A DNA stretch of 59,520 nucleotides from Nocardioides sp. (GCA_051657765.1 JBOFLH010000671.1:1-59520); one strand, 5' to 3'; shown: positions 1-59,520, counted from the stretch's first letter. The notes: a model not told the origin generated them from the letters alone. Translations and numbers: made by a program.

Positions 1-286
1 GGCCTGACCGCCGACATCGCGCTGGAGACCGTCGAAGATCTTCGCTCGGCGATTCCGGACGCACTTGCGCGAGCCGTCGCCAGCCTGCCTACCGACGTCC
101 AACCCTCCGCTTCGAGGATGGCCGAGCAGATCATCAAGCCACACTGAGCCGAGCCGGGCAGGGAGATTCGCTCCTCTCGCTCAGCCAGCTACAACTCCCG
201 ACGAACAAGGGCGCGTCCGCAAGAGCCTGCCGACCGGCGGCCAGTTCACCGCGCGCGACCGCGCAGAGCCGGATGTCCAACTCTGA
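1..286 (+). CDS. C-terminal end of a gene entering the window (possibly HipA-like), with an apparent 1-nt frameshift near 140 and a C-terminal GGQF tag
   Basis: Frame 1 reads GLTADIALETVEDLRSAIPDALARA...KPH* (stop 145-147); frame 2 continues HTEPS...RVRKSLPTGGQFTARDRAEPDVQL*. The HipA guess is a weak resemblance only. Confidence 0.35.
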
Positions 287-379
287 GGTGTCGGCGAGAA
301 CTCCCGGACGCCATGAGTAGCAAGCGCTCCCGCCTGAAAACCGAACGCCCGCTCCCCAGCCTCATGGCAGAATGCGGGG

Positions 380-1639
380 ATGCAAGGCCGCTCGGAGCCC
401 AAGACATTGCTGGCTCGACTGATCGGCGAGCGCGGCCTGAGCTACGAATCGGCCGCGTCCGACATCGAGGCACTCGCGCTGCGTGAACGCATCGACGGCA
501 CCATCACCTCACGGCACCTGCAACGACTGGCTCGCCGCGAGCGTCCGGACGCGACGACTCGGGCTGGCACGCAGGAGCTGCTGAGTCGGTACTTCGATCA
601 ATCGTTCGAAGCCCTAGTAGCACCCCTGGACGACCCCGCCGACCTTGGCTCGCTAGTAGTCGCAGATCTCGCCGGCAGAACGATTTCCGGTGCGCTGCCG
701 GACCCGTCGAGACTGGCTGTCGGCTACTTGTTCGGGGACCACCCCGATCCCGCCGAACCGTTGCAGAGTCCCGCAGCGGCGACCCGGATCCGGGACTTCT
801 CCGCCGCATTCATGCGCCTGGACCTCCAACACGGTGGGGGCGCGATTCGGAAGTCACTTCTGCACTTCTTCCACGACGATGTGGTTCCCTGCCTTGCGCT
901 TTGCCACTCAGAGACAACTCGTAGAGATGTGTTCGGCGCCGCAGCCGAGGCGGCGCGACTGCTCGGCTGGACCGCGTACGACACCGGACAACATGTCGCA
1001 GCTACTCGATACCTCGCTCACGGGCTCGACCTCGCCAAGGAAGCCGGCGACCGCGCGCAAGGCGCTTGGATTCTCGGCCTCCTCAGCCATCAGGCCAACT
1101 TTCTCGGCCAGTTCACCGATGCGGTGATGCTCGCCCGGGCCGGACAGCAGGCGATCAGTAACCCAGTCGGCGCGGTGCGAGCCTCTCTGCTGGCGACGGA
1201 GGCCCGTGCGCTGGCCAGCTCTGGCGATCGGACGACTTGCGTCCGAGTCCTCGCTCAGGCCGAGGCGGCGTTGGCTCGTAGCGATCCGTCGATCGAGCCA
1301 CCCTGGATGTACTACTTCGACATCGCCGAGATGGCCGGCGAGGCCGCTCACTGCTTCCGCGACCTCGGGCAGGGGGATTTGGCCGAAGAAATGGCTACGA
1401 CGGCAATCGACCCGGTGCTGACCCCGCAGCGGACCAGGTCTTTCGTCGAATTGGTCTGCGCATCGGCGGCGTTGAAGTCCGGCGACCTAGACCGAGCCCT
1501 GTCGCTCGGCCGTGGGGCGCTGGAGGTCGTAGCCAATGTCAGCTCACAAAGGTCGAGGTCTTACGTCGAGACATTCAAGGCGGAACTGATAGCAACGCAC
1601 CCGAGGCACCCCGGCGTAATCGAATACGTCGCTCAGTAG
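380..1639 (+). CDS. HTH plus TPR-like helical regulator (NsdA/sporulation-associated family)
   Basis: N-terminal HTH-like segment; LDLQHGGG, LLGWTAYDTG, LSHQA, PPWMYYFD and EAAHCFRDLG motifs typical of this actinobacterial family. Confidence 0.75.
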   Translation: MQGRSEPKTLLARLIGERGLSYESAASDIEALALRERIDGTITSRHLQRLARRERPDATTRAGTQELLSRYFDQSFEALVAPLDDPADLGSLVVADLAGRTISGALPDPSRLAVGYLFGDHPDPAEPLQSPAAATRIRDFSAAFMRLDLQHGGGAIRKSLLHFFHDDVVPCLALCHSETTRRDVFGAAAEAARLLGWTAYDTGQHVAATRYLAHGLDLAKEAGDRAQGAWILGLLSHQANFLGQFTDAVMLARAGQQAISNPVGAVRASLLATEARALASSGDRTTCVRVLAQAEAALARSDPSIEPPWMYYFDIAEMAGEAAHCFRDLGQGDLAEEMATTAIDPVLTPQRTRSFVELVCASAALKSGDLDRALSLGRGALEVVANVSSQRSRSYVETFKAELIATHPRHPGVIEYVAQ

Positions 1640-2544
1640 GCGAGCCAGGGGTCGGTATCGAGGCCGCGCAGCGTCCGCATCCGCTTGGTGAACTCGGCGT
1701 CAACCGTCGGATCGTCTCCGACCCGCTGAGAGAGCCAAGTGACCGTGTTGATGGCGGTTATCTCGCGAGCGACCTCGAAGCCGGACCAGGCGACGATGTC
1801 GAGGCCGTAGCCGTCGCAAAATGCGGCGTACTCCGCAACCGTGAGGCGCTTGGCTGTGTGGTGTTCGGTGGCAGCCTTGACTAGATCCCATTCGGGTTGC
1901 CCCCAGGCGAACCGCTCGAAGTCGATCAGGACTATCCGGCCGTCGGCCAGCATGAGGTTCTTGATATGGGCGTCGCCGTGGATTGGGCCAGGCTTCATGA
2001 GGAAGCTCAGTCCAGCCCAGCCGGCACGGAGGTGGTGGCATCGGTCGGCCAGGTAAGCCTTGTCCGTGTCGCTAATCTGCGCGGTGGCGATTCGCCGCTC
2101 AACTCTCTCGAAGGGGTCCAAGCGGGGCAGGGCGAGGTCGGCCGGCGGCGTCAGCGCGTGCAACGCCTGGAGCAGCCAACCCAACCGCCCAGCCTCAGCT
2201 GTGGTTCCTGGCTCGCCGTCGATCCAGCGCCAGAAGGTCACTGGATGGCCAGCGGCCACCACCGGCTGCGGCTGATGATGAGAGAGCCGGGCGGCAGGGA
2301 AAGACTCCGCGGCAAGCCATGCGGCGACAGCGACCTCCTTTTCGGCGTCGGGGAGGTAGTCGACGGTGCGAGCCACTCGTCCGACCATGTACTCAGGCTG
2401 TCGGGAAAGCTTGAACAGGGCGTTCTCACCCACCCGAATCAGCTCAGCGTAGTCCGCTGCGATGCCCACCTGGCTCGCAGCCTGGTCGAGGGCTATGCGG
2501 GCGGAGGCTTCGGTGAATACGGGCACTTCAGCAGGGTAATCCAC
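1633..2544 (-). CDS. Aminoglycoside phosphotransferase-like kinase
   Basis: GENA loop, HGDAHIKN catalytic motif, LIDFE, GQPEWDL; convergent with and overlapping the regulator. Confidence 0.85.
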   Translation of the reverse strand: MDYPAEVPVFTEASARIALDQAASQVGIAADYAELIRVGENALFKLSRQPEYMVGRVARTVDYLPDAEKEVAVAAWLAAESFPAARLSHHQPQPVVAAGHPVTFWRWIDGEPGTTAEAGRLGWLLQALHALTPPADLALPRLDPFERVERRIATAQISDTDKAYLADRCHHLRAGWAGLSFLMKPGPIHGDAHIKNLMLADGRIVLIDFERFAWGQPEWDLVKAATEHHTAKRLTVAEYAAFCDGYGLDIVAWSGFEVAREITAINTVTWLSQRVGDDPTVDAEFTKRMRTLRGLDTDPWLAY

Positions 2545-2720
2545 AGGTCTCTCCTCTGGTCGTTGTCAGGTCCTTGGGGTCGGTTCAATGCTCGATGTCA
2601 TGGACGACGACAGGATCGCAAAGCTCATGGCGCAACATCGGGCGGCCTCCAGCTTGACCGAGAGGGCGGCCGTCAGACGGGACACCGGACGGCTTTTGGC
2701 CGAGTTGCTTCGGGAGGGCA

Positions 2721-3215
2721 TCAGCTCGCCTCCTGGAGCAGCTTGTGGCGAAGATTCGCGGTCTGCTGAGCGAGCGGCGCGTTGAAGCCAGTGGAGATCA
2801 CGATGCTCAAGCATGCGGCGACGGCCAGCGCGGTCGCTGGGGTGGTGGCTTGCAGGGTGTACGGGATGCCGAGCGGAAGGCGCAGTAGCGCGTGTATCTC
2901 GACGGCGGCCTGACGGATCTCTCGGACGTGCATGTCTTCGTCGAGCCCGATGATCGCCAGAAGTGGCAGCGGCTTGCCGCTGTCGTCACGCACCGCGTCG
3001 GCGAGGATGTCGACAAGAAACAGACAGACATCGAGCTTGATGTCGTCACTGAGCCCGGTAGGGTCGCTGTCGATGATCGTCTTGGCGATGCCGACCAGGT
3101 CGAACTCATCGTCGTCGCGAGCGGCGTAGTAGGCGTCAAGGATCTTCTCCCACCAGATGAGTGCAGCACCACCTCGGGTGCGGAAGTAGTCGGGGTCATC
3201 AGCCGAGAACATCAT
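2721..3215 (-). CDS. Hypothetical protein (paralogue of 37716..38201)
   Basis: Last gene of a coupled operon; shares ALIWWE and GLSxDxxLxVxxFL with 37716..38201. Confidence 0.7.
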   Translation of the reverse strand: MMFSADDPDYFRTRGGAALIWWEKILDAYYAARDDDEFDLVGIAKTIIDSDPTGLSDDIKLDVCLFLVDILADAVRDDSGKPLPLLAIIGLDEDMHVREIRQAAVEIHALLRLPLGIPYTLQATTPATALAVAACLSIVISTGFNAPLAQQTANLRHKLLQEAS

Positions 3216-3480
3216 CGGCTAGCCCTTCCCGCAGGACTGCGCGATCGGCAACCAGGCCTGCCGTCGCGGACTCGGCGTGTATGTAGATACGGAGGGCGTC
3301 GAAGGCGACCGAGTCGCCGATCCGGATGTCGGGGGCATCTGGCAGCGCGACAGGGACGGCGAACTCCGAGCCGTCGCGTGTCGTACCGCGCACGTTGCAC
3401 CGCCAACCGCTGGTAGCCGCTTGTACCGACTCGACACGGAAGGCTGGCTGGGGCGAAACGTGGAACGGGATGTAGTTCAT
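3199..3480 (-). CDS. Hypothetical protein
   Basis: ATGA overlap with the upstream gene; good codon usage. Confidence 0.65.
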   Translation of the reverse strand: MNYIPFHVSPQPAFRVESVQAATSGWRCNVRGTTRDGSEFAVPVALPDAPDIRIGDSVAFDALRIYIHAESATAGLVADRAVLREGLADDVLG

Positions 3481-3695
3481 TGCGGCGCCTTCTGGTGGAG
3501 GGGCGGGCGAATCCAGCGCTCAACGAGGACGGCCTGGGCGCGCTTGGACACGATGGTGGTTCCTTGCGGTTCCCATCCGGCCCAGCCGAGCGGCGCAAGC
3601 GCGAGGAGGATCAGCAGGACGCCGATCCAGGCGCGCAGCCGTCTGCGTCGAGGCCTGATCGCCCTGCGGCGATCTGGTCGGTGCTGGCCACTCAT
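3477..3695 (-). CDS. Small single-pass membrane protein
   Basis: Arg-rich N-terminus, then hydrophobic WIGVLLILLALAPLGW; TGATG coupling. Confidence 0.6.
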   Translation of the reverse strand: MSGQHRPDRRRAIRPRRRRLRAWIGVLLILLALAPLGWAGWEPQGTTIVSKRAQAVLVERWIRPPLHQKAPQ

Positions 3696-4354
3696 CAGAC
3701 CCTCCCGTCAGTTACGTTCGCCCCGACAGTGCTCGGCGAGGCCTCGGACGCTCCCTGCCACCGCGAGGCGATCGACAGACACGCCTTACAGGAGACGCGG
3801 ACCGGCGCATCGGCCTCTCGGACGCGGTCCTCGATCGACACCAGATCGCCCCACTTCGAACGGTTCGCTCCAGAACAGAGGAACTGACCGGGCTCACGGG
3901 TCAGGCGCCCGTCAGCCAGGCGCTCGACGAGCCGAACGTGATGCACGGCCGTGTGGCGCTGGTAGCCTCGGCCGGCCCAGTCGGACGAGGCGACAACGTT
4001 GGCATCAGGCAACCACCGAGCGGGCACGTTCAAACCGGCGTTGAAGCATCGAGCCTGCGCGTTCTCTTGCTCGCGCTCCCGGCGGCGTTGATCGTCGGCG
4101 GCCCGAGCTTCGGCTCGCTCGCGCTCCACGTCGACCAGCGGGCGGGCCCACAGCGAATGAACGGCGTCCCTGCGTACGGCCAGGGCGGTCCCGGGCTCGA
4201 TGGGTACATTGGGCCTGTAGGACCGGTAGGCGGCGCCTGGTATGCGGACGAGCCCATCGTCGTTGACGACCGCCTGGCTCGGCGCTGGCTGCTGGAACGC
4301 GGAGGGGTCGGGGAATCCGGTCTCCGGGTTGAGCCACACCCATCCGTCAGACAT
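3695..4354 (-). CDS. Hypothetical protein with C-terminal H/C...CxxC metal-binding motif
   Basis: ATG at 4354 overlaps the upstream stop; VHHV, FLCS, VSCKAC. Confidence 0.7.
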   Translation of the reverse strand: MSDGWVWLNPETGFPDPSAFQQPAPSQAVVNDDGLVRIPGAAYRSYRPNVPIEPGTALAVRRDAVHSLWARPLVDVERERAEARAADDQRRREREQENAQARCFNAGLNVPARWLPDANVVASSDWAGRGYQRHTAVHHVRLVERLADGRLTREPGQFLCSGANRSKWGDLVSIEDRVREADAPVRVSCKACLSIASRWQGASEASPSTVGANVTDGRV

Positions 4355-4469
4355 GGTCGTCAATGGTGAGGGCCAGCAGGACGACGATGGTGATGATCGG
4401 CAGCGTCCACGGGAGGCTCTTCGCTGCTGCTGCGATCGCCACTTCGACGGAGTGTCCCAGGGTGCTCAT
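4347..4469 (-). CDS. 40-aa membrane microprotein
   Basis: MSTLGHSVEVAIAAAAKSLPWTLPIITIVVLLALTIDDHV; overlaps both neighbours. Confidence 0.5.
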   Translation of the reverse strand: MSTLGHSVEVAIAAAAKSLPWTLPIITIVVLLALTIDDHV

Positions 4470-4558
4470 GCTCGGCCTGCCGAGCAGTCGAGAACAAACC
4501 CGACAGCGACGATCCACGACAAGTGCAGAAGCACGTCGAGAGTCTCGGCGAAGCTCAT
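4466..4558 (-). CDS. 30-aa hydrophobic microprotein
   Basis: MSFAETLDVLLHLSWIVAVGFVLDCSAGRA; ATGA coupling at both ends. Confidence 0.5.
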   Translation of the reverse strand: MSFAETLDVLLHLSWIVAVGFVLDCSAGRA

Positions 4559-4671
4559 AGGGTCATCCCTTCGACTCCGTTTACCTCCAGGGCCCGAGTC
4601 ATGAGGCTGAGGGTCCAGTCGGCTTCGGTGTTGAGGTTGTTGATCGCGCGGGTAGCGCTCGGCTCGCTCAT
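4555..4671 (-). CDS. 38-aa microprotein, leaderless first gene of the operon
   Basis: ATG directly after a class I motif; MSEPSATRAINNLNTEADWTLSLMTRALEVNGVEGMTL. Confidence 0.55.
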   Translation of the reverse strand: MSEPSATRAINNLNTEADWTLSLMTRALEVNGVEGMTL

Positions 4672-4706
4672 GCCCTAATCGTGTGCGGTGCGACGACGGA
4701 TCCTTC
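4672..4706 (-). promoter_or_regulatory. Class I element promoter
   Basis: GAAGGA-N12-CCGCA-CACGAT-TAGGGC-ATG. Confidence 0.7.
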
Positions 4707-4813
4707 CCGCCGCGGCCCCGAGCCCGGTTCCTAAGGCCGCTGAATCGAGCACGAGGAGAGCCGTCGCGAGCAGAGTCCCGGACGGTCGCGCCGTCCACCT
4801 TCCGAGTGGTCAT

Positions 4814-4833
4814 GCCTACAGACATGCGTAGAC
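4814..4833 (-). promoter_or_regulatory. Class II element promoter
   Basis: GTCTACGCATGTCTGTAGGC-ATG, identical to the 20-mer at 47918..47937. Confidence 0.7.
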
Positions 4834-4835
4834 GG

Positions 4836-7163
4836 CTAAGCGGAGCGTGGTTCCGCTGTTCGTCCTTGCAACCACGCAAGTGCTTCATCACCGCCGGCAA
4901 CCTTCACGGTGAAGTGCGACAGCGCGCCGAGGTAGGTTTGGCGGACCGGCTCGCTGTAGCGGAACTTGCTGGACTTCAGCAGTCTCGGGTCGAGTACGGC
5001 GACCATCCCCGAGTCGCTAATCGAGCGGATCAACCGGCCGGCCGATTGCGCGAGCAGCAGAGCGGCGTCCTCGACGTATACCCTGCGGTCGGCCTCCCAC
5101 TTGTTCATCCCGCCGGCAGTGAGCAGTTCGACTCGGGCGTCATCGACGGGGTTGCCGGCTGCTCGGGCAGGGCGGTCGACGATCACCAGCGTGCAGGTCT
5201 CGCCGCTCGCGTCGATACCGGTCATGTACGACTTGGTGCCGATCAGGACCGCTGCGGGGTCGGCTTTCCAGCGAGCGACCTGGCGGGAGGCCGGCGGGCC
5301 GTCCCACTGCGACAACACGTCCCAGTGGCTATCGAGCCGGCGGAGCCTCGCGGCATACTCCTTACCGGCTGCGGCCGTGGCCGAGAGGATCAGCGCCGAC
5401 CCTCCGTTGGCGGCCACCAGTTCCTCGATGTGACTGGCGGCCCAGCCGGTGTGTTTGCGAGTGTCCAGACGCGGCTTACCACCCCACGAGTTGTCGCTCA
5501 TCAGGGCCGACACGTCGGCGTCGTCCCGGGCGCGAGGAGCGTACAGCACCGACCGCGCGTAGGCGTCGTCGAACGGTGAGGCGTAGGCCGACAGCGAAGC
5601 GGCCATGCCTGCCTCCCGCGGGTAGCTCTCGGGCAGGGTCGCCGACAGCGCGATCACTGCGAGCTTGCGGCGCGGCGGTGGGCCGTCGCCTTCCGCCTCC
5701 TCGGCCTGAGCCTCTTCGGCTTCGAAGTCTCGGACCGACCACAGTTCGTGCGCGATCGCCCCTGAGACGTCGACCGGGGCGTACTTCACACACGGGTAGG
5801 GCGCCCCCTGGCGGGGCGTCTCCACCTCGATCCATCGGGCCGTTCCAGGCTCGTGCAACGAGACGGCTGCCGCTGCCTTCTTCAGCTTCGAGACCCGGTT
5901 CGCCGCGATTTGGGCGCGACGGTCGGTCTTGGCGAATTCGTCCTCACCAAGGTCTTGGCTCGCGTAGGCCACCGCGCGGGTCAGTGCGCTCCCGCAGGCC
6001 TTGGCCCACATCCCGATGGTGGCCGCGGCTGACTCCAGCGGGTCGTCGCCCTCCCCGAGTCGCAGCGTCTTCTCACGCCGGTCGATTCTCGAGATCCAGC
6101 GGCCTATCTCCTTCTCCACTTCGGCGGCGACGAGCTGTCCGGCCTGGCCGAGCCGCCTGAGTTCCTGGCGCCGGAGGTCGCGTCGGCGGGCCGCGGTGTC
6201 GCCCTTCTCTTCTCGGCTGCGGTCGCGGACCAGGTCGGCGAACCCGAGCTTCGACTCGTTGGCGTCCGCGGAGCTGGCTGTCGCGTCGTGGCCGCTGTCG
6301 AGCAGGTTGGCGACCGTGGTGGCGACTTTGCGGATCGCGGGGCCGGAGATCTCCATGGCGCCGTGGTTGCGGACGATACTCGGCAGGCCGTGGGCCTCGT
6401 CGGCGACGATGTGGTCGAAGACACCGAGAGTGCGCGAGCTCAGCACCACCGGGACCGAGTTCGCGGCCTGTACACCAAGCAGGTGGTGGTTGACGATGAC
6501 GATGTCGGCCGCCGCTGCTTCCCGGCGCGCCTTACGCGGCAGGCACGCCTCGGAGAAGGGGCACTTCGCCTCTCCTACGCAGTCGGCAGCCGACGTCGAT
6601 ACCGAATCCCACTCGCCCGGCAGTAGGTCGTCCTCGTATGAGGCCTTGTCGCCGGTCCCGTCGGAGAGTGCTTGCGTCAGGCCCCACGCTGCGGCTCCCG
6701 GTCCGGAAGCCCGCGCGAGCGCCGCCAAGTCGTTCCCGGTGCCGGGCGATCGTTCCCTGGCGGCCTCGACGGCGGCAGCGGTGCACACGTAGTTGCCGAA
6801 CCCCTTGAGCACCGCGACTTTCGGTGCGTAGCCAGTGACCTTCTCGCAGGCACGAGCGACCACCGGGGCGTCCTTGTCGGTGATCTGCGACTGCAACGAG
6901 ATCATCTCAGTCGAGATCACTGTGCGGGCACCCCACTCGGCGGCAGCGACAGCGGCGGGGATCAGGTAGGCCAGGGACTTTCCCGTGCCGGTTGGGGCCT
7001 CCCCAGCAACCTGCTGATCCTCGTCGTCCTGGGCGCCCTCGAAGGCCGTGGCGATGTCATCGAGCAGCGCCAACTGCCCGGGCCGCGGCGGGATGTCTGT
7101 GCGGCCGGTGATCTCTTCGACGCACGCTTCGAGCACGCGCCGGGAGGTTTCCTTGAGGCTCAT
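4836..7163 (-). CDS. DinG/XPD-family ATP-dependent DNA helicase
   Basis: RPGQ, APTGTGKS, four Cys (YVC...DC...KC...AC) consistent with an Fe-S cluster, DEAH, LSATL, QSAGRLIR; start MSLKET at 7163. Confidence 0.9.
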   Translation of the reverse strand: MSLKETSRRVLEACVEEITGRTDIPPRPGQLALLDDIATAFEGAQDDEDQQVAGEAPTGTGKSLAYLIPAAVAAAEWGARTVISTEMISLQSQITDKDAPVVARACEKVTGYAPKVAVLKGFGNYVCTAAAVEAARERSPGTGNDLAALARASGPGAAAWGLTQALSDGTGDKASYEDDLLPGEWDSVSTSAADCVGEAKCPFSEACLPRKARREAAAADIVIVNHHLLGVQAANSVPVVLSSRTLGVFDHIVADEAHGLPSIVRNHGAMEISGPAIRKVATTVANLLDSGHDATASSADANESKLGFADLVRDRSREEKGDTAARRRDLRRQELRRLGQAGQLVAAEVEKEIGRWISRIDRREKTLRLGEGDDPLESAAATIGMWAKACGSALTRAVAYASQDLGEDEFAKTDRRAQIAANRVSKLKKAAAAVSLHEPGTARWIEVETPRQGAPYPCVKYAPVDVSGAIAHELWSVRDFEAEEAQAEEAEGDGPPPRRKLAVIALSATLPESYPREAGMAASLSAYASPFDDAYARSVLYAPRARDDADVSALMSDNSWGGKPRLDTRKHTGWAASHIEELVAANGGSALILSATAAAGKEYAARLRRLDSHWDVLSQWDGPPASRQVARWKADPAAVLIGTKSYMTGIDASGETCTLVIVDRPARAAGNPVDDARVELLTAGGMNKWEADRRVYVEDAALLLAQSAGRLIRSISDSGMVAVLDPRLLKSSKFRYSEPVRQTYLGALSHFTVKVAGGDEALAWLQGRTAEPRSA

Positions 7164-7390
7164 AGGGCTGCGCGGATCCGGAAGCGGAGCCACTCGGGCT
7201 GGGTGGAAGGGGGGTCGCGCCAGAGCTGCGCCTCGGCAGACCTGATCGGCTCTCGGACGCCCGACTGGTGCATCCACCCGGAGAGGATGGCCGCACGGAT
7301 CCCGAGCAGCTCGGCCACGCCGGTCGGAACGAGCCGCTTGACTTCGGCTGGTCGGCGACGGACCGCGGTGCGGTGACGTGACCGGCTCAT
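7160..7390 (-). CDS. Small hypothetical protein
   Basis: ATGA overlaps with both neighbours. Confidence 0.55.
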   Translation of the reverse strand: MSRSRHRTAVRRRPAEVKRLVPTGVAELLGIRAAILSGWMHQSGVREPIRSAEAQLWRDPPSTQPEWLRFRIRAAL

Positions 7391-7551
7391 TTGAAGACCA
7401 CGCCTTCGTGACCGTCTTGGCGGAGCAGCGCATCAACAGAGTGGGTCAGATACGAGCGAACGTCGTCTCGGAGCTCGTCCGGGCCGACGCCGTTGACGAG
7501 CTCCCAGGTCTCGGGGTCGATGTCTACGGTGAGCTGGATGCGTACCTTCAT
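7387..7551 (-). CDS. Small hypothetical protein, leaderless
   Basis: MKVRIQLTVDIDPETW...; ATG directly after a class I motif. Confidence 0.65.
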   Translation of the reverse strand: MKVRIQLTVDIDPETWELVNGVGPDELRDDVRSYLTHSVDALLRQDGHEGVVFK

Positions 7552-7586
7552 GCTCTTAAGGTGTGCGGTCGGTCGGCGTCTGCTCC
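7552..7586 (-). promoter_or_regulatory. Class I element promoter
   Basis: GGAGCA-N12-CCGCA-CACCTT-AAGAGC-ATG. Confidence 0.75.
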
Positions 7587-7592
7587 CCCGGC

Positions 7593-8729
7593 TCAGGCAG
7601 CGGTCTGGTCGATACCGCATAGCGCGTCCTGCCCGGCCCAGCGCTCGATAGTCGCCAGCACCTGCCCGGGCGTGGATCCCAACGGGCTGCCGGGGATGCG
7701 CGCGGCCTGCGCAGCCAGCTTGTGCAGCTTGTTGCGCGACAACTGCCAGCCCTTGGTGATTGCCTTCTGGTCCTCTTCGCTCATCGTCGAGTAGCCCGAG
7801 GTGGCCTCGTGCTCGGCGTCGATGTAGGAGTCAACCAGCGCGTGAACCAGCGGCCGGTCCGAGCTGCTCATCGAGTGCTCCTCGGCGATCCTGGCTCGGG
7901 TGGATTGAACGAACTTGAAGGACGGGCGCGGTTTCGGAGCCACTGCGGCGCAGGCAAGCATGTGCGGCCACGAATCGGGGCGCTGAAGGAGCGCGTGGGC
8001 GGAGTCCTCGGTCTGGTCGTCCCACAGCGCAAGCATCGCGGTGGTGACATCGCCGGGCACTGGTCCGCCGGACCCGTGGACGGTTTCGTACCACGCGCGC
8101 AGGGAGCGGCGTGCGAGCCGGTGGTCGTTCTCGAAGGCTCGCAAGATGTCGTCTCGGTCGCTCATCGAGTCGGGGCGGATGGCGGGGACCGCGCTCATGC
8201 CCTGGCACAGCGACACGGCGGCGATTTGTTCGCGGTCTGAGTCACGCCTGCTGCGGGTGGCCAGCAGGTACTCCTCCAAGATGGTCTCCATCTCGCCTTC
8301 GAGGTACCGCTGGAGGGCTGACGGCGCAGCAGCAAGCAACGGAGACGGCTCGTTGTCGACCAGGCCCGTGGGAGTGCCGTTTCGGGTGCCTGCGCGGGCC
8401 GAGTCGCGCATCGTGGACTTCAGCATCGAGCGGGCGGTCTGCCTCGTCCAGCCAGCGGCCGACGACCCGGCGGCCTTGTCGAGGCAGAAGAAGGTGGAGC
8501 CCTCTTCGAGCACCTTCTCCATGATCGACAGGGTCAACCGGTCGGCCAGGTCTACTCGGAGCTGGTCGGACAGAGATAGTCGGTAGACCACTGCCGAGAC
8601 GACCCTCTCGATGATCTCCGACTGATAGATCACTGCCGCGATCTCCCGACGGACCTCACGCTCGGTGAGGCTCCCCCGGGCGAAACGCTCGATGAGGGCA
8701 TGTACTTGCGAGTCAACTGTTTGGGTCAC
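7593..8729 (-). CDS. Hypothetical protein with a divergent sigma-70 region-2-like N-terminus
   Basis: VDLADRLTLSIMEKV...FCLDKAAGSSAAGWTRQTARSML resembles the DLxQ...FDxxxGxSFxxW pattern; no clear region 4. Confidence 0.45.
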   Translation of the reverse strand: MTQTVDSQVHALIERFARGSLTEREVRREIAAVIYQSEIIERVVSAVVYRLSLSDQLRVDLADRLTLSIMEKVLEEGSTFFCLDKAAGSSAAGWTRQTARSMLKSTMRDSARAGTRNGTPTGLVDNEPSPLLAAAPSALQRYLEGEMETILEEYLLATRSRRDSDREQIAAVSLCQGMSAVPAIRPDSMSDRDDILRAFENDHRLARRSLRAWYETVHGSGGPVPGDVTTAMLALWDDQTEDSAHALLQRPDSWPHMLACAAVAPKPRPSFKFVQSTRARIAEEHSMSSSDRPLVHALVDSYIDAEHEATSGYSTMSEEDQKAITKGWQLSRNKLHKLAAQAARIPGSPLGSTPGQVLATIERWAGQDALCGIDQTAA

Positions 8730-8764
8730 GCCATGAAGGTGTGCGGCTTTGGCGTGGATCCTCC
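8730..8764 (-). promoter_or_regulatory. Class I element promoter
   Basis: GGAGGA-N12-CCGCA-CACCTT-CATGGC-GTG. Confidence 0.75.
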
Positions 8765-8820
8765 CCGGTCGGCGTGCCCGCCCGGCCTACACGAGAGGCG
8801 GGTACGCCTATCCGGCGCGG

Positions 8821-11800
8821 CTAAGAGCCAGTGACTGGGCCAGGCTCTACCCGCGCCAGGAGGGAAGCTTCCTCGCGGACTCTGACGTCCTCGGGGTTGG
8901 TCGACGCGGTCTTCAGGAAGTCGGACGGGAGCGTGACCTCGACCGGCACCGCGCGGCCGGACAGGTCGGAGTAGATCGCTACAGCGCCGCGGATCACCTC
9001 GCCGGTATCGGGGTCGCGTAGGGCGCGCATCGAGTCCCAGTTGGGGGCGACGCCGCCGACGCCGCCCTGGGTGGCCTTCGCCGTGAGCCGGCGCATCCGC
9101 TCGGGGGTCGGCTCCAGCTTGAATAGCTCGCACGCAGCGGCTGCTTCGGACGGGTCCTCCATCGGCAAGATGAGGCCGCGGCTGATGTAGCCGGCAAGTC
9201 CGGCGTTCAGGGCGTCGGTGACCCGCTGCGTGAACAGCGACACGAGCACACCCATCGAACGCCCCAGCCGGCCAAGCCGTTCCACCTCCGCGCGGCCGGC
9301 CCCGAGAACCACCCACGCTTCGTCGAGCATGACGACGCCACCGCGGCCGGCGACCGCGGTGCCGGAGCCGAATACGATCATCCGGACCAAGGCCAGCGCG
9401 ATCCGTTGCTGGATCGACGCCGCCGGGGCACCGGGTTCGGGTAGGTCGAGGTTCGCTGAGCCGACCTTGATCAACGTGATGCCCTTCGCGGCCGACAGCG
9501 ACTCGCCGTGGGGGTCGAGGCCCGCGATGGCGCGGAACTGCGGACTGGAGGCGAGCATCGACTCGAACCTCTCGATTAGGCCCTCGGGGAGCGCGAGGTC
9601 GCGGCTGGCGATTCTCAACGCCTGGCCGATGCAGGTCGCGCCCTTCGATACGCCGTGGCTCAGCGCATGCTGGAGCGGGACCTCCATGTCGTCCTTGCGG
9701 GTGCCCCACGGGTTGATCGACAGGAGAACCGAGGCCGCCAGCTCTACCCCGACTTCGGGCTGCCGGGAGAACCGAATCGGGTCGAACACCCCGTCGGCCG
9801 AAAGCAGCGAGTCGAGCGAGTACACCTGTCCGCCGCTCAGGGCGACGACGGCACTCAAGTCGCTGGAGGCTTTCGGGTCGAAGATCACGACCGGTCGTTC
9901 CACTAGGGCGAACTGATGGGCCATGCTCAGCATCAAGACGGTGTTCGACGTCGGGACGTACTGCTCGCATAGATAGGTCCGGTCAGGCGAGTCGACGGTG
10001 ATGCAACGCCCCGGCTCGTAGTCCGGGTCACTCGGTTTCACCGGCTCAATGGCGGTGATATAGAGCCACGTCGCGGTCTCTCGCAGGGTAGCGGGCAGCC
10101 TCTCAGCTTTCCGGGGCAGGCGGAACACCGGCTTGTCGGTGGTGAACTTGATCCGGTGTCGGTCCTTGCATGTAACGAGCTGACCGTCGACGTCCCGGTA
10201 GCTGGCCGGTCGGTCCCAGGTTGCCGATGCCTTGATTCCGAGGGATCGGATGAGGTCGAGCGCGTCAGATGCGAGCCTACGGTCGGATAGCGAAAGCTCG
10301 CAGCCCCCTCGCTTCCCGATCGTGCCGTCGGTGTCCATCAGCCCTTGGAGCAACGCCAACCGCTGATCGACCGACGACCGCAGGTAGGCCGTGGGGATGT
10401 GCTTCTCGCCTAGCACGCCAATGGCTCGGAGGTCCGCCTGTAGGCCGTGAGTGCCAACCGTATTGTGGCTACTCGGTATTCGGTGAGCCTGGTAGCCGCC
10501 GTCCTGGATCGCGGCAATGAGTCTTTGCATGTCAGAGTCGCCAGAGTGTTCCGGGGCGTCGGACTGAGTGAAGGTGCCGCTTCCGCTACCTCCATCGCCT
10601 AGCCACGCCCCGAGCACATATGGGGAGACAAGCAGGTCGGCTTCCGGCAACTCAACCGGTTGCGCAGCCCTGATGGCAAAGTTCGCCTGGCTCCCTGGAC
10701 ACCGGATTCCTGCCGCCAGCATCTCGCCCGTGGTCATGCGGGATTCTGGCGCTGCGGAGACTGGCTTGATGTGGTGTTGCTCTGCTAGCCGGACGGCCAG
10801 GCACTTGATCGCGACGGCGACATCGAAGACGAGCACGTTGCACTTCTGGCTGTAGCCAGTGCCGAGCGGCATAACGACCTCGCGGTACGCTGGCGTTGGC
10901 TCGATTCGCGCACTAGCTAGCGACTTTCGGATCCCGCTCACCGTCGTCTTATTCGAGTCCTGCCCGAAGATCAACCGGCTTAGCTCCGGGATTGTGTTCA
11001 TCTGGTCTGTCGGGATGCCATCGGCTAGCGCGCGCTCAACCGCGGCAGTTTTCACCTTCTGCCACGCGCCCCAACGCGTCGCGTTTCCGCCCTTGGTTCC
11101 CTGCCAAACTGCGATCAGCGTCTCCAGCGCTGTGGCTGCCGGGTACAGAAGAACAGGGTCGGTCTTGCGTATCTCATTCTTGGCGAACTGGCGCGGTCGG
11201 GTGGTACTCACCTCCGTGAACGGAGCATCGACCGCCTTGAGCGCAGCCCGAACTGACAGCGCGTTGCGCCACCGCAAGTCCGGGACGGCGGTCAACACGT
11301 ACTCGGTTAGCTCGTCGAGCGTCATATCGCCGGAGGCTTGCTCAGCCAGCGCCAAGAGCTCGGCCACCTGCTCTTGGGCTCTACCCCATACCGCGACCGC
11401 CTTCAGGCGCTTCGGGGCGCGGGTGTAGTTCCGATCCCGCCAACTGGACACGAGCCACTGGTGATCGTAGTCAGCGAAAACCATCTGGCCGTCGGACAGT
11501 GTGATCCGGTACAGCTCCGGAGTCTCATTGACCGGCCAGAGGTTGACGACCCGGCACGGCTTGCCATCCCGGCCGATGACCTCATCGCCCACTCGGAGGG
11601 TACCCATGGTTGCGTAGCCTGTCGGCGTTGGGATGGGTGTGGAGAGACGGACGAGCTTGCCCGCGCCGGTTTGTCCGGGGATCACCATCAGCGGGGCAGC
11701 GTCGGCGGTGCTGGCCGCAGTGGGCGAAACGAAGGCCGGTTGACGGTCCAGTTCGGTGAACCCGATGAGGGCGCCGTCCTGGTCGCCGATCGCGTTCAGC

Positions 11801-13023
11801 GACGGGATCCCCGAGCAGGCGACGGTCTGGATCGGCAGGTCGTGGGTGTTCGGGTTGTCCCGGACCGGGGAGCACAGCATAGTCTCGGCGAGGGCGCCGC
11901 GCTGGCGGAATGCCATCAGCGACAACTTCACGACAGAACCGTCGGGCAGCACCCGGTCGATGTCGCCTACACGGCCGCTCAATGCGACGACAGCAGACGC
12001 GCCAGCCAGAGTCGGAGGCGGTGCGCCACCGGTGGCGTACAGCTCCTCCACCGACTGGAGAGTCGCGACCATTTCCTGTTGTTCGGCACGTTCCATCTTT
12101 CCGTTCGATACCCGCTCGTTGATGTCGTCCATGTGCCGCTTGCGCTGCCGGCGCAGCTCGGACCGGGTGACCGAGCCGGGCTCTACCTGGCCGCGGATCG
12201 ACACCACGAGCGCGCCTGCCTTGAGCAGCGTCGACACCCAGTGGGCCGACGGCGAGGTGGGGTCCATGAACCCGAGGTCGATGTCTTGGACCGAGGCGAA
12301 CGAGATCGCGTGCTGATGGGGCACCGTGACCGGAGTCCAGGTGTCGCAGGCGTCGGTTCCGGCGTCGGAGGCGAGCTGCACCGAGGTAGCGTCGCCGAAA
12401 ATGTGCAGGTGCTCAGCGTGGTTGAGCAGCGGTGTGTCCGGGTAGGAGCCGTGGTTCCACCAGGCGTTGGCAAGCCGGATCTGCTCCTGGGTGGGCTGCA
12501 TCAGCCCGGCGGCGTCGAGGACCGCGGCGACATGCTCTGAGTCGGCGTCGTAGTCCGACAGCGGCGTGGTGCCGGCGACGATCGTCTCGACGACCGAGTC
12601 GACGGCCGCGCGCATCCCCCCGGTTCCGCCGACCTTTGCGACCAGTTTCACCCCGAACAGCAGCAGCCGGCGGTCGGTAGCCACCTGGTAGTTGGCGCGC
12701 AGGTGGTCGGCCAGCGGGTTGTCCGGGGCCGGGGTGAACAGCTTCGGGATGTTCACCAGCAGCAGGTGGGTCTCTCGGTAGGAGCCGCGCGACATCTGCC
12801 GGCGCCCGCCGACCGAAGAGGCCATCCCCGCCAGGCCGGTGTAGGCCGACATCAGCGGGCCCGCGACCTCAAGGCCGTCGGCGGGGGACTTCGCGTGAAC
12901 GACGGGCGACATCGGGACCACCCGGTACATCCATACCGAGTTGTCGGTCCCCATCAGTCTGCCGTCGGACAGCCGGCCACGGAGCTTCGTCGGCCACGAG
13001 GGCACCTCGGTGATATCAGGCAT
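8821..13023 (-). CDS. VirB4-like conjugation ATPase containing an intein
   Basis: Walker A GQTGAGK|T split by an intein, IFDPK, MLDEAW, FTQR; follows the TcpC-like gene, whose end overlaps the ATG at 13023. Confidence 0.85.
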   Translation of the reverse strand: MPDITEVPSWPTKLRGRLSDGRLMGTDNSVWMYRVVPMSPVVHAKSPADGLEVAGPLMSAYTGLAGMASSVGGRRQMSRGSYRETHLLLVNIPKLFTPAPDNPLADHLRANYQVATDRRLLLFGVKLVAKVGGTGGMRAAVDSVVETIVAGTTPLSDYDADSEHVAAVLDAAGLMQPTQEQIRLANAWWNHGSYPDTPLLNHAEHLHIFGDATSVQLASDAGTDACDTWTPVTVPHQHAISFASVQDIDLGFMDPTSPSAHWVSTLLKAGALVVSIRGQVEPGSVTRSELRRQRKRHMDDINERVSNGKMERAEQQEMVATLQSVEELYATGGAPPPTLAGASAVVALSGRVGDIDRVLPDGSVVKLSLMAFRQRGALAETMLCSPVRDNPNTHDLPIQTVACSGIPSLNAIGDQDGALIGFTELDRQPAFVSPTAASTADAAPLMVIPGQTGAGKLVRLSTPIPTPTGYATMGTLRVGDEVIGRDGKPCRVVNLWPVNETPELYRITLSDGQMVFADYDHQWLVSSWRDRNYTRAPKRLKAVAVWGRAQEQVAELLALAEQASGDMTLDELTEYVLTAVPDLRWRNALSVRAALKAVDAPFTEVSTTRPRQFAKNEIRKTDPVLLYPAATALETLIAVWQGTKGGNATRWGAWQKVKTAAVERALADGIPTDQMNTIPELSRLIFGQDSNKTTVSGIRKSLASARIEPTPAYREVVMPLGTGYSQKCNVLVFDVAVAIKCLAVRLAEQHHIKPVSAAPESRMTTGEMLAAGIRCPGSQANFAIRAAQPVELPEADLLVSPYVLGAWLGDGGSGSGTFTQSDAPEHSGDSDMQRLIAAIQDGGYQAHRIPSSHNTVGTHGLQADLRAIGVLGEKHIPTAYLRSSVDQRLALLQGLMDTDGTIGKRGGCELSLSDRRLASDALDLIRSLGIKASATWDRPASYRDVDGQLVTCKDRHRIKFTTDKPVFRLPRKAERLPATLRETATWLYITAIEPVKPSDPDYEPGRCITVDSPDRTYLCEQYVPTSNTVLMLSMAHQFALVERPVVIFDPKASSDLSAVVALSGGQVYSLDSLLSADGVFDPIRFSRQPEVGVELAASVLLSINPWGTRKDDMEVPLQHALSHGVSKGATCIGQALRIASRDLALPEGLIERFESMLASSPQFRAIAGLDPHGESLSAAKGITLIKVGSANLDLPEPGAPAASIQQRIALALVRMIVFGSGTAVAGRGGVVMLDEAWVVLGAGRAEVERLGRLGRSMGVLVSLFTQRVTDALNAGLAGYISRGLILPMEDPSEAAAACELFKLEPTPERMRRLTAKATQGGVGGVAPNWDSMRALRDPDTGEVIRGAVAIYSDLSGRAVPVEVTLPSDFLKTASTNPEDVRVREEASLLARVEPGPVTGS
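9943..11655 (-). mobile_element. 571-aa class 3 intein with LAGLIDADG homing endonuclease
   Basis: Starts LVRLSTPIPTPTG; block B DHQW; PYVLGAWLGDG and LLQGLMDTDG; block F RCITVD; ends VPTSN followed by +1 Thr. Confidence 0.9.
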
Positions 13024-14020
13024 CTTCCTCACCCTTCTCAGGCGGAGCCGGCGCGACGGTGCGTCCGACGACGGCGTTGCCGAACTTCTTCAGCGACGGC
13101 CCGGCACCTTCGCCGCCCCAGGCCACCACTACCGGGGCGGCCGAGCCGGCCTTGTCGACCAGCACGTCGAAGCTGACGGTCGGAGCCTCGTCGCCCTCTT
13201 CGAGAGGGGAGTCGGCCCACGTGATCGAGAACGCGACCGATACGACGACCTGCTTCGGCGCGACATCTTCGCGGTCGGCGACCTCGACGTCGTCGTCCCA
13301 CCGGCCAAACGCTGCCCCCGTCTTCTGGTCAGTCAGCTTCGCCCCGATCAAGGGCACGTAGGCGTGGTCAGCGGCCCCGTCGCCGACGGCGATCCGCAAG
13401 GCGTCGGGATCGCCCGAACTGTAGGCAGTGGCCCAGGACGCGACGGCGGCTTCGATCGGCTCGCTCACCTGCACCTGGGTCTGGCCGGGCCAGATGTCGC
13501 CCTCCCAGGTCGCGTCGGATGGCGCTCGGGGAATCAGCGCCGGCTCGCCGAGCACGACCACCCCGGCCTCCGCGGAGACACCGAGGGTGACGGTGGAGTC
13601 GAAGAGGGCCCCTGAGACGGAAGCAAGGGCGAAACGGTGTGTCTCGATGCGGTCAGGGCCGGACTTGGTCGTATCGGCGGAAAGCCAGTCGACAACGCGA
13701 CCGCCGGGCAGAGGCGACGGGTCAGCGCCGAGCCAGTCGGCGATCGCGACCTTGGCCTCGGCCTTGGTTTCAGCGAAGGTGCCGCCGGAAGCGGCAGGCG
13801 TGGTGTCTGCCGCTGTGAAGTGCGACATCACCAGCAGGATGTTCCCGAAGATCGAAAACGGCGCGAGGATCAGCCCGGCCCACACGCACCGTCGGTAACG
13901 GCGGGCTCGCCTCGCCAACGCGTCGGCGTCGGGCAGCCCGGCCTTCGGCACCTCCTCGGCAGCCTCCCACCACGGTCGATTGACCGTGATGGTCCCGGTC
14001 TGCTTCCGGCGGCCCAGCAT
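13016..14020 (-). CDS. TcpC/VirB8-like conjugation membrane protein
   Basis: Single N-terminal TM followed by two similar-sized soluble domains; directly upstream of VirB4; TAATG coupling. Confidence 0.6.
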   Translation of the reverse strand: MLGRRKQTGTITVNRPWWEAAEEVPKAGLPDADALARRARRYRRCVWAGLILAPFSIFGNILLVMSHFTAADTTPAASGGTFAETKAEAKVAIADWLGADPSPLPGGRVVDWLSADTTKSGPDRIETHRFALASVSGALFDSTVTLGVSAEAGVVVLGEPALIPRAPSDATWEGDIWPGQTQVQVSEPIEAAVASWATAYSSGDPDALRIAVGDGAADHAYVPLIGAKLTDQKTGAAFGRWDDDVEVADREDVAPKQVVVSVAFSITWADSPLEEGDEAPTVSFDVLVDKAGSAAPVVVAWGGEGAGPSLKKFGNAVVGRTVAPAPPEKGEEDA

Positions 14021-14421
14021 TACTTCTTGACCAGGGTCGTGGCCGCGGCGAGCCGTGCCCGCGCAGCCTCGCCGAGCTTGATGACCGTCTTCGCCACAGC
14101 GAGTCCGGCCTTGCCGTCGCCGCCGGGCAGCGCCTGGGCCTTGCGCCCAGAAAGGCTCGCCGCTAGCACCCACACCGCCTTCAGGCGAGACCGTTCGAGT
14201 TGCACCGCGATGATCGCGGCCTCCATCGGGTCGCTCCCGGCGATGCGTTCCAGGTCAGCCAGCACCTGGGTCGATCCGCCCATGCAGATCGCGGTGGTCA
14301 ATTCTGCGATACCGGTACCGCACCCGAGTAGCCGAGCGGCGATGTCGACGACCTCCGGCGGCGCCTCGGCGACCTCTTGGGCCTTGCGGGCGATTCGTCG
14401 AACTGCGGTCTTGTCATCCAT
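14020..14421 (-). CDS. Hypothetical protein, first gene of the VirB4 operon
   Basis: AGGGAG RBS; coupled to the downstream gene. Confidence 0.7.
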   Translation of the reverse strand: MDDKTAVRRIARKAQEVAEAPPEVVDIAARLLGCGTGIAELTTAICMGGSTQVLADLERIAGSDPMEAAIIAVQLERSRLKAVWVLAASLSGRKAQALPGGDGKAGLAVAKTVIKLGEAARARLAAATTLVKK

Positions 14422-14453
14422 TTGAAGTTCTCCCTGAGATTGGGGGCCCTTCC

Positions 14454-14473
14454 CCCCACAGCCATGCGTAGAC
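14454..14473 (-). promoter_or_regulatory. Class II element promoter (VirB4 operon)
   Basis: GTCTACGCATGGCTGTGGGG, about 30 nt upstream of the ATG at 14421. Confidence 0.7.
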
Positions 14474-14477
14474 AGAA

Positions 14478-14517
14478 GGCGAACCCGGCTCCTGGGGACA
14501 TTGGAGCCGGGTTCGCC
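14478..14517 (-). terminator. Intrinsic terminator-like hairpin
   Basis: Perfect 15-bp inverted repeat GGCGAACCCGGCTCC / GGAGCCGGGTTCGCC with 10-nt loop, downstream of 14563..15045. Confidence 0.7.
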
Positions 14518-14562
14518 AGGGCGATCCGGCCGGGTGGGGAGATGGGTCCCAGCCGGATCTGG

Positions 14563-15045
14563 TCAGGCAGCGCCGAGGTCTTCGAGGTGCCGCAGGACGC
14601 GGACCTTCCGCTCGCCGGAGCCGATGGATTCGACCTCCACGTAGACGCGGACTTTCCGACCGGTGAGCGACCGTGCCGTCTGGGCCACGTATAGGCCCAT
14701 CGGGTCGTCAGTGCGCTCGGTGCGAACGAACTCTTGGCCCGACGGGAGTGTCTCCCCCGTGATGGGGTCCTTGTTCTCCCGTTCGGTGCCGGTTTCGAGG
14801 ACGACGACGCCCCGCGTGGAGCGCTTCTCCTTCCGCACGGACATCACGGAGCCGCTGAAGACCTTCACGCCGGACATCTGCTCGATGGACGCGACGACCT
14901 TCGAGTCCTCCCCAGCCATGACCGCAAGCTCAACTGCGGTGCTCTGAACTGCGAGCGACCATTCGGCCAGGCTGGCGTATCCGGTCTTCGGACCGGCCGC
15001 CACCACGGCGGCGGCGATCAGTTTGGTTCGAGTGTTGCTGTCCAT
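14563..15045 (-). CDS. Hypothetical protein (beta-rich C-terminus)
   Basis: AAGGAG RBS; class I motif upstream; hairpin downstream. Confidence 0.75.
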   Translation of the reverse strand: MDSNTRTKLIAAAVVAAGPKTGYASLAEWSLAVQSTAVELAVMAGEDSKVVASIEQMSGVKVFSGSVMSVRKEKRSTRGVVVLETGTERENKDPITGETLPSGQEFVRTERTDDPMGLYVAQTARSLTGRKVRVYVEVESIGSGERKVRVLRHLEDLGAA

Positions 15046-15080
15046 AGGCAGTGGCTCCTTGGTCCGGGGGAAACGCGGTC

Positions 15081-15115
15081 ACACCTAAGGTGAGCGGTCC
15101 GGCCGCAGATGCTCC
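15081..15115 (-). promoter_or_regulatory. Class I element promoter (leadered)
   Basis: GGAGCA-N12-CCGCT-CACCTT-AGGTGT. Confidence 0.65.
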
Positions 15116-15447
15116 CCGCTCCTACCTGGTGACCCGGACGATCGAGCCCAGGGCTCCGCGCTTGGTGGTCTCTTGCCGAATGGAGGTCGCCGCCGAGCAG
15201 GCTGTAGGCACACGAATAGTGGCCGGGCTCGGTGAGTCGGAAGCCCCGCGAGAACTTGACCTACCACGGTGTCATCGGATCACTCGTGGGGCGTGCCGAT
15301 GCGTCCACCGGCCATCGTGAGTGGCACGTTCTTGGTGCTACAGATAGCGGTCTTGTCCGATTTGTGGATTTTGCTGTTTCGGCATGTTGGGTGGCGTTGC
15401 GCGGCTACGATTCGAGTGGTTGTTGCTCTTTCTCGGGAGGCGATTTG

Positions 15448-15918
15448 ATGCCGTGGTCTGGTGAGGTTCTGGATGAGGTTTGGACCGAGGTTATCGGCGA
15501 TGCGGTTCGCGTAACCGTCACCAGAGTTTGCCCTGAGGAACGGCCGCTGGTTGATGAGGTGATCGAGAGCCGGTGTCGGGGGACTCGGCTGCGGGTCGAT
15601 CCGGTTGCGGGGCCTGTGCGGGGTGTCGGTTTCGGCGTTGAGTTGTTGATGCAGACTCAGATCTTGGTTGACATCGGGGTCCAGGCGGTAGCGCAGGCTG
15701 GCGGCTTGGCGGTGGTGTCGGGTGGGGCGTGGGGTCTGCGTCGTTGGCGTAGGCGCGGTACACCCGAGCGGGAGGCGCTTCCCGATGATTGGGCTGATCG
15801 GCTGAGGGAATCTGCGCGGCGTCATGGTGAGGCGTTCGAGATCGATCCGGCTGTGGTCGACCTGTTGGCCGATGCGCTGGTTGGTGGGACCGCGCATCCT
15901 GATCGTGAAGGTCGGTAG
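15448..15918 (+). CDS. Hypothetical protein, partner of the M48 peptidase
   Basis: CGGGAGG RBS before ATG 15448; stop overlaps the next start; VGFGVE motif. Confidence 0.65.
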   Translation: MPWSGEVLDEVWTEVIGDAVRVTVTRVCPEERPLVDEVIESRCRGTRLRVDPVAGPVRGVGFGVELLMQTQILVDIGVQAVAQAGGLAVVSGGAWGLRRWRRRGTPEREALPDDWADRLRESARRHGEAFEIDPAVVDLLADALVGGTAHPDREGR

Positions 15919-18884
15919 TGGAAGCGGCAGGGTTCGAGTCGCGGGTTGATGTTCGTACGACTGGTTTGCGGTTGGGGTGGTTGTACGGGATTTTGACGGT
16001 CTGGGTATTGGCGCTCGGGGCGTTTGTGGGAGCTGTGTTGTATTACTCCCTTCTCGAAGATCACATTGGTAGTAATCGGGAGTGTGTAGCCGCAGCTACC
16101 GAAGCGTACGAGGTGGATGCTCTGGACGACAGTTATTCACCGGCTGCGGCGACGGAGCGCCTGAATCGGTGTTTTGCTCCTTTTCGAGGCGAAGAAGCAC
16201 TGGCGATGGCCGCAGGGACGGTCGGTGTAGCGGCGATCCTTGTTGGGGCTTCAGTGGGTCGGTGCCGGTGGGACCTGTGGAAGTTGGGACGCGGTCTTCG
16301 GCAACAACCTGCATCTGTAGCAACCAATGGGGATCGCTTTGGTGAGGTGAGGCTTCGGTTCGATGAGTGGCGTTCTCGTTTCGGCCTCGACGAGGACGAT
16401 GTCGATCTGGTTGTTGGGGGCGTTGATGTGAGGGAGGCATCGACGTGTGCCGGGTTCGGACTACGGCCCCGGATCGTGATTCCACCGGCGTTGACTCATC
16501 TCGAACGGTCGGCTTCTTTTGACGCGATCGTGTGTCATGAGTTGGGTCATGTGGCGCGGCGGGACACGACCTGGGTCGGTTTAGTGCAGGCGTTGCGGTG
16601 GCTTGTGGTGCCGGTAACGGCCGTGGTCTACCTTCGCGACCTGCTTTTCGGGACCGGTGAGGACACTCTTGCCGAGTTGGCGGTGGGGTCTGCTCGGGGA
16701 TTGGGCGTGGCGCTCTTGTTGTTCTTGCTTGCCGGCGTGCTCTTGCGGGCGCGTGAGCTGGACGCTGACGCTGCCGCAGTTGCCGCCGGTCGCCGCCGCG
16801 AACTCGATCGGTTGCTGCGCGAGTATCAGCAACGAGACATCCGATTGGGGCGATGGCCGCGAGCGCGTGCCCTGTTAGCGACGCACCCCAGTCCCGCGCA
16901 GCGAAGCAGAGCGATAGCCGCCGAGGGGCGGTCCCCGCAGAGGATGTTGTTGTTCGTACGGGCTGCTGCTATCGCCGGGGCCGTAGCGCCACTCAGCTGG
17001 GTGGTGAGGCAGGCGAGCCTCAGCCTGCTGTACGGAGGCAACAGTCAGCCGGCGCTCGTCCTCGGCGCAGTCGTCGTTGGGGCAGTGATCCCATTCGTTG
17101 TGCCCCTACCGGGCCGGGGTCAGACTGAGTCCGATGAACTGGAGGCGGTGCCGTGGTCTACCGCACGGCTCCTGCTCGCGGCAGGCGCTTTCGTCGGGTT
17201 CACGGCCGGATCGTTGGCGATGCCGGGCCTGCAAATGTTGGACGTCGCACCAACGGGTATAACCCTCGTCGACGGGTTGTGGCCTGGAGCCGCCGCGCTG
17301 ACGGGAAGCGCCCTCATCTGCGCTGGAACCGCCTGCCTATGCGCTAGCCTCGCGGCCTGGTCGATGCGGCTGCGGACACCCGGCATCGTTACCCGAGGGC
17401 TCATGATGACGCTCGCGGTATCCGTCTCGACGACCAGCGTGTGGGTGATCACGTGGTTCGGCCTAGGCAACTGGCAGCCCGGAAGTCTCTACATGATCAC
17501 CTCTGACGCCGCATCGCCCTGGGTCGTCATGTCTCTGATGGCGCTGTTACCTCTCGGGTTTCTCCCGATCCTCGGTTTGGGAATCGCCTGCTTCAGGCAC
17601 GGGTTCCGTGCTGCGCTGCGGCGTGCGGTTCGGGTTTTGTGGCTGCCGATCGCAATAGGGGCGGTCGCAGGTGGTGTGTTCCTCGTCTGGATGTTGATAT
17701 GGCAGATCGCTGATCCATCAAGCGAGAACGACGCGGCAGCAATCGCGGCGGCAACCAATCGATACTTCCGCGGATTCGTTGCCGGCCTCATCCTCGGCGT
17801 CGTGGCGTTCGCGCTGTCGCGGCCCCACACCAAGACCGGCACGGTTCGGGCGGCCACAAACGCCTTGGTCGCTGGCGGGGTCGCCGGCCTGATCTCGATA
17901 GCAACGGTGGCCGCGTTCACAGCAGTGCGGATCTCGTCGTGGTACACGATCAAGACGTTCCTGGTGAACACGACGTTTTGGATCGTGTTCCTTCTCCCTT
18001 TCCTAGCATTGCTCGCAACCCTCGCGCCACACCACCGCCTACGGGCCATGATTTCAACTTGGTCGCGTCGAACCTGGCCAAGCAACAGATCGGTAGCCGT
18101 ACGCGTTAGCTGGAACACCGCAATCCTCGTTGCGGTTGCCGGTCTGGCCACTATGACCCACGTGGCCGTCCCCGACGTGTTCGACGCAGCGGACTTCGCG
18201 CTATCGCCCGATCCGCTACCCCCCGACAGAAAGCCCCTGGCGGCCATCCCTCCAGGTGATCGGATCGACCTGCGGCGGCCGCTCACCCAGGCAGAAGCCC
18301 GGCGAGTGAGCGATGCGGCCGGTGCGGTCCTCTCCATGGAATGGAAGCCCCAAACCGTGGAACCCGACACCGCTCGAAGCCGGGTCAAACCATCTCGCTG
18401 TCAGCCATTCGAAGACAACAAACCCTGGGCTGTGCCACCAACGCCCGCCAGAGAAGAGCAACGAGACTTCGCCACGTTCACCCCTGACGGAGACGACTGG
18501 GCGCTGTCGCGTCTATTGAGAATCAACGTTTCGTCGTACCGGAACCTGGTCGGCGCTGACCAGGTCACCCAGGTAGAACCATCGTGCAAGCGATTCATCA
18601 TCGGCGAGCTGTCTATAGCGATGAGGCCAACCCCAGACGTCCCCGTGCCCGGAGCCGCAAGAACCTGGCGAAACCGAGCCACATGGACACAAGAAGTCAA
18701 CGGTCGAGACACCGCCGTCGACTACCGAATCCTGATGATCGACACTGGCTACACCACGATCGCCCTCGACCTCTACGCACTCGACGACACCACCGCCGAC
18801 TGGAAACTCCTCGACCGAGCTGCCGACCAAGTAATCGCCACCCTCGACCGCATCCCCCCAAGCACATCCCGAGACGACCGCTGA
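15918..18884 (+). CDS. Multi-pass membrane M48 (HtpX-like) zinc metallopeptidase with C-terminal soluble domain
   Basis: HELGH (HExxH), RELDAD, ATHPS; many TM segments. Confidence 0.85.
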   Translation: MEAAGFESRVDVRTTGLRLGWLYGILTVWVLALGAFVGAVLYYSLLEDHIGSNRECVAAATEAYEVDALDDSYSPAAATERLNRCFAPFRGEEALAMAAGTVGVAAILVGASVGRCRWDLWKLGRGLRQQPASVATNGDRFGEVRLRFDEWRSRFGLDEDDVDLVVGGVDVREASTCAGFGLRPRIVIPPALTHLERSASFDAIVCHELGHVARRDTTWVGLVQALRWLVVPVTAVVYLRDLLFGTGEDTLAELAVGSARGLGVALLLFLLAGVLLRARELDADAAAVAAGRRRELDRLLREYQQRDIRLGRWPRARALLATHPSPAQRSRAIAAEGRSPQRMLLFVRAAAIAGAVAPLSWVVRQASLSLLYGGNSQPALVLGAVVVGAVIPFVVPLPGRGQTESDELEAVPWSTARLLLAAGAFVGFTAGSLAMPGLQMLDVAPTGITLVDGLWPGAAALTGSALICAGTACLCASLAAWSMRLRTPGIVTRGLMMTLAVSVSTTSVWVITWFGLGNWQPGSLYMITSDAASPWVVMSLMALLPLGFLPILGLGIACFRHGFRAALRRAVRVLWLPIAIGAVAGGVFLVWMLIWQIADPSSENDAAAIAAATNRYFRGFVAGLILGVVAFALSRPHTKTGTVRAATNALVAGGVAGLISIATVAAFTAVRISSWYTIKTFLVNTTFWIVFLLPFLALLATLAPHHRLRAMISTWSRRTWPSNRSVAVRVSWNTAILVAVAGLATMTHVAVPDVFDAADFALSPDPLPPDRKPLAAIPPGDRIDLRRPLTQAEARRVSDAAGAVLSMEWKPQTVEPDTARSRVKPSRCQPFEDNKPWAVPPTPAREEQRDFATFTPDGDDWALSRLLRINVSSYRNLVGADQVTQVEPSCKRFIIGELSIAMRPTPDVPVPGAARTWRNRATWTQEVNGRDTAVDYRILMIDTGYTTIALDLYALDDTTADWKLLDRAADQVIATLDRIPPSTSRDDR

Positions 18885-19148
18885 CCGCCAGTTCTCGAAG
18901 CCCGAACCTCATAGCTTCTGGCTGACCCAGACAAGCCCAGACCACTCACAAACCGCGCCGATACCAGTCATCCCGAAACCAGGACGAAGCAAGACAACCC
19001 TGCCGAATCTGCACTCCCGCCTCCAGAGAGCAGCAGCCCCTACACACCGAGGTTGTCCCGAGTTTCGTGGAACTTCGGTGGCGGTCCGGTGAATCGCGGC
19101 TGTGGTGCTGGTGCCGGCAGATGCGGCCAGATCGTGGCTTCGGTGTGG

Positions 19149-20102
19149 TTAGGCCGGTGGGAGGGTGATGGTGGCCAGGAGTGGTCGGTGGTCGGATGCG
19201 GGTGTGTTGCGGCGTTGGGTGGGGTTGTCGGTGATGGACGCGGGTGTGGGTCCGGCGGTGATGACATCGCCGTCGCTGATGGCGTTGGTGATGGTTCTGG
19301 AGGCGAGGATGTGGTCGATGAGTTCGCGGCGGCCGCGGTAGATGCGGCTGTAGCGCAGTGGTTCTGGGATGCGTGGGGCGAGGTTCCAGAGGCGTTGGGG
19401 GTCGCCGTTGTCGGGTTGGTCGTAGCCGCGGGTTCCGATTTCGGAGCCGGGTGGTCCTTGCAGGATCTGGGTGGTGGCGGCTTCGGTGGTGTCGTTGAGG
19501 TCGCCGAGCACGATCACGTCGTCGACGCGACCGGTGAGGAGGCTGGTGGCGTGGGTGCGGACGGTGGCCGCCTCGGCGGCGCGGCGGTGGAGTGCGTAGG
19601 TGGCGTAGCGGGCGCGTTCGTCCTCGTTCTTCGGGGTGAAGCGGCCGCCTGGGAAGGTCAAGAGTTTCGACTTGAAGTGACACGACAGCAACCCGATACG
19701 CCGGCCGCTGGTGGTGAGTTCGGCGGCGAGTGCTGGGCGGGGCATGCGGGTGATTCCAGCAGAGGTGTCGTCGCCCTGGATCGCGGTGAATTCGGTGGGG
19801 AACTCGGCCACTTGCTCGATGTTGGTCAGTTCGGGCCGTGAGAGATACCCGACGGCGATCCCCCTGGAGTCGCCGTTGGCGAGGTAGGTAAACCAACGCC
19901 CGCCGATCCTCTGCGCGAGGTCATCGAGGGCGTCGGTATCGCCGACTTCCTGGACCGCTAGTACGTCCGGGTTCAGTTCGGTGATGGTGGCAGCTAGCGA
20001 GTCCAACTTCTCCCGGTACACACCATCGTCGGCGGGACCGCTCGGCCCACCAGGCCGAAACAGGTTCTCCAGATTCCACGTCCCGATCCGCAGCTTCGTC
20101 AC
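19149..20102 (-). CDS. Endonuclease/exonuclease/phosphatase family protein
   Basis: TWNLENL, LAVQEV, HFKSK, LGDLN, IDHIL, SDHRP. Confidence 0.9.
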   Translation of the reverse strand: MTKLRIGTWNLENLFRPGGPSGPADDGVYREKLDSLAATITELNPDVLAVQEVGDTDALDDLAQRIGGRWFTYLANGDSRGIAVGYLSRPELTNIEQVAEFPTEFTAIQGDDTSAGITRMPRPALAAELTTSGRRIGLLSCHFKSKLLTFPGGRFTPKNEDERARYATYALHRRAAEAATVRTHATSLLTGRVDDVIVLGDLNDTTEAATTQILQGPPGSEIGTRGYDQPDNGDPQRLWNLAPRIPEPLRYSRIYRGRRELIDHILASRTITNAISDGDVITAGPTPASITDNPTQRRNTPASDHRPLLATITLPPA

Positions 20103-20517
20103 GTCTCCCACCCAACCACACACCCTGAGTGGTGGTAGATATCGACATCACCCAAGGCCGGACCTTGGGCTGTGCGCTCGTCGTGAACGAGCGCGCCCAC
20201 CTGTCGCTATATAAACCAAGGTGAGCCCCAGATGTTGCCATCAACTTGGCCACGTATCGAGGCCGTGTAGAGGACGAGGATCACGCAGGCTTCTATGCCC
20301 TCGCCGGGCGAACCAGCCAGCTCGGCTCTGTAGACCCTTGGGTGGATCGTTCTGGTGAGCCGGGGGTCCTGCCGAGATGACCGAGCCCAACAGCGCGCCC
20401 CGCAAAGAACCATCCACAAGTTCTGATTATTGCTCGATTCTCGGTCGAGATTCCGAGTATCACCGCGATGGCTGACTGCTCTTAGTTGCTGTGAAGCAAC
20501 AATTGGAAGGAATGGTC

Positions 20518-21578
20518 ATGAACAGCTGGATCCCGAGAACAGCGATACTTCTGCTGGGACTATTGCTACTCGGCAGTTGTGGTCTGAGCCAGGAAGTGGC
20601 CCAGACCCGAAGCGACGGCCTCCTCGCGGTCAACGACGCCCTTCAGCGTCTAGAGAACGAGTCAGGAAACTGGCAGTCCATCCTTGCCGAGACTCGCGAC
20701 ACCTTGATCTCCGAGGGCCAAAGCACACTGGCCAACGAGGTCTCCGACATCGCATCCAGAGCCGTCAGTGACGTAGGAATCGAAGCCCGGTGCTACACCG
20801 ACTTTCTCGGGGATCGAGTCAAAGACGAACTGCGACGGATACGCGCCAGCATCACCGGCGACACCTTCACCCCCACGCCCGTCTTGTGCAACCCAACCCC
20901 AAACATCGTCAAACTCGAGTTGCCACCAGAGCGCCGGCCCGCTGTCGAACTCTCCGGCTACAACCTCAACACCAGCGTCGTACAGGTGTGGCTCATCAAT
21001 AACCAGGATCGCGTGGACGTAACCCAACACCTCAGCAGCCCCTCGTCCTACCTCCTAACCCTCAACACCGGCGTCAACGGCGTCCCTTTCACCGCAGACT
21101 CTCAAGCCAACTGCAGTTCGACCTCATCGGAGCTGACAGCCGCTCGATCAGCGTCGTCCAGCCACCTCCTCCGACACCTCCAGCTGACTACCCCAACAGA
21201 GTGCTCCACGTCTCCGGATCAATCGATGTGCTCGATGACGAGTCCGGCGATGACGAGCACGATGTCTGGCAGCTCGACGAACGCATCAACGTCCAAGCCG
21301 ACGCACCGACTCCCTTTCACTTCGACAAGTGCACAGGCGACGAGGTCAACGCCGTCATGCACCTGGACACCAGCCTCGACCGATCCACCGGCACGATCAC
21401 GATGGCCGGTCGAGTGCAGTACTTCGAACAAGACGACTGCGACCGCGGAGACCTAGAACAGCAAAAGGAATTCACCATCACCCTGGAACGAGGCCAGACC
21501 TACCCCTTCACCTACCCCCTCGGCGACGGCGACGGTCACGTACACCCCAATCTAATCTTCAGCAACGTGGACCCTTAA
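20518..21578 (+). pseudogene. Lipoprotein with one frameshift near 21110 (possibly an assembly error)
   Basis: Signal peptide with LGSC lipobox; protein-like sequence continues in the frame of ORF 21201..21578. Confidence 0.65.
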
Positions 21579-21845
21579 CCCTCCAGTCAGATAGCTAGCC
21601 GAACCGCCGGAAATCCAATCCACTCGCGACGGATGGCAAAGGCCCACTGTTCTCGGTGTCTGTCCTGGTCGGCAGCCACTTGAGGTAATAGCACCGGCTG
21701 GATTCAAACCTGCGCTCCCGCCTCCGGAGAGCGGCCCCTTACGCACCCACTCCCGCAGGTCACAGGCCTATAGTTTGCGTCCGATGAGTCGCGGTGGGGC
21801 GCCGGTGGGAGACCTTCGAGATCCGTCCGCCGGAGCGATGTCCGA

Positions 21846-22139
21846 TCAGCCATATGGAGGGGGCTCACGATTGAGGTCGCGTCGGGTCTTGACCGGCCGG
21901 AACGGCGGTGGGTCACTATCGCCGACGGGGTCGAGGTTCTCCGCCCAGATCCACTGCTGAAACACCGCAGGCGCTCCGCGGTCGTCGAGGCCGGTGAACG
22001 TGACCAGGCCGCTCCATCCGGACCCGGCCCGGTCTTGGCGCCACTCAGTCAACAAACCGGGCGCCACGTATCCGGTGCGGTAGACCCACACATGCCGGCC
22101 CCCACCGAGCCGGCGGGCAGACATGCTGTCGACGTGCAT
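21846..22139 (-). CDS. Small hypothetical protein, probably LexA-regulated
   Basis: RHVWV...PGLLTEWR...QQWIW; SOS box upstream; start uncertain. Confidence 0.65.
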   Translation of the reverse strand: MHVDSMSARRLGGGRHVWVYRTGYVAPGLLTEWRQDRAGSGWSGLVTFTGLDDRGAPAVFQQWIWAENLDPVGDSDPPPFRPVKTRRDLNREPPPYG

Positions 22140-22160
22140 CGGCACATGGAACCACGAACC

Positions 22161-22176
22161 TCGAACAAGCGTTCGA
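22161..22176. promoter_or_regulatory. Actinobacterial LexA SOS box
   Basis: TCGAAC-AAGC-GTTCGA, a perfect match to TCGAAC-N4-GTTCGA. Confidence 0.8.
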
Positions 22177-22346
22177 GACATGTCCGTTGTCGACGAGCGG
22201 TTCCATCGATCGCGGAAGATCAGGTCCCATGGCCAACTCCGTCTATGTGTGTCGAGTGATCATTAGCTTGATCAGGGCCGCAGCTCCGGCGCGCAGCGGA
22301 CACCACCAGACAGACGACGCGCCGACATGGCGTTGACGCACCCCTC

Positions 22347-23351
22347 TCAGCGGACGGACCTACCCTCTCGGCGCTCGTTGAGCAACTTGCTTGCGGCCCG
22401 TCTATCGTGCTCGACGATCGACAGCTCGCGGGACCACTGGGCATCCTGCTCCGGCGTTGCCGTTCCGTCCTTGGTGGCCTTCCGTGCCGCTGCCTTGATC
22501 TTCTCGGCCCGCCAGAAGTGCGCCGACGACTCTTCCTCGATCTCCGGGAAGCAGTAGTAGTCGTCGTTGAAGTAGTCCACCTGGGAGTTGGACTGTTGCT
22601 TGCCGTACCGCAGGCCGAGGCCCTTCAGTCGGTCGTGGATCTGGTTGGCTTTCCACGACGACTCGATACCCCGCCCCGGGGCTTCGGCGGGGTCGCGGCC
22701 GGTGTCGGAGTACTGGTCCTCGTCCTTCATGCCGGTAACGGTGATGCTGGTGGCGTGCGAGCCGGATTTGCTTGTCACGCTGTAGCCGTACTCCGAAGGC
22801 AGGTAGCCGGCCTCGATCGCGTCCTTGATGTCGGCGCGTATCCGCTTGTTTCGTTCAGTCCTGGAAAGGCGGATATCGCGCCGGTCGCCGGTGACCACGG
22901 CCCCGTAGTAGTTGTCCTCGTCGGTGGTCTCGAAGTCCGGCTCACGCCACGTCGGGTGACTCTTCCACTGCCGCTCGGCGTTGTCCTCGCGGACCATCGC
23001 CTCGGCCAACTCGCGGGGGCGGTCGAATTCGCCACGTCGGATCGCCCGGTGTATCGGCATTAGGTAGCTGGTGTACATGTCGTCGATGTCCTGCGCGGTC
23101 AGGCCGTCGCCGCCAAGGTGCGCAGCAAGCCGCTCGGTGTAGTACGGCTGGTCGGGGTCATAGGGCGTGGCTCTCGGGCCGAACTCGTGGGCGATGAAAT
23201 CCACGATCGCGCCAGCCCGCTCGGAGTCGTCGCCGGCCCAGCGGGGATCGTCGGCCGGTTGGCTGACGAGAGCCACGTCCGTTTCGTCTCGTGCCGTGGC
23301 GGCGAACTGGCCGCCATCGGGTGTGCCAGCGATGACGCGGTTCTGGTTCAT
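22347..23351 (-). CDS. GGQF-tagged protein with LPD29-like (large polyvalent protein) domain
   Basis: Starts MNQNRVIAGTPDGGQF; KRIRADIK...YSVTS...SITV...SNSQVDYF pattern. Confidence 0.65.
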   Translation of the reverse strand: MNQNRVIAGTPDGGQFAATARDETDVALVSQPADDPRWAGDDSERAGAIVDFIAHEFGPRATPYDPDQPYYTERLAAHLGGDGLTAQDIDDMYTSYLMPIHRAIRRGEFDRPRELAEAMVREDNAERQWKSHPTWREPDFETTDEDNYYGAVVTGDRRDIRLSRTERNKRIRADIKDAIEAGYLPSEYGYSVTSKSGSHATSITVTGMKDEDQYSDTGRDPAEAPGRGIESSWKANQIHDRLKGLGLRYGKQQSNSQVDYFNDDYYCFPEIEEESSAHFWRAEKIKAAARKATKDGTATPEQDAQWSRELSIVEHDRRAASKLLNERREGRSVR

Positions 23352-23386
23352 GCCTGGAAGGTGTGCGGCTGGTCTGGGAATGTCCG
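23352..23386 (-). promoter_or_regulatory. Class I element promoter (GACA subtype)
   Basis: CGGACA-N12-CCGCA-CACCTT-CCAGGC-ATG. Confidence 0.75.
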
Positions 23387-23520
23387 CACTTGCCGGGGAC
23401 GGGCGGAGCGCAACGAACGGCACGATGTGACCCGCGCGGCGGTCGAGACGTTGTTGCGGTGCCCGAGATCGCGCATCGCGTGACGCGCGACAAGCAGGGT
23501 GGCCGGGGAGGTCGAACGCA

Positions 23521-24993
23521 TCACGCTTCCACGAGCGCGGACCACGGGCGGCCGGAAAGGTCGGCGGAGTGCAGGCGAATCGCGGCCGCGCTCATCGCCC
23601 ACATGTGCCGAATGCCAGTAGTGACCCATTCGTCCCACGCGTCGGCGTCCTTGCCGAACGGGATCGGGTTGGCCTTGAAGTAGGCGTGCAGGGCGCCACG
23701 AACTCGCTTGTGGGCGCCGCTTTGCCAGTCGACTGTGCCGGTCAGGTGTTCGGTCACGACCTGGGTGACCATGTGGTTGAAGGTGCCAGTCAGGCCGTCC
23801 ACGGTGTCGCGGGTCGGTTTGACTCCGGCGGCGGTGATTTCCTCATAGGCGAGGGTCGCCAGCGCCCACACCGCGACGGCTGCGTACGAGTTGGGGTTCA
23901 GCGCGCCGCCGCTGATCTCTTCCCAGGGCTTGTCTTCGGTCAGGAAGTTCATGTTGGTGTCCGCCTTCTTCCGCTCGGGCTGTTGCCTCTCGCCAGCACC
24001 GTGTGCGGAAGGGTCCGGAATGCTCTCCGAGGCCGATCCGAAGTCCAGATCCATCGACGGCGGGGCATCAGCGCGCTCGCCGTACGGCTTGACGACGGGG
24101 ATTCCCAGGTCGGTGGGGAGGTTGTCGACGCGGGCGACCTTGCCTTCGGCGGCGGCGGCGGGGCAGGAGTTGACCATCGGGCACCAGCCGCACAGCGGGG
24201 TCACCTTGCTGTCGAACGAACCGCGGTCCAACTGCCGGTTCATCGTCGCCCAGCCCTTCTTGAAGCCGGCGAGGGTGGCGCGCATCTTCTGATCGCTCAA
24301 CGGGACTGTTCGGGCCCGGCCGTGACGGGTGTACTGGAGCTCCAGCTCGACGACGTTGGTGCAGAGCTTGGTCTCGGCGGCGGCCTTGTACAGGCGCATT
24401 TGGTCGCCGTGGTCGTCGCCGAAGCGGGTGATGTTCTTAGGCACAGAGCCGGTTTTCGTGTCGACCAGTTTCAGTCCGCCCTCGACGTGCTCGATCCGGT
24501 CGACGTAGCCGATGAACGGGACCCCCTCGACCTCCACGTCTTTCAGCTCGGTCTCCAGGGAGTGCACCGAGACGGCCGACGGGTCGGTCATGTCCCACAG
24601 TGGTTTGTAGCGCTCGTGGACCTCGGCGATCCAGATGCCCCGCTTGGCCGCGGACTCGTCGTCGGTCGCCGGCCACTGCTTCTCGGCGTGCGCCAACAAG
24701 ATGTTCATCGCGCTCTGAGGCGCCCGCTGGTCGGGCTCCAACCCGAACAGGTCTTCGAGAACCGTGTGGACCGACGTGCCGAGTTCCGCGGCGCCGAACG
24801 GGTCAGACTTCTCGGGCAGGCACTTCTCCGCGGCCCAGCGCGCACCACAGCCCGACATCGACTTCGACGCCGACGGCGATAGCGCGGGCGGTCGCAGGGA
24901 CTCCAACACCTCGGGGTTGGTGACCATCAGCCGAGCGCCCTCCCAGGCGAATACCTCGGATAGGGCTAGTTGACGTCGTTCGCTGGATCGCAC
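23521..24993 (-). CDS. RecB/Cas4-like PD-(D/E)XK exonuclease with extra C-terminal domain
   Basis: LSPS...C, GTSVHTVLE, GYVDRI, VDTKTG, QMRLY, CGWC...C. Confidence 0.85.
   Translation of the reverse strand: MRSSERRQLALSEVFAWEGARLMVTNPEVLESLRPPALSPSASKSMSGCGARWAAEKCLPEKSDPFGAAELGTSVHTVLEDLFGLEPDQRAPQSAMNILLAHAEKQWPATDDESAAKRGIWIAEVHERYKPLWDMTDPSAVSVHSLETELKDVEVEGVPFIGYVDRIEHVEGGLKLVDTKTGSVPKNITRFGDDHGDQMRLYKAAAETKLCTNVVELELQYTRHGRARTVPLSDQKMRATLAGFKKGWATMNRQLDRGSFDSKVTPLCGWCPMVNSCPAAAAEGKVARVDNLPTDLGIPVVKPYGERADAPPSMDLDFGSASESIPDPSAHGAGERQQPERKKADTNMNFLTEDKPWEEISGGALNPNSYAAVAVWALATLAYEEITAAGVKPTRDTVDGLTGTFNHMVTQVVTEHLTGTVDWQSGAHKRVRGALHAYFKANPIPFGKDADAWDEWVTTGIRHMWAMSAAAIRLHSADLSGRPWSALVEA
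23992..24026 (-). promoter_or_regulatory. Class I element promoter internal to the nuclease ORF
   Basis: AGAGCA-N12-CCGCA-CACGGT-GCTGGC; in-frame ATG at 23952 with purine-rich RBS. Confidence 0.55.
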
Positions 24994-25035
24994 ATAGGGT
25001 TCTATGCCGCGGGCCGGGACCCGGCGGCAGAGCTA
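24994..25035 (-). promoter_or_regulatory. Class III element promoter
   Basis: CTCTGCCGCCGG-N11-CGGCATAGA-N7-GTG; 31/42 ungapped identity with 28965..29006. Confidence 0.6.
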
Positions 25036-25851
25036 CACCCCGACGACGTCGAAGTGCTCTCGGCAGACTCTCTCGAAGACGCCCCGGACCACCGCGACCG
25101 TCGCATAGCTGGCGGATCGCGACAGCCCGAGTTCGCGGCCGATCCTGACAGCGTTCGGCACCCCGGTCAGCGCGTCGGCGCACCACAAGCGGGCCACGTC
25201 CGCGGTCACCGTGGAGATCTCCGAGCACCTCCTGATCGCCAGGCTCACCAGCCGTTCTGCGTCGACCGGGTCGAGAAGCGTCTCGGCTGCCTCAGTGGCT
25301 GCGATGTCGTGGCCGTTGGCGATGTCGATCGTCGTCGGATCGAGGAGATCTTCGGGCCGGCAGTACATGCCCTGGCGGACGATGTCGGCGCGAGTCTGAG
25401 CGAGCCGGTCGTTGGTCGCCTTGACGACTTCGATGTTCGAGGGCTCGCGGTGCAGCTCGGTCAGGAGCGCGTCGCGGGTCTTGCGCAGCTCACGGCGGCG
25501 CCGCGACGCGCCAGCGGATCCGGCCATCGAGTTGAACCCGGCCGAGGAGTCCACGAATGCGCTGACCGTAGACCTGATGCGAAAGTCGAGGAGGCCACCG
25601 AGAGCGACCGCCTCATCGAGTCGGTCCGGGTGCTCGACCATCTCCTCGATGAGCGACCAGGCGGTCTGCCGCCCCAGTGACGCGAAGTCATCGAGCCAGG
25701 TGTTCCGGTCGACCCGGTAGTGCACGCATAGGCGGCCGGCGACCGACCGGATGTGCGGGTCGATGGACTTCAGGAACGCCTCGGCCAGCGGCCGGCGCTC
25801 CGGAAGCGGTGCAGCCGAGATAGCGCGAAGCTGGTCTGCCCACGCGCTCAT
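25033..25851 (-). CDS. Divergent sigma-70 group-3-like (FliA/WhiG/SigF-like) factor
   Basis: Region 2-like IRSVA...DDFASLG...FRIR; region 3-like LLTELHREPSNIEV; region 4 HTH IGRELGLSRS. Confidence 0.65.
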   Translation of the reverse strand: MSAWADQLRAISAAPLPERRPLAEAFLKSIDPHIRSVAGRLCVHYRVDRNTWLDDFASLGRQTAWSLIEEMVEHPDRLDEAVALGGLLDFRIRSTVSAFVDSSAGFNSMAGSAGASRRRRELRKTRDALLTELHREPSNIEVVKATNDRLAQTRADIVRQGMYCRPEDLLDPTTIDIANGHDIAATEAAETLLDPVDAERLVSLAIRRCSEISTVTADVARLWCADALTGVPNAVRIGRELGLSRSASYATVAVVRGVFERVCREHFDVVGV

Positions 25852-26243
25852 TGCGGCCTCGCGGCGAGCGGGAAACCGGGCCACGGCGGTGCGCTCTTGG
25901 GCTGCTGGATGTCCAACCACGCCAGGAACCTCCGGCCGCCGGCTCGCGGGTCGAGCAGCCACGCCACGGTGACGCGGTGGGCCGGTGGGCAGCCGGGGAC
26001 CCGGGCGGCCAGCTCGGCCATCAGCCGCTTGGTGGTTCCGGGGCCGACTCCCTTGCAGGACATGTGCAACTGTTGCACAAGGATCCGACGCAGCGGCTTC
26101 CCTTCCTCCCGAGCTGCGGCTTCGAGGACGTCCGTCGGGGTCAGCAGACCCTCGGCCAGCGCCACCAGGTATTCGGCCCGGGTCGCCCGGGCTGTTGCAA
26201 GCGCCTCCCGAGCGCGTACGACGTCGGGTTGGGGTGATGTCAC
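25848..26243 (-). CDS. mIHF/sIHF-like H2TH nucleoid-associated protein
   Basis: AREALATARATRAE...TDVL...VQQLHMSCKGVGPGTTKRLMAEL parallels the mIHF pattern ALEKA..AR..RAE...V..LL.S.PGVG....IM..L. Confidence 0.65.
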   Translation of the reverse strand: MTSPQPDVVRAREALATARATRAEYLVALAEGLLTPTDVLEAAAREEGKPLRRILVQQLHMSCKGVGPGTTKRLMAELAARVPGCPPAHRVTVAWLLDPRAGGRRFLAWLDIQQPKSAPPWPGFPLAARPQ

Positions 26244-26283
26244 GAGTTATCGCCTCCACTTGTTGATGACGCCGAACCAATTA

Positions 26284-27306
26284 TCAAACCGTCAACCATC
26301 CGGTTCTCAACCTCCCCGCGTTCGACCACCCCGCCATCGCGTCCGGCAAGACCCGAAGCGCAGCCTCGGCCCGAGCGGCACCAAGCCGGTCCCTCGGGTA
26401 CTCCTCGCGGTACCGCTTCAGCAGCTCCTCGATGTCGCGGATCGCTCCGAGCTCGGCAGCCACCCGACGGACCTTCGGGCCGACGTGCGGGTCACCGATC
26501 TCCCGCCTGATCATCGTCGGAGCGTCCCGCCTGACCGCGGCGCACAGGTACTTCATCGGGTCTACCTTCACGAAGGCGTGCGGCTCCAGCATTAGGTCGA
26601 TCATCGGGTCGATCATGCCGGGGTGCCCGGACTCCTCCGCAGTGGCTGACCGCCCGTAGACCATCTCGTCGAGCACTCCCCGCAGCTTCGTCTCGTCGAG
26701 CAGGTCGCGGCTTTCGCCGGTGTGCCGCCCGATCTCGTCACGGATGCTGGCGTGGCTACGGACTAGCGCCCGCCAGGCGTGGGGCTCCAGGTAGGTTCTC
26801 AGCGCCCACCGGGCAGCCTCGCCGGCCTCGACGAGTTCGGCGATCCGACGCTCGACGGCCATCGGGGACTCGACGGGCACCCAGACGTGGTCGTCGGCGA
26901 CCACTGCGTTGCATAGATCAGGGTCGGCTCCGAGCAGCACCGAGCTCGTCCGGTGGTGGCCGAGTCCGGCGGTCGCGAAGGACGCGCGCTGCCGGCGGCC
27001 CGGGCGAATGAAGCTCACCGATGACCGCGACCAGTCCAGTCGCAACGGGAACAGCGTCCTGCCCCGCGACTTCCGACCGAGGTTCGCCCTCGGGACCACC
27101 CACTCCCAGGTGGGCGCCACCCAGAGTCCGCCGCCAGCGGGAAGATCGGCCGAGGACAGCGCTGCGGCATCCCGGCCAACCAGCACCGCGTGCAGCAACG
27201 CGCTCAACGGCTCCAGCGATCGGTGACGGCCTTCGGTGAACTCCACGCCGAGTGCGTCGGCGGCTAGCTTGCGCAGCCGTGCGCTGCCTCCTGCCCAGCC
27301 GCTCAT
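26284..27306 (-). CDS. Hypothetical protein; C-terminal half weakly sigma region-2/3-like
   Basis: ARWALRTYLEP...FVKVDPMKYLCAAVRRDA..MIRR; in the operon with mIHF and the sigma-like gene. Confidence 0.45.
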   Translation of the reverse strand: MSGWAGGSARLRKLAADALGVEFTEGRHRSLEPLSALLHAVLVGRDAAALSSADLPAGGGLWVAPTWEWVVPRANLGRKSRGRTLFPLRLDWSRSSVSFIRPGRRQRASFATAGLGHHRTSSVLLGADPDLCNAVVADDHVWVPVESPMAVERRIAELVEAGEAARWALRTYLEPHAWRALVRSHASIRDEIGRHTGESRDLLDETKLRGVLDEMVYGRSATAEESGHPGMIDPMIDLMLEPHAFVKVDPMKYLCAAVRRDAPTMIRREIGDPHVGPKVRRVAAELGAIRDIEELLKRYREEYPRDRLGAARAEAALRVLPDAMAGWSNAGRLRTGWLTV

Positions 27307-28964
27307 CGCAGCCCCAATCGGGAGAGCCAGGACCGTTTGGCCGGCGACGACTGGCGCAGCGATGAACGGCTGGTGATCCTCGCCAAGGCCGCGTCGAGCA
27401 GCGGCGCCATGGCCGGCATCGTCGCGACGGTCTTCCCGAAGTTCATTGCGTTCGTGATTGCTGGGTCGTAGGCCGCGAAGCCGAGGAACACCGATCGCCT
27501 GTTGAAGTTCGCCGCGGTGTAGGGCCGGTCGATCTCAGCGTCTGCCGGGATCCGGTTCATCATGGTCAACTTCCGCGACTGGATGCCGGGCTGCCGGGCG
27601 AGCTGATCGATCATGTTCGCGGCGCTCGGCGCGGATGCGTCGGTGACGCCGATGCTCCAGGCTCCGGTGGTCATCAGCGGGTAGATGAGGCCGGTAACGA
27701 CGCCGGAGAAGTCGGTAGCCTCCAGGATCTGGGTGTCCACCACCACCAGGTCGGCCATCTTCGCGGCCTGGAGGATCAGCTCGCGATACAGCTCGGGCGT
27801 CACGACCTTCGGGTCGGCCAGCGACGGAGGCGGGGCCGTCAGCAGAGTGAACTCCAGCCGCTCCAGCCGCTTGGGGCGCGAGGCGTTGAGCGCCTCGGGG
27901 TCAATCAGTCCCTTTCGAATGTCGACGGGATCGGCGATTGCGGCTTGGTACACCGAGGGGAGTGCCCGGTCGCCGCCGCAGGTACCGACGCGAAGGAAGG
28001 TCCGGATGTCGCCCTGGCCGACGCTGGAGTCGACGAGGATCGTCCGGACACCTGCCATGCCGGCACGCTGAGCGAGTCCAGCACTGGTTGTAGTTTTCCC
28101 TGCTCCGCCCTTCGACGACCAGACCACGACGACATGCCCGGCCCGATCGACGACCGGAGCGGCCTCCGGCTCGCCGGCCCTCTGGATCAGCCAGGGATTC
28201 GCGCCAGGGCGAGCGGCATGGGGCCGGAACGTGCGCGTACCGGTGACGGCGGAGGGCCTGGGAATCTGGACAACCGGCGCGTCAGGTCGGGGCTCGATTG
28301 GTGAAGACTCTGACTCGCGAGCCGCCGCGACGACGGGCGGAGCACCCCACGGGTCCTCCTCGGCTGCTGGCTCCGGTTCGACGACCGCCGCGAAAGGGTC
28401 GTTACCCCACAGGTCGTCGTGGGTCTCTGGCTCGATCGGCTCGGACCTGGCGACAAGGAGCGGCTTGTCACCCCAAGGGTCGTCGCCGGCAGCATCGGCC
28501 TGGCCCGTCTCCTCACCCACCGGGTCCGGCTCATTGAAGATATCGTCAGCGGCGGCCCTCTCGGCGAATGGCGTTTCCCCGAATTCGTAATGATCGTTCA
28601 ACACCAGGCCGTCGGAGCCGCTCGGGACAGTCAGGCCAATGGCGGCGAAGATCTCGGCGAGTGTCGCCGGAAGCTCGACCGATGTGACCCGGGGGAAGTC
28701 GGAGCGATTGGTGTCGGCTCCGACCAAGAGCGCGATCCTGGTTTCGCGAGACGCCCGCTCCAGCCAGGGCCGCATGCCGGGCCACGGTGTGCCGGCAATG
28801 AGGATGGGGATGGGGCCGGAGGAGTCCATGTGCTCGCGGACGCCGGTGGCTGCCGACCGGTAGTCCTCCCCGGTGACCGGCCGGATGCCGTGACGAGGGC
28901 AGGCTTCGCCCAGATCGGGCATGCCGATCAGGCCCACGATGAGAGGTGATGTGTTTGGCTCCAC
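27303..28964 (-). CDS. ParA/MinD/CpaE-family ATPase with long acidic Pro-rich linker
   Basis: Deviant Walker A KGGAGKTT, ILVD, VVVDT, MMNR. Confidence 0.85.
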   Translation of the reverse strand: MEPNTSPLIVGLIGMPDLGEACPRHGIRPVTGEDYRSAATGVREHMDSSGPIPILIAGTPWPGMRPWLERASRETRIALLVGADTNRSDFPRVTSVELPATLAEIFAAIGLTVPSGSDGLVLNDHYEFGETPFAERAAADDIFNEPDPVGEETGQADAAGDDPWGDKPLLVARSEPIEPETHDDLWGNDPFAAVVEPEPAAEEDPWGAPPVVAAARESESSPIEPRPDAPVVQIPRPSAVTGTRTFRPHAARPGANPWLIQRAGEPEAAPVVDRAGHVVVVWSSKGGAGKTTTSAGLAQRAGMAGVRTILVDSSVGQGDIRTFLRVGTCGGDRALPSVYQAAIADPVDIRKGLIDPEALNASRPKRLERLEFTLLTAPPPSLADPKVVTPELYRELILQAAKMADLVVVDTQILEATDFSGVVTGLIYPLMTTGAWSIGVTDASAPSAANMIDQLARQPGIQSRKLTMMNRIPADAEIDRPYTAANFNRRSVFLGFAAYDPAITNAMNFGKTVATMPAMAPLLDAALARITSRSSLRQSSPAKRSWLSRLGLR

Positions 28965-29006
28965 GCGGGTATCTATGCCGTGGCTCGGAAACCGGCGGCA
29001 GAGTTA
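28965..29006 (-). promoter_or_regulatory. Class III element promoter
   Basis: CTCTGCCGCCGG-N11-CGGCATAGA-N7-GTG. Confidence 0.6.
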
Positions 29007-29034
29007 GCCGCGTGGCTGGTGCAAACGAGTCCAT

Positions 29035-29069
29035 GCCGAGATGGTGTGCGGCTGTCTCACCGATGTCTG
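29035..29069 (-). promoter_or_regulatory. Class I element promoter (GACA subtype)
   Basis: CAGACA-N12-CCGCA-CACCAT-CTCGGC-ATG. Confidence 0.65.
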
Positions 29070-29088
29070 CGGTCGGGGATCTGTTCAC

Positions 29089-29108
29089 GCCGACAGACAT
29101 GCGTAGAC
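29089..29108 (-). promoter_or_regulatory. Class II element promoter
   Basis: GTCTACGCATGTCTGTCGGC-GTG. Confidence 0.7.
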
Positions 29109-29159
29109 GACTCGCCGGGCTCTCCACTCCGAGGCCGTCCGTGACTACTGAATCAGATT

Positions 29160-29440
29160 CCGGAGGCAAACTGATGTAAACGGAATTGAAATGTAGGATT
29201 GCATAGGTATTGGTCGAGCCTCCAGAATCATGTTTCCCCAGGTCAGCGGCCCTTTTCGTGCTGCTCTGGTCACCTGGGTCAGTTTTCCGGGGTATAGATA
29301 CACACACACATACGTACATGTGTGCATGTGTGCATGCATGCGCACGCGTACACGTATATACATACACACACAACTGACCAATCTTATAGAGATATATATA
29401 AAATAGGGGGTCTGACCGGGGAAAACTCAAAAATTCGATG
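29160..29440. other. Putative replication origin (oriV) of the element
   Basis: AT-rich non-coding gap between the divergent parA operon and primase-helicase; 75-bp RY alternation; flanking inverted boxes TTTCCCCAGGTCAG (29233-29246) and CTGACCGGGGAAAA (29412-29425). Confidence 0.6.
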
Positions 29441-29516
29441 GTTTTCGAAACCGACCACTCCCCCGAGCGAACCCGTCCAACGGGTTGCCCATCGGCGACC
29501 AATCCGCTGAACCTGG

Positions 29517-29551
29517 GGAGCATCCCCCGCAGCACCGCACACCATCAGTTC
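29517..29551 (+). promoter_or_regulatory. Class I element promoter (primase-helicase)
   Basis: GGAGCA-N12-CCGCA-CACCAT-CAGTTC-GTG. Confidence 0.75.
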
Positions 29552-32500
29552 GTGGATATCTATGACTTCGACCCGTACGACACCAACCAAGACCTCGGCG
29601 CGGGAACTCCGATCCTTGAGGACGCTTTCGACTTCGACCCCTACGACGAGCCCCAGGCATCAGCAGAGAAGGTGGTGAGCGAGCCGGAGGACGTCGAGGT
29701 TTCCGACCTCGATATCTCTGCCCTACTCGGTCCGCATCAGCTCTGGGCGCCCGAGGAGTACGCCGCCGCAGGCGTGCACGGTGGTAGCGCCCGGAAGCTC
29801 TCCGGTTCGTTCGTCGCCCCACTGATCACCGCTGCCCGCGGGTACAAGTCGTTCGATGCCTCCACCCGAGTTGAGGCTTTCAAGGCCATCGACACCGGCG
29901 GCGTGAAACAGCGGCGGACCCTGTCGAACGCCCTCGACGACGGCGACGTGCTGATGATGCCCTGGCACTCCATCGACCCCGACGACGCCGTCTCGGTCCA
30001 GTTCCGGCCCGACGTGATCAGGGACCCCGAGAACGAGCCTAAGTACCAGTTCGTCGGCGGATCGGCGACACCGCTCGCCATCCACCCCGCGACCCCGCGC
30101 AAGTGGCTTCAAGACTCCCCCGTCGTCTTCATCGTCGAAGGACTCCTCAAGGGCGACGCCGCCCTGACCGGCTGGCTCATCGACCGAGGCGTGCCCCGCG
30201 AAGCCCTCGGCTATACCGGCGGCGATGCGCAGCAAATCCTCGAAGGCATCCTCGCCCGTATCCCCGCCGACGAAGCCGTCTCTATCGTGTCGATCGCCGG
30301 CTGCCACAACTACCGCCAGAACCCCGAGTGGTCCATGCTGCGGCTCAAGGGCCGGGAGGCGTGGATCGGCATCGACGGCGACCTCGCCACCAAGCGCGCG
30401 GTATGGGACGCGGCCAAAGGGCTGCACGACCTGCTGGAGAAGAAGCTCAACGGCTCCAAGCGCAAGGGGAAGAGGCCCCGCGTGCTCGTGCTCCCGGCCC
30501 ACAACGTGGTCCACGGTGAGACCGTAAGGGAGGAGCGGCTCGGGGTTGACGACTACCTCGCCGGCCACGGTTCCTGGGCTGACATGGTTGGGCTGCTCGA
30601 AGATGCTATGCCTGAACGGCCCGCGCGCCTCGGTGCCAGCATCCGTGTCGAGGCGGACATGTGCTCGATCTCGGAGTACCGCGACCACGAGGACCCCGCC
30701 CGCGCCGGCTGGCATGTCGCCGTGCCGATCGGCGGGCGTGTTGTCCGCAAGGTCGACACCAGGACACCGACCGACGCCGAACGCGCCACCGGCCGACTCG
30801 GAGAAGGAGTGCCGACCGGAGTCAGCGACCGCGCGACCATCGAGATCGAGGTGGCCACGATGACACCTGACGGACAGAAGGTCACCGGAGTCATCACCGG
30901 GCCGATGGCGATCCTCGACTACCACCCCGAGCAGTGGGACCGGCAGGGCGCCGTGATCCCCGCGATCATCCGCGGCTCCAGCAACTGGCCGCCGCGCGGC
31001 CCGGCAGGACTCACCTTCGTCAGCGGGATCAAGCTCTCCTACTACGACGCTCCGAGTGTCGTGCGGTGGGAGGCGATGGGGTACGTCCCGACGGCCTCTG
31101 GCGTCCCTGACTTCATCGTCGGCAGTCAGGTCGTCGGCTCCGACGAGAGCCTCTCCGGGCTCACCGGTGACCTGTTGGACTCCTGCGAGCGCTTCGGGTT
31201 GCGAGGTGATCACGGCGCGGCCTACGACGACCCGGGCTTCCAGGCCGAGATCAAGGACGCGATCGAGACCTACCTCGACTACGCCATCATCCGGCAGCCC
31301 TGGGCCGACCAGCGGTACGCCGCCGCGGCTATCGCCGCCGGCATCCGGCCGGCCATCCCTATGCCGAACTCGGCCGTGCTCTACTGCTCCGGTCCCCCGA
31401 ACTCCGGGAAGACTTTCAGCTCGGAGGTCGCCGCGGGGTTCTGGCAGGCCTACCCCGGTTCGCTGACGAAGCCACTCGGTTCCGCGGAGGACTCCCCCAC
31501 CTTCGTCGAACTATCGATGTCGAGGTCGCTGCTCTGGCTGCACGACGACGTCGCCCCCTCGGCGTCGAAGGTGAAGGCCGACAACGACGCCGCTCGGGCC
31601 GGGACCATCGTGCGGTTCAAGTTCAACGGCACTGCGCCGGGCCGGGCCACCGCCGACCGGAAGATCCGATCTCGCAACACCCCTGCGGCGCTCCTCATCT
31701 TGACCGCCGAGAACGAGCTCAGGGCACCCTCGGAGCGCCAGCGGGCGCTGGTCTGCCACTACCGCAAGGGAGTGCTCAACCCTTCGCGTGAGCCGACTGA
31801 CGCAATCCTGGCGTTGCTGCGTCGGGGCGACCACCAGCACTCACTGGCCCCGAACAGGATCATCCTGGGGTTGATCGCGCGGTTCCGCCACGAGGTCGCC
31901 AAGCGCGGCTGGGCGCAGGTCCAGCAGGAGATCCGGGAGAACATCAGCAAGGCGTCCAGCCGGGCGACACAGTCGATGGGCGGCGAAGCGTCGGCCACCC
32001 GGCACGACGATAAGGCAGCCGACTTCAACATCGGGCTCGGCTACCTGCGAGTCATGGCCCGGGAGGTTGGGTGCGAGGACTGGGTCCTCGATGCCATCAG
32101 CAGGCTACAAGACGGCATCATCGCGCTCGCCGAAGACGGTCGTGTGGCCTCGATCGCGTCCAGTCCGGGCCAATCCCTCATCGAGGCCCTGCGCGGCGCT
32201 CTCAGTCGTGGACGGGCATTCGTGGCTCACGCCGAGGACAGCGGACGGCCTCCGTCAGATCAGCCGCAGGTCAACCAGGCTCTGGGGTGGTCTCGGACGC
32301 CGGGCGGCAACCACGGCGAGTGGCAGCACAGGAACACCGGCGATCAGATCGGCTGGCTGATGTACGACGAGGGCGAGCCCTTCGTGATGTTCGACTCTCG
32401 GGCCGCGTTCAACGTTGCCAAGTTCGTCTACCCGGACTTGATCCTCGACGGGCAAACCCAAGCGTCGTCCTGGTCCTCCGCCACCTCGGAGGGTCTCGGT

Positions 32501-32632
32501 CTCCGTCGCCTCCTGGCGGGCAGCCGGACCGTCAACACTGCTAGAAAGTTCGTCGGCGGCGTTCGACGCTCGGGCTACCCGGTGCCCCTCGCCTCACTGT
32601 TCCCCGACATGGCCGCGGGGCCTCCGGACTAG
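29552..32632 (+). CDS. TOPRIM (DUF3854-like) primase fused to a P-loop helicase
   Basis: KY...PLAIHP, FIVEGLLKGDA, IGIDGD, GVDDYL; GPPNSGKT, LHDD, LTAEN; start moved to the in-frame GTG after the class I motif. Confidence 0.85.
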   Translation: MDIYDFDPYDTNQDLGAGTPILEDAFDFDPYDEPQASAEKVVSEPEDVEVSDLDISALLGPHQLWAPEEYAAAGVHGGSARKLSGSFVAPLITAARGYKSFDASTRVEAFKAIDTGGVKQRRTLSNALDDGDVLMMPWHSIDPDDAVSVQFRPDVIRDPENEPKYQFVGGSATPLAIHPATPRKWLQDSPVVFIVEGLLKGDAALTGWLIDRGVPREALGYTGGDAQQILEGILARIPADEAVSIVSIAGCHNYRQNPEWSMLRLKGREAWIGIDGDLATKRAVWDAAKGLHDLLEKKLNGSKRKGKRPRVLVLPAHNVVHGETVREERLGVDDYLAGHGSWADMVGLLEDAMPERPARLGASIRVEADMCSISEYRDHEDPARAGWHVAVPIGGRVVRKVDTRTPTDAERATGRLGEGVPTGVSDRATIEIEVATMTPDGQKVTGVITGPMAILDYHPEQWDRQGAVIPAIIRGSSNWPPRGPAGLTFVSGIKLSYYDAPSVVRWEAMGYVPTASGVPDFIVGSQVVGSDESLSGLTGDLLDSCERFGLRGDHGAAYDDPGFQAEIKDAIETYLDYAIIRQPWADQRYAAAAIAAGIRPAIPMPNSAVLYCSGPPNSGKTFSSEVAAGFWQAYPGSLTKPLGSAEDSPTFVELSMSRSLLWLHDDVAPSASKVKADNDAARAGTIVRFKFNGTAPGRATADRKIRSRNTPAALLILTAENELRAPSERQRALVCHYRKGVLNPSREPTDAILALLRRGDHQHSLAPNRIILGLIARFRHEVAKRGWAQVQQEIRENISKASSRATQSMGGEASATRHDDKAADFNIGLGYLRVMAREVGCEDWVLDAISRLQDGIIALAEDGRVASIASSPGQSLIEALRGALSRGRAFVAHAEDSGRPPSDQPQVNQALGWSRTPGGNHGEWQHRNTGDQIGWLMYDEGEPFVMFDSRAAFNVAKFVYPDLILDGQTQASSWSSATSEGLGLRRLLAGSRTVNTARKFVGGVRRSGYPVPLASLFPDMAAGPPD

Positions 32633-33471
32633 ATCCCTCGCAGGTCCCGGTAGGCCGATTCGTCGATCTGGCCGGTCTGAACGAGAGCCAGGTCGTCGGT
32701 CACGACGCCGGTGCCGGCGAGGAGTCGGTCTGCTCGCGCCATCCAGGCGAAGCCAGAGACACAGACGAACGGGTCATCGAGCCCGACGTAGACCCTTCGG
32801 CGGTGCGCGAGCCACCTGACGGCCGCGCCGACGATCGCCAGGAACTCAGGCCCGGCGGGTTTCCCGCTCTTCCGCAGGGAGGCGATCCACAGGCCGTGGA
32901 ACAGCGATCCGAGGGCGCCGGACAGCTTTTCCGCTGTCGAGCCTGTGAGGCCGAGGATCGCCGCCGACTCAGGCCGGAGGGGTTCGACTACCGCGGCCAG
33001 GGTGAAGTCAGTGGTGGAATCTCGCTGTTCGGGCATCACCAGGTCGGAGGAGTCGTACAGCGACCCGAACGGCTCGCCGTCTTCCCGCCGCGCACCAGTG
33101 TCCGGGGGCGGGTTGGCGCCGTGCTCGTGGACGCTGTCCCCGAATGGTGGGGCCAGGTCGCTCAGGTCGAGTGTCGCCGAGAGGTTGCGCCATGGGTCGT
33201 CGGCCGGCAGCGTCATGGCCAGGTCGCGGAGCCAGCCGGCGAACCACAGCTCGACCCACTTCGGTGCCCGCTCGACTACTTTCGCCATGTCGTCGTCGAC
33301 GACGGCCCTGGTATCGGTGGCGATCAGGGGCTCGCACAGGTTGATCACCCACCGGGCGACAGCGGCCCGCTGATCGGAGACCCCCGACTCCTGGTCGGGC
33401 ACAAGCGTCAGCGGAGGTGCGTCGAAGTCGTCCGCGGTCACACCACCCAGGCTAACGGCCCCATGGCGCAT
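32629..33471 (-). CDS. Hypothetical protein
   Basis: 280-aa ORF with good codon usage, convergent with the primase; start uncertain. Confidence 0.65.
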   Translation of the reverse strand: MRHGAVSLGGVTADDFDAPPLTLVPDQESGVSDQRAAVARWVINLCEPLIATDTRAVVDDDMAKVVERAPKWVELWFAGWLRDLAMTLPADDPWRNLSATLDLSDLAPPFGDSVHEHGANPPPDTGARREDGEPFGSLYDSSDLVMPEQRDSTTDFTLAAVVEPLRPESAAILGLTGSTAEKLSGALGSLFHGLWIASLRKSGKPAGPEFLAIVGAAVRWLAHRRRVYVGLDDPFVCVSGFAWMARADRLLAGTGVVTDDLALVQTGQIDESAYRDLRGI

Positions 33472-33503
33472 TTGGATACCCCAGCTAGCTCGACCGCATG
33501 CGG

Positions 33504-33538
33504 GGAGAGAACACGGCGGAACCGCACACTATCGGGGC
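33504..33538 (+). promoter_or_regulatory. Class I element promoter
   Basis: GGAGAG-N12-CCGCA-CACTAT-CGGGGC-ATG. Confidence 0.75.
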
Positions 33539-33922
33539 ATGCGCGACCACCCAAGCGACCACCTGGCCGTCTACGCCGCCGAGTCCGCGGCCCTCGAACC
33601 CACCGAGTGGGAGGGCTGGATCGCCGACGTCGAAGACCTCCTCGACCACTCCGCCGACGGCGACCTCGCCAAAGACGGCTTCTCGCTGGACACATTCTTC
33701 ACGATGTTCGAGAACGGCCTCTCACCCTTTCGGGCGAGCCGGATCATCGTCGGGGCCATCTATCTCGACGACGAGGAAGGTGCTATCTACCGCTGCGTCG
33801 GTCTCCCCGGGTTCGGCCACTTCAAGATGCAGATGCGGGATGGCAAGACCCTCAATGTCGGGTCGCCTCCCGATCACGCTGAGCCGGTGTGGCGCCCCAG
33901 GCCGGAACGACTGGACCGATGA
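33539..33922 (+). CDS. Acidic hypothetical protein (tandem paralogue 1)
   Basis: WxxWIxxVExLLxHxADG...G[FY]SLD...ASRxIVGA...VWRPRP shared with the next gene. Confidence 0.75.
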   Translation: MRDHPSDHLAVYAAESAALEPTEWEGWIADVEDLLDHSADGDLAKDGFSLDTFFTMFENGLSPFRASRIIVGAIYLDDEEGAIYRCVGLPGFGHFKMQMRDGKTLNVGSPPDHAEPVWRPRPERLDR

Positions 33923-34245
33923 CCGACTGGCGGAAGTGGATCGAAGAGGTCGAGGGTCTCCTCGGTCACGACGCCGACGGGTTTTCCGGTGAGCACGGCT
34001 ACTCGTTGGACGAGTTCACAGACATGTTCAACAACGATCTGAACCCGCTCGACGCGAGCCGACGGATCGTCGGCGCACTGTACGTACTTCCGGACGGCAA
34101 GAGCTACCGATACATCGGCGGACACTCCGGCCCGGAGCGCGGCGTCTTCGAAGTTCAGAACAGGGACGGGGTGGTCGCCTTCGAACTCGCCCTCCCCGAC
34201 AACGCCGTCCAGGTGTGGCGCCCGCGGCCGCTGGGGCAAGCATGA
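33919..34245 (+). CDS. Acidic hypothetical protein (tandem paralogue 2)
   Basis: ATGA coupling; same motifs as 33539..33922. Confidence 0.75.
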   Translation: MTDWRKWIEEVEGLLGHDADGFSGEHGYSLDEFTDMFNNDLNPLDASRRIVGALYVLPDGKSYRYIGGHSGPERGVFEVQNRDGVVAFELALPDNAVQVWRPRPLGQA

Positions 34246-34997
34246 TCGCGCTTGCCGACATCGTCGAAGACATAGCCGACGAGCTGGGCTGGCAGGTCAG
34301 CCCGTTGGAGGGCGCCGGCAGCTGGTCGCTACCGCGAGTGCTTGGTCCCGACGGGGAGCGACTCGCCTTCTACCGGGATCTTCGAAGCCGAATATTGATC
34401 CGCGGTCTGCTGCCGGGCGAGCACGAACAACGCGCTCTCGTCGAAACACCATCGATCAGCCTCGCGGGCGACCGCCCAGCTTCCGTCATCGCTAGCGCGA
34501 TTAACCGCCGGCTACTGCCGGTGTATCGGGAGCGGGTAGCCGAGGCTCTCGAGAGTATTCGGCGATTCGAAGCCGGGGAGGAAGCCCAGCGATCGCTTGG
34601 TGTCGAGCTTGCTGAGCTGTCTGGCGCCGAATACGACGAAGACCAGGGCCGGATCTGCTCGGCCCGCGGGCAGTGGCACGGCAAAGCTGCGGTCGAGCGC
34701 GGTGGGGCCCGTGTGCATCTCGAAGGCTCTCTCTCGGCCGAGGTTGCACGGGCCGTGTTTGCCGCTCTTGGCCGGCAAGCACTAACGGAGAGAGATTCCC
34801 CGCGGTCCGTACACAGTCTTGGCATGAGCAACCGCGAGCTGGATCTGGCCCGGTACGCCGGTCTCGACCATGTGGCGCTGGCCTGCCGCCCGGACAACGC
34901 CGCCGCTCGTGCCGTCATCGAGCACCACGGCGGGGTGAGCACCGAAAAGTCTCCTGACCTGCTCCAGAACTCAATCGAGGTGAACAGTGATGAGTAA
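34242..34997 (+). CDS. Hypothetical protein; last 57 aa resemble a GNAT C-terminal fragment and have their own leaderless start at 34824
   Basis: GLDHVALACRPDNAAARAVIEHHGG; class I motif at 34789..34823. Confidence 0.6.
   Translation: MIALADIVEDIADELGWQVSPLEGAGSWSLPRVLGPDGERLAFYRDLRSRILIRGLLPGEHEQRALVETPSISLAGDRPASVIASAINRRLLPVYRERVAEALESIRRFEAGEEAQRSLGVELAELSGAEYDEDQGRICSARGQWHGKAAVERGGARVHLEGSLSAEVARAVFAALGRQALTERDSPRSVHSLGMSNRELDLARYAGLDHVALACRPDNAAARAVIEHHGGVSTEKSPDLLQNSIEVNSDE
34789..34823 (+). promoter_or_regulatory. Class I element promoter internal to an ORF
   Basis: AGAGAG-N12-CCGTA-CACAGT-CTTGGC-ATG. Confidence 0.55.
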
Positions 34998-37719
34998 CGA
35001 CCTTTCGAACCTGTCCGGTGCCGACGCCGAAGTGGTGAAGGCCGACATGCTGGGTGCACGCGCCGAACTGGCGGCGAAGACCGCCGAGCTGAAAGAGATC
35101 GAGCGCACCGCCCGGGCCGACATAGACGCCAAGATCAAGGCGATGCAGGCCGAAATGAACAAGCAGATCGCCGAGGCCACCGCGCTGATGGCACCGATGC
35201 TAGAGAAGGTTCAACAGCTCGAAGAGGGCATCTGGACCGTCAATCTCTACTTGGGGGTCGGTGAGGAGTTGGTGCAGCTCGCCGAGGGTGCGCCAGCTGC
35301 GGCCGACGTCCCGATCCACCTCCGGCAGTCGGTGCTCGCGATGGACGAAGAGGTGGCCGCATTTCCGACCGCCGACCGGCAGGGTATGGACTTCCGCTCG
35401 ATCAGCGTGTTCGACCGGTGGATCACCGAGGATCCCGCGCACCTGACCCAGGTTCTGCCCGAAGAGCGCGGGATCGTGGCGCTCACGCCTCGGGCAACCG
35501 AGATCGACTACGGCGACCCGATCCTCAACACCGTCTTGAACAAGGAGAACTTCGCGTCGTACTGGCTGATCCGCAACGGCGGCAACCTGTGGCGGCTGCG
35601 CACCGACTTCGCCGTCGGACGGCACCTGATGCCGACGACCGCCGAGTTCACCTCGCTATTCCAGCAGACCAGCTTCGACGGCACTGTCACCCCGATCGAG
35701 CCCGGCTCGAAGAAGTGGATGGAGGCCGAGAAGGCGCAGGGCGCCAAGCAACGGCACTACATGCGGGTCGCGCTCATCCTCCAGGGCCTGATCGACCGCA
35801 CCGAGATCCTGCACCCGCTTCCCGGTGAGGTGAGTGTGCTGCGGCAGTCGGCGTACGACGACGGACTGGTGGTCGTCCTGGCCGACGACGAGAAGCAGAT
35901 CGGCTCCGGCCGGAAGCCCTACTACGAGTGGCTGCGCGAGCTGAATGCCGAGCTGCGTCCGGGGATGCGGATCATCGGTGACTTCCACGCGAAGCACTGG
36001 CGGGAGCACAAGATCGAGGAGCGGAACTGGACTCGGCGTCACGGCAACTGGCGGCTGTCGCCTACCGGCGCCGAGATGCCCAAGTCCAACACCCTCCACA
36101 CAATCGAGAGCACCCGCGAACTCCAGGGCGACAAGGGCCTGGTGATCCGCTACGCGCGGACCGAGAAGGTCTGGGACGACAACATGTGGGTCGAATCGGA
36201 GACCCGGCCCGGTTGGGGCCACCGCGGTGGCGAACGGGTTCCGGAGAGGCGGGCATCCGCGGTGGTGTTCCGGGAAGATCGGAACATCATCCCGTTCGAC
36301 CTGGTGACCGAGGTCCAGTTGCTCGAATACCTCGGCGCCCGGACCGAGCGGCACGCGTACGCCGACATGATGCCGCTGCTCCAGGCCGCACTCGCCGCCA
36401 AGCGGGCCGAGGCCGAAGCCGAGGCGCCGTTCCGGGACCTGATCCATGGTGTCCTTGGCGCCGACGCCACCGAGGACGATGTCGAGCGCCTGGTGCACCG
36501 TTGGAAGCTCGCGAACAAGTGGCACCGGCCGCTGGTCGACCCCGACCCGGCAGTCGAGGCGAAGGCGATCAAGGCGATCAAGGCCGAGTGGGCTCGCGAG
36601 CGCCGTACTGACGTCGACGAAGCTGCCGACACGAAAGCGGTCGCCGCGCTGCTGGAGGTGGATCCTTCGATCATGTGGATCGGCCGCCGCACCGGCGGTG
36701 GCTACCTGGCGTTAGCCCCACAACCCCGCACCGCGCCCCATGGCATGGTCCGCGACAATCTCTGGGTGGTCGAGTACACGACCAGCAAGACGGCCCGGAA
36801 GATCGACCGGCGCGAGTGGGTGATCCCCGGGGTGCGGGCCAACAAGCTGCACACCCTGCACGCCACTGCTGGGTGGGATTCTTGGGACAAGCTGTCCACG
36901 GCCCGCGACGACCTCCGTGACGACCAACTCCTGGACCTGGCCGAGGAGGTGGCTGCCGACGGCATGGTCACGATCCGGCACGAGTACCCCGAAGCCGGGC
37001 TGCTCGGCGTCACCCACGACCCGGCGAAGCGACAGCTCCGGCTCTACGCCTTCGACCCGTCGATGGGAGATGCCACGCACGTCCGGTACCTGCGAGTGTC
37101 CGCGGAGTGGAAGCGCGACGCCAAGGGCCGTGCAGCTATCGCCACGAACCTTTCGGACCGGTGGGTCGACGCCGAGACCTGGGACGTCGACTGGAAGACG
37201 AAGGAAGCCGTCGCCCCATGGAAGGACCGTGCGGCGATCTGCGTCGCCGAGTCACTACTGGTCGACGCCATGAACATGGTCAACGATCGCTACGCCGAGA
37301 GCAGCCGGCGGGCCGCGGTCAAGAGGCGCGTCTACGGCGTCCTGCGGAGCCTCCGCGAGCAACAAATCGAGGCGCTCTATGAGCAGGCGAAGGTTGATTT
37401 CATGGCGAAGTACGCCGACGAGCAGATGTGGGACGAGCGCCGCTCCAAAATGCGTCGTCCCGACCCCGAGATCGACTTCCAGAACGACCGTCACTTCCAC
37501 GAGCGGATCCCGTTCGAGGGCGGTGGCGGTTACTACTTCGGCGACAAACTCCCTGGCATCGACATCGACGAGGCTATTCGGCGGCTCATAGAGCGCGACG
37601 ATCCGTGGCACGGGCTGACCATGGCTGCGGCGTACGCCGAGCTGGGCCACGACCTGCCGGCGCTCTACGCCCCGTACGCCGAGCTCGTCCTACGTGACCC
37701 GGAGACGGAGGACGTATGA
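34990..37719 (+). CDS. Large hypothetical protein with N-terminal coiled coil
   Basis: About 910 aa, GAGGTG RBS, strong codon bias; no catalytic motif recognised. Confidence 0.85.
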   Translation: MSNDLSNLSGADAEVVKADMLGARAELAAKTAELKEIERTARADIDAKIKAMQAEMNKQIAEATALMAPMLEKVQQLEEGIWTVNLYLGVGEELVQLAEGAPAAADVPIHLRQSVLAMDEEVAAFPTADRQGMDFRSISVFDRWITEDPAHLTQVLPEERGIVALTPRATEIDYGDPILNTVLNKENFASYWLIRNGGNLWRLRTDFAVGRHLMPTTAEFTSLFQQTSFDGTVTPIEPGSKKWMEAEKAQGAKQRHYMRVALILQGLIDRTEILHPLPGEVSVLRQSAYDDGLVVVLADDEKQIGSGRKPYYEWLRELNAELRPGMRIIGDFHAKHWREHKIEERNWTRRHGNWRLSPTGAEMPKSNTLHTIESTRELQGDKGLVIRYARTEKVWDDNMWVESETRPGWGHRGGERVPERRASAVVFREDRNIIPFDLVTEVQLLEYLGARTERHAYADMMPLLQAALAAKRAEAEAEAPFRDLIHGVLGADATEDDVERLVHRWKLANKWHRPLVDPDPAVEAKAIKAIKAEWARERRTDVDEAADTKAVAALLEVDPSIMWIGRRTGGGYLALAPQPRTAPHGMVRDNLWVVEYTTSKTARKIDRREWVIPGVRANKLHTLHATAGWDSWDKLSTARDDLRDDQLLDLAEEVAADGMVTIRHEYPEAGLLGVTHDPAKRQLRLYAFDPSMGDATHVRYLRVSAEWKRDAKGRAAIATNLSDRWVDAETWDVDWKTKEAVAPWKDRAAICVAESLLVDAMNMVNDRYAESSRRAAVKRRVYGVLRSLREQQIEALYEQAKVDFMAKYADEQMWDERRSKMRRPDPEIDFQNDRHFHERIPFEGGGGYYFGDKLPGIDIDEAIRRLIERDDPWHGLTMAAAYAELGHDLPALYAPYAELVLRDPETEDV

Positions 37720-38201
37720 GTTGGCGCTCGGTCCGGGTCGACGACGAGTCCCAGCGGACCTACGTGGGGATCGCGCTGATCTGGTGGGAGGAGCTGCTGA
37801 AGCTCCCGCTGCCCGAGCAGAGCAACCCCTTGTCCGCGGCCGAAGTGATCTCGACCCTCGGGTTCGGACTCAGTCCCGATGAGGAGCTGAGCGTCGCGTT
37901 CTTCCTCGCCAGGCTGACCGCTGAGAACCTCGATGCGTTCGATGAGGAGCCGGGGCAGACGGTCGCCGAGTGGAGTCTGGAGTCCGAGGAGAGGGACTGG
38001 GTCCGGATTGCGCTGATGGAGATCTTCATGTGCCGCGACCACGAGAGCGACCAGTCGGTCCGGCTGCTATCGAGCGCGGAGGCTTTCCTCACTGTAGCCA
38101 TGATGCTGAGCCACCTCGCCGAGGCCAAGGGCGACCGGTTCGCCGACCAGGTTGGCCGACTGCGGTACGAGCTGATCGAGGCCGCCGCGCGAGCCAGTTG
38201 A
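37716..38201 (+). CDS. Hypothetical protein (paralogue of 2721..3215)
   Basis: GGAGG RBS, ATGA coupling, ALIWWE motif. Confidence 0.75.
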   Translation: MSWRSVRVDDESQRTYVGIALIWWEELLKLPLPEQSNPLSAAEVISTLGFGLSPDEELSVAFFLARLTAENLDAFDEEPGQTVAEWSLESEERDWVRIALMEIFMCRDHESDQSVRLLSSAEAFLTVAMMLSHLAEAKGDRFADQVGRLRYELIEAAARAS

Positions 38202-38209
38202 GAAGGCGG

Positions 38210-38244
38210 GGAGTATCCGCCGGCCAACCGCGCACTGTAGGGGC
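38210..38244 (+). promoter_or_regulatory. Class I element promoter (leadered)
   Basis: GGAGTA-N12-CCGCG-CACTGT-AGGGGC, then RBS GAAGGGAG and ATG 38266. Confidence 0.65.
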
Positions 38245-38265
38245 AAGCCCGAAGGGAGAACCCTG

Positions 38266-38550
38266 ATGTTCGCTATCGACCAAACCAGCGCCACTCTCGC
38301 CACCATGGCCGACGAATTGCGCCGGGCCGCCAACGCGGCCGACGGCAAGCACTCTTGGCAGGACGGCGGTACCTACGGGGCCGCCTGTGAGGCAGTCGTG
38401 ACCGCGCTGGAGGTCGGCCTCGGCGAGGCGAACGGCATGTCTGGCGCCGAGGCTAGAGAGCTGGCAGAGCGCATCATGTACGAGATCGCCGAGAACGGCG
38501 ACTCGGTGGTGTACAACCTGGGCGTCTGCGGGATCGAGATCGTCGCCTAA
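38266..38550 (+). CDS. Small acidic hypothetical protein
   Basis: RBS and class I motif upstream. Confidence 0.75.
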   Translation: MFAIDQTSATLATMADELRRAANAADGKHSWQDGGTYGAACEAVVTALEVGLGEANGMSGAEARELAERIMYEIAENGDSVVYNLGVCGIEIVA

Positions 38551-38557
38551 GGACCGG

Positions 38558-38592
38558 GGAGCATCCGACTGCGGTCCGAACACTGTCGAGTC
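38558..38592 (+). promoter_or_regulatory. Class I element promoter
   Basis: GGAGCA-N12-CCGAA-CACTGT-CGAGTC-ATG. Confidence 0.65.
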
Positions 38593-39006
38593 ATGGACCA
38601 AGCATTCGGCCTCCTGACCGCCGCTCTGATGCTGACAGCGCTGTACGTGGTTCGTCGGTCACGGCCCCGTTCGCTCGTCTCTGACTTCCCGGCCCGCGAA
38701 AGGCTTCTCGACAAGAAGGCTTTCCCGGACCTCGATATCGAACCCGCGCGGGTCATCGTCAACCTGGGCTTCGTCGCCCTCAGCGCCGTCGCTCTGATCG
38801 CTGTCATGAACCTCGGGATGCCTACGCCCGTCCGCTACTACCTCACCTGGCTACTGCTCGGAGAGGCATTCGCCGGAGCGTTGCTGATCTTGCTGCTGGT
38901 CCTCACCGCCGCCTATGTGCTTCTTCAGCGGTTTATCACGTGCGTGTGCGAGGACGGCGAGGGCTGCATGATCTGCGATGCCGAGCACTTCAAAGGAGAT
39001 TCCTGA
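38593..39006 (+). CDS. Three-TM membrane protein with C-terminal CxC...CxxC
   Basis: Three hydrophobic segments; TCVCEDGEGCMICD. Confidence 0.7.
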   Translation: MDQAFGLLTAALMLTALYVVRRSRPRSLVSDFPARERLLDKKAFPDLDIEPARVIVNLGFVALSAVALIAVMNLGMPTPVRYYLTWLLLGEAFAGALLILLLVLTAAYVLLQRFITCVCEDGEGCMICDAEHFKGDS

Positions 39007-39428
39007 TGCCCATCCAGCGAGCAGCAAGCTTCGCGCCATCAAGGAAGGCCTACGCGATCTGGTGGGACTCCTTCGACACCACCAGCAAGCAAAACGTCCG
39101 CATGGACGGCACCTCCTACATCTGGACCGAATCACAGGTGATGGCGATCTGGGCCGGGCGCAAGCACGGCGAGACCTACGTCTCCTACGGCGTGCTGCGG
39201 GACGTCGGCGCGGACGTCGACCTGGCCACGCCGGAGAGCTTCATGGCGAACTTCGACATCCGCCACGGCGGCGACTGTTGGTGCCGCTGGAACGGCCAAG
39301 ACCTGTGGGCGACAACCTTCACTCCGGAGAACGTCGTGGCGCACTCCAAGATGCTCGACGACGTGCTCCAGAACCTCCCCGAGGTACCCGCGAAGTACGA
39401 CGGCTGGTGCCAGCTGGTGTCCTCGTGA
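39006..39428 (+). CDS. Trp-rich hypothetical protein
   Basis: AAAGGAG RBS; TGATG coupling. Confidence 0.75.
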   Translation: MPIQRAASFAPSRKAYAIWWDSFDTTSKQNVRMDGTSYIWTESQVMAIWAGRKHGETYVSYGVLRDVGADVDLATPESFMANFDIRHGGDCWCRWNGQDLWATTFTPENVVAHSKMLDDVLQNLPEVPAKYDGWCQLVSS

Positions 39429-39994
39429 TCACCGGCGGCTGGACCCAGACCGGTTACCGACAAACGCCGGGGTACGGGGACGTGCCCGACGACTGCCGCT
39501 TCCTCGATCCCGACGGCCAGCTTCGCCCCGAGATCATCACAGACTTAGCCGGCATCGACTTCGTCAAGCGCCACGACTCACTGATCGGGTGCGGCGTGCT
39601 GCTGCCGAGCGGCCCCCGCTCGTTGGTCCACGCAACCTTCCTGAGCGCCGTGCGCGAGTCCCCGCGCCGGGTCGCGATCGTGTACTTCTCCCAGAAGGGG
39701 ATCTGCGCCAACCGCTTTGAGGGGGTGTCGGTCGTCGGCACTACCGATCGGGTTAGGGTCGAGGCGCCGTGGCCGGTCGGCCTGGAGTTGCGTGCGCCGC
39801 TCTCCCCCGAGGACGACGACCTAGACCTGGCTGGGCTGACTTCGGCTGCGCATGTGCATCGGAACCTGCCGAGCCGCGATCGTGCGTTCTGGTCCCCGCT
39901 ATCGAAAATCATCCCCGACGGCCAGCCCGTGAACGAGACGGTGATGCGGCTGACCGCGCTGCTCACCGGCACACCGGGCGGGTCAGGTCCGTGA
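39425..39994 (+). CDS. Hypothetical protein
   Basis: GTGA coupling; C-terminal SPLxxxIPDG...LTGTP motif shared with 41674..41958. Confidence 0.65.
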   Translation: MITGGWTQTGYRQTPGYGDVPDDCRFLDPDGQLRPEIITDLAGIDFVKRHDSLIGCGVLLPSGPRSLVHATFLSAVRESPRRVAIVYFSQKGICANRFEGVSVVGTTDRVRVEAPWPVGLELRAPLSPEDDDLDLAGLTSAAHVHRNLPSRDRAFWSPLSKIIPDGQPVNETVMRLTALLTGTPGGSGP

Positions 39995-40036
39995 GAAGCT
40001 CCGCGCCTGGGCCGAAACCCAGAAAAGGCGTTGGCC

Positions 40037-40153
40037 ATGAGCCAGCCCTGCCTGTGCCTACTCGATTGCCAGGACTGCTCGCTCAGCGGGTACGAGTGGC
40101 ATGTCCACGACGGCGAAGACTGCTCCATGCACCCGGAAGCACTAACGTCCTGA
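40037..40153 (+). CDS. 38-aa Cys/His-rich microprotein
   Basis: MSQPCLCLLDCQDCSLSGYEWHVHDGEDCSMHPEALTS; purine-rich RBS; TGATG coupling to a 45-aa ORF (40153..40290). Confidence 0.55.
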   Translation: MSQPCLCLLDCQDCSLSGYEWHVHDGEDCSMHPEALTS

Positions 40154-40340
40154 TGTCCGACCAACTCGAAGCCGAGATCCTATGGAGCATCCGAGGACCC
40201 TCCGGACACTATTTGGGTGTCCGGCCGCGGGGCATAGTGCCCAGGGAGACCCTGGGGCGAGGGGCTTCAGGGGTGTTCCCCCTCTCATGAAGCGCCCCGC
40301 GGCCGGACTCGACCTCTCCCGCCGAGCCGAGCCGAGCCGG

Positions 40341-40375
40341 GGAGCAGCCTGACTCCAGCCGCACACCTTCATGGC
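40341..40375 (+). promoter_or_regulatory. Class I element promoter (sigma gene)
   Basis: GGAGCA-N12-CCGCA-CACCTT-CATGGC-ATG. Confidence 0.8.
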
Positions 40376-41050
40376 ATGAACCTCCTTCAAGACCGCCCCG
40401 ACATGATCTTCCCGGCGGCCACCGAACAGCCCGACGAGTTCGTTCCCGAGCGTCATTGGCGGTGGCTGGTCAGCCGCGCTCTCGTGCTCGATACCGATTC
40501 CAACCTCTCGCGAGACGACATCGCCCAGGAAGGCCTCATCGCGATGTGGCTGTCCCACGGGAAGTTCAAGCCCGGCAAGGGCACGAGCTACCTCGGCTGG
40601 CTGCACATGGTCGCCGACCGGCGTATGGCCGAGATCGCTTCCGGCCGGAAACAACCCGTCGGCCACCAGCCTGTCCCCGGGCACTGGGAGCCCCGTCACG
40701 GCGAGCGAATGTTCTCCCTTGGCGCCATGGACGAAGGCTCCCCCGCCTACGAGCGGATTGTCGGCCGCGACGCGCTTGACTCGGTCGAGGACGCCTACCA
40801 CCACGGCGTCATTCACGAAGCCCTTGCCCAGCTCCCCCAGGCTGAGCGCGAGTACGTCGTGCTGAGGTTCTGGGGAGGTCTCGAACCACGCGACCGTTCC
40901 CAACGCGGCAGCACTCGCGCCCAACGCGCCGCCTACGACCAGCGGGCAGCTACGGAGCGCGAACTGAGCGGCGGAATCGACCACACACAGTGGCCTCGGA
41001 TCCGGCAGACCCTCGCTGGTGAACTCGCCAACCTGGAGCCCAGCCGATGA
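40376..41050 (+). CDS. Sigma-70 family factor (ECF-sized) with atypical region 4
   Basis: DDIAQEGLIAMW...FKPGKGTSYLGWL (region 2); ALAQLPQAEREYVVLRFW (region 4.1); canonical 4.2 HTH not evident. Confidence 0.8.
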   Translation: MNLLQDRPDMIFPAATEQPDEFVPERHWRWLVSRALVLDTDSNLSRDDIAQEGLIAMWLSHGKFKPGKGTSYLGWLHMVADRRMAEIASGRKQPVGHQPVPGHWEPRHGERMFSLGAMDEGSPAYERIVGRDALDSVEDAYHHGVIHEALAQLPQAEREYVVLRFWGGLEPRDRSQRGSTRAQRAAYDQRAATERELSGGIDHTQWPRIRQTLAGELANLEPSR

Positions 41051-41234
41051 ATTCCCTCTGCACCACCAGCGCCGCCTTCCAGGCTCACCCATGGACCGCG
41101 AGGCTTCGGCCGCACTGTGCCTCCACTCCCCGCCGCGGTCTGGGTAGATGACGGCATCACCGAGCGCGAAACAGGCATTTGTCGCCGGCATCTGGCTCGT
41201 CAACGTGGCGCGCTGAGCCCGGTGCCCTCGTAGC

Positions 41235-41269
41235 CGGACATCCCCGGATCAGCCGCACACCATACGAGC
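41235..41269 (+). promoter_or_regulatory. Class I element promoter (GACA subtype)
   Basis: CGGACA-N12-CCGCA-CACCAT-ACGAGC-ATG. Confidence 0.75.
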
Positions 41270-41677
41270 ATGACCACTTCCCGCGTCACCGCAGGCACAC
41301 CCGACGGCGGCCAGTTCGCCGCCACCCCACGACAAGAGGCCGGAATCAACCTGACCGCTGAACTCCCCGAAGTCCAGCGGCAGCACCTCCGCGACCTCGC
41401 CCCACGAAGACTGGCCGAGCGGAACATCATCACCCTCGACAAGGACCAGGGACCCGCCGATCTGGTCGTCCGCGAAGGCGACGACCTCGTCTTCTACACG
41501 GTCTCCAGCCCGCCGGCCGGCCCTGCATCCCTCACCGGAGGCCGTGCCGACAAGCTCACCGATACTGCCCGTGAATGGCTCGCCCGAACCGGGGTGAAGC
41601 CGGTCCGGGTCCGCGTCGCCATCCTCCACCCCGAGATCGGCTTCGAGGACTGCCGTTACGTCAGGCCGAACTCATGA
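41270..41677 (+). CDS. GGQF-tagged hypothetical protein
   Basis: MTTSRVTAGTPDGGQFAATPRQEAGINL; remainder faintly YraN-like (uncertain). Confidence 0.75.
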   Translation: MTTSRVTAGTPDGGQFAATPRQEAGINLTAELPEVQRQHLRDLAPRRLAERNIITLDKDQGPADLVVREGDDLVFYTVSSPPAGPASLTGGRADKLTDTAREWLARTGVKPVRVRVAILHPEIGFEDCRYVRPNS

Positions 41678-41958
41678 GCGATCTCGCCGAGCGGCTACGC
41701 GAAGCCGCCATCGCCACGCTCCGGGTGCCCACCGAAGACCGCCTCGACTCACCCCTGCGGGCGCTCATCCCCGACGGCCGCATGCCGGATAGTCAGACGC
41801 TGCAAGCGGCCGCCCGTCTCACTGGAACCCCCGTCCGCCTCGGAGGGCGCGGAGCCACGGCCGCGTCCGCGAAGACCCGATCCCACATCCAGCGTTGGGT
41901 CGTCAGAAATGGGCTTCACCGCCGGGGAGCAAACGACGTCGCTCCGGACACCATTTAG
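41674..41958 (+). CDS. Hypothetical protein
   Basis: ATGA coupling; SPLRALIPDG...LTGTP. Confidence 0.6.
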   Translation: MSDLAERLREAAIATLRVPTEDRLDSPLRALIPDGRMPDSQTLQAAARLTGTPVRLGGRGATAASAKTRSHIQRWVVRNGLHRRGANDVAPDTI

Positions 41959-42098
41959 GCGCCTGGTCGTAGGGCATGGTGCTCAGGGAGATCCTGGGAC
42001 GGTGTTGTCTACTTCATTCATGAAACACCCGGCGGCCAGGTCCTCCGCTCCGAGGGAGCGACAGCGACCGACCCCGGGTCGACAGGCCGATAACTGAA

Positions 42099-42270
42099 GC
42101 CTCGCTGCGCTCGGCGGTGGGGGCGGCGTGGGGCGTGGTGTGTCGTGCGTCTCGTTGTGTGGCGTTGCGTTTCGGGGTGTGTCTTTGGGTCTGCTTCCTG
42201 CTTCTGTCTGTGAGCTGCGTTGTGTCCTGCTTGGGTCGCGAAGATGCGTTGTGTGCCGGTGTGTTGCGAT
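42099..42270. other. Putative origin of transfer (oriT) region
   Basis: Non-coding; no A from 42099 to 42212; repeated CGTTG(T/C)GT; upstream of the coupling-protein/relaxase operon. Confidence 0.45.
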
Positions 42271-42391
42271 TCGAAGCCCGCCAGGGCTGAGAAAGTGAGG
42301 CCGGGGACCGGGCCGGGGGCCTTCTGGGGGATTTCCTCGGCCGGCCTGGACGCGCAACCGATCGGTTGTGTGATGGGTATCCCCCAGTGGC

Positions 42392-42411
42392 GTCTACGCA
42401 TATGTATTGAC
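42392..42411 (+). promoter_or_regulatory. Class II element promoter (coupling-protein/relaxase operon)
   Basis: GTCTACGCATATGTATTGAC-ATG. Confidence 0.7.
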
Positions 42412-44877
42412 ATGAGCGATATTCGCGTTTGGAGGCTGTCGCGGACCGCGGAGGCGGACGTGAACCCGTTGAATGTGACCCCGAGGTCGGCTGCGTTCGC
42501 GGCTGCGGTGTCGGGTTTCGAGTCGTCGGTGCTGCTGGTCCACCGCTCGGAGTCGGGCCTGGCGGGGTACCTGGCGACGTCGGGGACGGGCGGTGATTCT
42601 ATGCGGGCCGCGACGAATCTTGCGCATGCGGTGGGCGCGAAGGCCGAGGCCGCCGAGTGGCCGGCGGGGCTGGGTTCGGCTGCGCTGGGCCGGCTGATTT
42701 TCGAGTCGGGTTCGGTGGTGGCGCGGGAGGCGCAAGTGGGGGTGGATCCGGCGGAGGCGGCGCGGGTGTTGGCGACATCGGTACCGGTGGGCTGTTGGGT
42801 GGCGTTGGTGTTGCGTTCTCCGTCGAAGCGGGAGCGGGCACGGCATCAGCGGTGGCTGGCGCACCGATTGTCGGCGACGGTACCGACTCATCATTCGATG
42901 TCGCCGGACGCAGTGTTGATGTCGGTGGTGGCGGGCGGCCCGGACCGGACTTCGGTGCGGTCGGTGTTGGAGGCGACGCGGTCGGCGATGCCGGGGTTCG
43001 ACGTGTTGACGAAGGTGCGGTTTGTGTCTCGGGCCGGCGCGTTTCTGCGGGGGTTGGCGTGGGCTGCGGGGTGGGGTGTGCCGGCGGGGATCTGGTGGTG
43101 GGCTTCGATTCTGCTGGGCCTTCCGGATGCGGTCCGCTGGCCCGGGCTGGTGTTGCCGGCGTTGGCGTTGATGTTGGGTGTTCTGCGGTCGGTCGGGGTG
43201 TTGGGTTCGGTGTGGCGGGGGCTTTCGGCGGGGGCTAGATCGGGCGCGTTCGCGCCGCCGTTGCGGCGGCGTGCTCGACCTCGGAAGCCGCGAACCGAGG
43301 TGACGACGATCGGTCGTGAGCGGTCGGCTCGGGATGGCGATTATCCGCTGCACAAGTCCGCGTTCCAGGTGGGGCCGCAGGTGGCGGTCGGGGTGGTGGC
43401 TCCGCAGGCTGGGGCAGCTTCGGGTGAGGCGGCGACTCGGGACCGGGCGGTGCCGAACGGTGTGCGTCAGCAGATCGGTCCGTTGCTGGGCGGCGGAGTG
43501 GAGCCGGTGTACTTGTCGGCTACGGATTTCGGTGCGTGTGTCGCGCTTGTGGGGAAAGCAGGCAGCGGCAAGAGTGCGCTGTTGCGCTCGCTGTTCGGCT
43601 GGTCGTGTTTCGAGCGGGTTCGCCCCTCGGGCTGGCCGGGTTTCCCCGGTGCGCGGAACGCACTAGTGGCGTTCGAGTCGAAGGGTGGCGGCGTCACCTC
43701 GTATGAGCAGTGGGCTGCTGCGGCCGGCGACCGGACGTTGGTGATCGACGTGGTCGACCCGACGTCGTGGGGCATCGACATCTTCGCGGTTCCGGGGGTT
43801 CCGTCGGATCGGGCGTCGTTCGTGGCGAACGCGATGATGTATGCGTTCCGGGATGGCGCGATCCAGGACAAGAGCTTCGAGACTCTGACTCAGGTGTTCA
43901 CCGCGGCGTTCGCGATCACCCCGGAGGTCGCGGCTCTGGCCGAGGGGGTGCCGGCGGATGCGTCGCCGATGCTGTTGGCGCACCTGTTGCTGGGTGGCCG
44001 TGGGGACGCGATCGGGTCGGCGTTGGCGAACGAGGTGACGGCCGCCGCCGCCCATAGTGGCGCCCCGGATCTGGTGCTCGCGGCCCAAGCGCTGGCCCCG
44101 TTGTACGGCGCGAAGACGGCGACCTCGCGCGGCAACGACACGTCGGCTCCGCGGAACAAGGTCGGCCAGTTGGTGGCGCTGGAGTCGTGGTGGTCGCCGG
44201 GCCGGCGGAAGGTGACGTGGGACCGGGTGCTGCGTGAGCACCGGTCGGTTGTTATCAACACCGGCGGCACTTTCGAGGGCCGGTTGATCGACGACGAGCT
44301 GAGCCAGCAGATGTCCTCGCTGTTGATGTATTCGTTGCAGCATGCGATCCGCCGGGAGTGCTTGGGCTGGCAGGCGCAGGGGCGGTCGGTGTCGGTGTTC
44401 TCCGACGAACTGTCGCTGCTGGCTGGCAGTTCGGAGGCGGTGATCGCGTGGCTGAAGGATCAGGGCCGGGAGTTCGGTGTGCGGGCGTTCTTGGCGACGC
44501 AGCGTCCCGAGCAGTTGCCGCCTCGGTTGCGGTCGGTGCTGTTGAACTTCTCGACGTTGATCTCGTTCATGCAAGACGACGTGGCGACGGCGCGGGAGGT
44601 CGCGGAGAACGTGTCCGCGGACGCCGGGGAGTGGAGCCCGGCGGACATCCTGCACCTGCCTCCGTTCACCGCGGTGGTGAAGACGGTGGTGGCGTTGCGG
44701 CGGCAGCCGGCGTTCACGGTGGCGGTGGGGAACTTCGAGGCCGACCGGGTCGGTTACGGCGAGGCGCAGGGCTACACGGGAGCGCCGTCGGTCGGGCCCG
44801 TGGCGCCTACCCCGGTGGCGCCGATCACCCCGCCGGTTGACGATCCGGGTGACGACTTCAGTCTGGCGGACTGGTGA
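42412..44877 (+). CDS. VirD4/TraD-like type IV coupling protein
   Basis: Two TM segments, GKAGSGKS, FSDE, GREFGV, ATQ, NFSTLISF. Confidence 0.8.
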   Translation: MSDIRVWRLSRTAEADVNPLNVTPRSAAFAAAVSGFESSVLLVHRSESGLAGYLATSGTGGDSMRAATNLAHAVGAKAEAAEWPAGLGSAALGRLIFESGSVVAREAQVGVDPAEAARVLATSVPVGCWVALVLRSPSKRERARHQRWLAHRLSATVPTHHSMSPDAVLMSVVAGGPDRTSVRSVLEATRSAMPGFDVLTKVRFVSRAGAFLRGLAWAAGWGVPAGIWWWASILLGLPDAVRWPGLVLPALALMLGVLRSVGVLGSVWRGLSAGARSGAFAPPLRRRARPRKPRTEVTTIGRERSARDGDYPLHKSAFQVGPQVAVGVVAPQAGAASGEAATRDRAVPNGVRQQIGPLLGGGVEPVYLSATDFGACVALVGKAGSGKSALLRSLFGWSCFERVRPSGWPGFPGARNALVAFESKGGGVTSYEQWAAAAGDRTLVIDVVDPTSWGIDIFAVPGVPSDRASFVANAMMYAFRDGAIQDKSFETLTQVFTAAFAITPEVAALAEGVPADASPMLLAHLLLGGRGDAIGSALANEVTAAAAHSGAPDLVLAAQALAPLYGAKTATSRGNDTSAPRNKVGQLVALESWWSPGRRKVTWDRVLREHRSVVINTGGTFEGRLIDDELSQQMSSLLMYSLQHAIRRECLGWQAQGRSVSVFSDELSLLAGSSEAVIAWLKDQGREFGVRAFLATQRPEQLPPRLRSVLLNFSTLISFMQDDVATAREVAENVSADAGEWSPADILHLPPFTAVVKTVVALRRQPAFTVAVGNFEADRVGYGEAQGYTGAPSVGPVAPTPVAPITPPVDDPGDDFSLADW

Positions 44878-46358
44878 GCACCGTCGAGGCTCCGAAGCGG
44901 GAGCTGCACCCTGCGTTCGTGGCTCGGATGGGCGACGGGAAACGGAGTTCGCCTCGGGAGGAGGTCGACGTCGAGGGGGCCTGGTCGTTGGCCGACTTCG
45001 GCTCCGCCTGCCCGACCCGAGGCCTGGACGCGGGCTCGCGGATGGACCCGTACTGGGATGGCCTGTGGAGCGCCGGCTCGTCGGGTTCCTGGGCCTCAAT
45101 CTCGCTGGCCCGTCAACAGCAAGAGGTCGGCCTGGGCCGGCTACCGAAGGGAATAGACCTGCCGGAGGATGAGGCGTCGGTGATCTTGCGGGATCCGTCA
45201 GGTTGGGCTGACCGCCTGTCGTTGCTGGGTTCGCTGTTCGCGTGGAGGACGATGACTGCCGAGCAGGCCGCCGCGTTCACCGGCGCCCGGCACCTGGCAT
45301 CACCGCGGGACCCTTCGATCGCGGCGTTGTTCTCTTCGGAGATCCTGGACCTCGGGGGTTTCGCCCACGGCCTGTTCAACACCGGGGTGGGCAACCGTGG
45401 CGCGCTATACCGGACGGGCCGGGGCTACGCCTTCGAGCGGAAGCTGATGGACCGTATGACGTGGGCTGAGTGGCTGTCGGTCACCGGCGGGCAGTCGTGG
45501 TCTCCGTCGTCGAGCTACGACCGGCACAACGTGCTGGCCACCGAGCTGGGGTTGCGGACTGCGGAGTTCTGCGAGGTGGGCACGGTGCTCGGGGAGCGGT
45601 TCTCGAACCTCGACCTGTTGGCGGGCTCGGCGATCGGGTTGGCTCCGTTGAGTTCGGCCCGGGCCGCGGACCTGACTGTGGTGCGGCCGGACGGCTTGCG
45701 GGTGGCGTTCGAGGTGACCGCGAGCACCGGAGTGAGCCAGCACTTGTACAAGAAGGTTCGGCGCTGGGCGCAGCTCCTTTCGGAGACTCCGTTCGAGTCG
45801 TCGGGGCTGTCGGTGCTGTTCGTGGTGGCCCAACGGCCCGAGGAGTTGTACGGCAAGAATGCGGGGGCGCCAAGGTCGGCGATGTACCAGGCGATTGCTG
45901 CGGCGTGCCGTGAGTTCCCGGGGTCGTCGCGGGACCGGACTTCGGCGCGGATGGGTGTGGCGACGTGGCGGGAGTGGTTCCCCGCTCGGGGCTTGGTTTC
46001 GGATGCGTTCTTCGGTCTGCGGGCGTGGCGGCCGACCGGTTCCGGCGACGGGTTGTGGGAGCGGGCGGACTTCCTGGATGCGGGATCGGTGGGGTTCGAT
46101 CCGGCCGACCCGGAGGCGATGCGCGCGGTGATCTCGAATGCGGCGATTTTGGGTGGAACCCCGCACTGGCTGCGGGGCCGGGCGGAACCGCCGGAGCTGT
46201 GGCCGCTGCTGTTGAGGCACGCGGAGATGGACTCGATCCCCCAGCCGACGCCGGTGCGCCCGAACCGCAGCCGTGGCGCGACCATGGGCAAGGGCGTCGG
46301 GGCCGCAGGCGACGCGAAACCACCGCCTCGTCTGCTCGGTCTCCCGCGTAGTCGGTAG
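44874..46358 (+). CDS. Replication-relaxation (Replic_Relax/MOB_L-like) relaxase candidate
   Basis: MTAEQ wHTH-like segment, RHNVLATE, RAADL...AFEV (PD-(D/E)XK-like); GTGA-coupled to the coupling protein. Confidence 0.65.
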   Translation: MSTVEAPKRELHPAFVARMGDGKRSSPREEVDVEGAWSLADFGSACPTRGLDAGSRMDPYWDGLWSAGSSGSWASISLARQQQEVGLGRLPKGIDLPEDEASVILRDPSGWADRLSLLGSLFAWRTMTAEQAAAFTGARHLASPRDPSIAALFSSEILDLGGFAHGLFNTGVGNRGALYRTGRGYAFERKLMDRMTWAEWLSVTGGQSWSPSSSYDRHNVLATELGLRTAEFCEVGTVLGERFSNLDLLAGSAIGLAPLSSARAADLTVVRPDGLRVAFEVTASTGVSQHLYKKVRRWAQLLSETPFESSGLSVLFVVAQRPEELYGKNAGAPRSAMYQAIAAACREFPGSSRDRTSARMGVATWREWFPARGLVSDAFFGLRAWRPTGSGDGLWERADFLDAGSVGFDPADPEAMRAVISNAAILGGTPHWLRGRAEPPELWPLLLRHAEMDSIPQPTPVRPNRSRGATMGKGVGAAGDAKPPPRLLGLPRSR

Positions 46359-46404
46359 CCGGTGAGGCCATTGCCAAATAAACGAAGTGCGGGAGGCAAA
46401 GGCG

Positions 46405-47030
46405 ATGGGCAGCATCGAGATCCACCCCGGAGTAGGCGGCGCCGACGCGGCGTTGTTCGCCTCCGACTTGGCCGGCACATTCGGCCGGCACGCCAGCCGC
46501 GAGGTCGAGCGGGGCGTCCGCTCCACGCTGGCTTTCTATCGTCCTTGACCCTAAGTTCCGAGTCCTCGCGGGGCACCCATCGCGTGCAGCGCATTCCCGT
46601 CTCTGAGAAGCGCGGCCGGCGGCATTCCTCAACGGTCGCCGTGGCGTGGCTCGATGACAGAAGCACCAGCGGACCGAGCCGACGTACGGGTCGACACGTT
46701 CCGGGCGTCCGGAGCCGGAGGCCAACACCGCAACAAGACTGACTCCGGGGTGCGGCTTACCCATCTGCCGACCGGCATCGTGGTGGCGGCAACCGCGGAC
46801 CGCTCGCAGCACTGCAACCGGAAGGTCGCCTGGGGCCGGCTGGAAGCGACTGTCGGCGAGCGCATCGGCGGCGTTCCACGAGCACACTAATGAGCGTCGG
46901 GCCGCGGCCTTCGACGCCGAGCGCGGGTGGTCGTGGGTTGGTTGGCGAGACCGGGTCACCGGCCCCCGGTGGGCGCTCGGGTTCGATGACTCGGGCGCTG
47001 GCCGGTCGGCTGGGGCCGCTGCTCGATTGA
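46405..47030 (+). pseudogene. Minimal class I peptide chain release factor homologue, split over several frames
   Basis: IEIHPGVGGADAALFA; [22 protein letters not shown]; [28 protein letters not shown]; RSQHCNR; frame breaks near 46546, 46570, 46665, 46860 and 46965. Confidence 0.8.
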
Positions 47031-47040
47031 TTGCCGCGGG

Positions 47041-47075
47041 GAGACATGCCCTGCTCGGCCGCACACCTTACGAGC
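47041..47075 (+). promoter_or_regulatory. Class I element promoter (GACA subtype)
   Basis: GAGACA-N12-CCGCA-CACCTT-ACGAGC-ATG. Confidence 0.75.
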
Positions 47076-47597
47076 ATGACTACTTCCCGTATCCCGGCCG
47101 GCACCACTGCCGGCGGACAGTTCGCCCCCACCGAGCAGCGGGAGGCCGAGGTTTCGCTGCCGATCGCCGGCTCTCACTGGAGCAACACCGGCTTCGCCAA
47201 GCCGCCGACAGACGTCCTGAGGCCGAGCCTGAACCCGCTTCTCCACCTGCCCCCGGGGCTGGACTCTCTGCGCAGAGCCCTGGAGGCCGAGTACGCCCTA
47301 GCTGAGGACCGCGATGCCGTTCTCGACCGTCGGCTTCCGAGCCTGAGCCCCGAGCGCCGGGCGGAGTACGCGGCCGCGTTCGTCCGTGCGACCGATGCCG
47401 CAACTCGCGCGTGGGAGGTGTCTCACCCGGGCGACCTGCTACCGGACGAGATGGTCAACGAAACCACCATCGACGACATTCACGGCGGCGACCCAGACGA
47501 TGCCTACGACACGCTCCGGGAAGCCATCGCGTTGGACTGGGAGGACTGGCGCAGCCAGTTGGCTGCTCGCGCTGTCGCGGAGAACTACGCCACCTAG
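47076..47597 (+). CDS. GGQF-tagged helical hypothetical protein
   Basis: MTTSRIPAGTTAGGQFAPTEQREAEVSL. Confidence 0.75.
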   Translation: MTTSRIPAGTTAGGQFAPTEQREAEVSLPIAGSHWSNTGFAKPPTDVLRPSLNPLLHLPPGLDSLRRALEAEYALAEDRDAVLDRRLPSLSPERRAEYAAAFVRATDAATRAWEVSHPGDLLPDEMVNETTIDDIHGGDPDDAYDTLREAIALDWEDWRSQLAARAVAENYAT

Positions 47598-47607
47598 GCT
47601 CGGGCGG

Positions 47608-47895
47608 ATGACCGATCTGCCGCCCGGCCGCGGGCCGTGGGGCGGCGTCGGTCAGCCGCGGCACGAGCTCTGGCAGAGAGCCCTCAACGACTCCTGGCCT
47701 CCGGACGCCCGGCATATCCGCGACCAGCCTGACCCGATTCTGTCCGGGCGCGGATCGTGTGGGAACGCGACGGCGAAGAGTGGGTCGATGGCGTCGCGCG
47801 GCGTTCGACTCGCGAGCACGTTCTCGTCGTGATCCCGGATGCCCGCGTCCGCGGCCTCGGGGTGTGGCTCGACCCTGCTGACGTACGCCGATGCT
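47608..47895 (+). pseudogene. Small Trp-rich protein with a frameshift near 47742
   Basis: TAGGCT -10-like hexamer 7 nt before the ATG; continues VRARIVWERDGEEW...VWLDPADVRR in another frame. Confidence 0.45.
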
Positions 47896-47917
47896 ATGTA
47901 GGCTCCCCGGGCCGCTT

Positions 47918-47937
47918 GTCTACGCATGTCTGTAGGC
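47918..47937 (+). promoter_or_regulatory. Class II element promoter (NERD/FtsK operon)
   Basis: GTCTACGCATGTCTGTAGGC-ATG. Confidence 0.75.
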
Positions 47938-48048
47938 ATGGACGAGAAGAACGAAGTCACCGAGTGGCTGCTGTCGGGCCGCCAGACCTGGGTCGGCGTT
48001 GCCGTCGTACTCATCGCGGTCGTATTCATGCTGGGGCTTGTGCTGTGA
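47938..48048 (+). CDS. 36-aa membrane microprotein
   Basis: MDEKNEVTEWLLSGRQTWVGVAVVLIAVVFMLGLVL; leaderless; GTGA coupling to the next gene. Confidence 0.65.
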   Translation: MDEKNEVTEWLLSGRQTWVGVAVVLIAVVFMLGLVL

Positions 48049-48635
48049 GAAGCCGGGTGATCGGCCGCGCTGGCACGGGCCTGGACGACGCCGCCTGGGC
48101 CGTCAACGCCGAGGTCGCCGCAATCGGCAAGGAGGGCGAGTTGGCGACCGCGCGGGCCCTTGACGCCTATGCGGAGGCCGACCGCGGCCCGACGGTGCTG
48201 CACGACCTGCGGATCCCGATCTCGGGCTTCACCGCCAACATCGACCATGTGGTCGTTGCCGGCTCGAAGGTGTACTTGATCGATTCGAAGGTGTGGAGGC
48301 CGGCGATCTACTGGACATTCGGCGGGAAGACCCGCCGGGGCTGGTCACGGTTCGAGCCGGCGGACAAGAAGACGATGGAGATGGCGCGCGAGCACATCGA
48401 CCGTTTCCTGGCTGAGCATGGTGTCGTCGCGAGGTTTGCGACGCCGCTACTGGTGGTGTGGCCGTCTTCGACTAGAGGCTCGATGTCGGTCGGGTGGTAT
48501 CGGCCGCGGGGTGCTCGGGCGGTGACCGGTGTCGGCTTCAGTGGCTATGCCCGGAAACGGTTCTCGGCTGACGTCTTCTCGAAGTCCGCTGACCCCCGGA
48601 TCGTGCAGGCGCTGTCGAAGCTGGTGAATCGGTGA
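48045..48635 (+). CDS. NERD-domain nuclease-related protein
   Basis: GKEGE...LHDLRIP...NIDHVVV...LIDSK. Confidence 0.8.
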   Translation: MRSRVIGRAGTGLDDAAWAVNAEVAAIGKEGELATARALDAYAEADRGPTVLHDLRIPISGFTANIDHVVVAGSKVYLIDSKVWRPAIYWTFGGKTRRGWSRFEPADKKTMEMAREHIDRFLAEHGVVARFATPLLVVWPSSTRGSMSVGWYRPRGARAVTGVGFSGYARKRFSADVFSKSADPRIVQALSKLVNR

Positions 48636-51600
48636 CTCGTCGGGCGGCCGCGAAGCAGACTCCGCGTTCCGGGATGGTGGCACCGGCGATTGTCGCGGTG
48701 GGCGTCGTCGCTGCTGTGCCGGCCGCGTGGTTCGGTGGCGCGACGTTCATGGTTCTCTGGCTGGCGGCGGTGGCCGCGTCCTGGTCTGCCCCTCCGGTGG
48801 CGTTGACGGGCAAGAAGGACGCGCGGGGATATGCGACTCCGGCTGATGGCCGCGAGCTGGCGATGATGCAGAGATACCGGTTCTGGTCGGCGTTGAAGTG
48901 GGGTCTGGTGTTTCCAACTCGCTGGGCGCGGCCCGGCGTGCCGGCGTTCGTGGTGTCGAAGGCCCTCCGCCGCCGACCGACCGAGGAGTCGTCTGTTCTG
49001 GCCATCTGGATCTTCGGTGCATGGCTGGCCGCCATCGCATGGTTCGTGCCGCACATCTTCCCACAGGTGTCCTGGGTGGAGGCCCCGTTCGCGATGATCC
49101 TGGCCACCGAGGTGGCTGCCGCTCGACGTGCGACGGTAGTGGCCGATGACCGGTCCCCTGGCGTGCGGTTGAACACCCTGCGGCCGACGTTGACGTCGAG
49201 CTGGGTCCCCGGCGTGGTGGCCGGCGTGAGTGCGATCGCTGGGGCGGTGGCGGCCGGCTGGTTAGGCGGACCGGTCTGGTGGGCGCTGGGTGCGTTCGGT
49301 GGGGCCGGCCTCGGCCTTGCCCCTTGGTGGGTCGACCAGTCATTGCAGGGGTGGCGTGACCTCGGCGCGGCCCGGGTGGAGTGGGCTCCGCGCTGGCAGA
49401 TGCTGAAGCACGACCCGACACCTCGGCTGACCGCCCGAAAGCGGGTCGGGCCGGCGACCGTGGACACCTTCACCGCACCAGGCGGCACGGGCGCCGCCGG
49501 CTACTGGGCGCTGGCCCCAAAGATCACCCCGACCTTCGGCGGCGGGGTCGAGTTGGCGGTGCTATCGTGCCCGGCGACCAGCCCGAACCTGCCACCGATG
49601 CCCGGCACCAAGGACGCACTGGAGTTCCGAGTCGTCACCTGGTCGACCGGCGGGCTCCCCGACCTGACGGACCCTGGCCTCGACCCTGAAGTGGCAGCCC
49701 TATTCATCGAGTGCGCGCTGGTGTGGGCAGCCGATTCGCTCGGGTACGGCCGGCCGATCCTCGGTGAGGTGTTCGCGCTGGCTGAGGAGGGCACCGACAA
49801 ACAGGCGTTCGCGTTCAACGTGCACCTGCCGGACGGGCCACCGATGTCCTATATCCGGTCGTCGCTGCGCAAGCCCATCGCGACCTCGCTCAACACCGAA
49901 GTGCTGGTGGATCACCGTGCCGGGTTGATCTACGCGGGCGCCCTGACTGACGGCTCCACGTCGTTCTCAGCGGAGTCCCAGGTCACCCAGAAGGCCATGA
50001 CCGACATGGCCACCGAAGACACCTGGAACGACCGGTGGGCAGCGGTCCTCAAGCAGGACGTGAACCCGCCGACGATCGAGCACGCGACCTATGCTGACGA
50101 CGCCTTGGCCAACGGCGCGCTGGTGCACCGCCAGGCGTTCAAGGTCCGTCAAGGCGTCGACCCCTACGATTTCTACGGCCTGGAGCCGAAGCTCAAGACC
50201 GTGCTCGCTGCGGCACCCTTCGTGGCGATCGGTGGCTGGTCGACCCAGGGCCGCGTCGGCGAGCGCCATCCGCTGGCGTTCACGGTGTACTGGTCGGCCG
50301 AGACCATCCCGATGTCGCCGACCCAGTTGCGTCCCGTCGGTGGCCAGGCTCCGCTGTGGGTGTTGAACGGTCAGGCGTCGGCGGCGTTCCGAGCGGCCCG
50401 GCTCGCCCAGCCGGAGGTCTACGATGTCCGATGCCTCACCGGCACGGCCTCGCGAGGCCACATCTGGCAGATGCGGCTGCGGCTGTACGGCGGGGTGACG
50501 CTCGACGACACTCGGCGGAAGTCAGAGACGATCCGGCAGGCCTGGGGTGTCGAATGGTTCCGGGTGGACACCGCCCCCGACGGCTGCGTCGTAGTGGCTG
50601 GCGTCTCGCCGACCGGGGCGACATTCGCCAACGCCCGCGACGAGGACTACTGCGTGCAGCTCGACTGGAACCAGTCCTTCATCGACGCCGGGGTGGTCGG
50701 CGTCGGCGGCCTCGCCCCGAAGCTGACGGCGGTGGACCGGCTACCGTTCAACGAGCGTGTCCACGTGCTCGACTTCGACCTGCCGTCGGGACTGTCGCCG
50801 ACCGAGGTGAAGGCGGCGCGCAAGAAGCTGGAGAACAGCTCGCGGAACGCCTTCGTGGAGGTGAAGCCCTCGCCGGACGGGAAGGCCGGGAACTTCCGGC
50901 TACTCGCGTGCGAAGTGAACCCGATGCCGGAAATGGCGCCGTTCGACTTCGGCCTGGAGCCGACCGATCACCGGATCCCGTTCGCCACCGGTCTGACCGG
51001 TGAACCCGTCACATACGACAACGCGAAGGACGCACACGTACTCGTAAGCGGAGCAGCCGGCGGCGGGAAGTCGATCCTGGTTCAGAACCTGGTCTACGGG
51101 GCGCTCATCCGAGGCTGGGACCTGTGGATCGCGGACCCGTCGAAGGGCGGTGTGGACTTCAACTTCGCCGGACCGTACGCGAAGGGTATGGCGACGACGG
51201 TGTGGCAGGCGAAGGGCATGGTCGCGGCCATCTACGCGGAGGTGACCCGGCGGAAGGGCATCAACTCGGCGCATAACTGCGGCAACTACCGGGACCTGCC
51301 GGACGACGTCCGCTACCCGCACGTGCTGGTGGTGCTCGATGAGTTCACGTCGATGATGATGCCGGAGCCGGTCCCGAAGGCGATGGACGATTCGCAGGAG
51401 ACGGCGGCGGCGATCGAGTCGGTGAAGGCGGTCAACGCGGCCCGGGCCTACATCGGCACCTACGTGGGCAAGATCGTCCGCGAGGCCCGCTCGACCGGCT
51501 TCACGGTGGTGCTCGCGACCCAGGCCTTGAAAGCCGACACGCTATCGAAGATCCCCGGCGCGAACGACCTGAAGGACAACATGTCGAGGATCATTGTCGG

Positions 51601-52117
51601 ACGGGCCAGCTTCGGTCAGTTGATGGCGGCGTTGAAGATGCCGACCGAGGTCCCTGAGCAGCCGGAATTGATCCCAGCGGGCCGCGGCATGTACGAGGGC
51701 AACGGCCGTTCGTCGGAGCTGATCCAGACCTGGTTCGAGGGCTCGCAGGCTGTGTTCGCCGAGCACCTAGCCGCACGCATCGAGCCGCTGGCCGACACCG
51801 AGAAGCTGAACATGTCGGGGTTCGCCGAGCCGGAACTGGAGTTCGACGGCGCGGTGCTGCCGGGGCAGGTCATCGCTCCCCCGGTTGAGCCGGCGACCGA
51901 GGTGGATCTGGGCGAGTTCTCGTTCTCGCTGGACGACCTGGAGCTGGAAGGCGATGCGGAAGACCCGTTCGGGCCGGCCCCGGCCTCGGCGTCTGACGAT
52001 GACCCGTTCGCCGATCAGCCGGGAGTGAACTTCATCTTTGGCCCTGACGACGACCCGTTCGCGTCGCCGCCACCGCCGGTACCCGTGTCTGTTCCGGACG
52101 ACGACCCCTTCGCCTGA
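48632..52117 (+). CDS. FtsK/SpoIIIE-domain membrane ATPase
   Basis: Several N-terminal TMs; HVLVSGAAGGGKS, ADPSKG, VLDEF, LATQ, GRG; acidic DDPF-repeat tail. Confidence 0.85.
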   Translation: MTRRAAAKQTPRSGMVAPAIVAVGVVAAVPAAWFGGATFMVLWLAAVAASWSAPPVALTGKKDARGYATPADGRELAMMQRYRFWSALKWGLVFPTRWARPGVPAFVVSKALRRRPTEESSVLAIWIFGAWLAAIAWFVPHIFPQVSWVEAPFAMILATEVAAARRATVVADDRSPGVRLNTLRPTLTSSWVPGVVAGVSAIAGAVAAGWLGGPVWWALGAFGGAGLGLAPWWVDQSLQGWRDLGAARVEWAPRWQMLKHDPTPRLTARKRVGPATVDTFTAPGGTGAAGYWALAPKITPTFGGGVELAVLSCPATSPNLPPMPGTKDALEFRVVTWSTGGLPDLTDPGLDPEVAALFIECALVWAADSLGYGRPILGEVFALAEEGTDKQAFAFNVHLPDGPPMSYIRSSLRKPIATSLNTEVLVDHRAGLIYAGALTDGSTSFSAESQVTQKAMTDMATEDTWNDRWAAVLKQDVNPPTIEHATYADDALANGALVHRQAFKVRQGVDPYDFYGLEPKLKTVLAAAPFVAIGGWSTQGRVGERHPLAFTVYWSAETIPMSPTQLRPVGGQAPLWVLNGQASAAFRAARLAQPEVYDVRCLTGTASRGHIWQMRLRLYGGVTLDDTRRKSETIRQAWGVEWFRVDTAPDGCVVVAGVSPTGATFANARDEDYCVQLDWNQSFIDAGVVGVGGLAPKLTAVDRLPFNERVHVLDFDLPSGLSPTEVKAARKKLENSSRNAFVEVKPSPDGKAGNFRLLACEVNPMPEMAPFDFGLEPTDHRIPFATGLTGEPVTYDNAKDAHVLVSGAAGGGKSILVQNLVYGALIRGWDLWIADPSKGGVDFNFAGPYAKGMATTVWQAKGMVAAIYAEVTRRKGINSAHNCGNYRDLPDDVRYPHVLVVLDEFTSMMMPEPVPKAMDDSQETAAAIESVKAVNAARAYIGTYVGKIVREARSTGFTVVLATQALKADTLSKIPGANDLKDNMSRIIVGRASFGQLMAALKMPTEVPEQPELIPAGRGMYEGNGRSSELIQTWFEGSQAVFAEHLAARIEPLADTEKLNMSGFAEPELEFDGAVLPGQVIAPPVEPATEVDLGEFSFSLDDLELEGDAEDPFGPAPASASDDDPFADQPGVNFIFGPDDDPFASPPPPVPVSVPDDDPFA

Positions 52118-52215
52118 CAGCGCGGCCGGTGGTGCCCGGCGAGCGCGCGACGGTCTCGGGCGGTTGGCCTGTTTGCCCAGACCGCGGCGTGGAGCGTCCC
52201 GCCTCTGCGCCGGCC

Positions 52216-52524
52216 TCAGCGGATCCGGATAACACTGCCGGCAGTGAACGAGATGTCGGCCAATCCGGCGTAGCCACGTGGGGAACGCGCATTGAGCTTG
52301 ACCCGGATCCCCGAGCGGTTCCCCTTTCCGAATGGAGCGGTAGCGGGCGAGCTTGATGATGTAGGCGGTTTGCTTCGCGGCCCAGTTCCGCCCTGCACCG
52401 AGAACTGGATCGCGGCCCGATAGCCCCAGGTGTAGGGCGCGGTGGCGGCGGCCTGGGCCGGTTCGATCGACCCAAGTGTGCCGATGAGCGCGGCGGCTAG
52501 TAGTGCTGCGATTCGAGTGTGCAT
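52216..52524 (-). CDS. Small secreted protein (possibly with compensating indels)
   Basis: AGAAGGAG RBS; signal peptide ending AQA. Confidence 0.55.
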   Translation of the reverse strand: MHTRIAALLAAALIGTLGSIEPAQAAATAPYTWGYRAAIQFSVQGGTGPRSKPPTSSSSPATAPFGKGNRSGIRVKLNARSPRGYAGLADISFTAGSVIRIR

Positions 52525-52577
52525 CCTCTCTCCTTCTGGACCCCCCCCCGCTGCTCCATATGCGGGGGCCCCCGGGG

Positions 52578-52612
52578 AGAGAAGACTCCCTCCGTCCGCA
52601 CACCGTGGTGGC
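52578..52612 (+). promoter_or_regulatory. Class I element promoter
   Basis: AGAGAA-N12-CCGCA-CACCGT-GGTGGC-ATG. Confidence 0.7.
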
Positions 52613-53109
52613 ATGGGTAAACGGAAGCCGGCCGCCGCTGTCGATAGTTCGCTCCGCCACGAGGACGGCCATCAGCTACTCGATGGGGCCCGCTGGCACA
52701 TCCCGGCGCCCGGCGACCCAGAGCGCTGCCTCGTGGCCGGCTGTGAGCGGGTAATGACACCACGCCCGGATCCGACCCTCGACTTCGATGACGACGAAGT
52801 CGAGGTCTTTCGGAACGACCAACACTTGGACCCCAGAGAGGTGCTCACGGCGGGCTGCGGATCGAGTTCGCCCAGCAGGACGACGAGCTATGGACCTGGG
52901 GCCTGAGGATGCGGCACTGCATCGCTGGCTACGCCAACGACATGCGGGCGGGGGCCTCGCTGCTCGGCGCCGTCTGGGCCGGCGACAAGCTGACCGGCAA
53001 CCTGTCGATCGACCTCCGGAGCGGTCGCGAGACACGCAGGCTCCGACTGGAGCAACTTCTCGGGTACAGGTACGTCTCGTTACCGGCAGGCGTTCAGGCT
53101 GACATCTGA
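52613..53109 (+). pseudogene. PcfJ-like domain protein, frameshifted near 52835
   Basis: ELWTWGLRMRHCIAGY matches the PcfJ-type L..(E/W)G..M.HC..Y pattern; leaderless start lies in another frame. Confidence 0.55.
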
Positions 53110-53737
53110 GAGCACCTGCGAGACGACCGGTGCGTACATCTGATCTCAGGGGTCGACGAACCTCCTGCCCCAGGGAGCGGCGGTCTCGGACTCTACCGGG
53201 GTGATTCACCCGAGGTTCGTGGCTCTTCGGTGGGGGGATTAGCCATCTCGGGCCCTTTCTGCCATAGGCCTTGATCGCGCTCGCTGCGGCTATAGCGCTT
53301 GCTGACCCAAAGTAAAAAATTTTCGTCAAGAAGGTCATGGAGCGGCAGGCGAGGTTCTGGGCTGGCCACCGCAGCTCGCACAGGGTCTTCTTCACCCGAT
53401 CCTGCCGGCTTCGGCTGCTCAGCCAGCATTTCGAAAGCTCTCGACATGCTGACTCCGTGAGCGTCGGCAAGTTCCGCGGCATCTGCGAAGAGTGCGTCAA
53501 CAATCGCGCTTGAGGTCGGAGGCCAGGAAGCAGGCCGTGGCTGGTTCGAGTCTTGCTCGCTCGGCTGGTCAAGAACCTCAGCTTCGACGATGTCTGACCT
53601 ATCCGACCCACGGACCAGTCGCTCAGCACGAAAGCGAGCCCGCAATACGCGGGAGGACTCCCCGGGGAGACGAACCGGGCCCCAACCCACCACTCGAATC
53701 GGTGCACGGCTCACGTTACGAGAGTACTCCGAACGAG

Positions 53738-54169
53738 CTAGAGCGAAAGAACGCCCATGACGCCCGCCGCGGTTGCCACGAGCACCTGGGCGCCAGCGAG
53801 CCGTCGTGCAAGGCTGACTACCCCCTCGTTCAAGAGCGCAGCCTGGATCTGCGCGGTTCGAAGCCCCGCTATCAACTCCTGATCGGACCAACCCTTTACG
53901 CTGGCTTCGATCACTATTGCCTCATGGTCAGCTTCAGCAAGCCGGTCCGCGACTATCGTCAACACGGCCAAGATTGCGGAGAGCCCAAGAAGGGACGTCG
54001 CCCTCGTCTCGGTCGGGCTGGTGCCTGCCGCCTGAAGCGCTGTTGCCACCACGGTCGCCGCGACCCCTGTAGCAAAAGTAGTGACGAGCTTGGTGGTCTC
54101 GACCTGGGCCCGCTGCCTAACCGCCACTCGCTCGACATGCCGCTCAAGCCAATCGGCAACCGGTGTCAT
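53738..54169 (-). CDS. Small multi-TM membrane protein
   Basis: Three hydrophobic segments; divergent from the AbiJ-like gene. Confidence 0.55.
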   Translation of the reverse strand: MTPVADWLERHVERVAVRQRAQVETTKLVTTFATGVAATVVATALQAAGTSPTETRATSLLGLSAILAVLTIVADRLAEADHEAIVIEASVKGWSDQELIAGLRTAQIQAALLNEGVVSLARRLAGAQVLVATAAGVMGVLSL

Positions 54170-54318
54170 GTCCGACATCCTGCCTCAGATGCGCGGAGGC
54201 CAAAGACTCAGCCAGCGCTTCGAGACCCGGCGCCGTCCTGCCGCCCGCTAGGGTCAGGAGCAGTCAGACTGGTGGGGTGAGCGTCTTCCCGACCGGTCCT
54301 TCCTCGTGGGGCTCGGCA

Positions 54319-55305
54319 TTGAACCCCGAGTCAAGACCGGCGAAGGTGTCCACACGCACGCTCCGGGCAGCCATCGAGGACGCGCTTATCTACTCGTTCA
54401 CCAGGACGAACCTGGAATTGGTGCTCGCCGAAGAACTCCAACTCACCTGGACCAACGAGGCCTACGACCCGTCCGAGGTCGAATCCAAGCGGGCGCTCAT
54501 CGACGGCTACATCCATCAGTGGCGGCTTCCGCAGCTCGTGGCGTTCGCCCGCCGGCTGGATGCCGAGGTCGAGATCTTGGAGCAACACGTCACTGGTCTG
54601 CGCCGCTACATCGACGCCTACGACCGGGGCGGCGGGGTCGAGGGGCCGACGAAGAACCTGATCTTCGCCGCGAATGGACCCAAGCCTGACATCGTCTTGC
54701 GTGACGCAGTGAACAACGACATCGAGATCGTTGCGAACGCCGAACACTGCTTGGTCTACGAGCAGCCCATCCCCGGAGAAGGCCTGCGGTTCTCCCACCT
54801 CATCCGGTGGTGGCGGGCTCGTGAAGGGTTCCCCAAGGACCTATTCGATGACCGAGCGGTCGGCCACAAACTGCATCAGCGTCTGGCGGCATCGTTGGAC
54901 AGCGAGGCGGAGAAGGTGGTCTTCGAGGCATACGCCCGCGGCTACAAGGCCTCGTACGAGATCCCGGCGCTAATCCCGCAGGTCTACCTGCACTACGACC
55001 CCTATGACCAGCGCACCCGACGGGCCCTGTCCAACGGCATGCCGCTTGCTCGTCAGCGGATGGACTTCCTTCTGCTTTTCAGCGACCGCCAGCGGGTAGT
55101 CATCGAAGTGGACGGCAAGCAGCACTACGCCAAGGGAGATCAGGCCAGCCCAGCGCTGTACTCCAAGATGGTCGCCGAGGACCGCCGCCTCCGGCTGGGC
55201 GGGTACGAGGTCTACCGCTTCGGCGGCTACGAGCTGACTCAGAAACAGAACAGCACGGCCATGGTTCAGGACTTCTTCGCTCAGCTCGCTGAAAGAATGA
55301 AGTAG
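54319..55305 (+). CDS. AbiJ N-terminal-domain-type protein with C-terminal DUF559/Vsr-like nuclease (putative anti-phage)
   Basis: KNLIFAANGPKPDIVLRDAVNNDI; PQVYLHYDP; RMDFLL...IEVDGKQHY; DRRLRLGGYEVYRF; start uncertain. Confidence 0.7.
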   Translation: MNPESRPAKVSTRTLRAAIEDALIYSFTRTNLELVLAEELQLTWTNEAYDPSEVESKRALIDGYIHQWRLPQLVAFARRLDAEVEILEQHVTGLRRYIDAYDRGGGVEGPTKNLIFAANGPKPDIVLRDAVNNDIEIVANAEHCLVYEQPIPGEGLRFSHLIRWWRAREGFPKDLFDDRAVGHKLHQRLAASLDSEAEKVVFEAYARGYKASYEIPALIPQVYLHYDPYDQRTRRALSNGMPLARQRMDFLLLFSDRQRVVIEVDGKQHYAKGDQASPALYSKMVAEDRRLRLGGYEVYRFGGYELTQKQNSTAMVQDFFAQLAERMK

Positions 55306-55702
55306 CACCTCGGGCGCGTCCGCTAGCCAGCGTTTCTATCGGCCGATCGGCCTATCGGGACGCTCCTGAGAACGAGACAGAGCGCCCAGCGTTCCGGCCT
55401 AGCGGCCTTGCCAGCTCGCAATCTAGGTGCTGTAGCCGAACGTTGCGGCTACGAAGAAGACGAGATCGACGATGGAGCGGTTTCGAGCCCCCGGCCAGGG
55501 TGGAGGGAGAGCCAGGGGCTGTCGGGGGCTGTCGCCGGTTCGGAGGTTCGGCGGCGCAGCGAGCTGCTCACGGTCGAGTATGACGTACGGGTCGGGAGCC
55601 TCTGCCCAGGTTCGCTGAAGGACCGCGCCAACCCTCCGGGTACCGACAGTGTGTGCCAATCCCGAGCCGCCGCGCAGTTCATGAGGCGGCGATGTGGAGA
55701 AT

Positions 55703-57421
55703 TCAGACGGCGTGGGGGTCGGTCCCCGCGACCCGCCACAGCGGTTGAACGGTGACCTGCGCGGGTCGATCCAGAGCATCGGCTGGGGCGGGGCAGGCGA
55801 GGGCGTTCTTGAGGTCGGTACTGGTTGCGCCGTGGCGTCCGGCTCGCATCGCGGCATCTCTCTCCAGACGCATCGCGAGGAGCATGAGGATTGATCCGAC
55901 ACCATGGGCCACCACTTCGCTGTCGCTCCGAAGCCAATCGACGAACGTGTCGAGAGCCTCGGCTGTGGCCAGCACCGCTGGTAGATCGATGACCATCGAC
56001 TGGCCGCCGAGCTCCCAAGTGCCCTCGATGTCGTCGGTCGTACCGGGGACTATGCGAAATTCGTTTGCTGGATACGGGTAGCGAGCCGTAGCGACAAGAA
56101 CATAGGTGCCCATGTCGCGGCTGGTTTCAACCTGGACTATTCCGACCGCACCTAGGTTGTACTCCCGGCCAGAAATGTCGATACCGAGTTCCTCCAGGGT
56201 CTCTCGGAGAACAGTCTTCATCGGGTCAGGAACCCCGTAGGCATCGACGTCAGCTGGAATGCCCTCCCGAGCGACAACCTCGCACGCTCCGCTCGCGGCT
56301 CCGGCGAACGTGCCACCGTGAGAGATCGCCTTGTTTCTCTGGACGAGAATGGCTCGGTCCATGTCGTCTATGAAGATGACGTTGACCGACAACAGCCGCG
56401 AGGCGTACGCAAAAAGGCCGCGTTGGTCGAAGTCGTACTCGCGCCACTGGGTTGCCCTGAAGGCGAAGAATGACGTCTCCGAGACACACAAGTGCAGGCG
56501 TTGGCGCCCACTGTAAGGGTCGACCTCGACCCGGAAACCCGGGCCATGGAGCCGACTCATGATTCCGTCGAATTCTCTGTGCGCTCTCCCCTGCTGCGCC
56601 GCGACCAGCTCGCGCTCGATATCGCCTTCCGTTCTGGGGACGACGCGTAGTTGGATCCCTTCGGGCACGTTCCGGGATCCCGGGCTGTCTGGAGTGACGA
56701 TGCGTTGTGGGACATAGGACACCGCGACCGCCGAGAAGTGCAATGGCGCGCGGCCTAGTGAAACATCGGGCCAGGTCACGAGTCGGACCCGATCGGGCTG
56801 AATCGTAGCCTGGCAGGTCACCCAACCCACCGTGCGGAGACCGGATGCGTCCTGCGCCTCAGGTGCCTGGACCTGCCGCGCACACGCCGCAAGAACGTCT
56901 GCGGCGCCAAGGGCGAGGCGGTATTCGTCTTGGACCAAAGGGCCAGCTGCCGACCGCAGGATCCACTTGCGACGAAGGAGACCCGCATAGGTGAGGTAAG
57001 CGGCCGAGAGCTGATCGAGAAGCTCCAGATGACCGGCGCTCGGCAAGTCGGCGAATGCCACCGGGAGTCGCACCGCATCGTCGATGCCGTGCTCGCTCTC
57101 GACTCCGCGGAAGTCGAGCAACACGCCGAGCCAGTTGATCTCCTCGACGACCTTGCTGTCAGTTCGGCTGAGGCGCCGGCGCAACAAGGAGACCGTGATG
57201 GAGTTGAACCTTCTGCGGCTTACTCGATGCCCACTCCGCGCAAGCGCCCGGCCGATGCTGCGTCGCCGTAGCGCGGTGAGCCTTCTGCTCTGGTAAAGCG
57301 CGGTGCCCGTGCCCAACGCAAGGAGGATGGCCGCAGCAGCCAGGACGGCGCCGACGATGTTGGCCCACGCGACTACCGTCTCGAAAGCTCCAAGATCGCT
57401 GGCCAACGGCTGGACGTGCAC
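55703..57421 (-). CDS. Membrane-anchored protein with C-terminal NUDIX-like domain
   Basis: N-terminal TM; ILVQR...SGACE...VLRETLEELG. Confidence 0.65.
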   Translation of the reverse strand: MHVQPLASDLGAFETVVAWANIVGAVLAAAAILLALGTGTALYQSRRLTALRRRSIGRALARSGHRVSRRRFNSITVSLLRRRLSRTDSKVVEEINWLGVLLDFRGVESEHGIDDAVRLPVAFADLPSAGHLELLDQLSAAYLTYAGLLRRKWILRSAAGPLVQDEYRLALGAADVLAACARQVQAPEAQDASGLRTVGWVTCQATIQPDRVRLVTWPDVSLGRAPLHFSAVAVSYVPQRIVTPDSPGSRNVPEGIQLRVVPRTEGDIERELVAAQQGRAHREFDGIMSRLHGPGFRVEVDPYSGRQRLHLCVSETSFFAFRATQWREYDFDQRGLFAYASRLLSVNVIFIDDMDRAILVQRNKAISHGGTFAGAASGACEVVAREGIPADVDAYGVPDPMKTVLRETLEELGIDISGREYNLGAVGIVQVETSRDMGTYVLVATARYPYPANEFRIVPGTTDDIEGTWELGGQSMVIDLPAVLATAEALDTFVDWLRSDSEVVAHGVGSILMLLAMRLERDAAMRAGRHGATSTDLKNALACPAPADALDRPAQVTVQPLWRVAGTDPHAV

Positions 57422-57754
57422 GGATGAAGGCTAACGGCACGAAGGTAGGCATCACCCCGCTACCGGGAACCGAGGCGCACCCCGGTGCTTGTCGCCGAAC
57501 TCGATGACCCTTTCGACCCCAATCGGCAAGCATCGCGATGCGGATCGCGTGCCGGCATCCACCGCGGATGCCCGAGTCACTCCGCCAGTATCGGGCCCAC
57601 GGAGTCCCTTGACGGGCATCTACGACCCGAACCGATGCACCGCGTCCCGCGCGATCACCACTTCGGCAAAGAGCACCTGGCTTAAGATCGCCCGCACAGC
57701 CGCCGACGCGCGCCAGGCGTGGAGGGCTCAAACGCGAGGTAGACAGGTCCAGGT

Positions 57755-58915
57755 ATGGGGTATCGCACGTTCACGAAGGCCGAGTACTCACGGCTGAGAA
57801 GCCAACACAACATCATGGTGCTGGTGGGCAACGGTTTCGACATTCAAGTCACCCGTCGCTACAAGTCCCGCTTCTCTCCCCGCTACCCAGCCTTCTACCA
57901 CTACCTCGCCTCTCGCGACTTCGACTCCTCGAACCTCGTGGTCCAGCAGATGGCTGCCGCCAAGGAGGACGGTCAGGAGAACTGGAGTGACATCGAATCA
58001 GCGATCGGAAACCTCGTCAGACCTGAGGGAGCCTGGCATTCCGCCGACGCCGTGTACGAGGCGACTCTCGCCGTACAGACAGCGTTCTCGGAGTACTTGG
58101 AGCTCGTCGCACCGCCCAAGTTGCTCGCCCGAATCGGACAGGACTCCGCGAGCAACTCCTTGGCCATTAGGTCGATGGCGGATTTGATCGGGGACGTCGC
58201 CGAGGGGTCCCCAACCTTCAGCTCTTTCGCCTTCCCAGAAGAGACCGCTCATTACGACCTCTTCAACTATCTGTTTGTGAACTTCAACTACACGCCTCTG
58301 CTCGACGACTACGTCTTCCGCGACGCCCAGCAGTTCCAACCGCAAGCGCACAAGCATGCCGACCGGAACTTCATGTTTCGACCCAATCCTAAGAACCATT
58401 CGGATGGCCACGGGAACCACGAGACCGGTTGGTCAGGTTACGTCCGCAGCGAAGTCATCCATCCCCACGGGCAACAGTCCATTCCGCGGTCCCTGCTGTT
58501 CGGGATCGACGCCCCCGACGGTCTCGATCAGGGCAGAGACTCACTCCGCAGACTCATGAAGCCGTACTGGGCAATGAGCCGCATCGAGTACAGCCATCTC
58601 TTTCCAGACACGCGACTGTTCATCGTCTTTGGGTGCTCGCTTGGCGAATCGGACGGCTGGTGGTGGCGACGCGTATACGAAGCGTTGAACCGACAGACTG
58701 CTGAAGGATCTCCCCTAAGCGAGCTCATCATCTACTGGTGGACTCCTGTCGCGAACCGCGTCCCAAGGGAAACGGTCCTCGACACCTTCTTCGCCTGTGT
58801 CACAGCCAACTCGGACGCGCCCGAGGCCGAGGCCGAGCGCACAAGCGTAGAAGAGCGGATTCAAGTCGTGGTGTACACCGACGAAAGCGCGCCGGTCTTC
58901 CTCGCCACACCCTGA
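57755..58915 (+). CDS. AbiH-family (SIR2-like fold) abortive infection protein
   Basis: LVGNGFD, NWSDIE, NFNYT, HPHG, FGCSLGESD. Confidence 0.8.
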   Translation: MGYRTFTKAEYSRLRSQHNIMVLVGNGFDIQVTRRYKSRFSPRYPAFYHYLASRDFDSSNLVVQQMAAAKEDGQENWSDIESAIGNLVRPEGAWHSADAVYEATLAVQTAFSEYLELVAPPKLLARIGQDSASNSLAIRSMADLIGDVAEGSPTFSSFAFPEETAHYDLFNYLFVNFNYTPLLDDYVFRDAQQFQPQAHKHADRNFMFRPNPKNHSDGHGNHETGWSGYVRSEVIHPHGQQSIPRSLLFGIDAPDGLDQGRDSLRRLMKPYWAMSRIEYSHLFPDTRLFIVFGCSLGESDGWWWRRVYEALNRQTAEGSPLSELIIYWWTPVANRVPRETVLDTFFACVTANSDAPEAEAERTSVEERIQVVVYTDESAPVFLATP

Positions 58916-59135
58916 CCTCGGGCGGTGACACTCAGCGGACGCCGCACTGGCCATACCGCGAGAACTGACCACGACTGTCGAGAAGGGACGATTTCTGCAT
59001 TCCGATCACAGCCCGCATCACATCGCCGCCGTAGACGCGCGGCCCTACCGCCCTCCCGCGCGACTGGATGCGGTATGTGCTCGTGCGGCCCGGAGTGACG
59101 ATCCGCCACCCATCGGGCCGACGCAGCCAATTCGT

Positions 59136-59239
59136 TGTGTGCAGTTTGTGCGCAGTTGCCCTCTGTCCCGCCGGGCCGCCTACCTGTAGGTTGGGCGTGT
59201 TTCCGCAGTTCAGAGGGCTGCCTGAGACGCTGTGAGACG
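59136..59239 (+). repeat. Short direct repeats, possible integrase arm-type or excisionase sites
   Basis: TGTGYGCAGTT x2 (59136-59157); TGAGACG x2 (59223-59229, 59233-59239), next to the att core. Confidence 0.45.
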
Positions 59240-59244
59240 GTATT

Positions 59245-59295
59245 CAGCAGACTTTTAATCTGTTGGTTGTGGGTTCGAGTCCCACGGGGCCTACC
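59245..59295 (+). tRNA. 3' half of tRNA-Lys(UUU): att-site duplication, not a full gene
   Basis: Anticodon arm GCAGA-CTTTTAA-TCTGT; T arm GTGGG-TTCGAGT-CCCAC; 3' acceptor GGGGCCT-ACC; no D arm or 5' acceptor strand upstream. Confidence 0.85.
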
Positions 59296-59520
59296 GCCAT
59301 CCCTCCACCCCGGGCAGCGACGCGCCCGCTCGAACCGCACTCCCACCACCGCGACGAGGGTCGGGGCCTCGGTCCGTACCGCGATTTTCGGGCCCTTCGA
59401 ACGACAATCCGCGAGCGTTGTCGCCTCGTGCCGGGAGCGATGGCAAGTGACGTCTTGCCAGATTTTGCCACCCCTCATGACACTGATGGCTTCCGTTCAC
59501 GACCACCCCGAGGAGAGTCC

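Follow-up and report, generated by a model that had tools for sequence, protein, structure and literature searches.

Candidate element-encoded sigma factors and three probable private promoter classes in giant plasmids and integrated elements of actinobacteria

The closest precedents for the locus described here are phage sigma cascades and the single sigma factor SigN of plasmid pBS32. The SPO1 cascade runs through gp28 and then gp33/34, and T4 gp55 is a late sigma factor without sigma4 that reads -10-only promoters. The Nocardioides element resembles such cascades in having several apparently private promoter classes sorted by function and predicted sigma proteins without a recognised sigma4. 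Unlike phages, its family carries pilus and secretion ATPases, and no capsid, portal or clear terminase was found among the shared proteins scanned (70 with Pfam, 24 with PHROGs). The account of SigN (ZpdN) from Bacillus subtilis pBS32 calls plasmid sigmas rare and describes similar features: the sigma is divergent and plasmid-encoded, recognises a consensus of its own and controls genes confined to the plasmid, and its autoactivated promoter is nested among others (PMC6751061). That system, however, is there described as one sigma with one promoter class, LexA-controlled and lethal (PMC6751061), whereas the present family, compared by description, has four unrelated-looking core sigma-like genes, three classes and more than 100 sites per element, mostly predicted to be leaderless.

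Conjugative elements offer a second comparison. Accounts of the MfsR-TciR-BisR-BisDC cascade of ICEclc and of the IncA/C AcaCD regulon with its hijacking islands describe transfer regulons that element factors control in a hierarchy with feedback (PMC9286271, PMC4588540), and here too a xis gene (contig C684) lies under the element's own promoter class. Those systems use activators with host holoenzyme, whereas the candidate regulators here are predicted sigma-fold proteins and the conserved bases lie at -10. pMP7017 of Bifidobacterium breve is likewise a conjugative megaplasmid of an actinobacterium; it has tRNA genes and an upstream motif specific to the plasmid, but the promoters reported for it are canonical TTGACA/TATAAT ones (PMC10832533). 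Its VirB4-like ATPase is 30.5% identical to the C-terminal part of the window protein 8821, and the 25033, 26284 and 7593 families were not found on it in a profile search run without a positive control.

The window, a stretch of 59,520 nucleotides from a Nocardioides sp. assembly of 702 contigs (GCA_051657765.1 JBOFLH010000671.1:1-59520), belongs to an element of the pACHL01 type, a family of giant plasmids and integrated elements from actinobacteria. Genes are named here by their first coordinate, and strands are given as (+) or (-). pACHL01 (NC_011879) and seven other Arthrobacter, Pseudarthrobacter, Paenarthrobacter and Curtobacterium megaplasmids have orthologous core genes and motif classes in common with the window, and all three classes are kept in actinobacterial megaplasmids of this type of 375-608 kb. 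On these plasmids the sigma-like genes are annotated as 'hypothetical' or 'HTH domain'. The family also carries phage-like nucleotide-metabolism genes and tRNA arrays.

The initial annotation had called the element an ICE, which suits the att-like ends of the window copy but not its complete relatives. The end at 59133-59295 (+) is attR-like, with arm-type repeats and the 3' part of a tRNA-Lys; these repeats recur only on contig C684, a candidate for the opposite end, which holds the full tRNA-Lys (attL-like), a xis gene led by class I and an integrase. Since the end lies at a tRNA-Lys att-like site, the window copy is probably integrated, unlike pACHL01 and its seven kin, which are free circular replicons; pACHL01 had no tyrosine integrase match. 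The family is probably conjugative. A VirB4-like ATPase with an intein/LAGLIDADG region (8821-13032, -) and a coupling protein are present in the window (AAA_10 and FtsK_SpoIIIE matches). TrwC, the one relaxase family searched for, was found neither on the element contigs nor in any of four complete relatives, and 'transfer' genes are therefore named by homology. The 42412 ATPase gave one weak terminase row and no passing stretch.

Class I has the form GG(G/A)GA(G/C)(C/A)A-N11/13-CCGCACAC-N9-ATG/GTG. Sixteen copies had been proposed; the class is real, but our recount gave 17, comprising 11 exact copies with the start codon at N9 and six with one mismatch. Exact cores on the minus strand lie at 4681-4688, at 7561-7568 (small gene ahead of a DinG-like helicase), at 8739-8746 (predicted leaderless start of 7593-8729), at 23361-23368 (before the GGQF-leader gene 22347-23351) and at 29044-29051, nested between a class II and a class III site. 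Those on the plus strand lie at 29535-29542, 33522-33529, 40359-40366 (before the ECF gene 40376), 41253-41260 and 47059-47066 (before the GGQF-leader genes 41270 and 47076, respectively) and 52596-52603. The core at 29535 precedes a conserved 1026-aa gene (29552-32632) without a Pfam match, which we take to be primase/helicase-like from its motifs. Cores with one mismatch were found at 15090-15097 (-, leadered, before the conserved gene 14563-15045), 34807-34814 (+), 38228-38235 (+, leadered), 38576-38583 (+), and at 40202-40209 (+) and 41944-41951 (+), in the first and second copy of a 76-nt repeat.

A class I matrix built from 16 sites on other contigs returned 11 window sites at >=18 bits, compared with 20 across the remaining 4.56 Mb of the genome. 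Lowering the cut-off to >=14 bits gave 15, two of which look like noise (one at 55842), versus 1.55 expected from the remaining genome and 0-5 in 10 shuffles; four degenerate copies scored below 14 bits. Two related elements hold 124 class I sites each, and for element G105, 52 of the 60 matches fell on its element contig. An Acidimicrobiaceae relative has the form CGCCCTCT, again before the orthologues of 7593 and of C340:9029, a sigma-like gene discussed below.

Class II (GTCTACGCAT-N10) has no clear -35 word and occurs exactly five times in the window. As proposed, it precedes all three putative transfer operons: a leadered site at 14464-14473 (-) heads the 14421-13016-VirB4-like operon, and sites at 42392-42401 (+) and 47918-47927 (+) lie at the predicted leaderless starts of the ATPase gene 42412-44877 and of the operon 47938-NERD-FtsK/coupling-protein-like. 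The remaining two, whose downstream genes the initial annotation did not mention, head a small-gene cluster (4824-4833, -, before a small ORF and then the class I site at 4681-4688) and the parA operon (29099-29108, -). Class III (CTCTGCCGCCGG-N11-CGGCATAGA-N7-GTG) has exactly two window copies, in agreement with the initial count, ahead of the parA operon (28972-29003, -) and of the PD-(D/E)XK (RecB-type) nuclease gene 23521-24993 (25001-25032, -). Its -35 word differs by element, being CTGCCGCCG in our own, CCGTC in Arthrobacter plasmids, CCTGT in G105 and ACAGCCG in G104. Sites of classes II, I and III are thus nested within 28972-29108 (-), ahead of the parA-26284-25848-25033 operon.

Full-form patterns of classes I, II and III occurred 6, 9 and 6 times in 115.7 kb on five element contigs and 0, 0 and 0 times in the other 4.56 Mb, counts that come from patterns composed after the sites were seen and from contigs of which two had been attributed to the element on the strength of the motif. 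All three motifs stand far above background. Within the window, no exact start-linked copy of any class lies in the cargo (15.2-22.3 kb) or defence (53-59 kb) block, as had been claimed. That the motifs are element-specific and promoter-like is supported.

Across the family, the classes appear to be sorted by function, with class III before replication and nucleotide genes, class II before transfer and pilus genes and class I before more than 100 accessory genes. The assignment of class I to replication genes in the initial annotation does not extend to the family, where class III heads replication and nucleotide-metabolism genes instead; that of class II to transfer genes does. A class III-like GCATAG/T precedes parA in 8 of 9 orthologues with a placed start and the nuclease in 5 of 7, and of 5 full-length orthologues of the 42412 ATPase, 4 have class II ahead of them, each at ~25-45% protein identity. 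Class III was also found before genes for SNF2 helicase, Pol III alpha, NrdI, ThyA and dNMP kinase, and class II before genes for pilus ATPase, prepilin peptidase, T2SSF, lytic and FtsK-like proteins. This sorting is kept in four elements; because the elements are kin, motif counts across them are not independent. Swaps between classes do occur: gene 29552 is preceded by class III in 6 elements but by class I in 2, and ThyA and the RNR small subunit are under class II in G105. The Curtobacterium plasmid essentially lacks the class II word and has an expanded set of 151 GCATAG-type sites, one of which heads the NERD/coupling operon, yet all four core sigma-like genes are present. Several phage-cascade-like promoter classes, sorted by function and blurred in Curtobacterium, are thus indicated by sequence comparison.

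All four ORFs previously proposed as sigma-like exist and each has some sigma-domain evidence, but the one rated 'clear', 40376, is not part of the family core. The candidate core set consists of single-copy genes with sigma-domain evidence of differing strength: 25033, 26284, 7593 and C340:9029-10003, a further sigma-like gene outside the window on contig C340. All four are present in 6 of 6 large elements examined and in the Acidimicrobiaceae relative. Gene 25033 (25033-25851, -), earlier rated probable, encodes a full sigma factor of FliA/SigB-like architecture with sigma2, sigma3 and sigma4 in order: its family profile matched FliA (1rp3, E 1.7e-4) and many other sigmas, 25 of 144 family members matched Sigma70_r3, hhalign gave 97.4%, and all Foldseek matches listed were sigma chains. 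It shares its operon with the ParA-like ATPase gene 27303-28964 (-), which comes first, gene 26284 (26284-27306, -) and, between the two sigma-like genes, a conserved small gene (25848-26243, -) that had no Pfam match and presumably resembles actinobacterial IHF.

For 26284, initially rated weak, an AF2 model (pLDDT 83.5) predicts a sigma1.2-like helix, a beta-rich insert, sigma2 and a helical C-terminal domain. Sigma chains fill the top six VIA rows, the best being Mtb SigA domain 2 (Z 7.9, just under the tool's caution line of 8; rmsd 3.7, 121 of 122 residues), and the first non-sigma row reaches 6.1. The likeness is thus of moderate strength; Foldseek and PDB profile searches were blank, and hhalign to the 25033 family gave only 4%. 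No separate sigma4 was seen in the protein, which ends after one helical domain (272-333) that aligns with sigma3 positions and winged-helix proteins.

The evidence on 7593 (7593-8729, -), a putative sigma2-like protein whose C-terminal domain is long and helical, is divided. Residues 1-122 were predicted to dock on the clamp helices of host beta' (0.65 versus 0.01 for the best control, with the mark for a pass attained by 116 of 157 solved pairs and by 2 of 215 mismatched ones), a result that speaks for likeness and not for binding because a sigma2-clamp complex is already solved. The runs agreed in at least 93% of contacts with partner pLDDT of at least 81, and the predicted interface (residues 28-36 and 63-75) sits at the clamp tip. 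The nearest named Atlas cluster was Sigma70_r2 (47% of members, score 0.94), but Pfam and PDB searches were empty and hhalign to sigma alignments was no better than controls. The C340:9029 family aligned to sigma alignments at 58-62% (hhalign, P ~1e-4) versus at most 1.5% in eight control families; Sigma70_r2 was matched by 2 of 5 members (best E 0.004), and SigW at E 0.41. Both 7593 and C340:9029 lie under class I sites, and their C-terminal domains are weakly similar. An N-terminal RxPxGxPxGGQF leader occurs on class I-driven proteins (47 in pACHL01, 24 in NZ_CP099467, 7 in the window genome), including an ArdC anti-restriction protein, and C340:9029 also has it. Gene 40376 (40376-41050, +; Sigma70_r2 E 8.6e-9) encodes an ECF-type factor with sigma2 and sigma4 and without sigma3. 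A search of 11 related element sequences, including the two with 124 class I sites apiece, turned up no orthologue of it; it is therefore accessory and cannot read the family-wide motifs.

We favour, with a probability of about 0.72, the reading that the motifs are element-private promoters which host RNA polymerase would recognise through divergent sigmas encoded by the element, with class I controlling an accessory, class III a replication and class II a transfer regulon. Each core would be an extended -10 box, with transcription beginning at the A or G of the start codon or, ahead of a leader, at the same +1 purine. Because it has sigma4 and is encoded in an operon under class III, protein 25033 would be the reader of the bipartite class III and would amplify its own expression. 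The co-transcribed 26284 would read class II, since it apparently lacks sigma4 and class II lacks a clear -35 word; 7593 and/or the C340:9029 protein, themselves under class I, may read class I. With four core genes and three classes the mapping is not one-to-one. Class I would be expressed first, class III next and class II last, the nested sites at 29.0-29.1 kb serving as a hub and 40376 being a passenger. It is doubtful whether the scheme goes as far as a phage-style developmental programme, with three new sigma4-less lineages and a GGQF leader that exports the C340:9029 protein as a starter sigma, switching on class I in the recipient at once.

All classes have a (C/G)GCA(C/T) core in common, and they could be variants read by fewer factors. 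One element sigma, of the 25033 or the 7593/C340:9029 type, might read the GCA(C/T) core without any relay, the other sigma-like proteins being co-factors, anti-sigmas or core-sequestering decoys and the classes differing in strength or activator need. The merging of classes in Curtobacterium, the swaps on orthologues and the fact that three of the four proteins have no recognisable sigma4 speak for this. We nevertheless consider it unlikely: the spacing to +1 and the -35 words differ from class to class, the functional sorting persists in four elements, and tandem sites of different classes before one operon fit different readers best.

The bases around the start bear on the other two alternatives. 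In our own element, positions -12 to -7 read CACNNT, retaining A-11 and T-7 of the actinobacterial -10 box TANNNT. This would suit operators for element activators that recruit host SigA or an alternative sigma, as SetCD, AcaCD and BisDC do on elements of proteobacteria. Such control is the published norm for ICEs and IncA/C plasmids (PMC9286271, PMC4588540), and the distant relative pMP7017 is described as combining its canonical promoters with a plasmid-specific 34-bp factor-site motif (PMC10832533). However, the conserved bases fill the -10 position itself and do not lie upstream of it, pACHL01 has T at -8 instead of -7, start-linked class I cores are ~40-fold rarer in the remaining genome, and the four sigma-like core genes would be left without explanation, which makes activator operators very improbable.

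Motif copies away from start codons behave like promoters. For class I cores with no start codon next to them, +9 was a purine in 55 of 60 cases in pACHL01, 54 of 56 in NZ_CP099467, 38 of 39 in G105 and 6 of 6 in our own element. A Shine-Dalgarno (SD)-led start followed within 90 nt in 30 of 60, 33 of 56, 29 of 39 and 1 of 6, respectively, versus 15-20% of random sites. Non-adjacent class II cores had a purine at the equal offset in 92-100% of 13-16 sites per element and one base earlier in just 8-12%; for class III the +1 purine signal was weak (0.3-0.8). Class I cores are also present among tRNA arrays. A role as translation or RNA-leader signals, such as an alternative ribosome-binding site, would account for the start codon 7-10 nt after two thirds of class I cores, but it is barely credible given that the remaining third or so keep the +1 purine and are enriched before SD-led genes, that copies lie among tRNA genes and that -35-like words stand upstream at fixed spacing.

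If element-private promoters are indeed read by the element's own sigmas, large conjugative elements would insulate and stage their expression in the manner of lytic phages and not by activators alone, and three unannotated sigma lineages would be added. This would also account for hundreds of genes now listed as 'hypothetical' on pACHL01 and other cultured megaplasmids, which could serve directly as a test system and as a source of candidate orthogonal sigma-promoter pairs for use in actinobacteria. In addition, the motif class ahead of a gene predicts its function on elements of the family.

The Nocardioides sp. assembly comprises 702 contigs at 66% GC, and the window is contig C671 in its entirety. 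Three start-linked motif classes had been claimed for it in the initial annotation, and all are present as described: 11 exact start-linked copies of class I plus 6 with one mismatch, 5 copies of class II and 2 of class III. A class I matrix trained on other contigs reached at least 18 bits at 11 sites in the window versus 20 in the remaining 4.56 Mb. Full-form patterns of classes I, II and III, written after inspection, gave 6, 9 and 6 matches in the 115.7 kb of element contigs and 0 elsewhere. We also found class II, I and III sites nested inside 140 nt upstream of the parA-26284-25848-25033 operon (genes named by start coordinate), which the initial annotation had not reported. At window 28964-29088, the start codons downstream of the class II (29088) and class I (29034) sites share one frame that differs from that of parA, giving an upstream overlapping ORF. 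The intergenic stretch separating parA from the divergently oriented gene 29552 (29180-29440) is AT-richer and origin-like (oriV or oriT), with alternating purine-pyrimidine repeats, and is duplicated on contig C684. A 76-nt repeat (40184-40259 and 41926-42001, 78% identical) opens with a class I site that has no start codon next to it, then runs on into a conserved GC-rich segment; it is a possible small RNA. No RNA holder was listed for window 23-33 kb.

The element belongs to a family of megaplasmids of the pACHL01 type. Searching PLSDB by tblastn with genes 7593, 25033 and 26284 gave matches on 8, 7 and 8 records. Each is a circular plasmid, 375-608 kb in size, of an Arthrobacter, Pseudarthrobacter, Paenarthrobacter or Curtobacterium host. 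Scanning genomes brought in 9 more loci (Arthrobacter, Leifsonia, Tersicoccus, Pseudoclavibacter, an Acidimicrobiaceae MAG and others). Orthologues in both pACHL01 and NZ_CP099467 were found for 16 of the 35 window genes tested (E < 1e-6), with gene order largely kept. Of the genes that the family has in common, 70 were scanned; among their products are type IV pilus machinery, Pol III alpha, RNR, ThyA, DHFR, dUTPase, ligases and Lsr2. The tRNA arrays of the family hold 41, 37 and, on our own contig C72 (9328-13232), 26 genes; an 82% identical array on contig C222 suggests that the assembly contains a second element or strain related to this one. TrwC relaxase was not found in four complete relatives, and pACHL01 gave no tyrosine integrase match.

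At its end, the window has arm-type repeats and the 3' portion of a tRNA-Lys gene; elsewhere, these repeats occur only on C684. The latter (locus L138, 1-6958) carries a full tRNA-Lys gene, a class I-led excisionase-like gene (xis), an integrase and an ArdC with the N-terminal GGQF leader described below. It could be the left end of the element or, since window 29206-29548 recurs on it as a 93% copy complete with class I and III sites, a satellite borrowing the element's promoters. In the G106 genome, a 47% identical integrase lies beside tRNA-Val and adjoins core genes of a relative. Given the circular relatives, the att-like end with the C684 integrase and this integrase at tRNA-Val, the family has free and probably also integrated members. 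A phage reading of the family was unsupported by the protein scans run (Pfam, PHROGs). Defence-like genes (AbiJ-like/DUF559, NUDIX-containing, AbiH; 54163-58915) adjoin the att-like end. An intein bearing a LAGLIDADG domain sits in the VirB4-like ATPase gene (8821-13032) and is absent from the Arthrobacter orthologues. A 910-aa protein from the class I region (34987-37719) has no Pfam match and homologues on 912 plasmids, many from Klebsiella and Providencia among them. On a 1.09-Mb contig of another genome (G104:C1, 386-479 kb, L145-L150), we observed a 25033 homologue, a small number of transfer-gene homologues and 17 or more CCGC(A/G)CA(C/T)GT sites; this region represents a second, more distant relative, possibly integrated.

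Across the family, CCGYACAC-N7-9-RTG was found 124 times on pACHL01, 124 times on NZ_CP099467 and 29 times on our own element contigs, versus 30 in the remaining 4.56 Mb of the genome; 52 of the 60 matches in genome G105 fell on its element contig. Orthologous genes kept their motif class: parA has class III in 8 of 9 cases, the nuclease gene has it in 5 of 7, and the 42412 ATPase has class II in 4 of 5. Family-wide, class III precedes SNF2 helicase, Pol III alpha, NrdI, ThyA and dNMP kinase genes, and class II the VirB4 operon, pilus, lytic and FtsK-like genes, many listed sites being unlabelled. Class I leads the bulk of the accessory genes. Its earlier assignment to replication genes stems from a local swap at gene 29552, which stands under class III in six elements and under class I in two. 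The distant Acidimicrobiaceae element carries CGCCCTCT in the class I position. Two observations count against a clean class scheme: on the Curtobacterium plasmid the class II word is almost absent and there are 151 GCATAG-type sites, one of which is on a transfer operon, and the Leifsonia element has GCCACATG on transfer genes. Two seeming new start-linked motifs on the G106 contig were artefacts of a CRISPR-type repeat.

Dozens of otherwise unrelated proteins (47 on pACHL01, 24 on NZ_CP099467 and 7 on our own element) begin with a common leader, RxPxGxPxGGQF..HxEP. Most are class I-led (7 of 7 on our own element, 28 of 47 and 20 of 24 on the two plasmids, but 0 of 3 in G105), with loci at window 22347-23351, 41270-41677 and 47076-47597, on C72, C340 and C684, and on both plasmids. 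The same pattern had no match in the rest of our own genome, and no paper on it was found in the literature searched. The leader is a possible export or packaging tag.

We then considered the candidate readers. Gene 40376, taken for a clear sigma factor in the initial annotation, is indeed an ECF sigma by domain search, but none of the 11 related sequences searched has an orthologue of it, and it is thereby ruled out as the class I reader. The probable sigma 25033 was borne out: its profile matches FliA, SigB and SigA, all Foldseek matches listed for its model (pLDDT 92.5) are sigma chains, and hhalign to sigma gave 97.4%. Its family counts at least 187 proteins by HMMER; this query found no match in 100 relatives of the host. 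Word-index homologue searches drew a blank with 25033 and 7593, and gave two matches with 26284. For 26284, the profile search gave no match, Foldseek no sigma and Atlas no usable match; exhaustive structural alignment of its model nevertheless placed sigma chains in the top six positions; the initial annotation had rated its resemblance weak. It aligned to SigA domain 2 over 121 of 122 residues (rmsd 3.7) with a Z of 7.9, just below the tool's caution line. The model shows a beta-rich insert at the place of the non-conserved region of group 1 sigmas and no separate sigma4. Profile methods (Pfam, PDB, hhalign) were silent on 7593, also rated weak, but modelling predicts that its residues 1-122 bind the clamp helices of host beta' (0.65 versus 0.01 for the best control; of the solved pairs, 116 of 157 reach the score mark, and of the mismatched pairs, 2 of 215). 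Contact agreement was at least 93% and pLDDT at least 81, and the predicted contact runs through helices positioned like sigma1.2 and sigma2.2. As this type of complex has already been solved, the score speaks for likeness rather than binding. One more gene, C340:9029-10003, gave an alignment to sigma2-3 at 58-62% (versus at most 1.5% in eight control families), and its C-terminal domain is weakly similar to that of 7593 (P 0.012-0.022). RpoD-like and FliA-like genes of some plasmids were rejected as core sigmas because of their patchy distribution.

With a probability of about 0.72, the motif classes are private promoters that element-encoded sigmas would read on the host core polymerase. Genes 25033, 26284, 7593 and C340:9029 occur in 6 of 6 large elements examined, one main copy each, with additional partial 25033-like matches on the Curtobacterium plasmid. 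That a single sigma with helpers serves all classes is unlikely. Activators acting with the host sigma, the kind of cascade that controls ICEclc and IncA/C (PMC9286271, PMC4588540), are less probable still. Classes I and III have -35-like words, varying by element, and class II has no clear one. A translation signal is very improbable: class I cores with no start next to them show a purine at +9 (55 of 60, 54 of 56, 38 of 39 and 6 of 6 on pACHL01, NZ_CP099467, G105 and our own element), SD-led starts lie downstream of them far oftener than of random sites in 3 of 4 elements, and they occur among tRNA genes as well. Class II behaves like class I, and class III less sharply. Under the private-promoter reading, the predicted +1 lies 9 nt after CCGYACAC (class I), 9-10 nt after CTACGCATG (class II) and 7-9 nt after CGCATAG (class III). 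Tentatively, 25033 may read class III, 26284 class II, and 7593 and/or C340:9029 class I; that this complete assignment is right is rather doubtful. An ordered I-III-II relay, suggested by site arrangement, has slightly less than even odds.

Phages SPO1 and T4 run sigma cascades. On plasmids, SigN of pBS32 is described as a single sigma with a regulon confined to the plasmid and an autoactivated promoter (PMC6751061), and pMP7017 as combining canonical promoters with a plasmid-specific motif (PMC10832533). The latter is akin to our element through its VirB4-like ATPase; it gave no match to the 25033, 26284 and 7593 profiles. Several sigmas with promoter classes on one conjugative element had no description in the literature searched, and the system is apparently undescribed so far. 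The system of motifs and candidate sigmas is real and family-wide, and its predicted function would make it a variant of a sigma-based programme.
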